Positions 1 through 32,000 of a stretch of 32,000 nt of DNA are shown here, piece after piece (the first letter of the stretch is position 1; every line of letters starts with the position of its first letter). The translations under genes were made by a program, and so were the position numbers. The stretch is from contig JAGVOT010000123.1 of assembly GCA_020052615.1 (NCBI GenBank), positions 174 to 32,173 of the forward strand, read 5' to 3'. Below the pieces are notes generated by a model. That model was given only the letters and a program-made list of their open reading frames with translations, was not told the origin of the DNA and searched no databases. The stretch is from Nitrospirota bacterium (GTDB taxonomy: Bacteria; Nitrospirota; UBA9217).

Positions 1-2
1 CC

Positions 3-161
3 GATGTGGGCGTATTTCGCGCCGGCGGCCAGTGGGCGCTCGACGCGAACGGCACGATGACCTGGGACGCTGGTGACGCAAGTTTCCGGTTCGGCATCTC
101 CGGAGACAAGCCGGTCGCAGGCAAGAGAGCCGGTGGGATGACGGCCGGCGGCGGAATGTAG
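3..161 (+). CDS. 3' end of an FG-GAP/VCBS-like repeat protein (5' part outside the window)
   Basis: Frame 3 is open from the window edge to TAG at 159-161. It translates DVGVFRAGGQWALDANGTMTWDAGDASFRFGISGDKPVAGK..., the same repeat unit and terminal GDxPV(A/V)G motif as the C-terminus of the protease at 737-2830. Confidence 0.6.
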   Translation, partial: DVGVFRAGGQWALDANGTMTWDAGDASFRFGISGDKPVAGKRAGGMTAGGGM

Positions 162-204
162 GAGCTTCCCACTGACGGCAGCGGCGTACTGATAATGCGA
201 TCAC

Positions 205-247
205 AAAGGGTGCGTAGATGTGTCTGCGCACCCTTTACTTTTATTTG
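205..247 (+). terminator. Rho-independent terminator of the upstream repeat-protein gene
   Basis: AAAGGGTGCG (205-214) pairs perfectly with CGCACCCTTT (227-236). The stem extends to about 14 bp around a TGTG loop and is followed by ACTTTTATTT. It lies 44 nt after the TAG at 159-161. Confidence 0.75.
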
Positions 248-285
248 GAAAAATGCTAAGTTGTCAGATATTTAGGAGATCACTA

Positions 286-726
286 ATGAAGGTTCCGAAA
301 ACGAGCTTTATCTGCAGAACGCTGGCGATGCTCATCCTGCCGGTGCTCATGTTGGCATGCGCTGCTGCGAAGAAAACGACGGATTCCAGCGACCCCTTGG
401 CGGACCGCTGGGGTGTGAAGGTGCTGCAGGTCCGTCTGACCGCGGAAGGGCTCATGCTCGACTTCCGGTATCGGGTACTGGACGCTGAAAAGGCCGCTCC
501 CCTGAACAGCAGGGAATTCAAGCCTTACCTGATCGACGAAGCAACGGGCGCGCGGTTTCTCGTTCCCGAATCGCCCAAGGTCGGGGCGCTTCGCACCACC
601 CGTCCCCCCAAGGAAGAAAAGAACTACTTCATCATTTTCGTCAATCCGGGCAGGTACATAAAGGCCGGAAACAAGGTGACCGTCGTCATCGGCGATTTCA
701 GGGCCGAACACCTCGTCGTGGAGTGA
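286..726 (+). CDS. Small secreted protein, probable lipoprotein, function unknown
   Basis: ATG at 286 is preceded by AGGAG (274-278). The N-terminus MKVPKTSFICRTLAMLILPVLMLAC has a signal peptide with a lipobox-like Cys. The ORF-track start at 220 lies in the loop of the terminator hairpin, so I prefer the shorter form. I recognise no family. Confidence 0.6.
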   Translation: MKVPKTSFICRTLAMLILPVLMLACAAAKKTTDSSDPLADRWGVKVLQVRLTAEGLMLDFRYRVLDAEKAAPLNSREFKPYLIDEATGARFLVPESPKVGALRTTRPPKEEKNYFIIFVNPGRYIKAGNKVTVVIGDFRAEHLVVE

Positions 727-736
727 GCACAACCGT

Positions 737-2830
737 ATGATGTCCATGGTCCGAGACAACCTGCGTCGGCTTCCCGTGCTGCTGGCGGCGAGCTTGGCAT
801 TCTACTGCCTTCTGGGAGGCGTGTCCGCCCATGCCGGCGTCGTGGAGCCGCGCCTGCAGTCCTCGCTTCGAAAGCTGGTTCCCTCGGAGGAGGTTGCGGT
901 CATTATCCACCTGGGCAGGAAGGCCGCCCCGGCGGAGATCAGCGGAAGGAACAGAGGAGATCGCAGATCAAAGATCATCCGCTCCCTGCGGGAAACATCC
1001 GAGCTGTCGCAGCGATCGCTCAGGGCTCACCTGAAAGGTCGCAATGCCAAACAGGTGCATCCGCTCTGGATCGTCAACGGCATAGCGGCGAAGGTGCGGA
1101 TGGATGAGGTTGCCGCCCTGGCCTCGCTTCCCGGCGTCGAACGGGTCGTTCTCGACGCAACGGTCCATGCGACGGAGCCCGTTGTCGGAGCGCTTGCCGC
1201 TCCGGAGTGGAACCTCTCCGCAATACATGCGCCGGATCTTTGGGCCCTGGGTTTCAAGGGGCAGGGGACCGTCGTGGCGCACATGGACACGGGCGTGGAC
1301 CTTGATCACCCCGATCTTCTGGGTCGGTGGCGGGGAGGGACGAACAGCTGGTTCGACCCGCACAATCAACATCCACTAACGCCTTATGACGCCTTGGGCC
1401 ACGGAACGCAGACCATGGGGCTCATGGTGGGCGGCGATGCCGGTGGAACGACGGTCGGTGTTGCGCCCGACGCTCAGTGGATAGCCGTCAAGCTCTTCAA
1501 CGACGCGGGGGAGACGACCTACAGCATCATTCATCAGGGATTCCAGTGGCTCCTCGATCCCGACGGGGACCCGGACACCGATGACGCTCCGGACGTGGTG
1601 AACCACTCCTGGGGGCTCATCGACACGAACCATGCGTGCGTACTCGAGTTCCAGTCTGATGTGCAGGTCCTGAAAAACGCAGACATCGCCATGTCCTTTT
1701 CAGCGGGCAACGACGGCCCCTCGGCCGCGACCAGCGTCAGCCCGGCTAATTATCCCGAAAGTTTTTCCGTGGGTTCCGTGGACAGCACGAACACGGTGGC
1801 GTCTTCCAGCAGCCGCGGCCCCTCGGCATGTTTCGGGGACGTGTATCCCCTCGTGATCGCGCCGGGCGTGAATGTGCGCACAACGGACCTCTATCATCTC
1901 GGCATACCGGACGCCTACGTTGCGGTCAGCGGAACGTCCTTTGCCGCTCCCCACGTTTCGGGCGCCATGGCGCTGCTGCGAAGTGCCTTCCCCAGCGTCG
2001 GCGCCGCGAAGCTCGAACAGGCGTTCATCCGGTCGGCCTCTGACCTCGGGGTGTCCGGACCGGATAACGACTATGGGAACGGCCTCATTGACGCTGCCGG
2101 CGCATATCGGCTGCTGCTGCGGCATGACATCGGCGTCTACCGGCAGGGGGCCTGGTACCGGGATGTGAACGAGAACATGGCGTGGGACGCAGGACAGGAC
2201 GGTGTTGTTTCGTTCGGCGGAGCCGGTGATATTTCCGTGACCGGTGACTGGGACGGCGACGGCGTGACCGATGTGGGCGTATTCTTCGGCAACGGCATAT
2301 GGCGGCTGGATACCAACGGCAACGGGCTATGGGAACCCGGTGTGGATGCCGAGTTCCGGTTCGGCATCACTGGTGATATCCCCGTGACAGGTGACTGGAA
2401 TAGCGACGGCGTGACCGACGTGGGCGTGTTCCGCGGCGGTCTCTGGGCCCTCGATGCGAACGGAACAAGAACTTGGAATGCTGGGGATGTGAGCTTCCGG
2501 TTCGGCATAACGGGAGACAGCCCCGTCACCGGCGATTGGAACGGCGACAGCGTGACCGACGTAGGCGTGTTCCGCGAGAGCGGCCTCTGGGCGCTCGATG
2601 CGAACGGCACGCGAACATGGGATGCTGGGGATGTGAGCTTCCGGTTCGGCATGGCGGGAGACATCCCTGTCACCGGGGACTGGAACAGCGACGGCGTGAC
2701 CGACGCGGGCGTGTTCCGGGGGGGCGGTTACTGGTTCCTCGATACCGACGGTTCCAAGTCCTGGAACGCAGGCGACGGGGAGTTTCGGTTCGGCATGAGC
2801 GGTGACAGGCCGGTCGTCGGACGTTGGTGA
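737..2830 (+). CDS. Secreted subtilisin-family (S8) serine protease with an I9-like propeptide and a C-terminal FG-GAP/VCBS-like tandem repeat domain
   Basis: Signal peptide ...GGVSAHA. The catalytic triad contexts are VAHMDTGVD (Asp, nt ~1286), GHGTQTMG (His, ~1400) and SGTSFAAPHVSGAMALL (Ser, ~1937), with the oxyanion-type NHSWG. The propeptide-like region is VAVIIHL...VHPLWIVNGIAAKV. The last ~230 aa are repeats of GDxPVTGDWNxDGVTDVGVFRxGxWxLDxNG..W.AGD..FRFG. Confidence 0.9.
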   Translation: MMSMVRDNLRRLPVLLAASLAFYCLLGGVSAHAGVVEPRLQSSLRKLVPSEEVAVIIHLGRKAAPAEISGRNRGDRRSKIIRSLRETSELSQRSLRAHLKGRNAKQVHPLWIVNGIAAKVRMDEVAALASLPGVERVVLDATVHATEPVVGALAAPEWNLSAIHAPDLWALGFKGQGTVVAHMDTGVDLDHPDLLGRWRGGTNSWFDPHNQHPLTPYDALGHGTQTMGLMVGGDAGGTTVGVAPDAQWIAVKLFNDAGETTYSIIHQGFQWLLDPDGDPDTDDAPDVVNHSWGLIDTNHACVLEFQSDVQVLKNADIAMSFSAGNDGPSAATSVSPANYPESFSVGSVDSTNTVASSSSRGPSACFGDVYPLVIAPGVNVRTTDLYHLGIPDAYVAVSGTSFAAPHVSGAMALLRSAFPSVGAAKLEQAFIRSASDLGVSGPDNDYGNGLIDAAGAYRLLLRHDIGVYRQGAWYRDVNENMAWDAGQDGVVSFGGAGDISVTGDWDGDGVTDVGVFFGNGIWRLDTNGNGLWEPGVDAEFRFGITGDIPVTGDWNSDGVTDVGVFRGGLWALDANGTRTWNAGDVSFRFGITGDSPVTGDWNGDSVTDVGVFRESGLWALDANGTRTWDAGDVSFRFGMAGDIPVTGDWNSDGVTDAGVFRGGGYWFLDTDGSKSWNAGDGEFRFGMSGDRPVVGRW
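2129..2827 (+). repeat. Intragenic tandem repeat, period 144 bp (48 aa), about 4.8 units
   Basis: The GD(I/S)xVTGDW motif recurs at protein positions 497, 545, 593, 641 and 689 (nt 2225, 2369, 2513, 2657, 2801). An exact 31-nt string, atgctggggatgtgagcttccggttcggcat, occurs at 2478-2508 and again at 2622-2652, offset 144. Confidence 0.85.
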
Positions 2831-2862
2831 GCAGCACATCCTCGAGGCGAGAGTCCACTCCT

Positions 2863-4140
2863 ATGAACGAATCGTTCAACCGGCGCGTCTCCTCCAATTT
2901 CCTGTGGTCGCTCGTGAGCGAAGCAACATCGAAAGGTGTGGTGTTTGTCACCAACATCTATCTGGCGAGGGTCCTCGGCGTATCCCAGTTCGGCGTATTT
3001 GCTCTTGCCCAGACCATAACCTTCTACTTCTGGTGTGCAGCCGATCTCGGCCTGAACCTATACGGGATCCGGGAGATCGCAAAGGCACGGGAGCAGGCCC
3101 CGCAAGTGATCAATGTTCTGCTGACGCTCAGGGCGGTTTCCGGCGCCGTCGCATTCCTTCTCTACACGCTGACCATCTTCCTCGTGGACATGCCCGTACC
3201 GCGAAAGCTGGCCTTCATCGGCTGCGGCCTCTATCTGATGACCTTCGCGCTCTATACGGACTGGATCTACAAGGGGCTTGAGCGATTCAAATATATAGCA
3301 TACGGCAGTTTTCTATCGTCCGGAGCATTCTTGGTGGCGACCGTCTCTCTGGTCAGGAGCGGAAACGATCTGGTGAAGGCCTCGTTCCTCTGGTCCCTTT
3401 CTTTTCTTCTGGGGTCTGTTTCGCTGCTCTTTTTACTCTCCAGGAGCCAGGGCATACGGTTAAGGCCTGATTTCCGCTTCGACGAATGGCTTCTGCACAT
3501 CAAGAGTTCGGTGCATTTCTCGATTTCCGGCATTCTCTGGGCAATCTGCCGTTTTCTTCCCGTGGTCCTGATCGGATGGTATTACACCTCCTATGAGGTG
3601 GGGCTGTTCTCCGCTCCCTACCGCATCATCATTGCGCTGGGTGTCGCCGGCTTCATGATTCCCATGGCGTTCTATCCGGCGCTGTCGGAAATGTACCTGC
3701 GGAATCGTACTGCGTTCCTGGAGATCAACAGGAAGCTTCGGCGCATCATGTTTATCGTCGGCCTGACGGTCGGCATTGCGGGGACCGTGTACGGCGATGT
3801 GCTGATCGAGATGCTCTTCGGGGACCAGTATGCCAAGGGCGTACCGGTCTTCAGGATCCTTGTCTGGTTCATGGCCCTCTATTTTATCCGACAGGCATAT
3901 GGCAGCGCCCTCTTATCCGCAGGATTCGAACGAACCTACAACCTGGCAGCCGTGGCGGGCGTTCTTTTTGCCGCGATCGCGGGATTTCTGTTGATACCTG
4001 CACAGGGGATCATTGGAGGCGCTGTTTCGCTGCTCATCTCGGAAGCTTCAACGCTGTGCTGCATGGCGGTCATCTACCATTTCGTCATCATCAGACCTTT
4101 CCAGGCGGGGCTCCTTGCCGGGGCGGGTGCGAATGAGTAA
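2863..4140 (+). CDS. wzx: Oligosaccharide/polysaccharide flippase (Wzx-like, MOP superfamily)
   Basis: 425-aa polytopic membrane protein. The N-terminus NFLWSLVSEATSKGVVFVTNIYLARVLGVSQFGVFALAQ is typical of polysaccharide biosynthesis (Wzx) proteins. I prefer the ATG at 2863 over the 2824 start, which overlaps the protease stop. The stop overlaps the next gene's start (ATGAGTAA). Confidence 0.8.
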   Translation: MNESFNRRVSSNFLWSLVSEATSKGVVFVTNIYLARVLGVSQFGVFALAQTITFYFWCAADLGLNLYGIREIAKAREQAPQVINVLLTLRAVSGAVAFLLYTLTIFLVDMPVPRKLAFIGCGLYLMTFALYTDWIYKGLERFKYIAYGSFLSSGAFLVATVSLVRSGNDLVKASFLWSLSFLLGSVSLLFLLSRSQGIRLRPDFRFDEWLLHIKSSVHFSISGILWAICRFLPVVLIGWYYTSYEVGLFSAPYRIIIALGVAGFMIPMAFYPALSEMYLRNRTAFLEINRKLRRIMFIVGLTVGIAGTVYGDVLIEMLFGDQYAKGVPVFRILVWFMALYFIRQAYGSALLSAGFERTYNLAAVAGVLFAAIAGFLLIPAQGIIGGAVSLLISEASTLCCMAVIYHFVIIRPFQAGLLAGAGANE

Positions 4141-5257
4141 CATCGCCGCGGGAAAACGGCTCTGCATCCTGCTTCCTTCGCTTCACCTGGGCGGGGTGGA
4201 AAAGATGATGCTGAATCTGGCCGGAGGGATCGATCCGGAGCAGTATGGTGTCGATATTGTGGTCTTGGAGCGAAAGGGCGACCTGCTGCGCTCAGTGCCC
4301 GGCAATGTGGAAGTCTTTGCCCTATCAGGTGAAAGCGTCGGGCTCGTAAAAGCCCTTGCATGTGCGCTGGCCTTTCGCCGCTATCTCCGGACGCGCGGGC
4401 CCCGTGTCGTCATTTCAGCGAAAGAACGGGCAAATCTGCTGAACGTTCTGGCTAGGATCGCCTTCGGGGGCAGCCATAGGTCCGTTATTACCCGGCATGT
4501 GCCTCTGGACGGGAAGCTAGTTGGTCGAGATGCAACGAGAGGTGTTCGCTGGCTCTACCGGACGATCCTGGGGAAGGCGGACCGGATCATCGCCGTCTCG
4601 AGCGGCATTGCCGACGATATCCGGTCACTGCTGCCGGGGCGTGATCGCCAAAAGGTGGAGGTCATCAGCAATCCGGTCGTGGATGATTCCCTTGTGAGGA
4701 TGTCGGAAGAGGGGATCGATGAACCCTGGCTGGCGCCTGGACACGGACCGGTTATCGTAGCATCGGGAAGGTTGTCCCATCAGAAAGGCTTCGATATCCT
4801 GATCGATGCATTTGCGCAACTCAGGGAACGTCTGCAGGCGAAGCTGATCATCCTGGGCGATGGGGAACTGAAGGGCCGGTTAATGGACCAGGTGCGGAGC
4901 AGGTCGCTCGAGAGCGATATCAAACTGCTCGGCGCAGTGAAGAATCCCTATCCCTACTACCGTCGCGCTGATGTCTTTGTTCTGTCATCGCGATGGGAAG
5001 GTCAGCCGCTCGTGCTGATCGAGGCGCTCGCGCTCGGCACGCCCGTCGTCGCGACGGATTGCAGGACCGGGCCGGCGGAGATCCTTCGGCAGGGAAGGTT
5101 CGGCGCGCTGGTGCCGCCGGAAGTTGCCGCCGCGCTTGCGCAGGGAATCTACCAAACATTGAAGATGGCTGACAAAGACATTGGAGTGTTTCCCTTGGAT
5201 GAGTACCGTGTTGCGACGGCATGCAGAAGATACGAGAAGATGATGAATTCATTGTGA
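4133..5257 (+). CDS. Glycosyltransferase family 4 (GT-B, retaining type)
   Basis: The N-terminus KRLCILLPSLHLGGVEKMMLNLA fits the family. The E-x7-E motif is in SSRWEGQPLVLIEALALGTPVVATD. The start at 4133 overlaps the wzx stop, and the upstream extension of the ORF track lies in the wzx coding frame region. Confidence 0.85.
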   Translation: MSNIAAGKRLCILLPSLHLGGVEKMMLNLAGGIDPEQYGVDIVVLERKGDLLRSVPGNVEVFALSGESVGLVKALACALAFRRYLRTRGPRVVISAKERANLLNVLARIAFGGSHRSVITRHVPLDGKLVGRDATRGVRWLYRTILGKADRIIAVSSGIADDIRSLLPGRDRQKVEVISNPVVDDSLVRMSEEGIDEPWLAPGHGPVIVASGRLSHQKGFDILIDAFAQLRERLQAKLIILGDGELKGRLMDQVRSRSLESDIKLLGAVKNPYPYYRRADVFVLSSRWEGQPLVLIEALALGTPVVATDCRTGPAEILRQGRFGALVPPEVAAALAQGIYQTLKMADKDIGVFPLDEYRVATACRRYEKMMNSL

Positions 5258-5286
5258 GACACAATACCTAAGGAAAAGTATGAACA

Positions 5287-6012
5287 ATGCCTGAGATGGT
5301 CGCTGAGCCGCATAGTCTTGCGGATCAAAGGAGAAAACGCGTCGTGAAGATAAGAAACGTACCCATTCGGGACTTCCTGAAAATGCGCAAGATGAAATTA
5401 ATTCTTGCTGTTAAGCCCTATACGTTGATAACGTATGCCAGGCTGTCCGAACTATATGAGAAAGCCGTTTCCCTTGAAAAAAAGCAGATCAACGGCAGTT
5501 TTGTTGAGTGCGGCGTATGCAACGGGGGAAGTGCGGGTATCCTCTCCTGGGTTGCCAGACATAATAGGAATAGGAGAATCTGGCTCTTTGATTCATGGGA
5601 GGGAATGCCAGAGCCAACTGCAAGCGATATTTCGTCGTTCGGAGCCCTCGGGAAAAAAGGAATAGCCTTGGGAAGTGAGATCAGGACACGAGAACTGCTG
5701 TTTGGAAAACTTGCATTGAGAACTGACAATATCCGTCTGGTAAAAGGCTGGTTTAACGATACCATTATTCCGCAGAAAGAAGCCATCAGCGACATAGCTC
5801 TTCTGCACTTGGATTGTGACTGGTATGAATCGGTAAAGTACTGTTTGAATGAGTTGTATGATCGCGTTGTTCAAGGCGGCTATGTGTTCATAGACGATTA
5901 CGGAGATTGGAAGGGCTGTAAAATGGCTGTTGATGAGTTCATACGGGAGCGGGGACTGAGCGTGGAATTGATCAAGATTGATTATACGGGAGTCTTCTTA
6001 CAGAAGAAATAA
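5287..6012 (+). CDS. TylF/MycF-type SAM-dependent O-methyltransferase
   Basis: GSFVECGVCNGGSAGIL (SAM-binding glycine-rich loop) and LLHLDCDWYESVKYCLNELYDRVVQGGYVFIDDYGDWKGCKMAVDEF match the macrocin-O-methyltransferase-like family pattern. The start is ambiguous, with in-frame Met codons further in (MRKMKL). Confidence 0.75.
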   Translation: MPEMVAEPHSLADQRRKRVVKIRNVPIRDFLKMRKMKLILAVKPYTLITYARLSELYEKAVSLEKKQINGSFVECGVCNGGSAGILSWVARHNRNRRIWLFDSWEGMPEPTASDISSFGALGKKGIALGSEIRTRELLFGKLALRTDNIRLVKGWFNDTIIPQKEAISDIALLHLDCDWYESVKYCLNELYDRVVQGGYVFIDDYGDWKGCKMAVDEFIRERGLSVELIKIDYTGVFLQKK

Positions 6013-6068
6013 TGTCTATGGTTACCACGGTGAACCGAGAGACGCAAATGGTATCGTCCGATTGAATA

Positions 6069-6989
6069 ATGATCATGAATAGAGAACACAGACTGCCGAA
6101 TCTTATTTTGGGCGGCCCGGGAAGAACGGGCACGACATCATTGTTCGAATATCTGCTGCAGGTTTCGCAAATATGCGGGTCCCAGAAGAAAGAAACGAAT
6201 TTCTTTCTCGGCCCGCTCTATGGCAGGCCGTTATCCCCTGTTGTCGACTATGCACGGTTGTTCGATCGCTGCAAGGAACGTGACTATCGATATGTTGTTG
6301 AGTCGACCCCCTCGTATTTTCTCGGTGGACGCAAGATTGCCGAGGCAATGAGTGCAGTGCTCGGTGACTTCAAGATCGTATTTACTTTGCGCGAACCTGT
6401 CGAACGGTTTATATCGGGATACTGGCATGTAAAGAGCAAGGTGTTGCCGGGTGAGAATATGAGCATCGAGGAATATCTGGATCGCGCAATAGATATGCCC
6501 ATAGAGAAGATTCGGGAATATAACGACATAAGTTATGCGATTCTCGGTGAAGGTAGCTATGTTGATCATCTTGAACAATGGTACGAAACTGTCGGACCAG
6601 AAGCAATTCATATTATATTTTATGAGAATATGCTGAGTGATATTGATGATACCCTCCAGGGTTTGCTGCAATGGCTTGAACTCGAGGTCGACGACGCGAT
6701 AACCTTCCCCTATACGAATAAGTCGATATCGCTCCGATCTTCGACCTTGCAGAAAATTGCCGGCATGCTGAACAGGGCGGGTGAGCCTTTTTTGAGAAAG
6801 AACCAACGGATTAAGAATATCATGGGTTCTTTGTATTATCTGATAAATGCGAAGAAAGAAAGAGAAACGTGTCCGAGCAAGGTGCGAAAATATCTTGAAG
6901 GCCATTATGAGGTGCCGAATAAGAGACTCTCGGCTTTTTTAAGACAAAACGGGATAACCAACCTGCCGCAGTGGATTGTCAATGCATGA
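6069..6989 (+). CDS. PAPS-dependent sulfotransferase family protein
   Basis: A 5'-PSB-like loop LILGGPGRTGTTSLFEYL and a 3'-PB-like motif TLREPVERFISGYWH. About 300 aa, cytoplasmic, no TM segment. Encoded in markedly AT-richer DNA. Confidence 0.75.
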   Translation: MIMNREHRLPNLILGGPGRTGTTSLFEYLLQVSQICGSQKKETNFFLGPLYGRPLSPVVDYARLFDRCKERDYRYVVESTPSYFLGGRKIAEAMSAVLGDFKIVFTLREPVERFISGYWHVKSKVLPGENMSIEEYLDRAIDMPIEKIREYNDISYAILGEGSYVDHLEQWYETVGPEAIHIIFYENMLSDIDDTLQGLLQWLELEVDDAITFPYTNKSISLRSSTLQKIAGMLNRAGEPFLRKNQRIKNIMGSLYYLINAKKERETCPSKVRKYLEGHYEVPNKRLSAFLRQNGITNLPQWIVNA

Positions 6990-6994
6990 TATCC

Positions 6995-7750
6995 ATGAAA
7001 GAAATGAACATGGCGAGAAAAAAAGTACTCGGAACTTCTTTTGACAGTATAGGAATGGCCGCGCTATTAAAGTCCGTGGATGAGGACATTCAACGGGGTA
7101 TTCGGTTCAGGATCGCTTTTATTAACCCGGAGTTTGTCGTTGAAGCGAGGGCGAATCCAAGATTGTCACGTTATCTGGAAACCTGCAGGTACAATCTGCC
7201 GGATGGGGTGGGGATTCTTTGGGCGTACAAACAACTTCATTCTCAGAAAATGCCGGAACGAGTTACCGGCACGGATTTCGTGCCGTCTGTTTGCCGGCTG
7301 GCGAGCGCAAGAGAGTACGCGCTCTTTTTTCTGGGCGGGGCACAGGGTGTGGCGGAAAAGGCTAAGCACACATTGGAAAAGATGGTCCCCGGGGTAAAGA
7401 TCGTCGGGGTCATGCACGGATATGATGAAAATTCTGAAGATATCGTAGGCATGATCAATAGGAGCGGCGCGGATATCCTCATGGTATGCACGGGCAATCC
7501 CCGCCAGGAGGAGTGGATCGAACGGCATTTTGAACGTCTGACGGCCAAGATGGTGTTCGGCAACGGCGGGGCACTGGATTTCTGGTCAGGGGCTGCAAAA
7601 CGAGCTCCCCAGTGGATGATCGGGCTGAACCTGGAGTGGCTGTACCGTCTGATGCAGGACAGAAGCTGGAAACGGCTGCGAAGGCAATTGCGGCTCTTGA
7701 CCTTTGTCCGGCTGGTCCTGATAGAGAAAGTGATGGCACGGAACCCATGA
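6995..7750 (+). CDS. WecB/TagA/CpsF-family glycosyltransferase (GT26)
   Basis: Family-typical stretches are FINPEFVVEARANP, PDGVGILWA, FFLGGAQGVAEKA, GNPRQEEWI and GGALDFWSGAAKRAPQWMIGLNLEWLYRL. 6995 is the first ATG after the sulfotransferase stop, and 7004 and 7010 are alternatives. The TGA overlaps the next ATG (ATGA at 7747-7750). Confidence 0.8.
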   Translation: MKEMNMARKKVLGTSFDSIGMAALLKSVDEDIQRGIRFRIAFINPEFVVEARANPRLSRYLETCRYNLPDGVGILWAYKQLHSQKMPERVTGTDFVPSVCRLASAREYALFFLGGAQGVAEKAKHTLEKMVPGVKIVGVMHGYDENSEDIVGMINRSGADILMVCTGNPRQEEWIERHFERLTAKMVFGNGGALDFWSGAAKRAPQWMIGLNLEWLYRLMQDRSWKRLRRQLRLLTFVRLVLIEKVMARNP

Positions 7751-9510
7751 GACCAAGAATGGCTGCAGTGTTCGTACGAATGGCGTTCATAATTGCTGTT
7801 TCGCTCTCCCTTGTCATGTTCGCTGCAAATGGAGCGGATCCAGGGCATATCCTGTCCTGTGCCCATGCAGCTCCGGCCGGGGAAAAGCCGTGGGTCGATG
7901 CCCGGTCCCATGCGTCCTTTTCGGCGGCCCTTGCGGCGATAGGAAGTGCTCCCGCGACCCTGCTTATCTCCGAACGGCAGCAGATATCCGTCAGCACGAC
8001 CGTTCCCTCGAACGTCGGCCTGCTCTTCCTGGCGGGCGGGTCGCTAGACCTGGCCGCGGGCGTCACGGCGACCATCAACGGCCCACTCCAGGTCGGTCTC
8101 TTCCGGGTCTTCGGAGGGGAAGGGGCGGTCGTCCTGGGGCCGGGTTCCGTGGTAGAGGTCCATCCCGAATGGTTCGGAGCGAAACCGGACGGAGCACAGG
8201 ACTCCGGACCGGCCATTCAGAAGTGCATTGATGCCTCGCCCGCGGGCACGGTCGTACGGTTCGCGGGAGGAACCTATCTAACCTCGGTCCCCATCGCGTT
8301 CCGACCGGACCGTTCGTACATCGGCAGTTCCCACAGCGGGAGCGGAACGGTCATCAAGCAGAAGGACGCAGCCCGCATTGCGCCGGCGATCTTCGTGTCG
8401 AAGGGATGGACCGACGGCGCATCGATAGCGGACAACCGCGTGATCTTCCGGGACCTGCTGCTCCACGGTAACAAGAAGAACAATCCGAACGCCGCGACCC
8501 ACGGCATCCTCAGCATGAACTACTATTCAGTGTTCGAGAACATTACCGTGTACGATGCGCCGGGTGACGGCATCCGATTCACCGACCGAAACGGCGCGAA
8601 CCGCGTCATCGCGAGTACTGCGGTCGGGAATAAGGTCCTCCACGGCAAGTTCATCAAGTGCGGCGGGAGCGGCATTCGGGGCGACAACAACGGCAGCGCC
8701 CTCACGGACGGGTATCTTATCGACAACGAGATCGGCAATTGCGGCGAGCATGGCATCTCTATAGAGCGGGGCGCGGGTTGGAAAGTCCTGGGCAATTACG
8801 TGTACGGCGTCGGCCGGAATGGCATCGTCCTCGACCGGGGCTGGAACAGCCAGATACTGGGAAACACTATTGACAATTATGGTCTGAGCGCGATCAAGGG
8901 AACCTATGCCGGGCTCGCGATGAACACGATCAGCGATAACGTTCCCTGTCTCATCAACGATAACATCATTCGTCTGCGCGATCCGGCCGAGGGTTCAACG
9001 TACCGCGGAATAACGGTCACTACGGGGGCCGGGACGAAGGAGGCCGAGGTCATCATTGCAGGCAACATCGCGAGCCTTGCCAAGAGGGGGACGTTCTTTG
9101 TTTCCGGCGGCAACGGTGGCGGGACCGCGCAACTGTCGGACAACCGCGTCTCCGGGGCGCTGGCCACCATCGCTCGAACGGGGGGCTCGATGGTCATCGT
9201 CCACCGGGACAACAGTTTCGATATTGCTTTCGCAAGGTTCCCCGGCAACGATCCGACCCCGTCCGTCCTGTCCGGTTCGCAGTACCGAACGATAAACACG
9301 GCTCCGACCGTGATCAGCGGCTTTGACGACGGTTATGACGGCCAGAGGATCGTTGTCGTCGTCGACGATGCATTCACGGCCATGGATTTCACGGGATCGC
9401 AGCTCTCAGGCAACGGTGGAGTTGATTGGAAACCCCGACGCGGCGACCACATGGAGTGTGTCTTTGACGGAAGCGCGTGGCACTGCATGACCAGCGGGAG
9501 GCCCCGGTAG
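7747..9510 (+). CDS. Secreted right-handed parallel beta-helix protein (pectate-lyase-3-like; putative polysaccharide glycanase, lyase or epimerase)
   Basis: Signal peptide MRPRMAAVFVRMAFIIAVSLSLVMFAANGA. The hallmark HPEWFGAKPDGAQDSGPAIQKCIDASPAGTVVRFAGGTYL is followed by repeated beta-helix coil signatures (NITVYDAPGDGIRF, GNKVLHGKFIKCGGSGIRG, IDNEIGNCGEHGISI, LGNYVYGVGRNGIVL, LGNTIDNYG). Confidence 0.7.
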   Translation: MRPRMAAVFVRMAFIIAVSLSLVMFAANGADPGHILSCAHAAPAGEKPWVDARSHASFSAALAAIGSAPATLLISERQQISVSTTVPSNVGLLFLAGGSLDLAAGVTATINGPLQVGLFRVFGGEGAVVLGPGSVVEVHPEWFGAKPDGAQDSGPAIQKCIDASPAGTVVRFAGGTYLTSVPIAFRPDRSYIGSSHSGSGTVIKQKDAARIAPAIFVSKGWTDGASIADNRVIFRDLLLHGNKKNNPNAATHGILSMNYYSVFENITVYDAPGDGIRFTDRNGANRVIASTAVGNKVLHGKFIKCGGSGIRGDNNGSALTDGYLIDNEIGNCGEHGISIERGAGWKVLGNYVYGVGRNGIVLDRGWNSQILGNTIDNYGLSAIKGTYAGLAMNTISDNVPCLINDNIIRLRDPAEGSTYRGITVTTGAGTKEAEVIIAGNIASLAKRGTFFVSGGNGGGTAQLSDNRVSGALATIARTGGSMVIVHRDNSFDIAFARFPGNDPTPSVLSGSQYRTINTAPTVISGFDDGYDGQRIVVVVDDAFTAMDFTGSQLSGNGGVDWKPRRGDHMECVFDGSAWHCMTSGRPR

Positions 9511-9513
9511 CGG

Positions 9514-10839
9514 ATGAAGACCATGGAGGGATCACGCATCAACTTCAACGTCCACGCTGTCTTCTGGCTTCTCCTTGCCTTTTACCCGGCAGCGCGAGAT
9601 TTTTTTTCCGGCGTATCGGCCGCCCAGCGCGTGATGCACGCGATGTTCCTTCTGTATATCGTCACGTGCATCATCATCCATGGGAACTACCGGATATCGA
9701 TGAGACGGAATATATTCGAACTGGCCGTGACGTACGGCCTTGTCACGATGATATACTACGGTTTGGTGACCCTGTACAACGGCATGCAGGTGACCGGTGT
9801 GGGGCTGGTTGATGTTTTCCGTCCGTTTATCTACCTGATATATTTTTTATTTCCGCTGTTGTTTCCCTTGACGGAGCAACAGTTCAAAAAAATCGTCACC
9901 CTGGTGCTTCTCCTAGGCATCGTACAGATCGCTTTCTCCCTGTTCGTGTATTCCAGCGCACTGTGGCCAATCGTGAATTTCTATAAAGGGCGCTTGAGCG
10001 ATGACATCCTGATGTTCCAGTTCTACCGGTGGTCGGGAACGTTCGGGTTCCCCTCTGATCTTGCTTTCTTTCTCTCTTTCATACTCTATTTTCTGCTCCT
10101 CTCCCTCCGATCGGGCCTGTATCCCAGAGCAGCGGTTTTCCTGGGCATCATGGCTGTTGTCGGAGCGCTGGTTATGACGCTCTCACGGGGCGGTCTGGGG
10201 ACCGTTGCCGTCATGATGATCTTCGTCATGGTGATGCTGAAGGGCACGCGGGGGGTGTTCTATGCGACTTTGGTGGCTGCCTTGTTTGCCATCGGCGTGT
10301 TCGGAGCCCTGCAGATGTTCGAGCGGCAGATGTTCGACATCTCATATATATCACAGTTATTGGAACAAGGGGTGGAGGCGAGAAGCGCGACACACCGGGT
10401 GACCGAACTGAATTTTGCATGGAAGACCATAGTCGAATCGTTTCCCATCGGCCTCGGCCCGGACAGGGCAAGGACCGAAACAGGACTCCGGGTCATCGAA
10501 ACCTTGTATGGACACCATCTGATCAAGTGGGGAATAGCCGGTTTCCTGCTCTATCTGGTCCCGGTCGTCTATTGCGCGACGATCGCCTACCGGCTCTGGA
10601 AAACGCATGAGGACAGGTTCATCGCCACGGCGACAGGAGCGCTACTCATTCTCATTATTTCCGTGCCGCTGATCTTCGGCATATCGAATACCATCAATGA
10701 TCGCTTCAAGGGACTGCCTTTTTACTATATAATGATGGGGTATCTTGTTATGCTGGACCAGCGCAGGCGGATGCGCGCCGGTGCGGCCGGGGACGCTGAC
10801 AGCATATTGCTGCGACCGGACGTACTGCCGGAGAGATGA
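9514..10839 (+). CDS. wzy: O-antigen ligase/polymerase family membrane protein (Wzy-like)
   Basis: 441-aa protein with about 10 or more hydrophobic segments. The central MTLSRGGLGTVAVMMIF stretch and the periplasmic-loop region with Arg/His (ARSATHRVTELNFAWK) are typical of the Wzy_C/O-antigen ligase domain. GC is lower than the flanks, as is usual for wzy genes. Confidence 0.7.
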   Translation: MKTMEGSRINFNVHAVFWLLLAFYPAARDFFSGVSAAQRVMHAMFLLYIVTCIIIHGNYRISMRRNIFELAVTYGLVTMIYYGLVTLYNGMQVTGVGLVDVFRPFIYLIYFLFPLLFPLTEQQFKKIVTLVLLLGIVQIAFSLFVYSSALWPIVNFYKGRLSDDILMFQFYRWSGTFGFPSDLAFFLSFILYFLLLSLRSGLYPRAAVFLGIMAVVGALVMTLSRGGLGTVAVMMIFVMVMLKGTRGVFYATLVAALFAIGVFGALQMFERQMFDISYISQLLEQGVEARSATHRVTELNFAWKTIVESFPIGLGPDRARTETGLRVIETLYGHHLIKWGIAGFLLYLVPVVYCATIAYRLWKTHEDRFIATATGALLILIISVPLIFGISNTINDRFKGLPFYYIMMGYLVMLDQRRRMRAGAAGDADSILLRPDVLPER

Positions 10840-10887
10840 AGAGATGACCGAATCAGCGGATCACCGTACAGGCAGGAGGAGAAGATA

Positions 10888-11601
10888 GTGCCGCTCTCTT
10901 ACGGAGGGCCGACCTCCTGCTACGGCGGATACGGCGTCCAAAACCGACTGCGAAAAGTGGATGCGGTCGCGCCGCTCTCGGGAATGACCATCCTGGACGC
11001 AGGCTGCGGGGACGGCCAGTACATCGATGAGCTGAAACGATACACCGGCGCCGTGCAGGGCGTCGAGATCGAGCCGGTGCGGGCTTCCCATGCGCGGCAG
11101 ATGACAGGCTGCAGGATCGACTCTTGCGACCTTTCGCAGCTGCTATTCGCTGACCGATCATTTGATCTGGTCTTCTGCAACGAGGTCCTGGAGCATACGG
11201 ACGATGATGTGAGTGTCTTGAAGGAATTTCACCGCGTCCTGAAGGCTGACGGACGATTGGCCCTCTACGTACCGAACCGTTGGTTTCCCCTTGAGACCCA
11301 CGGCGGTCGGATCTTCGGGATCGAGGTCGCACAGTTCCCGTTCCTGAACTATCTGCCGTTGACCGTCAGGAACCGGATCTGCAAAGCGGCGAGGATCTAT
11401 ACCCGGCGGAGCATCAAGGCCGCGCTCGGCCGCGCCGGCATGCGTGCGGTCCATGTGTCGTACATCTACCCGTCCTTTGACAGGTCCGAACGGACGCATC
11501 CGGGCATCGCCAAGGTCATGCGGTCACTGGCCGCTGCGCTGGAAAAAAGCCCGTTCAGGATGTTCGGAATATCGCTTTTCGTGTTGGCAGCCAAAGAGTG
11601 A
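10888..11601 (+). CDS. Class I SAM-dependent methyltransferase
   Basis: Motif I ILDAGCGDGQYI, then DLVFCNEVLEHTDDD and LKADGRLALYVPN. The start is GTG at 10888, after AGGAGGAG. The next in-frame Met is too close to motif I to serve as the start. Confidence 0.75.
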   Translation: MPLSYGGPTSCYGGYGVQNRLRKVDAVAPLSGMTILDAGCGDGQYIDELKRYTGAVQGVEIEPVRASHARQMTGCRIDSCDLSQLLFADRSFDLVFCNEVLEHTDDDVSVLKEFHRVLKADGRLALYVPNRWFPLETHGGRIFGIEVAQFPFLNYLPLTVRNRICKAARIYTRRSIKAALGRAGMRAVHVSYIYPSFDRSERTHPGIAKVMRSLAAALEKSPFRMFGISLFVLAAKE

Positions 11602-11626
11602 CCGCGGGAGTCCGCGAGGAGACGGC

Positions 11627-12313
11627 ATGGGCAGCATCGATTACACGGGCAGAGAAGGGGATGCGTATCACCGCATCAGGCACCGGGAGATCTTCGGCAA
11701 CGCCGAGCTTATCAGCGCCTGGGGCGCATATGCCGCAGCCGTCTATTTTTGCGGCGTGAAGCCCCATCACCGGATCCTGGAGATCGGGGCAGGCACGGGC
11801 ATCAACGTGGCCGGGGTGAGCAGGACGGCAGCGGTGACCGCCGTTGAGCCGGCCGAGGAGGCGCGAGAACACTGCAAGAAGCTCGGCATACGCTGCTTCC
11901 GGTCGCTAGAAGACCTGCCGGCCGGGCAGGCCTATGACTTCGTGCTGATGCGACATGTGCTCGAGCATGTCGAAGATCCCTGCGCCCTGCTCCGCCAGGC
12001 AAGGGAGCTCCTTGAGACGGGCGGCCGGGCGGTAATCGTCGTTCCCGTCGAATGGCCGTACAAACGGATCAATAGGCGGGATATCGACCACCATCTGTAC
12101 GGCTGGAACCGCCAGACCCTGTCGAACCTCCTGGAGTCCGGCGGTTGGCGGGTGGTGGAGTCCCGGATCAACTGGTATAATGGCAGAAGAATCTTCCTGC
12201 CGGTGTTCAAACGTGCGGGGGTAAACTGGTATATTCGCTGCCTTACCGTTCTTGGCCTGGTCATTCCGCACGCGGAGATCATCATGGTGGCGGAGCGCGG
12301 CGCCGCGCGGTGA
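11627..12313 (+). CDS. Class I SAM-dependent methyltransferase (second copy, different sequence)
   Basis: ILEIGAGTGINV (motif I), DFVLMRHVLEHVEDPCALLRQARELLETGGRAVIVVP. I prefer the ATG at 11627, since the ORF-track extension from 11444 overlaps the previous gene. Confidence 0.7.
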   Translation: MGSIDYTGREGDAYHRIRHREIFGNAELISAWGAYAAAVYFCGVKPHHRILEIGAGTGINVAGVSRTAAVTAVEPAEEAREHCKKLGIRCFRSLEDLPAGQAYDFVLMRHVLEHVEDPCALLRQARELLETGGRAVIVVPVEWPYKRINRRDIDHHLYGWNRQTLSNLLESGGWRVVESRINWYNGRRIFLPVFKRAGVNWYIRCLTVLGLVIPHAEIIMVAERGAAR

Positions 12314-12374
12314 AGGCAGGCACGAGGGTCGGCAGGTGTCGTGTTCCAGGGATGTATTTATCAGAGGAGGTCGG

Positions 12375-14543
12375 ATGATCGTGAGACGAATATGTTCGCA
12401 TGCGTGCGGTGTCCTGATGGTACTGGCGGCAAGCGTACTGCCGGCTGCCGCGCAGGTAAGTTCGATGCAGGCTGTTGATCCGCAGGCATCTCAGGCGTTT
12501 ATGAACGCCCTGTCGAAAGGCGATGTGCAGGCGATGCATAAGATGCTGGATGACCTGGGGAAAGCCAAGGCGCCGGTCAGCGCGGAACCCGCGCCCGTGA
12601 GGCCGTCGGAGCGCAAGCCGTCGCTGGTCGAGCGCACACTGTCCGGCAATCTGCCGACCGCCGATGCGCCGCTGCAGCAGTTCGGTTACGAGGCCTTTCT
12701 CAGGACGACCTCCACCTTCTTCACGCCGACCTCGGTCCCCGTCGGACCGGATTATCTTATCGGGCCGGGCGATCAGTTCACCCTCACGCTCTGGGGGACG
12801 GCCGAAGGCATCTTCATGGTGCAGGTCACCAAAGAGGGTGAGATCACCCTGCCGAAGGTCGGCGTCGTGTCAGTCGCCGGCCTGCGGTTCGGCGATCTTG
12901 AGAGGACGATCAGGCGCCATCTTCTCCGTTATTATTCGAATTTCAACCTCAGCGTCGCCATGGGGAACCTGCGGACCATGACGGTCTACGTGGTCGGGGA
13001 GGTTGCGAATCCGGGGAGCTACGCCCTGAGCTCGCTTTCCACGGTTTACAGCGCCCTGTTCGCGGCGGGCGGGCCTACCAAGCAGGGCTCGCTGCGGAAG
13101 ATCCAGGTGCTCCGCTCGGGAAAGGTCGTCAAGACCCTTGATCTATACGATTTTCTCCTGCAGGGTGACAAGAGCCATGATATCAGGCTGCAGCAGGAGG
13201 ACACGATCTTCGTGCCGCTCATAGGCGAGGTCGTCGGCGTCGCGGGTACGGTGTACCGTCCCGCGATCTATGAACTGAAGGGCGGGGAAACGATCGGCGA
13301 TCTGATCAGGACCGCCGGAGGGCTCATGCCGGTGACGCTCGGAAGCAGGCTGCAGCTCGCTCGCTTCGAAGACAACGAGCGCAAAGTGGTCAAGGATATC
13401 AAGGTTGACATGACGAGCACGGCTGCATCGAAGGACGGTGCGCTCTCCGACAAGGTCAGAGGCATGGATATGCTTACGATCCTTCCCATCTACGACAAGG
13501 TGTGGGAGATGGTGAGCCTGCGCGGCAGCGTTCAGCATCCCGGAGAATATCAATGGAGGACGGACCTGAAGCTGCGCGAGGTCATTTTGCTCGGACAGCC
13601 CCTGCCCACTGCAGACCTGCAGAAGGCCGACGTGATACGCATCAAGGACGGCCTCCGTGACCGCGAGGTCATCACCGTCGATCTCGCGGCCCTGCTTGCC
13701 GGGCCCGGGAGCGGGCAGGAGGACATCCTGCTGCGGCCCCGGGACCAGATCCGGGTGTATTCGGCCTATCGCGAGACGGAAGCGATCAGCCTGTCAGGAG
13801 AGATCGTCAGGCCGGGAACGTTCGAGATCCAGAGCGGAGAGCGTTTGAGCGACCTGCTGCGGCGGGCGGGTGGATTCACGGCCGAGGCTTATCCCTACGG
13901 CGCCGTCTTCAAAAGGCGGGATGTGAAGGACGCTCAGGACAAGAACCTGCGCGCATTCATCTCCAGGATGCAGTCGCAGATACTGCAGTCCGCGGCGGGC
14001 GGCACGGCAGCGGCGGTTTCGGCCGAAGAGGCGTCCTTTGCCAGGTCCGAGCTGGCCATGAACCAGGGGCTCCTGGAAAACCTGAAACGGATGCAAGAGC
14101 AGTTCGAGGGACGCGTTGCGATCACGTTGTCCGCGAACATTGAGCAATGGGCGGGAACGAAGGACGACTTGGTCCTGAAGGACGGCGACGCCCTGTATGT
14201 TCCCAAGCGTGCGCAGGAAGTAATGATCATGGGGGAGGTGCACAGCCCGGGCGCCCAGCTCTACCTTCCCGGACAGAAGGTGGGGCGGTATCTCGCTGCG
14301 ACCGGCGGGCCGACGACCTTTGCGGATAAAGAGCAGGTGTTCGTGATCCAGGCGAACGGCTATGCATTCAGCGGCGACTCACCCAGCGTCGGCGACATCG
14401 AGAACGTAGAGCTCCAGGCAGGGGACACGATCTTCGTGCCGCAGGACCTGGAGCGGCACGCTTCCATGCGGCTTACCAAGGATATCGTTGATATCATGTT
14501 CAAGACCGCGGTTATCATCGCGACAATCACCATATTGTTCTGA
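12375..14543 (+). CDS. wza: Outer-membrane polysaccharide export protein (OPX, Wza/KpsD-like) with multiple SLBB domains
   Basis: GAGGAGG precedes the ATG at 12375. The signal peptide is ...ASVLPAAAQ, not a lipobox. The Poly_export signature is PDYLIGPGDQFTLTLWGTAEG...ITLPKVGVVSVAGL. SLBB-like units repeat (VYVVGEVANPGSY, VAGTVYRPAIYEL, LRGSVQHPGEYQW, LSGEIVRPGTFEI, IMGEVHSPGAQLY). The C-terminus has a hydrophobic helix, FKTAVIIATITILF. Confidence 0.85.
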   Translation: MIVRRICSHACGVLMVLAASVLPAAAQVSSMQAVDPQASQAFMNALSKGDVQAMHKMLDDLGKAKAPVSAEPAPVRPSERKPSLVERTLSGNLPTADAPLQQFGYEAFLRTTSTFFTPTSVPVGPDYLIGPGDQFTLTLWGTAEGIFMVQVTKEGEITLPKVGVVSVAGLRFGDLERTIRRHLLRYYSNFNLSVAMGNLRTMTVYVVGEVANPGSYALSSLSTVYSALFAAGGPTKQGSLRKIQVLRSGKVVKTLDLYDFLLQGDKSHDIRLQQEDTIFVPLIGEVVGVAGTVYRPAIYELKGGETIGDLIRTAGGLMPVTLGSRLQLARFEDNERKVVKDIKVDMTSTAASKDGALSDKVRGMDMLTILPIYDKVWEMVSLRGSVQHPGEYQWRTDLKLREVILLGQPLPTADLQKADVIRIKDGLRDREVITVDLAALLAGPGSGQEDILLRPRDQIRVYSAYRETEAISLSGEIVRPGTFEIQSGERLSDLLRRAGGFTAEAYPYGAVFKRRDVKDAQDKNLRAFISRMQSQILQSAAGGTAAAVSAEEASFARSELAMNQGLLENLKRMQEQFEGRVAITLSANIEQWAGTKDDLVLKDGDALYVPKRAQEVMIMGEVHSPGAQLYLPGQKVGRYLAATGGPTTFADKEQVFVIQANGYAFSGDSPSVGDIENVELQAGDTIFVPQDLERHASMRLTKDIVDIMFKTAVIIATITILF

Positions 14544-14633
14544 CGGACGACCGATATCCCTCGCTTCCCAAAGGGCCGAACCCTCTGACGGTCCCGGGAG
14601 ACAGGAACGGAGGAAAGGACGGCGACGCACACC

Positions 14634-15347
14634 ATGAATGCCCGTGACGACGAGATCAACCTGATGTACTACTGGAACGTTCTGTGGCGGCATAAGCGGC
14701 TCATTATCGGGCTGTGTGCCGTTTCCGTCGCCCTGGCCGCAGGCGTCAGCCTGCTCCTGCCCAAGTATTATCGGGCGGAAACCGTCCTGATCGCGACCGG
14801 TTCCGAAGCCGGCGGACTGGGAGCGGCGTTGTCCTCCATCCCTCTGGCGGGCGTGCTGTCCGTAGGCGCCGGGATCCAGACATCAACGGACAAGGTCCTC
14901 GTTGTCCTGAACAGCAGGACGATAGCGGAGCAAGTGATCACGCGGTTTGATCTCCTCCGGGTCTTCAATGAGGACGACTGGGACCGGCAGAAGGGGGCGT
15001 GGAAGGACCCCGCCGATCCGCCGCTTCTGCAGGATGCCGTCAAACGATTGACCGAGGATGTCGTTGATATCAGCACGAGCAAGGAAGGCGCGATCACCAT
15101 TTCCGTCCTTTGGAAAGATGCGAAACTGGCGGCAGACATTGCCAATCAGTACGTCGCATCGATGGCGCAGATGCTGAATGAGAAAGCGATCAACGTGACG
15201 GTCCAGGTCGTTGACCGGGCCGTGCCGGCGGACAGAAAGGACAGGCCGAAAACGGGGCTCATTGCGGCGCTTGCAGCCGTGACGTCGCTCTTTTGCGGCC
15301 TCCTTGCGGCGTTTGCTCTAGAAATTCGGAAAAGACATCATTCATAG
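14634..15347 (+). CDS. wzz: Short Wzz-type chain-length determinant (PCP) without a kinase domain
   Basis: The Wzz N-terminal signature is EINLMYYWNVLWRHKRLIIGLCAVSVALAAGVSLLLPKYYRAETVL, with a second TM at the C-terminus (LIAALAAVTSLFCGLLAAFAL). Only about 160 aa lie between the TMs. No Walker motifs. Confidence 0.7.
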   Translation: MNARDDEINLMYYWNVLWRHKRLIIGLCAVSVALAAGVSLLLPKYYRAETVLIATGSEAGGLGAALSSIPLAGVLSVGAGIQTSTDKVLVVLNSRTIAEQVITRFDLLRVFNEDDWDRQKGAWKDPADPPLLQDAVKRLTEDVVDISTSKEGAITISVLWKDAKLAADIANQYVASMAQMLNEKAINVTVQVVDRAVPADRKDRPKTGLIAALAAVTSLFCGLLAAFALEIRKRHHS

Positions 15348-15394
15348 ATCTTTAGGTAAAGGGAGCCATCATTGAAGACAAGGAGTGCGCGTCC

Positions 15395-15973
15395 ATGAAA
15401 AGAACCCCCTTTGCGGTCATTTTCTCTCTTACCCTGCTGCTGGTCGTCGGACCCGCCCCGGCATCGGCCGCGTCAAGCGCGAATTACAAGAGAACGATGG
15501 AGCGGTACTCCGTTCCCGATGTCACGCTGGTCAACCAGGACGGGAAGCGGGTGCGCCTGCTCGACCTGGTGGACGGCGGCAAACCGGTGGTGCTCGATTT
15601 CATTTACGGGACCTGCACGACCATCTGCCCTGTCCTGTCGGCGAACTTCACGAATTTCCAGAGAAAGCTGGGGGAGGGTGTCGGCAAGGTCCAGCTCGTT
15701 TCCATCTCGATCGATCCCGAGAATGACACGCCCATGGTCATGAAGAAGTACCTCAAGAACTACCTGGCGCGGCCGGGCTGGGATTTTCTGACCGGCAGCC
15801 GGGAAGACATCGACCGCGTCATGCGGGCCTTCAGCGCCTATGTGCCCAACAAGATGTCCCACTACCCGATCATGTTCCTGCGGGCGCCCCGCGGCGACCA
15901 ATGGGTGCGCATCTACGGACTGATCGGAACGAAGGACTTCCTGGCGGAGTACGAGAAGGTGGCGCGGCCATGA
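15395..15973 (+). CDS. SCO1/SenC-family thioredoxin-fold protein (copper chaperone / thiol-disulfide oxidoreductase)
   Basis: AAGGAG (15380-15385) precedes the ATG. Signal peptide ...APASAASS. The CxxxC motif is in VLDFIYGTCTTICP, with SISIDPENDTP and a downstream conserved-position His (KMSHYPIMFL). Confidence 0.85.
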   Translation: MKRTPFAVIFSLTLLLVVGPAPASAASSANYKRTMERYSVPDVTLVNQDGKRVRLLDLVDGGKPVVLDFIYGTCTTICPVLSANFTNFQRKLGEGVGKVQLVSISIDPENDTPMVMKKYLKNYLARPGWDFLTGSREDIDRVMRAFSAYVPNKMSHYPIMFLRAPRGDQWVRIYGLIGTKDFLAEYEKVARP

Positions 15974-17685
15974 AAACGAACTTCGTGATGCGATGGCGCC
16001 GTTCCCTGCGGGCCGGTGCCGCGGTACTGGTCATGCTGCTCCTGTCCCAATCCGCTCCAGGGGCATCGGACAACGACCCGCTCCTTGCGGGGATGGCACC
16101 GGCTGAGATCATGCGGCTTGGCGAGAACATGTACCGGAACGGGACCCTGCCTTCCGGCGAGCCGGTCCAGGCGGTTGTCCAGGGAGACATTCCCGTGGCC
16201 GGTACGATGTTCACCTGCGCGAATTGTCACATGCGGAGCGGCGTGGGCTCCATCGAGGGCACGATCATCACGCCGCCGACGAACGGCGCGGAGCTGTACC
16301 GGCCGAAGAAGCCCGGCGCGCGGCACAGCGAGGCCCAGGAGCAGCGGCGGCCCGCCCCATTCATCACGCCTCATGACCGCCCGGCCTATACCGACGCATC
16401 CCTGGGACACGTGCTCGCCTCCGGCATCGATCCAGCGGGCAGCGTTCTTGACCCGATCATGCCGCGGTACCTGCTCGAACCGCGCGACCTTGCCATCCTG
16501 GTCCACTACCTGAAGAACCTGTCCGCGGACCTCTCGCCGGGGGTAAGCGAGGAGACGCTCGACTTCGCGACGATCGTGGCAGGGGACGTCGACCCTGCCG
16601 ACCGCGACGCCATGCTGATGCCGCTCAAGCTGTTCATTGCCAATCGCAATGCCCGGGTGCCGCTCTTCCAGGGGAGGAAAAGGACCGGGATCTTTGCGGA
16701 GGAAATGGACCTGTCCTACCGGAAGCTTTCCCTGTCGGTCTGGGAGCTCACGGGAACGCCCGATACCTGGCGGTCGCAGCTCGAAGCGTACTACCGGAAG
16801 AAGCCGGTGTTCGCTGTGCTCGGGGGGATTGCAAAGGGGGATTGGCTGCCCATTCATGCATTCTGCAATCAGAACGGCATACCCTGCATCATGCCGTCGA
16901 CCGACAAGCCGGTTCTTTCCGAAGATAACTGGTACGTGCTGTATCTGTCGCGGGGTCCGGCCCAGGAGGGTGAATCAGCAGCGCGCTTTCTCCATATGCG
17001 AAAGGACCTTGCGGGAGATGCGGGCCGGATCGTGCAGGTCTACCGGGACCGGGGGAAGGGCCCGGTCATTGCCCGGGCGTTCCGGGAGACCCTGTTGGAG
17101 ATGGGCCTGCTGCCGCCGCGCGAGGTCGTCGTGAAGGCCGGCGCCCCCCTCGATGCCGGTCTGCTGAAAGGCATGGGACCGGGTGTTGTAGCGGCTCTTT
17201 GGCTGGATGCCGACGATCTCGCCCGTATGCGGTTCGCCGATAAACGGTCGGGCCCGGCGACGATCCTGGCGTCCGGCGGGATGCTCGGCGAACGGCTGAA
17301 CGCGGTGCCCGATCAGGTTCGCCGGTCAACGTACATCACCTATCCCTACCGCCTGCCGAAGGACCGCAAGGCGACTCATCAGGTCGTGACCACATGGCTG
17401 AAGCAGAACCGTATTCCGGCATCGAACCTCAGGATCTCCGCGGACGTCTACGCAATGGGAAGCATGCTGACCGACGTGTTCATGCATATGAAGCGCAATT
17501 ACTACCGCGATCACTTTCTCGATGTCTTCGATATGCAAAGGGACCAGACCTACACGGTCCTGAACTATCCGCGCCTCAGCTTCGGCCCCGGGCAGCGCTA
17601 TGCGTCGAAAGGATGCTACCTGGTCCAGCTGACGGAAGGACCTGCCCCCGAACTTGTTCCGATGACCGACTGGGTCGCCCATTGA
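15970..17685 (+). CDS. Secreted mono-heme c-type cytochrome domain fused to a type-I periplasmic-binding-protein-like domain
   Basis: The ATG at 15970 overlaps the Sco TGA (ATGA). Signal peptide ...SQSAPGASD. A single CANCH heme-binding motif has a candidate distal Met in DPIMPRYLL and the class-I-like ending LAILVHYLKNL. The remaining ~400 aa (FATIVAGD..., VFAVLGGIAKGDW..., NGIPCIMPSTD, VQVYRDRGKG..., AALWLDADD) read like a LivK/amide-binding-type PBP. The domain call is by eye only. Confidence 0.65.
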   Translation: MKTNFVMRWRRSLRAGAAVLVMLLLSQSAPGASDNDPLLAGMAPAEIMRLGENMYRNGTLPSGEPVQAVVQGDIPVAGTMFTCANCHMRSGVGSIEGTIITPPTNGAELYRPKKPGARHSEAQEQRRPAPFITPHDRPAYTDASLGHVLASGIDPAGSVLDPIMPRYLLEPRDLAILVHYLKNLSADLSPGVSEETLDFATIVAGDVDPADRDAMLMPLKLFIANRNARVPLFQGRKRTGIFAEEMDLSYRKLSLSVWELTGTPDTWRSQLEAYYRKKPVFAVLGGIAKGDWLPIHAFCNQNGIPCIMPSTDKPVLSEDNWYVLYLSRGPAQEGESAARFLHMRKDLAGDAGRIVQVYRDRGKGPVIARAFRETLLEMGLLPPREVVVKAGAPLDAGLLKGMGPGVVAALWLDADDLARMRFADKRSGPATILASGGMLGERLNAVPDQVRRSTYITYPYRLPKDRKATHQVVTTWLKQNRIPASNLRISADVYAMGSMLTDVFMHMKRNYYRDHFLDVFDMQRDQTYTVLNYPRLSFGPGQRYASKGCYLVQLTEGPAPELVPMTDWVAH

Positions 17686-17715
17686 GCGCAACGACGGAGC
17701 GGAGAGCATGAGGGG

Positions 17716-19263
17716 ATGAGCATATTTCTGAACCGCTGCCGTCCGATCGGGCTATTCGGTCTTTTCCTGGTCGTGTTCCTGCTGTCCGCCGCCTTTCCTG
17801 CCCGGTCATCCACGTACGTCGGCCTCGATGATGAAGCACCGGTGTATACCATTCTGTCTCGGCTGGAGGCGGAGGGGATCGTCAACTCCGGTCTGCTTGC
17901 CACCAGGCCGATCAGCAGAAATGCCGCGCTGCGGCTCCTTCTGGAGGCGGAACAGAAAGCCGACGGGCGAAGCGAGTTCATCAAGGGTCTGATCGTTGAA
18001 TTGCGGCGCCGTTTACGACCGGAGCAGCCGGGGGCGGACGGACCGAAGATCCGGGGTTCTGTTTATGCGCGGTATGTGCACACGGACGCCGCGGTGCGGA
18101 CCCTTTCCTATCCCGGAGCCGACCGTGAACTGATGCAGGCGCTGAATGAGAACAATGAAGGCGATCTCTACGAGCCCGGGTCCAACTATCGGTTCGGTCT
18201 TACCGCCCATATCGACGATGCCGGACCATTTTCACTTTTTCTCAATCCCGAACTGAGAGCGGACGACGAGCATGAGCAGGGTGTTCTGAGGACCGGCTAC
18301 GGGGTCATCGGATTCTCCTGGATCGATATTGTCATAGGCAAGGATGCCCAGTGGTGGGGGCCCGGCCATCACGGCGCCCTGTTGCTGTCCAGTAACGCGG
18401 AACCGCTGACGATGATCAAGTTCACGGGGCCGGTGCCGCAGACCCTTCCGTGGATCCTGAAGTATCTCGGACCGTTCCAGTACAATGTGTTCTTTTCACA
18501 GCTCGAGAAGGACCGGAGCGATTATTCCAGGCCCTATTTCTGGGGAATGCGACTCGATTTCAAGCCGCATCGGTACATCGAGATCGGCCTGGAGAGGACG
18601 GCGATCCTGGGTGGACAGGGAAGGCCGACCGACGCCGGGACCTGGCTTGACAGCGCGCTCGGGAGCAGCGAACACGACGCTTCCGGCAATCCCGGCGATC
18701 AGCGCGCAGGCGCTGACGTGAAGATAACGCTTCCATTCCCATGGCAGCCGATGCAGATATACTGGGATCGGGCAGGAGAGGAAAACAGGCAGGAAAATTG
18801 GCGTCTCCCCTATAAATACGCAGATATCTACGGTCTCTATCTTCCCTCGTTGATGGGATTCGAGCGTATCGACCTCAGGGCGGAATATTCAGAAAACAAA
18901 TTGAACAAACAGGCCTACGTATGGTATACCCACGGAACGTACACTGCGGGATATACGTACCAGGGTATGATCATGGGCCATCACATGGGCACGGAATCGC
19001 GTGATCTCTTTCTGGAATTGGCCTGTCTGGTTCCGGAAAAAAACGCCAGGATCTCATTGTCCTATGATCAGGAAACGCATGACCTGGCTGGTCCGGTGAG
19101 CGAGACGGTGAGTGAATGGTCGCTCAGCGGAAGATCACTGGTATCGCAGCAGATCGAGGTCTCGGCTTCGCTCGGGTACGGAAGCATCGAGAATCCCGAA
19201 AACGAGGCCGGTCCGCCCGCAAGGGTTTATGAATTTGACATGGTCGTTCGGTATGTGTTCTAG
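17716..19263 (+). CDS. wzi: Capsule-assembly Wzi-like outer-membrane protein
   Basis: Signal peptide ...SAAFPARSS. The N-terminal helical motif is YVGLDDEAPVYTILSRLEAEGIVNSGLLATRPISRNAALRLL, which I recall from Wzi-family proteins. About 480 aa of alternating beta-strand-like sequence follow, ending ...MVVRYVF with an aromatic C-terminus typical of OM barrels. Confidence 0.6.
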   Translation: MSIFLNRCRPIGLFGLFLVVFLLSAAFPARSSTYVGLDDEAPVYTILSRLEAEGIVNSGLLATRPISRNAALRLLLEAEQKADGRSEFIKGLIVELRRRLRPEQPGADGPKIRGSVYARYVHTDAAVRTLSYPGADRELMQALNENNEGDLYEPGSNYRFGLTAHIDDAGPFSLFLNPELRADDEHEQGVLRTGYGVIGFSWIDIVIGKDAQWWGPGHHGALLLSSNAEPLTMIKFTGPVPQTLPWILKYLGPFQYNVFFSQLEKDRSDYSRPYFWGMRLDFKPHRYIEIGLERTAILGGQGRPTDAGTWLDSALGSSEHDASGNPGDQRAGADVKITLPFPWQPMQIYWDRAGEENRQENWRLPYKYADIYGLYLPSLMGFERIDLRAEYSENKLNKQAYVWYTHGTYTAGYTYQGMIMGHHMGTESRDLFLELACLVPEKNARISLSYDQETHDLAGPVSETVSEWSLSGRSLVSQQIEVSASLGYGSIENPENEAGPPARVYEFDMVVRYVF

Positions 19264-19542
19264 TGCAGATGAATGCAAAAAAAGAGGCTTTCGGTTTGCC
19301 TGGCTGATTGGTTTTACGTAATATTCAAAATAGGCCATTCATTTTGAGCTTTGCAAGGAGGGTGTGATTGCTCAACATGTTGAAAATATAGAATAAATGT
19401 ATCAATAACATTGGTATTCATTTTGCTTAATAAAACGCGGGAACAGACCTTTTCTGATATCTTTAAAGCTTGCTGCAATAATTCATTCATGACATGACGT
19501 CCTGTCTTCCATCCGATCGGCGGTTGCTTGAAGGAGTTCACG
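19264..19542. promoter_or_regulatory. AT-rich intergenic region upstream of wecA (probable promoter/regulatory region)
   Basis: This is the only long non-coding gap in block A. A spot count of line 19381-19440 gives 15/60 G+C (25%), against 60-70% in the flanking genes. It contains the imperfect inverted repeat GAATAAATG-N9-CATTggTATTC (19391-19419). AAGGAG (19531-19536) precedes the wecA ATG. Confidence 0.4.
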
Positions 19543-20619
19543 ATGCATTTGATCACGGCCTTCCTCATAGGATTTTTTCTCACAACAGTAATTACTCCGA
19601 AGGTCATCAGGTTCGCTATAACCTGTAATTGCCTGGATATCCCCGGCGGAAGACGGACCCACAAAAAGGTCACGCCCCGCTGGGGCGGTTTTGCCTTCTT
19701 TATCGGCGTATTGCCGGTCCTCTTCGCGGTAGGTTCCGGCAGGATGCTGATCTCCTACGTTGCGGCATCAGCTGTCATGATCGGCATCGGAATGCTTGAC
19801 GATCGAAAGCAACTGCCCTACACGGTCAAGTTCGGCGGCATGCTCGCGGCAGTTGCGATCGTCATCTTCGGCGGCAACGTGGTGGTCCATACCATAGGCG
19901 ATTACGGGCCCTGGGGGACGGGCGACCTTGGCCGCCTCAGTATTCCCTTTACGTTCTTCGGGATCGTCGGGGTAACGAATGCAATAAACCTGCTGGACGG
20001 TCTCAACGGCCTTGCAGGAGGTGTGTCCCTTCTTGGATTTTTATTCATGGGGATCGCCGCCGCCCATGGCGGGAACATGCCGCTTGCGATCGTTTGCTTT
20101 GCTTTCGTAGGCGCGCTCGCTGCGTTCCTCCGGTTCAACTTCCCTCATGCCAGGGTCTTCATGGGAGACACGGGGAGCCTGTTCCTGGGATTTTCTCTTT
20201 CTGTCGTCGCCGTAGTTCTTACCCAGAACAGGCACCATCCGGTGGATCCGATGCTGCCCGTACTCGTGCTTTTCATCCCCATTTTTGACGCGCTTCGCGT
20301 CATGTTCGTCAGGATGTTGAACCGGAGGAATCCGTTTCATGCGGATAAAAGCCATCTGCATTATTTACTCGTTCGACGAAGGGTCCCTTTCCCGATTACC
20401 GTTGCCTTTCTCTGGGCTTTGACCGCGGTGTTCGGCATTGCAGCGCTCATCATGATCGATGAACCGTCATTTTCTTTTCTCGAGATCGCGGTGTACGGTG
20501 CCGTCATTATGGGTTTGCTGACGGAAGCGCTCGTTTGGAGGCAGAAGAAGTACGCCCCGTTCGACGGCGGGGTGACGAGGCGACGGCTTCTCAGCCCGCG
20601 AGGCACCTTCCTGCTGTAA
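19543..20619 (+). CDS. wecA: Undecaprenyl-phosphate sugar-1-phosphate transferase, MraY/WecA family (initiating glycosyltransferase)
   Basis: NAINLLDGLNGLAGG and FMGDTGSLFLGF motifs in a polytopic membrane protein. I prefer the ATG at 19543, which has a good SD, over the TTG at 19528. Confidence 0.85.
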   Translation: MHLITAFLIGFFLTTVITPKVIRFAITCNCLDIPGGRRTHKKVTPRWGGFAFFIGVLPVLFAVGSGRMLISYVAASAVMIGIGMLDDRKQLPYTVKFGGMLAAVAIVIFGGNVVVHTIGDYGPWGTGDLGRLSIPFTFFGIVGVTNAINLLDGLNGLAGGVSLLGFLFMGIAAAHGGNMPLAIVCFAFVGALAAFLRFNFPHARVFMGDTGSLFLGFSLSVVAVVLTQNRHHPVDPMLPVLVLFIPIFDALRVMFVRMLNRRNPFHADKSHLHYLLVRRRVPFPITVAFLWALTAVFGIAALIMIDEPSFSFLEIAVYGAVIMGLLTEALVWRQKKYAPFDGGVTRRRLLSPRGTFLL

Positions 20620-20713
20620 TTTCACTGATAGTCCCTGAAGAGCGAGACCACGGGATGGGCACCATGACGCGCTGGTCGTCATTCCGCGCGCAGTGGCTGC
20701 CCAACGAGAATTA

Positions 20714-21664
20714 ATGATGAACGATGAACTGTTCCAGAACACGCGGTTTCTCCACAGCCTTTTTGATTCTATCCCGTCCATGCTTTTCATCATGGACGAT
20801 GATGTGCGGGTGATGCATCTGAACGCCGCGGCGCGGAAATTCAACGGCTTCGACAGCCTCCATAAACTTCTGGACAGCGGCGGTCAGGCCCTGAACTGCA
20901 TCAATGTGGCTCACGATACCAATGCCTGCGGAAAGACCGAGAACTGCAGGAAGTGCCTTGTTCGGCGGTCGGTGGGCCAGGCGGCGCGAGGGCGAACGAT
21001 ATTTCGCGAGGCCACCAAGATGGAGCTCGTGGATAAACGAGGTCACCGCGATGTGCATTTCATGGTAACGGCGTCGCCGTTCATGCACGAAGAGCGGTCG
21101 CTCATCCTTCTGATCCTGGAGGACATTTCCGAGCTCAAACGGACCGAGGCAAAATTGCAGAACATGAACGAACTGCTCGAGCGGCAGGCCACCACGGACA
21201 CCCTGACGGGGATCTACAACCGGCTGCGCTTCAATGAGCTTCTTCTGCAGGACGTCGATGAGGCGAAGCGATATCGCTTTCCGATCTCCCTGATCATGTT
21301 CGATATCGACCATTTCAAGAAGGTAAATGACAGCTATGGTCATCTGGTCGGGGACCGCGTCCTGAAGGAGATCGTGGCGGTCGTCAGCGCGAACATCCGG
21401 ACGGTGGACGTCTTTGCGCGATGGGGAGGGGAGGAGTTCATGGTCCTCTCCAAACATCTGGACCATGAGCAGATGCGGACGGTGGCGGAAAAGCTGCGGC
21501 ATGCCGTGGAATCGGCGAGGCTCGATGGATGCCACCCCGTTACCTGCAGCTTTGGCGTCACCCAGCTTGCGGACCATGACACGATCGAGAACTTTACGGC
21601 GAGGGCCGATGCCGCGCTCTATCGCGCCAAGAACGAAGGAAGGAACCGGGTCTGCGTCGCCTGA
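20714..21664 (+). CDS. Diguanylate cyclase (GGDEF) with an N-terminal PAS-like sensor domain carrying a four-Cys cluster
   Basis: The catalytic domain shows LTGIYNRLRF, MFDIDHFKKVNDSYGH, an active-site GGEEF (21425-21439), an RTVD (RxxD I-site) five residues upstream, and YRAKNEGRNRV. The N-terminal region LHSLFDSIPSMLFIMDDDVRVMHLNAAA...ILEDISELK is PAS-like, with a C-x9-C-x5-C-x2-C cluster at nt 20897-20956. Confidence 0.85.
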   Translation: MMNDELFQNTRFLHSLFDSIPSMLFIMDDDVRVMHLNAAARKFNGFDSLHKLLDSGGQALNCINVAHDTNACGKTENCRKCLVRRSVGQAARGRTIFREATKMELVDKRGHRDVHFMVTASPFMHEERSLILLILEDISELKRTEAKLQNMNELLERQATTDTLTGIYNRLRFNELLLQDVDEAKRYRFPISLIMFDIDHFKKVNDSYGHLVGDRVLKEIVAVVSANIRTVDVFARWGGEEFMVLSKHLDHEQMRTVAEKLRHAVESARLDGCHPVTCSFGVTQLADHDTIENFTARADAALYRAKNEGRNRVCVA

Positions 21665-21761
21665 AGCAGCCGGTGGAGCCTCTCCAGCATCCCGGCCTGT
21701 CGGGACTGGATAAAGCGACATCCCGCAGCAAACCATCCTCAGGCAGACTGCGGCCGCGGGG

Positions 21762-22583
21762 TTAGGCCCGTCTGATCCTGTTCGGCCACGTATAGATGTT
21801 CATCCGGTCGCCGCGGGCGAATCCGACGAGCGTAATGCCCATGTCCTCGGCGTAGTTGATGGCCATGCAAGAGGCGGCGGCGCGGCTGATGAGGATGGGG
21901 AAGCGGTTCCTGCCGGCCTTGGTCACGATCTCCGAGGTCACCCTGCCGCTGGTGAACAGGATCTTGTTCTCAATCGATATCCCCTTCAAGAAGGCCTTTC
22001 CGATCAGCTTGTCCACCGCGTTGTGCCTGCCGATGTCTTCCGAGAAGAACAGAATGTCCTTGCCGTCCGACAGGGCCGCGCTGTGGACGCCGCCGGTCTC
22101 CAGGTACAGGGTCGAGATGTTCCTGAACCGGGCGAGCTGTTCCCTGATCGAATCCACGGTCATCACGGGGCCCTTCGTGTCGATCTTCCGGTCCATTTCC
22201 CGGTCGTAGTTCGTGAAGGTGATCCCTTTGCCGCATCCCGAGGAAATGGTGCGCTTTTCGAACTGCTTTTCCCATCCCTTCGGGAGGCCCGCGATCTCGA
22301 TATTGATGGATGGACCCGCGCCGGAGACCGAAAGCTTCTTGAGCGACGAACGATCGTGCAGCAGCCCTTCAGTGAGGAGAAAACCCACGGCGAGCTCTTC
22401 GAGCTCCGAAGGCGTGCAGAGCAGCGTGACAAGCGGTTCGTCGTTCAGGACCAGCCTGACGGGCAGCTCGGCGGCGACCTCATCGACAGCGCCGTCGATG
22501 CTGTCGCCGCTGACCTTCAGTATGAGCGCATCGATCTTCGGTTTCACGGCTGGAATATACCATAAAGGACTTTCCGGGGGCAA
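21762..22583 (-). CDS. fdhD: Formate dehydrogenase accessory sulfurtransferase FdhD
   Basis: Family motifs are ISSGCGKG, GGVHSAAL, IGRHNAVDKLIGKA and SGRVTSEIVTKAGRNRFPILISRAAAS...GITLVGFARG. No in-frame ATG lies near the 5' end. The candidate starts are TTG at 22583 and GTG at 22547, and neither has a clear SD. Confidence 0.8.
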   Translation of the reverse strand: MPPESPLWYIPAVKPKIDALILKVSGDSIDGAVDEVAAELPVRLVLNDEPLVTLLCTPSELEELAVGFLLTEGLLHDRSSLKKLSVSGAGPSINIEIAGLPKGWEKQFEKRTISSGCGKGITFTNYDREMDRKIDTKGPVMTVDSIREQLARFRNISTLYLETGGVHSAALSDGKDILFFSEDIGRHNAVDKLIGKAFLKGISIENKILFTSGRVTSEIVTKAGRNRFPILISRAAASCMAINYAEDMGITLVGFARGDRMNIYTWPNRIRRA

Positions 22584-22601
22584 GGAAGAAGGGGAGGGAA
22601 C

Positions 22602-22633
22602 AAAAAGGCCCCCGGCGCATCGCGCAGGGGGCC
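22602..22633 (-). terminator. Rho-independent terminator of the minus-strand OM-barrel gene
   Basis: GGCCCCC (22607-22613) pairs with GGGGGCC (22627-22633), with an inner 4-bp GCGC/GCGC extension. On the minus strand the hairpin is followed by TTTTT (complement of 22602-22606). It lies 23 nt after the stop at 22656-22658. Confidence 0.7.
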
Positions 22634-22655
22634 GTGAGCAGACAGTTACGGTGTC

Positions 22656-23402
22656 TTAAAAATGGATGTTCAACCTTGCCGAATAGGAGTTCACTTCGGC
22701 AAAATCGGCCTCAATGACGAGGTTCATGAGCGGAAAGAACGTGATCTTCGTGCCGACGAACCATTTCGGTTCGGAGAGGCTCTCGTCCTGCAGGGTCACG
22801 AGCGCGCTCTTTTCCTTGCTCTCGATCCAGACCATGCCGTAGCCGGCGTAGGGGGTGAAAATCGCGAAACCCTTGCTGATGGAGAGGTCAGCGGATTTGG
22901 TATTGATGTCGACGTCCGTGACACCGGAGAGCTTCGTATAGGCGCCCCGGATGGCGATCGCCGGCGTGGCGACGCTGCCCGAAAGGATGGCCCACTTGAC
23001 CTCGCCGCCCATGTACTTGATGTCCGTGCCCGGCACGCTCCCATAGACATATCCCAGATCGATCGGGATCACGGGAAGACCGACCTGGATATGGAACTTG
23101 GGAAAGGGCAGCGTGCTGGGGATGCTGTCGTTGCCGGGAACCGCCTCGATCTTCTTCCAATAGGATGCATTGTTGTCGACCTGGACACCGGTCACCTCGA
23201 CGCCCGCATCCACATGGGGAAGGACGCCGCCGAGGGGTTCGGCCGGCGCCAAGGGGACGTAGCTGATCGCCAGGCCCAGGTCCCTGCTGATCCCCTTGAA
23301 ATCCTCCTGGGTAAAGGTCGGTGGAAGGGTGATCTCGGTCTTTGCCAGGGCGGGAACAGCCATGATCAGCACCAACAGGACTGCGATAACAATTTTCTTC
23401 AT
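22656..23402 (-). CDS. Putative outer-membrane beta-barrel protein, function unknown
   Basis: ATG at 23402-23400 is preceded by GAAGGAGG on the minus strand. Signal peptide MKKIVIAVLLVLIMAVPALA. The sequence has an alternating amphipathic strand pattern and ends ...ARLNIHF, with a C-terminal Phe. Confidence 0.6.
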   Translation of the reverse strand: MKKIVIAVLLVLIMAVPALAKTEITLPPTFTQEDFKGISRDLGLAISYVPLAPAEPLGGVLPHVDAGVEVTGVQVDNNASYWKKIEAVPGNDSIPSTLPFPKFHIQVGLPVIPIDLGYVYGSVPGTDIKYMGGEVKWAILSGSVATPAIAIRGAYTKLSGVTDVDINTKSADLSISKGFAIFTPYAGYGMVWIESKEKSALVTLQDESLSEPKWFVGTKITFFPLMNLVIEADFAEVNSYSARLNIHF

Positions 23403-23470
23403 GGGAACCTCCTTCAATAGGTGCTCGAATCCGGTATTTTTCACATCGGCCTGTGTGCAGCCGATGCGTA

Positions 23471-23499
23471 AAATTAACAGAGGAGCTGTTGGTTGTCAA
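23471..23499 (-). promoter_or_regulatory. Sigma70-like promoter for the minus-strand OM-barrel gene
   Basis: On the minus strand this reads TTGACA (23499-23494), a 17-nt spacer, then TAATTT (23476-23471). The predicted transcript would begin near 23464. That is at a 7-bp inverted repeat CATCGGC/GCCGATG (23444-23466), which could form a 5'-terminal stem-loop. Confidence 0.45.
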
Positions 23500-23560
23500 G
23501 GCTATAATCGGCGCAACGGACAGGAGAACAGCGTCGCCGGTGCGGGGAGGGAAATAACCC

Positions 23561-23590
23561 TTGACAAGGGCAATGCCTCCGTGTTACTAA
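23561..23590 (+). promoter_or_regulatory. Sigma70-like promoter of nikR and the nik operon
   Basis: TTGACA (23561-23566), an 18-nt spacer, then TACTAA (23585-23590). The -10 element lies inside the NikR box. Confidence 0.5.
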
Positions 23591-23608
23591 TCTTGCAATA
23601 AGTAACAC
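23581..23608. promoter_or_regulatory. NikR operator (perfect inverted repeat GTGTTAC-N14-GTAACAC)
   Basis: GTGTTACT (23581-23588) and AGTAACAC (23601-23608) are perfect 8-bp inverted arms, 28 bp in total. The site overlaps the -10 element and ends 1 nt before the GGAGG SD of nikR. It has the same overall geometry as the 28-bp E. coli NikR site. As I recall, the arm sequence matches the NikR box predicted for many non-enteric bacteria and archaea. Confidence 0.75.
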
Positions 23609-23617
23609 GGAGGTCCT

Positions 23618-24037
23618 ATGGCCGGCATTACCCGTTTCGGCATGTCCATTGACAGTTCCCTCGTCAGGAAGTTCGACGCGATCATAGCAAAAAAGGGATA
23701 TACGAGCCGGTCCTCGGCCATTCAGGATCTGATCCGCGAAAAACTGGTCGAAGAAGAGTGGGAGGCAGGAGACCAGGAGACCGTGGGGACCATCACCATC
23801 GTATACAATCACCATACCCGTGAACTGGAACACGCGCTCACGGAGATGCAGCACAAGTCCTTTCACCAGATCGTGTCCGCCCTCCATGTACACCTGGACC
23901 CGCACAACTGCCTGGAGGTGCTCGTGGTGAAGGGCAAGGGGCAGGACATCAAGAAGATCGCGGACCGATTGATCGGCGCCCGCGGCGTGAAACACGGCAA
24001 ATTGACGATGACAACGACCGGCAAGGAGCTTGCATGA
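23618..24037 (+). CDS. nikR: Nickel-responsive transcriptional regulator NikR
   Basis: The ribbon-helix-helix N-terminus is [36 protein letters not shown]. The C-terminal nickel-binding domain has [13 protein letters not shown], which aligns with E. coli LHVHINHDDCLEI (high-affinity site His, His, Cys), plus upstream His residues ([17 protein letters not shown]). Confidence 0.9.
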
Positions 24038-24075
24038 TCTTGTGGGGCATGCATTGTACCCTTCAGGAGGCGATC

Positions 24076-24861
24076 ATGCGCAGGCTGGCAGGCATCGGAG
24101 CCGTCATTATGCTGTATGCGGTCACGGGTACAGCATGGGCAATGCATCCCCTTGTCACCGATGATCCCGGGACGCAGGGGAAAGGAGCCGTCCTGGTCGA
24201 GTCGAATATCAGCTATTTGAAGGACAACGAGTTCAGGTCCACCGTGGTCCCGATTGCACTTACTGTGGGGATCAGCGAGACCATGGATGCAGGCGTCGAG
24301 TCACCCTACCTTTTTCTTCGCCCCAGCGCGGCGACCGGAAATCCCGAGAGCGGGTTCAGTGATGTGAACGTCAAGTTCAAGCATCGGATCTACGAACGGG
24401 AGAAGAAGAATGGCGAACACGAGCAGTCGGAGCGTTCTCTTGCCTATCAGGTCGCCTATAGCCAGCCATCGGGCAGCGAGGAAAAAGGACTCGGCGCAGG
24501 AACAGCGCGCTGGAGCGTGCGGCTCATGGGAACCACGGAAGGGGAATCCACGGAGGTAAGCGCAAATCTCGGCTATGATTCATCGGGCAAAGCGCTCAGG
24601 CGGGGGAACTTCTTCTTCGATTACGCTGCTTCTCTGAGCGTTGCCGCGAAATATGAACGGCCGAAGCCCTGGGAGCCGGTTGTGGAGCTTTCGGTGGTCC
24701 GGGTGAAAGGCGGGGATGGATATGAACGCCTCGCCTCGGCGCTGGCGGGCATCATCTATGAACCCTCGGATCAGTATTATGTCGATGCGGGCATTCGTAT
24801 CGGGTTGAACGAACGGTCGGAGGACTATGCGCTCCTGGCAGGGTTCGGCTACAAGTTCTGA
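24076..24861 (+). CDS. Outer-membrane channel protein of the MetA-pathway/phenol-degradation-like 'transporter' family
   Basis: CAGGAGG precedes the ATG at 24076. Signal peptide ...AVTGTAWA. The mature N-terminus MHPLVTDDPGTQGKGAVLVESN is the typical HP..TDD..T...G start of this OM family, and the protein ends LLAGFGYKF. It sits between nikR and nikM with 38-39 nt gaps. Confidence 0.65.
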   Translation: MRRLAGIGAVIMLYAVTGTAWAMHPLVTDDPGTQGKGAVLVESNISYLKDNEFRSTVVPIALTVGISETMDAGVESPYLFLRPSAATGNPESGFSDVNVKFKHRIYEREKKNGEHEQSERSLAYQVAYSQPSGSEEKGLGAGTARWSVRLMGTTEGESTEVSANLGYDSSGKALRRGNFFFDYAASLSVAAKYERPKPWEPVVELSVVRVKGGDGYERLASALAGIIYEPSDQYYVDAGIRIGLNERSEDYALLAGFGYKF

Positions 24862-24900
24862 CAAGCGCTGTTCTGAGCGCTGCGGAAAGGAAGGGAGAGC

Positions 24901-25569
24901 ATGCATATACCTGACGGTTATCTTGGTCCTTTGACCTACGGCACGATGTATGCCGCAGCGCTCCCGTTCTGGGCTGCGGCATCATGGAAACTGAACAGGA
25001 CGCTGAAGGCCAAGCAGGCCCCGTTTCTGGCGATCGGCGCGGCTTTCAGCTTCGTCATCATGATGTTCAACATCCCTATCATCGGGGGGACCACGGGTCA
25101 TGCGACCGGCGCCACGCTCATAGCGATCCTGATAGGTCCCTGGGCTGCACTGATAGCCGTATCGGTGGCGCTCATCATCCAGGCCATTCTGTTCGGCGAC
25201 GGCGGGATCACGGCGATCGGCGCCAACTGCTTCAATATGGCCGTTGCGGGCGTGTTCGTGGGATACGCGATGTATCGCATGATCGCCGGTGATGCGGCTG
25301 TCACGAGCAGACGGCGATGGATAGCGGCAGCCGTTGCGGCATATGTAAGCCTGAACGTATCGGCCCTGATCACCGCGGTGCAATTAGGACTGCAGCCGAT
25401 CCTGGAACGGGCGCCGGACGGTCAACCGCTCTACTCGCCGTTCCCGCTGTCCATTGCCGTTCCGACAATGGCCCTTGAACATCTGCTGCTGTTCGGTTTT
25501 GTCGAAGCCGCGGTAACGGCGCTGGTGATCAAATATTTTCAAAAGAACGATCCCGAGATGCTGTCGTAG
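24901..25569 (+). CDS. nikM: ECF-type Ni/Co transporter substrate-capture component NikM/CbiM
   Basis: The hallmark N-terminus is MHIPDGYL, followed by FNIPIIGGTTGHATGA, in a protein of about 7 TM segments. The nickel assignment comes from the NikR operator context and the absence of any B12 riboswitch. Confidence 0.9.
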   Translation: MHIPDGYLGPLTYGTMYAAALPFWAAASWKLNRTLKAKQAPFLAIGAAFSFVIMMFNIPIIGGTTGHATGATLIAILIGPWAALIAVSVALIIQAILFGDGGITAIGANCFNMAVAGVFVGYAMYRMIAGDAAVTSRRRWIAAAVAAYVSLNVSALITAVQLGLQPILERAPDGQPLYSPFPLSIAVPTMALEHLLLFGFVEAAVTALVIKYFQKNDPEMLS

Positions 25570-25587
25570 ATCGGCAGGGAGTGCGGC

Positions 25588-25956
25588 ATGCGGAATGAAC
25601 AGCGTCAATCGACCGGAATGTCCACCGTACGGAAGCTGTGGATCGGCATCGGCATTCTGGCGCTCCTGTCGCCCCTGGGCGTGATCGTGCCGAAATGGTT
25701 CGGCGCCGAAGGCGCCTGGGGCGAGTGGGGGCTCGATGAGATCGAAAAGATCACGGGATTCGTTCCCGCAGGGATGAAGCGCCTCGCGGAGAGATGGAAG
25801 GCGCCCCTGCCCGACTATGCGGTCCCCGGCCAGGGCAGGGGGCTCGCGGGAGAGAGCCTGGGATACGTCCTGACCGGCATCATCGGTGTTGCTTTTGCCG
25901 GAGGTGCAATGTATATTCTTGCGAAACTGCTGGCGCGCAGGAAAAAATCCGACTGA
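25588..25956 (+). CDS. Small two-TM accessory component of the Ni/Co ECF transporter (PDGLE-domain-like, NikN/NikL/CbiN position)
   Basis: 122 aa. TM1 is LWIGIGILALLSPLGVIV. A periplasmic segment, GAWGEWGLDEIEK...APLPDYAVPG, resembles PDGLE-family proteins but with the PDGLE motif degenerate. TM2 is VLTGIIGVAFAGGAMYILA. It lies between nikM and nikQ. Confidence 0.55.
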   Translation: MRNEQRQSTGMSTVRKLWIGIGILALLSPLGVIVPKWFGAEGAWGEWGLDEIEKITGFVPAGMKRLAERWKAPLPDYAVPGQGRGLAGESLGYVLTGIIGVAFAGGAMYILAKLLARRKKSD

Positions 25957-25989
25957 GCGCAGGGAAGAACGCACCTGCCGGTGGCTGAC

Positions 25990-26865
25990 ATGTCGCGAAC
26001 GAAATTCCTCGATAAAACGCTCCTTGCCGTCGCGCAGGTCGCGGAACGGTCCTTTTTTTCCGAAGAGCACGCCCGGATGAAGGGGCTGCTGCAATTGCTC
26101 GACGTCCGGATAAAACTGCTGACGTTCCTGTTCCTGCTGGTCCTGATCAGTTTTCTCCACGAGCCGCGATCATTATGGATGCTGTACGGGTTGAGCTTAA
26201 TGCTGGCCATGCTGTCCCGTGTGCCGCTCCTGTCCTTCGTGACGCGCGTCTGGCTGTTCGTGCCGCTCTTTTCCGCGGCAGTGGTCCTGCCCGCTCTTCT
26301 CAATATCATCACTCCCGGTGAGCCCTTGTGGGTGCTTGTTTCGCTGCAGCGGTCGTATTCATGGGGGCCCTATACCATTCCGCAGGAGATCGCGGTCACC
26401 CGTCAGGGACTTTGGGGAAGCATTGTCTTTGTCTCCCGCGTGGCCGCATCGGTGTCCTTTGCGGTCCTTCTGACCATGACGACGCGCTGGTCGGACATCT
26501 TTGCCGGTCTCCGGGCCCTCATGGTCCCGCGGATATTCGTCATGACCCTGAATATGACGAACCGTTACCTCTTCGTTTTTCTCCGCCTCATCCAGGACAT
26601 GTACCGGGCGAGAAAGAGCAGGACCATCCATGCTCTCTCCTCCGCCGGAGAGCGCGGATGGGTCGCGTCCCGGATCGGCGTGATCTTCAGGAAGTCGATC
26701 GAAATGAGCAACGATATCTACCTGGCCATGCTTTCCCGAGGCTATCATGGTGAGATCATCTCTTTCGAACGCTTTCGAACCAGGCTGGTCGATCACCTCT
26801 GGCTGGCCACGATCATCGCCTTCGGCGCCGTCCTGCTGGCCTTCGAAAGGGGGCGGTTCAACTGA
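25990..26865 (+). CDS. nikQ: ECF transporter transmembrane (T) component NikQ/CbiQ
   Basis: The pattern LDVRIKLLTFLFLLVLISF is typical of the family (ldpR.Kl...). It is a multi-TM protein with a conserved Arg-rich coupling region (SDIFAGLRALMVPRIFVMTLNMTNRYLFVFLRLIQDMYRARKSR). The start is either ATG 25990 or GTG 25981. The stop overlaps the nikO ATG (TGATG). Confidence 0.8.
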   Translation: MSRTKFLDKTLLAVAQVAERSFFSEEHARMKGLLQLLDVRIKLLTFLFLLVLISFLHEPRSLWMLYGLSLMLAMLSRVPLLSFVTRVWLFVPLFSAAVVLPALLNIITPGEPLWVLVSLQRSYSWGPYTIPQEIAVTRQGLWGSIVFVSRVAASVSFAVLLTMTTRWSDIFAGLRALMVPRIFVMTLNMTNRYLFVFLRLIQDMYRARKSRTIHALSSAGERGWVASRIGVIFRKSIEMSNDIYLAMLSRGYHGEIISFERFRTRLVDHLWLATIIAFGAVLLAFERGRFN

Positions 26866-27977
26866 TGCCTCTGCTGAGCCTCAACAATGTCAGTTATTCA
26901 TACCTGCGCTCTGCGCCGGTGGTCCGGAACATGACCGTCGATTTCCACCAGGGCGAGAGGGCTGTGATCCTCGGGGCCAACGGAACGGGCAAATCGACCC
27001 TGCTGGCCCTGCTGAACGGCCTGGTGTTCGCCCAGCAAGGAGAGGTGCGGGCCTTCGGGACCGTACTCACGGAGCATGTGCTGGAGAACCGGGAATTCGG
27101 CGCTGAGTTCCGGAAGAAGGTCGCCTTTGTGTTCCAGAATCCCGATGTCCAGCTCTTCTCCCCGACCGTATGGGAGGATGTGGCTTTCGGTCCGCTCCAG
27201 CTTGGTCTTCCCGAGGAACGGGTACGGGACATTGTGGACGGCCTGCTCGAATCACTGCGTATCCAGGACCTTCGCGATCGCGCGCCGCACACGCTCTCGG
27301 ACGGCCAGAAGAAGAAGGTCGCCATCGCCTCCAGTCTTGCCACGGATCCCGACGTCCTCCTTATGGACGAGCCGACGAACGGTCTCGATCCGCGGACCCA
27401 GGTGTGGCTTATCGAACTTCTCCAGCGCTTGCATCAGAAGGGCAAGACCATCATCACCGCCACCCATGACCTTGCCATAGCTGTGGACATTGCGGAGCGG
27501 GCCATCGTATTTTCCGAGGACCACACGCTGGCAGGGGACGGTCCCATCGACGGCATCATCCGGAACGATGATCTGCTTCTGTCGGTGAACCTGATCCATG
27601 AGCATGCCCATAAACACGGAGGTACGGCGCATGTACACCGGCACGGCCATTTTGGTCATTACCATCTGAACGGAGGCGCGCAGGACGATATGCATAAGAG
27701 CCATTCGCACAGCCATGGACAGGGTCACGAAGCCGAACATTCACCCCAGGGGACCGAGGACCTCAAAAAACTGCACATCATGCTCGACCATTGGATAGAG
27801 CACGATGAATCCCACGGGGAAAGCTACCGTGAGTGGGCGCAGAAGGCGAGCGCCGCCGGTGAAGAGGAGATCGCCCGGGAGATACACCTTGCCATTGATG
27901 ACAGCGCGTCCGTGCGAAGCCATTTGAAGCGCGCCAAGGCGATCCTTGCCGCGAAGCTGGTGCTGAGAAAGCGATGA
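26865..27977 (+). CDS. nikO: ECF transporter ATPase NikO/CbiO with a ~125-aa His-rich C-terminal extension
   Basis: Walker A GANGTGKST, Q-loop, signature LSDGQKKKVAIA, Walker B VLLMDEPTNGLD, and H-loop ATHD. After ~aa 240 comes IHEHAHKHGGTAHVHRHGHFGHYHLNGGAQDDMHKSHSHSHGQGHEAEH, with 16 His in residues 245-292 (nt 27597-27740). A helical tail rich in His, Glu and Asp follows (LDHWIEHDESHGESYREW...). Confidence 0.9.
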   Translation: MPLLSLNNVSYSYLRSAPVVRNMTVDFHQGERAVILGANGTGKSTLLALLNGLVFAQQGEVRAFGTVLTEHVLENREFGAEFRKKVAFVFQNPDVQLFSPTVWEDVAFGPLQLGLPEERVRDIVDGLLESLRIQDLRDRAPHTLSDGQKKKVAIASSLATDPDVLLMDEPTNGLDPRTQVWLIELLQRLHQKGKTIITATHDLAIAVDIAERAIVFSEDHTLAGDGPIDGIIRNDDLLLSVNLIHEHAHKHGGTAHVHRHGHFGHYHLNGGAQDDMHKSHSHSHGQGHEAEHSPQGTEDLKKLHIMLDHWIEHDESHGESYREWAQKASAAGEEEIAREIHLAIDDSASVRSHLKRAKAILAAKLVLRKR

Positions 27978-28086
27978 AGGAATGATCGCCCAGCAATTCA
28001 ACGCTGATGAAGGCCGAGAAAAAATGAGGCTCACGTCAGCCAATTCGTCATTTCCTGTGAAACACGTCCTCGAATGCTGAAAATCG

Positions 28087-28127
28087 GGGAACGGGTATCC
28101 AGCAGCAAAATGATATCCTGGGTTCCC
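28087..28127. other. Stable imperfect hairpin in the nikO-fmdE intergenic region
   Basis: GGGAAC (28087-28092) pairs with GTTCCC (28122-28127). GGGTATC (28093-28099) pairs with GATATCC (28112-28118), including one G-U pair. There is a 3-nt bulge and a 12-nt loop. No U-tract follows on the plus strand. On the minus strand it would be followed by GATTTTC. Confidence 0.4.
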
Positions 28128-28189
28128 GCTTGATCAGGCATGACGGACAAGAAATAAGTCGGTGATTACGGAAGTTTTGGAGGTTTCCC

Positions 28190-28780
28190 ATGAACGACCA
28201 ATTCGATCCCGATCTGCGTGATGCCATCCAGTTCCACGGTCACCTCTGCCCGGGCCTCGCCCTGGGCTACCGGGTGGCAAAGGCCGCGCTTAAAGAGCTC
28301 AACGCAGAGCGGCCGCACGATGAGGAACTGGTGGCAGTCGTGGAGAACGATTCCTGCGCTGCCGATGCGATCCAGTTCATTACCGGCGCCACGTTCGGCA
28401 AGGGGAACCTCATCTTCCGAGACTATGGCAAGCATGTCTACACGTTCTATAATCGCCGGACCGGGAAGGGTGTGCGTATCGCCGAGGACTTTCGGGGCTT
28501 CGAGAACGATGCCCGGTATGACGAACTCAGGAAGCGGCAGCAGGCAGGGGAGGACGTTTCGCGGGAAATGGCCGAGTTCAAAATGGACAAGGTCGCCGCG
28601 GTCCTGCGGGCCGACGACAAGGACTTCCTGAAGATCGAACCGGCATCGGCGCCGGTTCCCTCCACGGCCAGGATCAGGGCATCGGTCCGGTGCGCGGTGT
28701 GCGGCGAGCGGTTTATGGAGTCCCGGGCAAGGGTATCCGGTGGAAGGTCCGTCTGCATACCCTGTTTCGAAAAAGAGTGA
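28190..28780 (+). CDS. FmdE-family protein with a C-terminal zinc-ribbon
   Basis: The hallmark is AIQFHGHLCPGLALGYRVAKAAL...ENDSCAADAIQFITGATFGKGNLIFRDYGK. The C-terminal Cys pairs are CAVCGERF...SVCIPC. GGAGG precedes the ATG. Confidence 0.85.
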   Translation: MNDQFDPDLRDAIQFHGHLCPGLALGYRVAKAALKELNAERPHDEELVAVVENDSCAADAIQFITGATFGKGNLIFRDYGKHVYTFYNRRTGKGVRIAEDFRGFENDARYDELRKRQQAGEDVSREMAEFKMDKVAAVLRADDKDFLKIEPASAPVPSTARIRASVRCAVCGERFMESRARVSGGRSVCIPCFEKE

Positions 28781-28821
28781 TGGCCTCGCCGCTGTAACCC
28801 CTCTATTTACCACAAATATTC

Positions 28822-28850
28822 TTGACTTTGAATCATCCTACCGTTATTAT
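28822..28850 (+). promoter_or_regulatory. Sigma70-like promoter of the ompA-like/rib transcription unit
   Basis: TTGACT (28822-28827), a 17-nt spacer, then TATTAT (28845-28850). It lies 50 nt upstream of the ATG at 28900, which has an AAGGAG SD. Confidence 0.55.
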
Positions 28851-28899
28851 AACCGTGCTCAAAAACGGCCTGCCATAGAACTTCAATAAGGAGCCCCTC

Positions 28900-29634
28900 A
28901 TGAACAAACCGGTTGTTTTTCCCTTACTTTCCTTATTGCTGTTCGTCGCGAGCGCCTGCGGCGTGCCGACGGCGGATCATTCCAAGGTGGTGGGCGATCT
29001 GGCGGATTGCGCGAAGCAGCGCGACGAGACCACGGTCCAGTCGAACCTGTGCAAGAACCAGGTGAAGAACCTCACGGCAGAGACCGAGGCCCTCAAGAAG
29101 GAGAAAGAGTCCCTTCAGAGCACCGTCAACGAACTGACGTCCAAGGCCCAGAGGGCCGAACAGCTGGAGAAGGCCACGCAGACCTACCAGGACCTCCAGA
29201 AAAAGCTCGAGCGGGAGATCCAGGACGGGCAGGTACAGTTGACGGAGATGAAGAACCGCCTGACCATGACCCTGGTGGACAAGATCCTCTTTCCCTCAGG
29301 CAGCGCGGACGTCAGCAAGGAAGGCAAGAAGGTCCTCGATAAGGTCATTACGATCCTGAAGGACGTCAAGGACAAGCGTATCCAGGTGGAGGGACACACG
29401 GACAACGTGAGGATCTACAGCGCCATCAAGACCAAGTATCCGACGAACTGGGAGCTGTCGACGGCCCGGGCCACGCAGGTCACGCGATACCTGCAGGAGG
29501 AGGGCGGCATCGACCCGAAGCTGCTCTCGGCAACGGGCTACTCGGAGTATCAGCCCGTCGCTTCGAACGATACGGATGAAGACAAATCGAAGAACCGCAG
29601 GATCGAGATCGTCCTTCTTCCTCTCCTGAAATAA
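28900..29634 (+). CDS. OmpA/MotB-domain protein (probable lipoprotein) with an N-terminal coiled-coil
   Basis: The signal ends in ...LLFVASAC. A heptad-like region, KNLTAETEALKKEKESLQSTVNELTSKAQRAEQLEKATQTYQDLQKKLEREIQDGQVQLTEMKNRL, follows. The OmpA-like domain is FPSGSADVSKEGKKVLDKV...IQVEGHTDNV...NWELSTARATQVTRYL...GYSEYQPVASN...NRRIEIVLLP. Confidence 0.85.
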   Translation: MNKPVVFPLLSLLLFVASACGVPTADHSKVVGDLADCAKQRDETTVQSNLCKNQVKNLTAETEALKKEKESLQSTVNELTSKAQRAEQLEKATQTYQDLQKKLEREIQDGQVQLTEMKNRLTMTLVDKILFPSGSADVSKEGKKVLDKVITILKDVKDKRIQVEGHTDNVRIYSAIKTKYPTNWELSTARATQVTRYLQEEGGIDPKLLSATGYSEYQPVASNDTDEDKSKNRRIEIVLLPLLK

Positions 29635-29647
29635 GAGCACGCAGAAA

Positions 29648-30286
29648 ATGTTCACCGGGATCATTGAAGAGATGGGCACCGTGAAGGCGCTCCGGCGGGA
29701 AGCCGGCGCCGCCCGTCTTGCCTTGTCCGCTGCAGGGGTGCTGGACGGCACGGCCCCGGGCGACAGCATCTGCGTCAACGGCGTATGTCTGACCGTGGTC
29801 GAGATGGGCAGGAACGAGTTCTCCGCAGACGTTGCCGTGGAGACGCTCCGGGTCACGAATCTCGGGGAGCTCAAGGCGGGCGCGCGGGTGAACCTTGAAC
29901 GTGCCCTTCAGCTTTCGGCACGGATAGGCGGCCATCTGGTGAGCGGGCACGTGGACGCCGTAGGCCGGCTCCGCGAGAAGCGCGACGAAGGCAACGGCTG
30001 GCGCATCTTCTTCGATGCGCCCGAAACGGTCCTCCGGTATGTCATCAAAAAGGGCTCGATTGCCATCGACGGCATCAGCCTGACGGTGGCGGATGTGGAC
30101 CGGGCGGGGTTTTCCATCGCCATGATCCCCCATACCGCCAAACTTACCACGCTGGGCTTCAAGACAGCCGGTGACAGCGTGAACCTGGAGGCGGACATCA
30201 TCGGAAAGTACGTGGAGCGGCTCCTCCCCGGAAAAGAGGCGGGGAGCGTTTCACTCGACCTGTTGCGGAAGAACGGATTCGCGTGA
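29648..30286 (+). CDS. ribE: Riboflavin synthase (alpha chain)
   Basis: [13 protein letters not shown]-terminus. The internal duplication is visible ([13 protein letters not shown] and [12 protein letters not shown]), along with HT...T.LG. Confidence 0.9.
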
Positions 30287-30347
30287 CCCATTGGTTGGGA
30301 ACGGCCGGTGCGGAACGCCGGATCAGAGGAGACGAGGTGAGCAATTC

Positions 30348-31553
30348 ATGAAGTTCAATACGATCGAAGAGGCCCTGGAAGATATCAAGAAGGGTAAAAT
30401 GGTCATCCTGGTGGACGATGAGGACCGGGAGAACGAGGGCGACCTGACGATGGCCGCGGAGAAGGTCACGCCGGAGGCCATCAATTTCATGGCCAAGCAC
30501 GGCCGGGGGCTCATCTGCCTTTCGCTCACGCCCGAACGCGTCGAACATCTCCAGCTTCCGATGATGACCACGGACAACACATCGTCCTTCGGCACGGCGT
30601 TCACCATATCCATCGAGGCGAAAAAGGGCGTCACCACGGGCATCTCGGCGGCCGACCGCGCCACGACCATCAAGGCAGCAATCAATCCCAAGTTCGGACC
30701 CGAGGACCTGGCGCGTCCGGGCCATGTGTTCCCGCTCAGGGCAAGGCCGGGCGGGGTCCTGCAGCGCGCAGGCCAGACCGAGGGTTCCGTCGATCTGGCG
30801 CGGCTCGCAGGGCTCTACCCCTCGGGCGTGATCTGCGAGATCATGAACGACGACGGGTCCATGTCCCGCGTACCCCAGCTCATCGAGTTCGCCAAGACCC
30901 ACCACATGAAGATCATTACCGTCAAGGACCTTATCGCCTATCGGGTGAAAAAGGAGTCGCTGGTCCGCCGGGTGGCGGTGACCAAGATGCCGACGGCATA
31001 TGGTGATGAGTTCACGGCGATCCTCTATGCGAACGACATCGATGGCCTGAACCACATAGCCCTGGTGAAAGGCGATATCAAGCCCGATGACGATGTCCTC
31101 GTCCGTGTCCACTCGGAATGCCTCACCGGTGATGTCTTCGGGTCACTGCGGTGCGACTGCGGCGAACAGCTGCACAACGCCATGGAGATGATCGCTGACG
31201 CCGGAAAAGGGGTCATCCTCTACATGCGGCAGGAAGGCCGCGGGATCGGGCTCGAAGGCAAACTGAGGGCCTACGAACTTCAGGACAAGGGCAAGGACAC
31301 CGTGGAGGCGAACCTCGCTCTGGGATTCAAGGCCGACCTTCGGGACTACGGCGTCGGCGCTCAGATCCTCCGGGACCTTGGCGTGCGGAAACTGAAGCTC
31401 CTTACCAACAATCCCAAGAAGATCGTCGGCCTCGAGGGATATGGCCTGACCGTGGTGAAGCGGATGCCCATCGAGATGCATCCTCACGCAAAGAACGTCC
31501 ACTATCTCAAGGTAAAGAAGAGCAAGATGGGGCATATGCTGGAGAAAGTGTAG
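30348..31553 (+). CDS. ribBA: Bifunctional 3,4-dihydroxy-2-butanone-4-phosphate synthase / GTP cyclohydrolase II
   Basis: The DHBP synthase motifs are [12 protein letters not shown] and GHVFPL. The GCH II zinc and active site is [23 protein letters not shown], followed by [13 protein letters not shown] prefer the ATG at 30348, as the upstream ORF-track extension carries no homology-like sequence. Confidence 0.95.
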
Positions 31554-31628
31554 CCTGTCGGTCAACAGGAAAAAGACAAGACACGAGATCCATGAGAATT
31601 CCATACTGCGCGGCAGCAGGAGGGTGTG

Positions 31629-32000
31629 ATGCCAAAGATTATCCAGGGTGATCTGAATGCGAAAGGTCTGAAATTCGGGATCGTCGCGTCGCGGTTCAAC
31701 GATTTCATCACCGCAAGGCTTCTCGACGGCGCCGTAGACGGCCTGACGAGGCACGGCGCTTCTGATGCCGACATCGAGGTGGTCCGGGTCCCGGGGGCCT
31801 ACGAGATACCCCTTATTGCGCGGCAGCTGGCGAGGTCAAAGAAGTACAGCGCGGTCATCTGCCTGGGCGCCGTCATCCGCGGGGCAACGCCGCACTTTGA
31901 GTATGTGAGCGCCGAGGTGAGCAAGGGCGTTGCGGCGGTCTCCATGGAAACAGGGGTTCCCGTGGTTTTCGGCGTCCTGACCACCGACACCATCGAACAG
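31629..32000 (+). CDS. ribH: 6,7-dimethyl-8-ribityllumazine synthase (3' end outside the window)
   Basis: Not in the ORF track, because there is no stop inside the window. ATG at 31629 follows GGAGGG. It translates [39 protein letters not shown]...[11 protein letters not shown]...[19 protein letters not shown]...[16 protein letters not shown], the canonical RibH sequence, and stays open to nt 32000. Confidence 0.9.

Follow-up and report, generated by a model that had tools for sequence, protein, structure and literature searches.

A sulfotransferase-bearing Wzx/Wzy locus in a probable Nitrospirota genome, predicted to make a sulfated and methylated surface polysaccharide

Gene content and conservation of the locus

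In the 32,000-nucleotide stretch analysed here (the window), which comes from a probable Nitrospirota bacterium, positions 2863–20619 form a single plus-strand Wzx/Wzy locus of tightly packed genes (Table 1). The locus encodes three sugar transferases (WecA-type, GT4 and GT26), one sulfotransferase and three methyltransferases. The genes named in a preliminary description are real, intact open reading frames, placed exactly or to within a few codons, and match the families assigned to them strongly, with the Wzy-like protein below cut-off; the topology of the encoded proteins is as expected. That inventory had omitted a secreted beta-helix protein and, inside the export module, a Sco1/SenC-like protein with its 571-aa exported neighbour. 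Family searches of the window found no sugar-nucleotide or PAPS-synthesis genes, as had been stated.

Table 1 Features of the Wzx/Wzy locus (positions in the window)
Position	Strand	Feature	Profile matches and other features
2863..4140	+	Wzx flippase (MOP family)	PF01943 2e-32; eight hydrophobic segments
4133..5257	+	GT4 glycosyltransferase	PF13692 4e-37, PF00534 1e-35
5287..6012	+	TylF/NovP/MycF-type sugar O-methyltransferase (TylF), local addition by cassette comparison	PF05711 7e-44
6069..6989	+	PAPS-dependent sulfotransferase, heparan-sulfate NST/3-OST-like clade (P0001)	PF00685 1e-12, PF13469 2e-11
6995..7750	+	GT26 (WecG/TagA/CpsF family) glycosyltransferase	PF03808 2e-57
7747..9510	+	Secreted right-handed beta-helix protein (P0050), 587 aa	PF13229 4e-8, PF12708 5e-8
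9514..10839	+	Wzy-like polymerase (Wzy_C/O-antigen-ligase superfamily)	PF04932 3e-6, 27.7 bits versus 31.7 cut-off; nine hydrophobic segments
10888..11601	+	Class I SAM methyltransferase MT1, local addition by cassette comparison	PF08241 4e-20
11627..12313	+	Class I SAM methyltransferase MT2, conserved cassette member	PF13489 4e-19
12375..14543	+	OPX	PF02563 6e-18, PF10531 4e-38
14634..15347	+	Short PCP (Wzz + GNVR) without kinase domain	PF02706 4e-10, PF13807 1e-5
15395..17685	+	Sco1/SenC-like (cytochrome-like pair) and 571-aa exported protein, inside export module	PF02630 4e-22
17716..19263	+	Wzi-type outer-membrane capsule-anchoring protein	PF14052 1e-83
19543..20619	+	WecA/MraY-family polyprenyl-phosphate HexNAc-1-phosphate transferase (initiating)	PF00953 7e-41; ten hydrophobic segments

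Wzx, GT4, the sulfotransferase, the beta-helix protein, Wzy, GT26 and one methyltransferase recur as a group, with identities of 42–72%, on four metagenomic contigs as well as in a MAG from another phylum (L007; RpoB 57% identical). The orthologous order Wzx–GT4–sulfotransferase–(GT26)–beta-helix–Wzy–(GT26)–MT2 is found, whole or in part, in L007, L009/L010, L037 and L038. Wzx is 50–52% identical to its counterparts in L007 and L009, GT4 is 54–57% identical to cassette orthologues, and GT26 reaches 72% in L037, 62% in L038 and 42% in L007. The Wzy-like protein is 49% identical to orthologues carrying PF04932; its superfamily, Wzy_C, also includes ligases and O-oligosaccharyltransferases. The beta-helix protein (62% identical in L007 and 68% in L038) begins with a signal-peptide-like N-terminus, at an ATG overlapping the GT26 stop codon, and its Atlas features resemble PF12708 and tailspike-like clusters (scores 0.95–0.97); it is a candidate glycan depolymerase or epimerase of the cassette.

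The WecA-type protein scores 138 bits against TIGR02380, under the 326-bit cut-off, and GT26 reaches the TIGR00696 superfamily cut-off while staying under the TarA and WecG equivalog cut-offs. GT26 probably adds the second sugar and GT4 probably the third, although further glycosyltransferases could lie elsewhere in the genome. The trisaccharide repeat of the preliminary description fits the unrelated MAG, whose orthologous cassette has this set of three transferase types as well. In the enterobacterial common antigen pathway (WecA, WecG, WecF, WzxE, WzyE and WzzE), Wzx, Wzy and a Wzz-type PCP lacking a kinase act on a trisaccharide unit. The locus resembles this system and TagO–TagA in having a WecA-type initiator, a GT26 enzyme as the second transferase and one transferase more; it differs in that all of its matches fall under equivalog cut-offs, the third transferase is a GT4 enzyme and not WecF, and OPX, Wzi and sulfate and methyl decorations are added. 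Nor is a source of UDP-ManNAc(A) evident: the only UDP-GlcNAc 2-epimerase homologue of the genome lies in a NeuB/aminotransferase cluster, which leaves no evident ManNAc for a TagA-like reaction.

The export genes resemble those of group 1 capsules of E. coli and Klebsiella (Wza, Wzc, Wzb and Wzi) in that the OPX is Wza-like, with a Poly_export domain, and Wzi has a clear homologue. However, the OPX, with its four SLBB domains, is roughly double Wza in length, and a domain search of the window found no BY-kinase or phosphatase corresponding to the Wzc kinase domain and Wzb. The OPX is 56% identical in a congener (G042), and its named homologues come from Nitrospirota MAGs. The PCP, with two terminal membrane segments, is 57% identical in G042; it is unusually short. 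The Sco1/SenC-like and 571-aa proteins are 54% and 44% identical, respectively, to an adjacent pair beside the L007 cassette.

Sulfotransferase and PAPS supply

In searches of the PDB, the sulfotransferase family profile retrieved 3rnl (7e-45), NDST1 (6e-30) and 3-OSTs (1e-24 to 1e-22), whereas small-molecule SULTs scored only 8e-9 or worse. The AF2 model (pLDDT 91.6) gave Foldseek TM-scores of 0.57–0.70 to NDST1 and the 3-OSTs versus ~0.4 to SULT and TPST, in the same order as the profile ranking. By profile and predicted fold, the enzyme therefore groups with the heparan-sulfate N- and 3-O-enzymes and not with SULTs. NDST1, the 3-OSTs and 3rnl (from Alicyclobacillus) have the same fold as this enzyme, along with its two PAPS-binding motifs and the E-x-T/S-P-x-Y-F motif of the Glu base, but identity is just 17–22%; an extra helical C-terminal part is also present in 3rnl. 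No signal peptide or membrane segment was predicted and, unlike in the heparan-sulfate comparison, the locus encodes no deacetylase exposing an amine for N-sulfation.

The motifs comprise the 5′ PAPS-binding loop GPGRTGTTS, Glu78 in VVESTPSYF, and R108, R113 and S116. Among 33 homologues, G16, G21–S24, E78, R108 and S116 are invariant or nearly so, with either Arg or Lys at position 19. The aligned counterpart of Glu78 in heparan-sulfate 3-OST-3 is the Glu of EKTPSYF. The 5′-PSB loop, the 3′-PB Arg and Ser and this Glu are thus all kept, in agreement with the two PAPS-binding motifs reported earlier. Beyond the window, the genome encodes a Sat–CysC PAPS synthase (595 aa) and CysQ (287 bits, above cut-off), both on another contig, and two more APS-kinase genes, which supplies the PAPS pathway missing from the window itself. 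The Sat–CysC fusion occurs in three of the five congeners, and the L007 genome also encodes an APS-kinase fusion.

In the 5′ PAPS-binding loop of the alignment, both animal heparan-sulfate and cytosolic enzymes carry Lys where this enzyme has Arg. A catalytically dead sulfotransferase is nevertheless highly improbable: all seven of the closest orthologues have Arg, and across the family the position switches between Arg and Lys while the other loop residues, the Glu base and the 3′-PB residues are invariant, a pattern of purifying selection. An RxG variant of the PSB motif is, moreover, described for NodH, an active carbohydrate sulfotransferase (PMC11625862). Judged from the aligned sequences, the change from Lys to Arg is normal for the family. 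The acceptor could instead be a glycolipid, a small metabolite or a nucleotide sugar, with the position of the gene incidental. Sulfation in this genome is not confined to polysaccharides, since a second sulfotransferase gene adjoins that of the PAPS synthase, where there is no glycan locus. Lipo-oligosaccharides and glycolipids, moreover, are the acceptors of those bacterial carbohydrate sulfotransferases that have been characterised best (PMC8205485, PMC11625862). We consider such an acceptor unlikely, as four independent contigs carry the sulfotransferase gene (49–66% identity) in the same position, with GT4 on one side and GT26 or the beta-helix gene on the other, more distant family members (34–35% identity) also adjoin Wzx in polysaccharide loci, and the nearest solved relatives of known function all act on polysaccharide chains.

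Probable cassette transfer and predicted methylation

A sample of ~300 genomes from the phylum, five congeners among them, yielded no orthologue of the sulfotransferase or the beta-helix protein; of the locus, the congeners share only the OPX and PCP genes. RpoB is 96% identical to that of G042, which has a different cassette with IS30-like transposases, and 57% identical to that of the L007 genome, to whose cassette proteins those of the locus are 42–62% identical. The absence of the sulfotransferase and beta-helix genes from close kin points to a transferred, serotype-like module.

The three methyltransferases differ in their distribution. TylF matches 4cdz (5e-25), NovP (2e-24) and MycF (9e-21) in the PDB, and its motifs DSxxG, LDxDxYES and DDY align with these solved relatives; MT1 and MT2 match only generic methyltransferases. 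The TylF gene has a GC content of 46% versus 58% for the genome. In L007, L009, L038 and apparently L037, GT4 and the sulfotransferase have no such gene between them, and MT1 has no orthologue in L007 or L009 (only 25–27% matches). MT2, with a GGAG-type ribosome-binding site upstream of its ATG at 11627, is 59–62% identical to the methyltransferase closing the cassette in L007 and L009. On this comparison of cassettes, TylF and MT1 are local additions. The multiple methylation of the preliminary description is a prediction from three genes, one of them conserved with the cassette.

It is possible, though doubtful, that the polymer is sulfated but not multiply methylated, with MT2 alone or none of the three enzymes modifying the glycan and TylF and MT1 acting on nucleotide-sugar precursors or unrelated substrates. 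The generic matches of MT1 and MT2, the cassettes without TylF and MT1, and one TylF homologue outside any glycan locus would fit this. By contrast, TylF keeps the acidic motifs, and its solved relatives NovP and MycF place methyl groups on sugar hydroxyls; its closest homologues (64–68%) are in low-GC Wzx loci of Thermodesulfobacteriota MAGs, and in three other loci they directly follow Wzx and are accompanied by two class I methyltransferases; and MT2 is among the best conserved cassette genes. A short, non-polymerised glycan is improbable. The Wzy_C-family protein would then be a ligase or O-oligosaccharyltransferase moving a single sulfated, methylated trisaccharide to lipid A-core or proteins, and OPX, PCP and Wzi would serve another polymer. 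PF04932, matched here under its cut-off, includes WaaL and PglL-type enzymes, no BY-kinase was found, and the OPX and PCP, kept in congeners with a different cassette, are not specific to this glycan. Against this, OPX, PCP and Wzi share one strand and close packing with the other genes of the locus; the cassette has a PCP gene next to it in L007 and L009, and in L009 an OPX gene too; and the same export genes in G042 border a Wzx cassette, which is what a swappable polymer locus would predict.

Known systems and proposed pathway

The preliminary description had taken sulfated bacterial exopolysaccharides to be uncommon outside cyanobacteria and a few marine taxa, which is too strong at the genomic level: sulfotransferase-bearing Wzx/Wzy loci are of a known kind and common in genomes. 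The synechan (xss) locus of Synechocystis sp. PCC 6803 (Maeda et al. 2021, PMC8205485) is also a Wzx/Wzy/PCP locus with sulfotransferase genes; there, gene numbers agree with polymer composition, and the published model has the lipid-linked units decorated on the cytoplasmic side. Synechan is chemically verified, and its plasmid-borne cyanobacterial locus has eight glycosyltransferases, two sulfotransferases and no methyltransferases, whereas the predicted polysaccharide locus studied here, in a probable Nitrospirota genome, has three transferases, one heparan-sulfate-type sulfotransferase and three methyltransferases. Also similar by description is the Wzx/Wzy/Wzz locus wps-1 of Actinoplanes missouriensis (Tezuka and Ohnishi 2026, PMC13390465), for which sulfation is predicted and which encodes WpsH, a sulfotransferase of the heparan-sulfate type, the SAM methyltransferase WpsF and WpsE, an enzyme that cleaves glycans. 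It differs in its Gram-positive host, a second sulfotransferase of another family, a kinase-like protein and a GH26 hydrolase in place of the beta-helix protein. Experimentally shown cases, likened to P0001 by described function, are KpsS of Mesorhizobium loti, which sulfates capsular polysaccharide, and NoeE with NoeI, which combine sulfation and O-methylation on the Nod factors of NGR234 (PMC11625862, PMC4881576); their pathways and acceptors differ from those of the locus.

We infer the acceptors, step order, sugar identities and polymer production itself as follows. The WecA-type enzyme would place HexNAc-1-phosphate on undecaprenyl phosphate, GT26 would add the second sugar and GT4 the third. 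Next, on the cytoplasmic side of the membrane, with its access to PAPS and SAM, the soluble heparan-sulfate-type sulfotransferase would attach a single sulfate, probably in O-ester linkage; PAPS would come from the Sat–CysC synthase, with PAP recycled by CysQ. MT2 would add a methyl group and, in this genome, TylF and MT1 would methylate too. The finished unit would be flipped by Wzx and polymerised by the Wzy-like protein with the short PCP, after which OPX would export the polymer, Wzi would keep it on the cell, and the secreted beta-helix enzyme may trim or modify it.

The preliminary interpretation is supported overall, and none of the computable findings that it had named as speaking against it was obtained. 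We therefore regard it as probable that the locus makes a Wzx/Wzy-dependent, capsule-like surface polysaccharide whose repeat, probably of three sugars, is decorated before export, and that the biosynthetic half (2863–12313) is a horizontally acquired, serotype-like cassette plugged into export genes the genus already had.

Gene content of the Wzx/Wzy row

ORF listing and start-site inspection resolved a single, uninterrupted row of plus-strand genes from 2863 to 20619 (Table), in which start and stop codons overlap between several genes and after which a GGDEF gene follows. Together with Pfam/NCBIfam matches, the listing bore out the Wzx/Wzy gene set that the preliminary description had placed here: the genes it named are present, although its inventory left out the beta-helix gene and the Sco pair. 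Its statement that the window lacks sugar-nucleotide and PAPS genes also held, none being found among the Pfam/NCBIfam assignments. The remaining genes of the window comprise an S8 protease, FdhD, a NikR-controlled ECF nickel/cobalt transporter, an OmpA-like gene and riboflavin genes. A promoter/terminator scan returned sites no more numerous than in shuffled sequence.

A hydropathy scan found Wzx, Wzy and the WecA-type enzyme to be polytopic and the PCP to carry two terminal membrane segments. A signal-peptide-like N terminus marks the beta-helix protein; no signal peptide was detected by this simple scan in the sulfotransferase, the methyltransferases or GT26, among which the C terminus of MT2 has the sole hydrophobic stretch. 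This pattern fits the roles assigned to the locus proteins.

Genes of the row, in window positions, with the matches that support their assignment
Product	Position	Strand	Support
Wzx flippase	2863-4140	+	PF01943, 2e-32
GT4	4133-5257	+	Pfam/NCBIfam assignment
TylF-type O-methyltransferase	5287-6012	+	PF05711, 7e-44
Sulfotransferase P0001	6069-6989	+	Pfam/NCBIfam assignment
GT26	6995-7750	+	Pfam/NCBIfam assignment
Secreted beta-helix protein	7747-9510	+	PF13229, PF12708 matches
Wzy-like protein	9514-10839	+	PF04932, 27.7 bits, below the 31.7 cut-off
Class I methyltransferase MT1	10888-11601	+	generic family matches
Class I methyltransferase MT2	11627-12313	+	generic family matches
OPX	12375-14543	+	PF02563, PF10531
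Short kinase-less PCP	14634-15347	+	PF02706, PF13807
Sco1/SenC-like protein	15395-15973	+	Pfam/NCBIfam assignment
571-aa exported protein	15970-17685	+	
Wzi	17716-19263	+	PF14052, 1e-83
WecA-type transferase	19543-20619	+	PF00953, 7e-41; ten hydrophobic segments

The sulfotransferase and its predicted sulfate donor

The sulfotransferase P0001 carries the 5′-phosphosulfate-binding loop (G-x-x-K/R-x-G-T-T/S) as GPGRTGTTS and the 3′-phosphate-binding motif (R-x-P-x-x-R-x-x-S) as REPVERFIS, which align with the KKGGT loop and the RDPVTRAIS segment of 3-OST-3, respectively. Glu78, within VVESTPSYF (an E-x-T/S-P-x-Y-F motif), aligns with the Glu of MEKTPSYF in 3-OST-3, the residue that we take to be the catalytic base in 3-OST and NST; in a PDB search Glu78, R108 and S116 all aligned to the corresponding 3-OST-3 residues. 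An alignment of 33 homologues shows no change at G16, G21-S24 (including T22-T23-S24), E78, R108 or P110, and conservation of at least 90% at R113 and S116. Arg19 stands opposite the loop Lys of 3-OST-3, and inactivation of P0001 through this Lys-to-Arg change was considered; it was set aside in view of conservation, position 19 being Arg or Lys in all 33 homologues and always Arg in the seven closest orthologues. An RxG form of the 5′-phosphosulfate-binding motif has been noted in NodH (PMC11625862).

Searched alone against the PDB, P0001 matched a bacterial structure, 3rnl (5e-9), and heparan-sulfate (HS) 3-O-sulfotransferases (5e-7). A family profile extended these matches to 7e-45 for 3rnl, 6e-30 for NDST1 and 1e-24 to 1e-22 for the 3-OSTs, versus 8e-9 or worse, and in the C-terminal half only, for cytosolic sulfotransferases. 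Foldseek with an AlphaFold model of P0001 (pLDDT 91.6) ranked the relatives as the profile did, with TM-scores of 0.57-0.70 for HS enzymes and about 0.4 for small-molecule and protein sulfotransferases. The preliminary description had read the enzyme as a PAPS-type sulfotransferase acting on a polysaccharide, and both parts of that reading agree with these data: the 5′ loop, the 3′ motif and Glu78 are all kept, and profile E-values and TM-scores place P0001 nearer the HS (carbohydrate) enzymes than the small-molecule and protein ones. By motif conservation, profile and fold order, P0001 looks active and is predicted to belong with the carbohydrate-acting enzymes, in the NST/3-OST-like clade of HS sulfotransferases.

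Close homologues of P0001 are few. A word-indexed search found 45 homologous proteins, and among 50%-identity cluster representatives a single other one scored near P0001; the wider subfamily holds 204 representative clusters at E 1e-30 or better. Scanning a genome collection with a seven-sequence P0001 alignment returned distant relatives only (26-28% identity).

A search for cysC outside the window, as the preliminary description had proposed, found three APS-kinase matches in the genome that holds the window (completeness 97.8%). One of them, on contig C76, is the C-terminal domain of a Sat-CysC-type fusion, a 595-aa PUA-ATP-sulfurylase-APS-kinase protein. Immediately upstream of the fusion is a CysQ gene whose product exceeds its equivalog cut-off; past the fusion come a protein of the chromate-transporter family and a further sulfotransferase (363 aa; PF13469, 9e-32). 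These genes form a compact minus-strand sulfation module at about 1700-6700 of C76 (loci L002, L005 and L056). This second sulfotransferase is unrelated to P0001, and no polysaccharide genes adjoin it. The contig of the window, C85, also carries a stand-alone APS kinase of 216 aa some 136 kb away (about 166.7-170.2 kb; L001), where a CapD/WbpM-like dehydratase and an NAD-dependent epimerase flank it. The surroundings resemble a second glycan-related neighbourhood that has a PAPS step of its own; searches with PF00685, PF13469 and PF03567 detected no sulfotransferase there. Three of five congeners encode the PAPS fusion as well (77-82% identity), so the PAPS pathway predates the cassette. Genomic context and the PAPS synthesis genes support the predicted PAPS-dependent transfer of sulfate to a saccharide by P0001.

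The conserved cassette and its origin

Orthologues of Wzx, GT4, the sulfotransferase, the beta-helix protein, Wzy, GT26 and MT2 (42-72% identity; locus contexts and reciprocal BLAST) were seen in L007, a locus in a MAG labelled Proteobacteria, and on metagenome contigs (L009/L010, L037 and L038). The gene order of L038 matches the window's GT4, sulfotransferase, GT26 and beta-helix order exactly, without TylF, and in L037 a fragment upstream of the sulfotransferase gene resembles a GT4 C terminus. No orthologue of TylF or MT1 was found in any of these cassettes. More distant members of the P0001 family (34-35%) adjoin Wzx in polysaccharide loci. Synteny of the cassette is the main argument that the locus glycan would be the acceptor of the sulfotransferase.

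In L009 (11258-11929) only a 223-aa ORF is left of the beta-helix gene. It aligns both with the last part of GT26 (44% over 70 aa) and with a section of the beta-helix protein (53% over 134 aa), and the GT26 further downstream is a different enzyme (24% identity); the cassette seems to have decayed or been rearranged here.

Near the L007 cassette lie an S8-related protein, a WecA-family gene (33%) and a Sco-like protein (54%) with a 573-aa partner (44%). The latter two recur there as an adjacent pair (L007 1-2154), which was not seen in L009; in the window the corresponding pair (15395-17685) is embedded between the PCP and Wzi genes. The window's S8 protease (737-2830) matches a 1368-aa protein beside the L007 cassette (3020-7126) at 44-56% in four segments, and its C-terminal repeat region has DNA paralogues on contigs C129, C131, C30 and C42 of the same genome (65-79% identity). 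One far-reaching reading, to which we give little credence, is that the seven-gene core is a self-contained cassette moving between phyla and producing one defined sulfated, methylated trisaccharide-repeat capsule; with the cassette accompanied in at least two carriers by a Sco1-like protein whose partner is cytochrome-like or binding-protein-like, the coat would be functionally tied to periplasmic copper/redox handling in anoxic-habitat bacteria.

A search of about 300 genomes sampled from the phylum, five of them congeners, found an orthologue of neither the beta-helix protein nor P0001, the best match to P0001 reaching 28% identity (E 6e-14). Sharing with congeners at the DNA level is confined to the OPX and PCP genes. 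In the congener G042, OPX and PCP (56-57% protein identity) adjoin a different cassette (C7 455000-475000; L035), which holds a CapD-like gene, GT4, GT2, a DUF6337 membrane protein and another Wzx and is interrupted by two IS30-like transposase genes, which identifies the locus as a place where glycan cassettes are exchanged. RpoB shares 96% identity with that of G042 and about 57% with that of the L007 genome, so the cassette proteins, 42-62% identical to those of L007, are as similar between phyla as RpoB. The TylF and sulfotransferase genes have 46% GC versus 58% for the genome, and the named OPX homologues come from Nitrospirota MAGs. Together, absence from kin, the OPX and PCP shared with congeners, the RpoB comparison, GC content and the OPX homologues indicate that the biosynthetic part is a horizontally acquired, serotype-like module joined to resident export genes. 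Insertion of TylF and the sulfotransferase as one low-GC unit, which their common 46% GC would suggest, is upheld only in part; it is weakened by the sulfotransferase gene standing at the ancestral cassette position in all relatives, TylF alone being extra.

Predicted methylation and chain assembly, and known systems

The TylF-type enzyme matches NovP and 4cdz (2e-24 to 5e-25) as well as MycF. At DSWEG, LDCDWYES and IDDYG it lines up with the equivalent stretches of NovP and 4cdz, with the acidic motifs kept; these acidic residues are presumably the metal site of TylF/NovP/MycF enzymes. MT1 and MT2 gave generic matches only. The closest TylF homologues (64-68%) come from Thermodesulfobacteriota MAGs (L041-L044), in loci of 39% GC where Wzx is followed in order by a sulfotransferase from a different subfamily, TylF, two class I methyltransferases and GT4. 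A Dadabacteria MAG (L061, CSP1-2) has this arrangement without the sulfotransferase, and one homologue lies outside any glycan locus. A module of TylF plus methyltransferases after Wzx is thus recurrent, and its recurrence favours glycan methylation, short of proof for the window locus. The recurrent arrangement (L041-L044 and L061) adjoins a hydantoinase-like gene and another methyltransferase, and L043 and L044 also carry a UDP-GlcNAc 2-epimerase and a UDP-sugar dehydrogenase.

WecG/TagA enzymes of the GT26 family transfer ManNAc or ManNAcA to GlcNAc-PP-undecaprenol. The window's GT26 scored 142 bits against TarA (cut-off 350) and 115 against WecG (cut-off 323), passing only the superfamily model. 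The sole Epimerase_2 (UDP-GlcNAc 2-epimerase) gene of the genome stands in a row with a NeuB-type synthase and a DegT-type aminotransferase (C71, 58.4-62.4 kb; L016); the cluster suggests a nonulosonic-acid (sialic-acid-like) pathway, of which the epimerase, from its place beside NeuB and the aminotransferase, looks like a member. A ManNAc or ManNAcA transferase was not adopted for GT26, since the equivalog scores are too low and the epimerase lies in the NeuB/DegT cluster; neither an equivalog-level match nor a UDP-ManNAc(A) supply was evident, and membership of the GT26 family stands.

The WecA-type enzyme likewise scores below its equivalog cut-off. Orthologues of the Wzy-like protein have precomputed PF04932 hits, in a group where polymerase and ligase are inseparable by sequence. 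In the Atlas, the beta-helix protein is similar to clusters of tailspike-like and GH28-like type; it had no sequence match in the PDB, and an AF2 model built on four aligned sequences was poor (pLDDT 51). Both export partners, PCP and OPX, are present. The PCP (237 aa) has no P-loop kinase domain and so no Group 1 BY-kinase, and the window contains no Wzb-type phosphatase gene. Compared with a Group 1 capsule system (Wza-Wzb-Wzc-Wzi), the locus therefore has Wzi but neither a BY-kinase PCP nor Wzb.

Synechan is a chemically proven sulfated polymer of the Wzx/Wzy type (PMC8205485). In Actinoplanes wps-1, an HS-type sulfotransferase, a methyltransferase and a glycan hydrolase already occur together in a Wzx/Wzy locus (PMC13390465). 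The putative cluster of Pontiella includes a methyltransferase and a sulfotransferase, and sulfated exopolymers of this organism have been measured (PMC7356697). Experimental precedents are KpsS for polysaccharide sulfation (PMC11625862) and the NoeE/NoeI pair for sulfation combined with methylation (PMC4881576). Sulfated polymers have been measured in granular sludge, anammox granules and marine isolates, and their enzymes in non-cyanobacterial bacteria are mostly unassigned (PMC10483923, PMC7356697).

Wzx/Wzy loci with a sulfotransferase are already described and frequent in genomes, and the window locus leaves that picture unchanged. As a predicted sulfated, methylated polysaccharide locus it is well supported at the sequence level, and it adds a candidate producer of a sulfated polymer from a probable Nitrospirota genome. 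More useful is the very small conserved cassette of three transferases, one HS-type sulfotransferase and one methyltransferase, which suits heterologous reconstitution and could yield the first biochemically defined bacterial polysaccharide sulfotransferase of its clade. This small, conserved and transferable cassette is the most useful feature of the finding.

Follow-up and report, generated by a model that had tools for sequence, protein, structure and literature searches.

Introduction

MofC-like proteins were described by He et al. (2017) as a cytochrome c joined to a periplasmic binding domain, and their genes lie beside SCO1/SenC genes in the MofA/OmpB clusters of multicopper oxidases (MCOs) (PMC5566968). 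The ompB cluster of G. sulfurreducens includes GSU1394 (OmpB), GSU1397 (a MofC homologue) and GSU1398 (SCO1/SenC), and in the cluster of Sideroxydans lithotrophicus ES-1 a mofC-like gene and one for a copper chaperone accompany three tandem MCOs (PMC5566968). Furthermore, Rubrivivax A210 carries mofA-mofB-mofC together with a metallochaperone (PMC8218464). As for the maturation of MCOs, a CxxxC factor, CutF, is required for that of the MCO CutO in R. capsulatus (PMC8456105).

The window, that is, the whole stretch of 32,000 nucleotides of DNA from a Nitrospirota bacterium that was analysed (GenBank assembly GCA_020052615.1, contig JAGVOT010000123.1), carries a sco gene followed by a gene for a 571-aa protein of this type, between genes for polysaccharide export. 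The placement of the pair is unusual because a polysaccharide locus appears to lie inside an oxidase cluster, but the pair itself is of a known kind. This paper discusses the two proteins, their distribution and their probable client.

Gene Organization of the Window

The features are listed in Table 1. The frame-3 translation of the MCO gene end corresponds to residues 912-962 of a 962-aa Cu-oxidase_2 protein in an orthologous contig, L171 (64% identity, E 8e-17), where that protein is encoded directly 5' of p172. The p172 protein has 493 homologues at E<1e-5, and its gene adjoins Sco-MofC or S8 in 10 loci of one surveyed set (85 loci) and in 13 of the other (80 loci). Its AlphaFold2 (AF2) model is a beta-sandwich (Ig-like, pLDDT 86) that gave no significant structural match in the PDB, and a role as a copper chaperone is unsupported because conserved Cys or His residues are absent. 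The FG-GAP-like repeats of the S8 peptidase were read from its translation, and in related loci the S8 gene is canonically situated directly 5' of Sco-MofC. The preliminary description of this DNA had passed over the MCO gene at the window's start and p172-S8, the canonical genes before Sco-MofC.

The polysaccharide block encodes Wzx, GT1, a TylF-type O-methyltransferase, a sulfotransferase, WecG, a beta-helix protein, Wzy and two methyltransferases, and the genes at 5287-6989 have an atypical GC of 0.46. The location of the pair between the short Wzz and the Wzi-like gene, 3' of the OPX gene, agrees with the preliminary description: 47 nt separate the wzz stop (15347) from the sco ATG (15395), and 30 nt separate the mofC-like stop (17685) from the wzi ATG (17716). 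In these two gaps no promoter-like or terminator-like sites were found, the scan counts being at background level. The gap from wzi to the gene of the GT4 phosphoglycosyl transferase is 264 nt. Among the window genes scanned by Pfam there was no FKBP (MofB-type) domain.

Table 1. Features of the window and of the Sco and MofC-like proteins (nt, position 1 being the first letter of the window).
Feature	Position	Strand	Description
MCO gene, 3' end	3-158	+	Last 52 codons, ending in an FG-GAP-like repeat; runs off the left edge
p172	286-726	+	Small lipoprotein, lipobox ...LAC; recurrent in MofC/MCO clusters
S8 peptidase	737-2830	+	Subtilisin-type, secreted; Peptidase_S8 E 2e-48; five C-terminal FG-GAP-like repeats
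Variable polysaccharide biosynthesis block	2824-12313	+	From Pfam
OPX/Wza	12252-14543	+	Outer-membrane export protein; Poly_export and SLBB domains; 59% identity to the L005 orthologue
wzz	14634-15347	+	Short Wzz/PCP-type co-polymerase, 237 aa, without kinase domain; Pfam Wzz E 3.7e-10, weak GNVR
sco	15395-15973	+	192 aa; PF02630 (SCO1-SenC) E 3.5e-22; thioredoxin-fold periplasmic copper chaperone family
Sco CxxxC (CTTIC)	15614-15628		aa 74-78
Sco distal His	15860-15862		His156
ATGA stop/start overlap, sco/mofC-like	15970-15973	+	From sequence; the mofC-like ATG lies inside
mofC-like gene	15970-17685	+	571 aa; signal peptide, mono-haem cytochrome c domain, type-I periplasmic binding protein (PBP) domain
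MofC-like CANCH	16216-16230		aa 83-87
MofC-like candidate haem ligand	16459-16461		Met164, in DPIMPRY
MofC-like PBP domain	~16537-17682		C-terminal ~380 aa
wzi	17716-19263	+	Wzi-like outer-membrane beta-barrel (capsule assembly lectin family); PF14052 E 1e-83
GT4 transferase	19528-20619	+	WecA/MraY-type initiating phosphoglycosyl transferase; PF00953 E 7e-41
PAS-GGDEF diguanylate cyclase	20693-21664	+	From Pfam; kept downstream in L005, 75% identity

The Sco Protein and the MofC-Like Protein

Sco scores 79.3 bits against the Pfam SCO1-SenC profile (cutoff 22.8), and an N-terminal signal sequence is visible in its translation. In an alignment of 235 rows, made up of tblastn matches to partner Sco proteins with duplicates kept (about three rows per locus), C74 and H156 are kept in at least 95% and C78 in about 99% of the aligned proteins, and the partner Sco proteins of MofC-like genes share the distinctive pattern TCTTICP...KMxH. 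The features that the preliminary description had read from the letters, a signal peptide, the CTTIC CxxxC motif and a His at the conserved position, are thus borne out by the translation, by Pfam and by this alignment, the profile match lying well above the cutoff.

The 571-aa secreted protein had been proposed to follow Sco through an ATGA overlap, to carry a single haem c with a Met ligand and to end in a LivK-like type-I PBP, and all of this stands: the overlap is there, and C83, C86, H87, M164, P165 and Y167 are invariant in 24 MofC-like homologues of 44-83% identity, so that the conservation of CxxCH in homologues is established in this set. The AF2 model has the fold of a type-I periplasmic binding protein in the C-terminal part (pLDDT 80.6), and Foldseek matched the domain to LivK/LivJ-like solute-binding proteins at E 5e-13 to 2e-10 with 11-15% identity. 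The Pfam profiles were less clear: Peripla_BP_6 fell below its threshold on the protein (20.1 against 31.7 bits) and the cytochrome c domain gave no match on the protein itself. Precomputed PF13458 assignments exist for most of the homologues and PF00034 assignments for a few. In addition, a profile search of PDB sequences gave no MofC relative, the best match being unrelated (E 0.048). The PBP domain holds many Trp, Tyr and Phe residues that are invariant among the 24 homologues, and the MofC-like protein has an invariant, distinctive C-terminal motif, SFGPGQRYASKGCY.

By architecture, context and the published description, the 571-aa protein fits a MofC-like protein; the likeness to GSU1397 and MofC rests on these three, and G. 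sulfurreducens was not among the best 120 matches in a protein search with the Pelotalea chapellei member.

Distribution of the Pair

MofC-like relatives are encoded in 300 species genomes and in at least 556 metagenome stretches, and no relative among the metagenome matches listed exceeds 54% identity. About 165 loci were surveyed, 85 in a first set and 80 in a second, a metagenome context sample. Sco is present in 78 of the 85 and 70 of the 80 loci, so the pairing of Sco and MofC is near-obligate, and it is often translationally coupled; its recurrence in hundreds of genomes is far more than chance would give. Anaerobes or microaerophiles make up most of the hosts (Geobacteraceae, Desulfobulbaceae, Holophagae, Thermodesulfovibrionia and UBA9217).

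The pair usually lies beside tandem or giant MCO genes, p172, an S8 peptidase gene and an ABC module of NosL/FtsX type. Of the 85 loci, 43 have MCO-type genes and 60 have an MCO or the NosL module; an MCO or the NosL module is likewise present in 21 of the 31 metagenome loci that measure 8 kb or more. At least eight loci (L017, L100, L117, L128, L165, L058, L161 and L136) have the order giant protein, three MCOs, p172, S8, Sco, MofC, small protein, FtsX, ABC, 336-aa membrane protein and, in part, NosL; in NCBIfam no family matched Sco, MofC, Wzi, p172, the small protein or the 336-aa membrane protein. In the closest outgroups of the window's clade the order is MCO-MCO-(p172)-Sco-MofC. An FKBP gene is found in 7 of 85 loci, and those checked belong to Geobacteraceae or to MAGs of delta- or Pseudomonadota type.

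Polysaccharide export genes, on the other hand, are near the pair in 8 of the ~165 loci (Wzi in 6 of 85 and in 1 of 80, Wza only in L069). In L005, L087, L034 and L026/L134, too, wzi and the mofC-like gene are direct neighbours; the Desulfuromonadales locus L034 reads S8-p172-Sco-MofC-Wzi-Wza-Wzz-Wzx-Wzy, in L026/L134 the pair is convergent with Wzi-Wzz-Wza, and in L086 and L069 Wzi or Wza lies 3' of OmpB-like genes. In a neighbour-joining tree the MofCs adjoining Wzi or Wza fall into at least three separate clades. As to whether such pairs recur beside wza/wzz/wzi elsewhere, several MofC clades do so, but only in these few loci.

Nesting of the Polysaccharide Locus in the Oxidase Cluster

In the window, a 12.5-kb Wzx/Wzy polysaccharide block parts the MCO end, p172 and S8 from Sco-MofC-Wzi, and the MCO genes are about 15 kb from the pair across the polysaccharide locus. 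Relatives at 70-84% identity keep the frame around a different polysaccharide centre, and the order wzz-sco-mofC-wzi is conserved in them. The gene content of the polysaccharide block differs in L170 and L005, which are one contig, and in L171. Both L170 and L171 read giant-MCO-MCO-FG-GAP protein-MCO-p172-S8-polysaccharide genes, with three to four MCO genes before p172-S8, and on the L170/L005 contig the array runs on to Wza-Wzz-Sco-MofC-Wzi. Because the window opens with MCO end-p172-S8 and its relatives have the same frame, the polysaccharide locus is, to judge from gene order, nested inside the MCO cluster in this Nitrospirota lineage; as the window contains only 52 MCO codons, it is the orthologous contigs that support MCO linkage in this genome. 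The preliminary description had seen the pair as embedded in a polysaccharide export module, and the reverse is found, the polysaccharide block sitting inside the oxidase cluster. In comparison with L005, Sco and MofC show the highest conservation in the array (80% and 83% identity), whereas Wzz, Wza and Wzi are at 55-67%, and a high GC3 is common to sco, mofC and the core genes.

The closest relative of the window, a MAG labelled MnO2/UBA9217, is assigned to class UBA9217, whose members are anaerobic and carry dsrAB and Wood-Ljungdahl genes, while the Manganitrophaceae belong to the class Nitrospiria (PMC11033732). Kinship of this lineage with the Mn-oxidising 'Ca. Manganitrophus' was rejected, as UBA9217 is separate from that class (PMC11033732).

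Proposed Role of the Pair

The pair is probably (at a rough probability of 60%) an accessory module, made up of Sco and the MofC-like protein, of the secreted MCO cluster and does not belong to the polysaccharide export machinery. Its most likely client would be an oxidase, through copper loading or redox, and not the polymer. The genomic context of Sco points to MCOs instead of the assembly of CuA or cytochrome oxidase, and Pfam scans of the window genes gave no cox genes. Both proteins would be exported by Sec, and Cys74, Cys78 and His156 would be the copper ligands of Sco. MofC may exchange electrons with Sco through its haem domain; in this way the CxxxC would be kept reduced or the Cu(II)/Cu(I) state would be set, and the apo-oxidases would be loaded with copper in the periplasm before their secretion. 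Banci and coworkers (2011, J Biol Inorg Chem) reportedly described a Sco domain that receives electrons from the cytochrome c domain fused to it. The PBP domain may serve, as a guess, in docking or ligand-gating. The pair is probably co-transcribed with wza-wzz-wzi, which would time oxidase maturation with matrix production. Several points speak against the accessory module: the invariant aromatic residues of the PBP domain could bind a real small ligand, the conserved position between wzz and wzi with its tight, site-free gaps would equally fit an export-linked role, and CutO of R. capsulatus does not need SenC (PMC8456105).

A rather unlikely, though compatible, alternative is that MofC is chiefly an electron carrier for the oxidases, as Brouwers et al. 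(2000; cited in PMC5566968) originally suggested. Its haem would then trade electrons with the MCOs, extracellular metal oxidation or reduction would be linked to the periplasmic electron pool, and Sco would be a copper chaperone only. The invariant haem motif and Met ligand are in favour of this, as are the mostly anaerobic or microaerophilic hosts, in which O2-dependent oxidase chemistry is awkward, and, according to Yu et al., MCOs would need a periplasmic cytochrome c partner for energy conservation (PMC9040806). However, the oxidases are predicted to be extracellular (secretion/anchoring repeats), whereas MofC has a signal peptide only, without an outer-membrane route; a single haem joined to a PBP domain of 400 aa makes an odd shuttle, and the near-obligate, often coupled partner is Sco and not an oxidase gene.

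According to the preliminary description, the pair may be a redox- or copper-linked module for ligand binding or sensing that is coupled to polymer export or modification. On this reading it would be a working part of the polysaccharide system; the PBP domain would bind the polymer or a precursor, and export, modification or Wzi anchoring would be modulated. This is improbable, although several points fit it: the order wzz-sco-mofC-wzi is kept even where biosynthetic genes differ, the tight gaps are free of promoter-like or terminator-like sites, wzi stands beside the mofC-like gene in different arrangements and clades, and Wzi occurs, by a rough estimate, about once in every 0.3 Mb of the surveyed flanks, as opposed to about once per 2-4 Mb of genome. 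Sugar-binding sites are often rich in Trp, Tyr and Phe, and such residues are invariant in the PBP domain. The array, however, also holds oxidase genes, so linkage to polymer genes cannot separate the two readings, and export genes are near the pair in few loci while MCO or copper genes are near most. Moreover, we know of no Wzx/Wzy or Wza-Wzc-Wzi system described with a Sco or a cytochrome, and a literature search gave no paper joining a multicopper oxidase with Wzi/Wza. The copper/redox side of the earlier proposal is retained, its tie to the polymer being improbable; the usual neighbours are MCO and copper genes.

The database annotation of the 571-aa protein as the substrate-binding protein of an amino-acid/branched-chain ABC importer, to which the source names of the homologues and the LivK/LivJ-like fold would lend themselves, is very improbable and was rejected because no partner importer is present: LivHMGF-type permease/ATPase genes are absent from the window and the surveyed loci, the sole recurrent ABC system is of the FtsX/MacB/LolC type, which to our knowledge does not use such binding proteins, the low identity to solved binding proteins and the sub-threshold Pfam score speak against it, and this reading would explain neither the haem fusion nor the obligate partnership with Sco.

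A Possible Oxidase-Matrix Link

It is conceivable, though on balance doubtful, that the polysaccharide and oxidase systems belong to a single functional unit, a matrix dedicated to metal redox chemistry. Wza/Wzz would export a sulfated, methylated polymer that Wzi would hold at the surface, and this polymer would carry the MCOs, the S8 peptidase and the FG-GAP protein; a ~48-aa repeat is common to these proteins and would be the matrix-binding tag. In the periplasm the oxidases would be loaded or poised by Sco-MofC, and the PBP domain of MofC might sense a polymer precursor and so couple both processes. The serotype-like swap of the polysaccharide centre would then vary the scaffold of an enzyme layer outside the cell; as hosts one would expect uncultured anaerobic Nitrospirota, with parallels in Desulfuromonadales. 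Since Wzi/Wza adjacency recurs in several MofC clades, a matrix-oxidase link may exist.

MofC was named in 2000, and hundreds of genomes of anaerobes and microaerophiles that cycle metals carry the pair, among them Geobacteraceae, Desulfobulbaceae, Holophagae, Nitrospirota and iron oxidisers. The pair is placed here in a much larger, largely undescribed conserved cluster that extends from the giant protein to NosL and offers concrete candidates for copper and electron supply to secreted MCOs. In addition, the label 'amino acid ABC transporter substrate-binding protein', which is routinely given in error, is corrected. The nested variable polysaccharide locus and the repeated Wzi/Wza adjacency suggest a testable extracellular oxidase-matrix link, which bears on Mn/Fe oxide formation and extracellular electron transfer.

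Comparison with Known Systems

Genes of the same families as in Group-1-type Wzx/Wzy capsule export (Wza, Wzc/Wzz, Wzi) flank the pair, but Sco and the cytochrome set the window apart from that system, and such genes are not among the regular neighbours of the pair. The MofC-like protein shares the two-lobe fold of LivK/LivJ (type I, Peripla_BP_6; Foldseek E 5e-13) and differs from them in its low identity (11-15%), its N-terminal haem domain, the lack of an importer partner and the motif SFGPGQRYASKGCY. Sco-cytochrome c partners and CutF are similar in that a CxxxC periplasmic factor serves a copper enzyme and haem c is a redox partner of Sco; unlike in Sco-cytochrome c fusions, the haem domain in the window is on a separate, translationally coupled protein with a PBP domain.

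The closest likeness in architecture is to MofC of Leptothrix discophora (mofA-mofB-mofC) and to MofC-like proteins, with a cytochrome c, a periplasmic binding domain and an adjoining SCO1/SenC gene, and, as in the MofA/OmpB clusters, for which function was proposed from sequence only, the pair belongs to a cluster with extracellular MCOs. Unlike the L. discophora mof operon, the window has no MofB-type FKBP isomerase, and according to He et al. FKBP is absent from the G. sulfurreducens cluster too (PMC5566968); four Geobacteraceae loci (L062, L020, L068 and L076) hold OmpB-like, FKBP, Sco and MofC-like genes. Unlike in either the mof operon or the MofA/OmpB clusters, the MCO genes of the window are 15 kb off, past the polysaccharide locus. 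The G. sulfurreducens ompB cluster has the same pair beside a giant OmpB-type oxidase, whereas the window's clade has tandem ~400-aa MCOs and a ~960-aa MCO with FG-GAP-like repeats and adds p172, S8 and the inserted polysaccharide block. The ES-1 cluster, in whose description p172, S8, FtsX-ABC, NosL or polysaccharide genes do not appear (PMC5566968), matches the recurrent order of giant protein, three MCOs, p172, S8, MofC and Sco. The domain combination of the 571-aa protein, which the preliminary description could assign to no characterised system, is thus matched by the MofC-like proteins of He et al. (2017).

Architecture of the MofC-like protein and its Sco partner

The 571-aa protein encoded directly 3' of the sco gene belongs to a conserved two-domain family. 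It has a signal peptide, a CANCH motif at residues 83-87 and the sequence DPIMPRY at residues 161-167. Its Pfam match to Peripla_BP_6 lies below threshold (E 5.7e-4, 20.1 vs 31.7 bits), no cytochrome family is matched in Pfam, the NCBIfam search returned no family and no sequence-level relative was found among solved structures. A protein search gave 397 matches among the 8,000 candidates scored, all full-length with 43-84% identity, from Nitrospirota, Desulfuromonadales/Geobacteraceae, Desulfobulbaceae, Holophagae and Thermodesulfovibrio; their labels in the sources are "ABC transporter substrate-binding protein", "cytochrome c" and "hypothetical protein". Twenty-four members with 44-83% identity to the window protein were aligned, and C83, C86, H87, M164, P165 and Y167 are invariant, that is, the CxxCH motif is conserved in every homologue checked. 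The C-terminal part also contains many invariant residues, including W258, W267, H296, W321, Y322, R451, R513, D525 and K547 in the motif SFGPGQRYASKGCY. The AlphaFold2 model made from this alignment has a mean pLDDT of 80.6 and a pTM of 0.78, and low confidence is limited to the surroundings of the haem site, as expected for a model without haem. Foldseek against the PDB matches residues ~190-571 to LivK, LivJ and other type-I solute-binding proteins (E 5e-13 to 2e-10, 11-15% identity), so the C-terminal periplasmic binding protein (PBP) fold suggested in the preliminary description is real.

The partner is a clear member of SCO1/SenC (PF02630, E 3.5e-22, 79 bits vs a cutoff of 22.8), and its translation shows an N-terminal signal sequence, CTTIC at residues 74-78 and His156. 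The two genes are translationally coupled in the window through an ATGA overlap. Sco proteins paired with MofC-like proteins form a distinctive subgroup, in which TCTTICP and KMxH motifs are near-invariant in an alignment of 235 rows of tblastn hits from the surveyed loci, not de-duplicated, with about three rows per locus.

Gene neighbourhood in the window

The neighbours named in the preliminary description (OPX/Wza, Wzz and Wzi) and the gaps of 47 nt and 30 nt on either side of the pair are as stated there. A block of 12.5 kb of polysaccharide genes, encoding Wzx, GT1, a TylF-type methyltransferase, a sulfotransferase, WecG, a beta-helix protein, Wzy, two methyltransferases, Wza and Wzz, separates the pair from the genes for a small lipoprotein, p172, and a subtilisin-type (S8) peptidase. 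From the multicopper oxidase (MCO) fragment at the left edge through wzi, all genes share the + strand and no gap exceeds 127 nt, and a promoter and terminator scan gave background counts, with no site in either gap flanking the pair. These data are compatible with co-transcription without proving it, and the pair is probably co-expressed with the export genes.

As listed, the two methyltransferase ORFs overlap each other by 158 nt and the Wza ORF, with a TTG start, overlaps the second of them by 62 nt; the true starts are probably downstream, that of Wza perhaps at the Met before IVRRICSH. A PAS-GGDEF diguanylate cyclase gene lies directly 3' of the array, and c-di-GMP control of the matrix/oxidase cluster is possible. 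The genes in the right third of the window seem to have no connection with the finding; their order is syntenic with that of L005 and L087, the loci that form a clade with the window.

Coordinates of features in the window and in relative loci
Feature	Position	Strand	Remarks
MCO fragment	3-158	+	frame 3; final 52 residues of a protein running past the left edge
p172	286-726	+	left end of window
S8 peptidase	737-2830	+	left end of window
FG-GAP-like repeats, window	2110-2827		S8 C-terminus
TylF-type O-methyltransferase and sulfotransferase	5287-6989	+
Two methyltransferases	10888-12313		overlapping ORFs
OPX/Wza	12252-14543	+	TTG start at 12252
Wzz	14634-15347	+	237 aa; 47-nt gap to sco
sco	15395-15973	+	192 aa; ORF list and translation; ATGA overlap at 15970-15973
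mofC-like gene	15970-17685	+	571 aa; in-frame ATG at 15970 within a longer ORF
Wzi	17716-19263	+	PF14052, E 1e-83; 30 nt past the mofC-like stop
PAS-GGDEF protein	20693-21664	+
FdhD	within 21762-31553	-
Conserved protein of no assigned family	within 21762-31553	-	247-262 aa
Outer-membrane MetA-pathway-like protein; CbiM/CbiQ/CbiO Ni/Co ECF transporter; OmpA	within 21762-31553
Riboflavin genes	within 21762-31553		riboflavin synthase, RibBA
FG-GAP-like repeats, L171	2949-4688, 4994-7882
FG-GAP-like repeats, L003	13199-18979		at the end of this interval
NosL-FtsX-ABC module, L001	4997-9204		also in ~50 other loci
NosL-FtsX-ABC module, L003	5668-9308
Sco-MofC locus, L026	3814-6122
MCO-MCO-p172-Sco-MofC and type II secretion genes, L089	7240-16249

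Survey of related loci

Relatives were present in 300 genomes of a scan that covered one genome per GTDB species; 80 loci were fetched from these, and a metagenome scan gave 80 further loci, many of them short. The loci were surveyed by tblastn and ORF clustering, and recurrent families were identified with Pfam and NCBIfam. A Sco gene stands near the mofC-like gene in 78 of 85 non-redundant loci and in 70 of the 80 metagenome loci. MCO-type genes, meaning either tandem ~400-aa MCOs or giant OmpB-like MCOs with FG-GAP repeats, are near the pair in 43/85 loci, and among the 80 metagenome loci 11 have the tandem type and five the OmpB-like type. When an MCO or a NosL/FtsX module is counted, the figures are 60/85 and 21 of the 31 metagenome loci of at least 8 kb. 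Wzi is found near the pair in 6/85 loci and in one of the 80 metagenome loci. Further recurrent neighbours are a giant SdrD_B/beta-helix protein, S8 peptidase, p172, sigma-54 activators and FKBP isomerases, the last in 7/85 loci, those checked being Geobacteraceae or delta-/Pseudomonadota MAGs.

At least eight loci (L017, L100, L117, L128, L165, L058, L161 and L136) have the order giant protein, three MCOs, p172, S8, Sco, MofC-like protein, small protein, FtsX, ABC, 336-aa protein and, in some, NosL, so that p172 and S8 directly precede Sco-MofC. The first contexts read, a Nitrospirota MAG and a Desulfuromonadales MAG, have an identical order of NosL, ~105-aa protein, FtsX/MacB-type permease, ABC ATPase, 336-aa membrane protein, Sco and cytochrome-PBP protein, and in one of them MCOs lie just 3' of the pair. 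This module, with a FtsX/LolC-like permease, flanks Sco-MofC in about one third of the loci; there is none in the window, no published description of it was found and its 336-aa protein has no family match.

The oxidase array at the left edge

Orthologues of p172 were searched, and the contigs of two, L170 and L171, were read. L170 and L005 share a contig, labelled Nitrospirota class UBA9217, on which L170 is 4.9 kb upstream of L005; L171 comes from another relative. Both carry a giant protein, an MCO (386/403 aa in L170/L171), a second MCO (437/434 aa) and an FG-GAP protein (617/579 aa), followed by a third MCO (1076/962 aa), p172, S8 and polysaccharide genes; on the L170/L005 contig the array goes on to Wza-Wzz-Sco-MofC-Wzi-GGDEF. 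The recurrent order predicts an MCO gene upstream of p172, and the 52-residue fragment at the window's left edge fits. Over its whole length it aligns with residues 912-962 of the 962-aa MCO whose gene precedes p172 in L171 (64% identity, E 8e-17), so the window starts inside an MCO gene, and the oxidase cluster extends past its left edge.

The fragment's C-terminal end is an FG-GAP-like repeat of the kind found at the C-terminus of S8. This ~48-aa repeat (GDxPVTGDWxGDGxTDxGVFRxGxWxLDxNGxxxWxxGDxxFRFG) is common to the S8 peptidase (five copies), the ~960-aa MCO, the 579/617-aa protein and giant secreted proteins elsewhere, and one may speculate that it is a matrix-binding tag or a common anchoring or sorting domain. 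For p172 itself, 493 homologues were found, and the family recurs regularly in MofC/MCO clusters. It is matched by neither Pfam nor NCBIfam, its AlphaFold2 model is a confident beta-sandwich with no significant PDB match, and it has no conserved Cys or His.

Conserved frame, variable centre and a possible link to the polymer

Identity to L005 is 83% for MofC, 80% for Sco, 75% for the GGDEF protein, 67% for Wzi, 59% for Wza and 55% for Wzz, and identity to L170 is 72% for p172 and 63% for S8. No other part of the array is conserved as well as the pair, so the pair is under selection rather than a decaying passenger. The biosynthetic centre of L170/L005 differs from that of the window in gene content, and the centre of L171 is barely alignable with it (Wzx 22%, sulfotransferase 29%). 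Moreover, the window's TylF-type methyltransferase and sulfotransferase genes have a GC of 0.46 and a GC3 of 0.52 vs ~0.6 and ~0.75 for the rest. The centre looks like the product of cassette exchange, and the window polymer is probably sulfated and methylated.

Wzi directly adjoins the mofC-like gene outside the window clade as well. In L034 (Desulfuromonadales) the co-directional order is S8 fragment, p172, Sco, MofC, Wzi, Wza, Wzz, methyltransferase, Wzx, Wzy and methyltransferase, while in L026 and L134 (Nitrospirae) the pair is convergent with Wzi-Wzz-Wza, which share 52-64% identity with their window counterparts at the protein level, with Wzi directly beside the mofC-like gene. Export genes also occur behind OmpB-like genes: in L086 Wzi lies 2 kb after one such gene, and in L069 Wza comes after two. 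In a neighbour-joining tree, which carries no support values, MofCs with a Wzi or Wza context fall in at least three separate clades, and the sisters of the window clade (L088 and L089) are MCO-MCO-(p172)-Sco-MofC loci. By a rough estimate with assumed copy numbers, the surveyed flanks contain about one Wzi per 0.3 Mb, vs one or two per genome of several Mb. Because export genes near the pair are rare but recurrent (8 of ~165 loci, counting L069 with Wza only) and usually accompany oxidase genes, the pattern agrees better with a link of the whole oxidase system to a surface polymer than with Sco-MofC taking part in export as such.

In L026 (Nitrospirae GWC2_56_14), Sco is 69% and Wzi/Wza 55-64% identical to the window proteins and MofC only 45%, which may mean a different MofC paralogue or fast evolution.

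Proposed function

Sco proteins, which bind Cu(I)/Cu(II) via CxxxC and His, double as thiol-disulfide oxidoreductases. NosL is a copper chaperone, MCOs require four coppers and the periplasm is the maturation site of c-type cytochromes. The two-domain architecture, its conservation, the near-obligate pairing with Sco and the copper/oxidase context are observed. We propose that Sco may load or prepare copper for apo-oxidases, and that the MofC haem would exchange electrons with Sco, either to reduce the Sco disulfide or to set the oxidation state of the copper. The PBP domain may dock a partner or bind a ligand. At least one MCO, CutO, depends on a dedicated CxxxC factor, CutF (PMC8456105). A caveat for copper loading by Sco is that CutO does not need SenC (PMC8456105). 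The main rival is an older proposal in which MofC is the electron partner of the oxidases; it suits anaerobic hosts and is compatible with the Sco-loading role.

Comparison with known systems

In the Leptothrix discophora operon mofA-mofB-mofC, MofC is a putative cytochrome c (He et al. 2017, PMC5566968). In the ompB cluster of Geobacter sulfurreducens, the MofC homologue GSU1397 adjoins the SCO1/SenC gene GSU1398, and in Sideroxydans ES-1 a mofC-like gene and one for a copper chaperone accompany three MCO genes in tandem (PMC5566968). The domain combination, which the preliminary description could not match, fits this MofC-like/Sco kind of MCO clusters; its copper or redox link and the probable co-expression with export genes stand. 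Assignment of the 571-aa protein to the MofC-like kind rests on architecture, partner and context, MofC and GSU1397 being compared by description only. In the literature searched, GSU1397/GSU1398 are mentioned only by He et al. and no functional test was found; therefore, the combination is a described but uncharacterised kind. In L089, a set of type II secretion genes lies next to MCO-MCO-p172-Sco-MofC, an adjacency that recalls the T2SS-dependent secretion reported for OmpB of Geobacter (Mehta et al. 2006, as cited in PMC5566968).

The new element is the arrangement, in which a variable Wzx/Wzy locus is inserted between an oxidase/p172/S8 part and a Sco-MofC-Wzi part. This nesting occurs in an uncultured Nitrospirota lineage and has parallels elsewhere. 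In having a swappable centre between conserved flanks the array resembles a capsule-type locus; it differs in that oxidase genes and Sco-MofC are part of the flanks.
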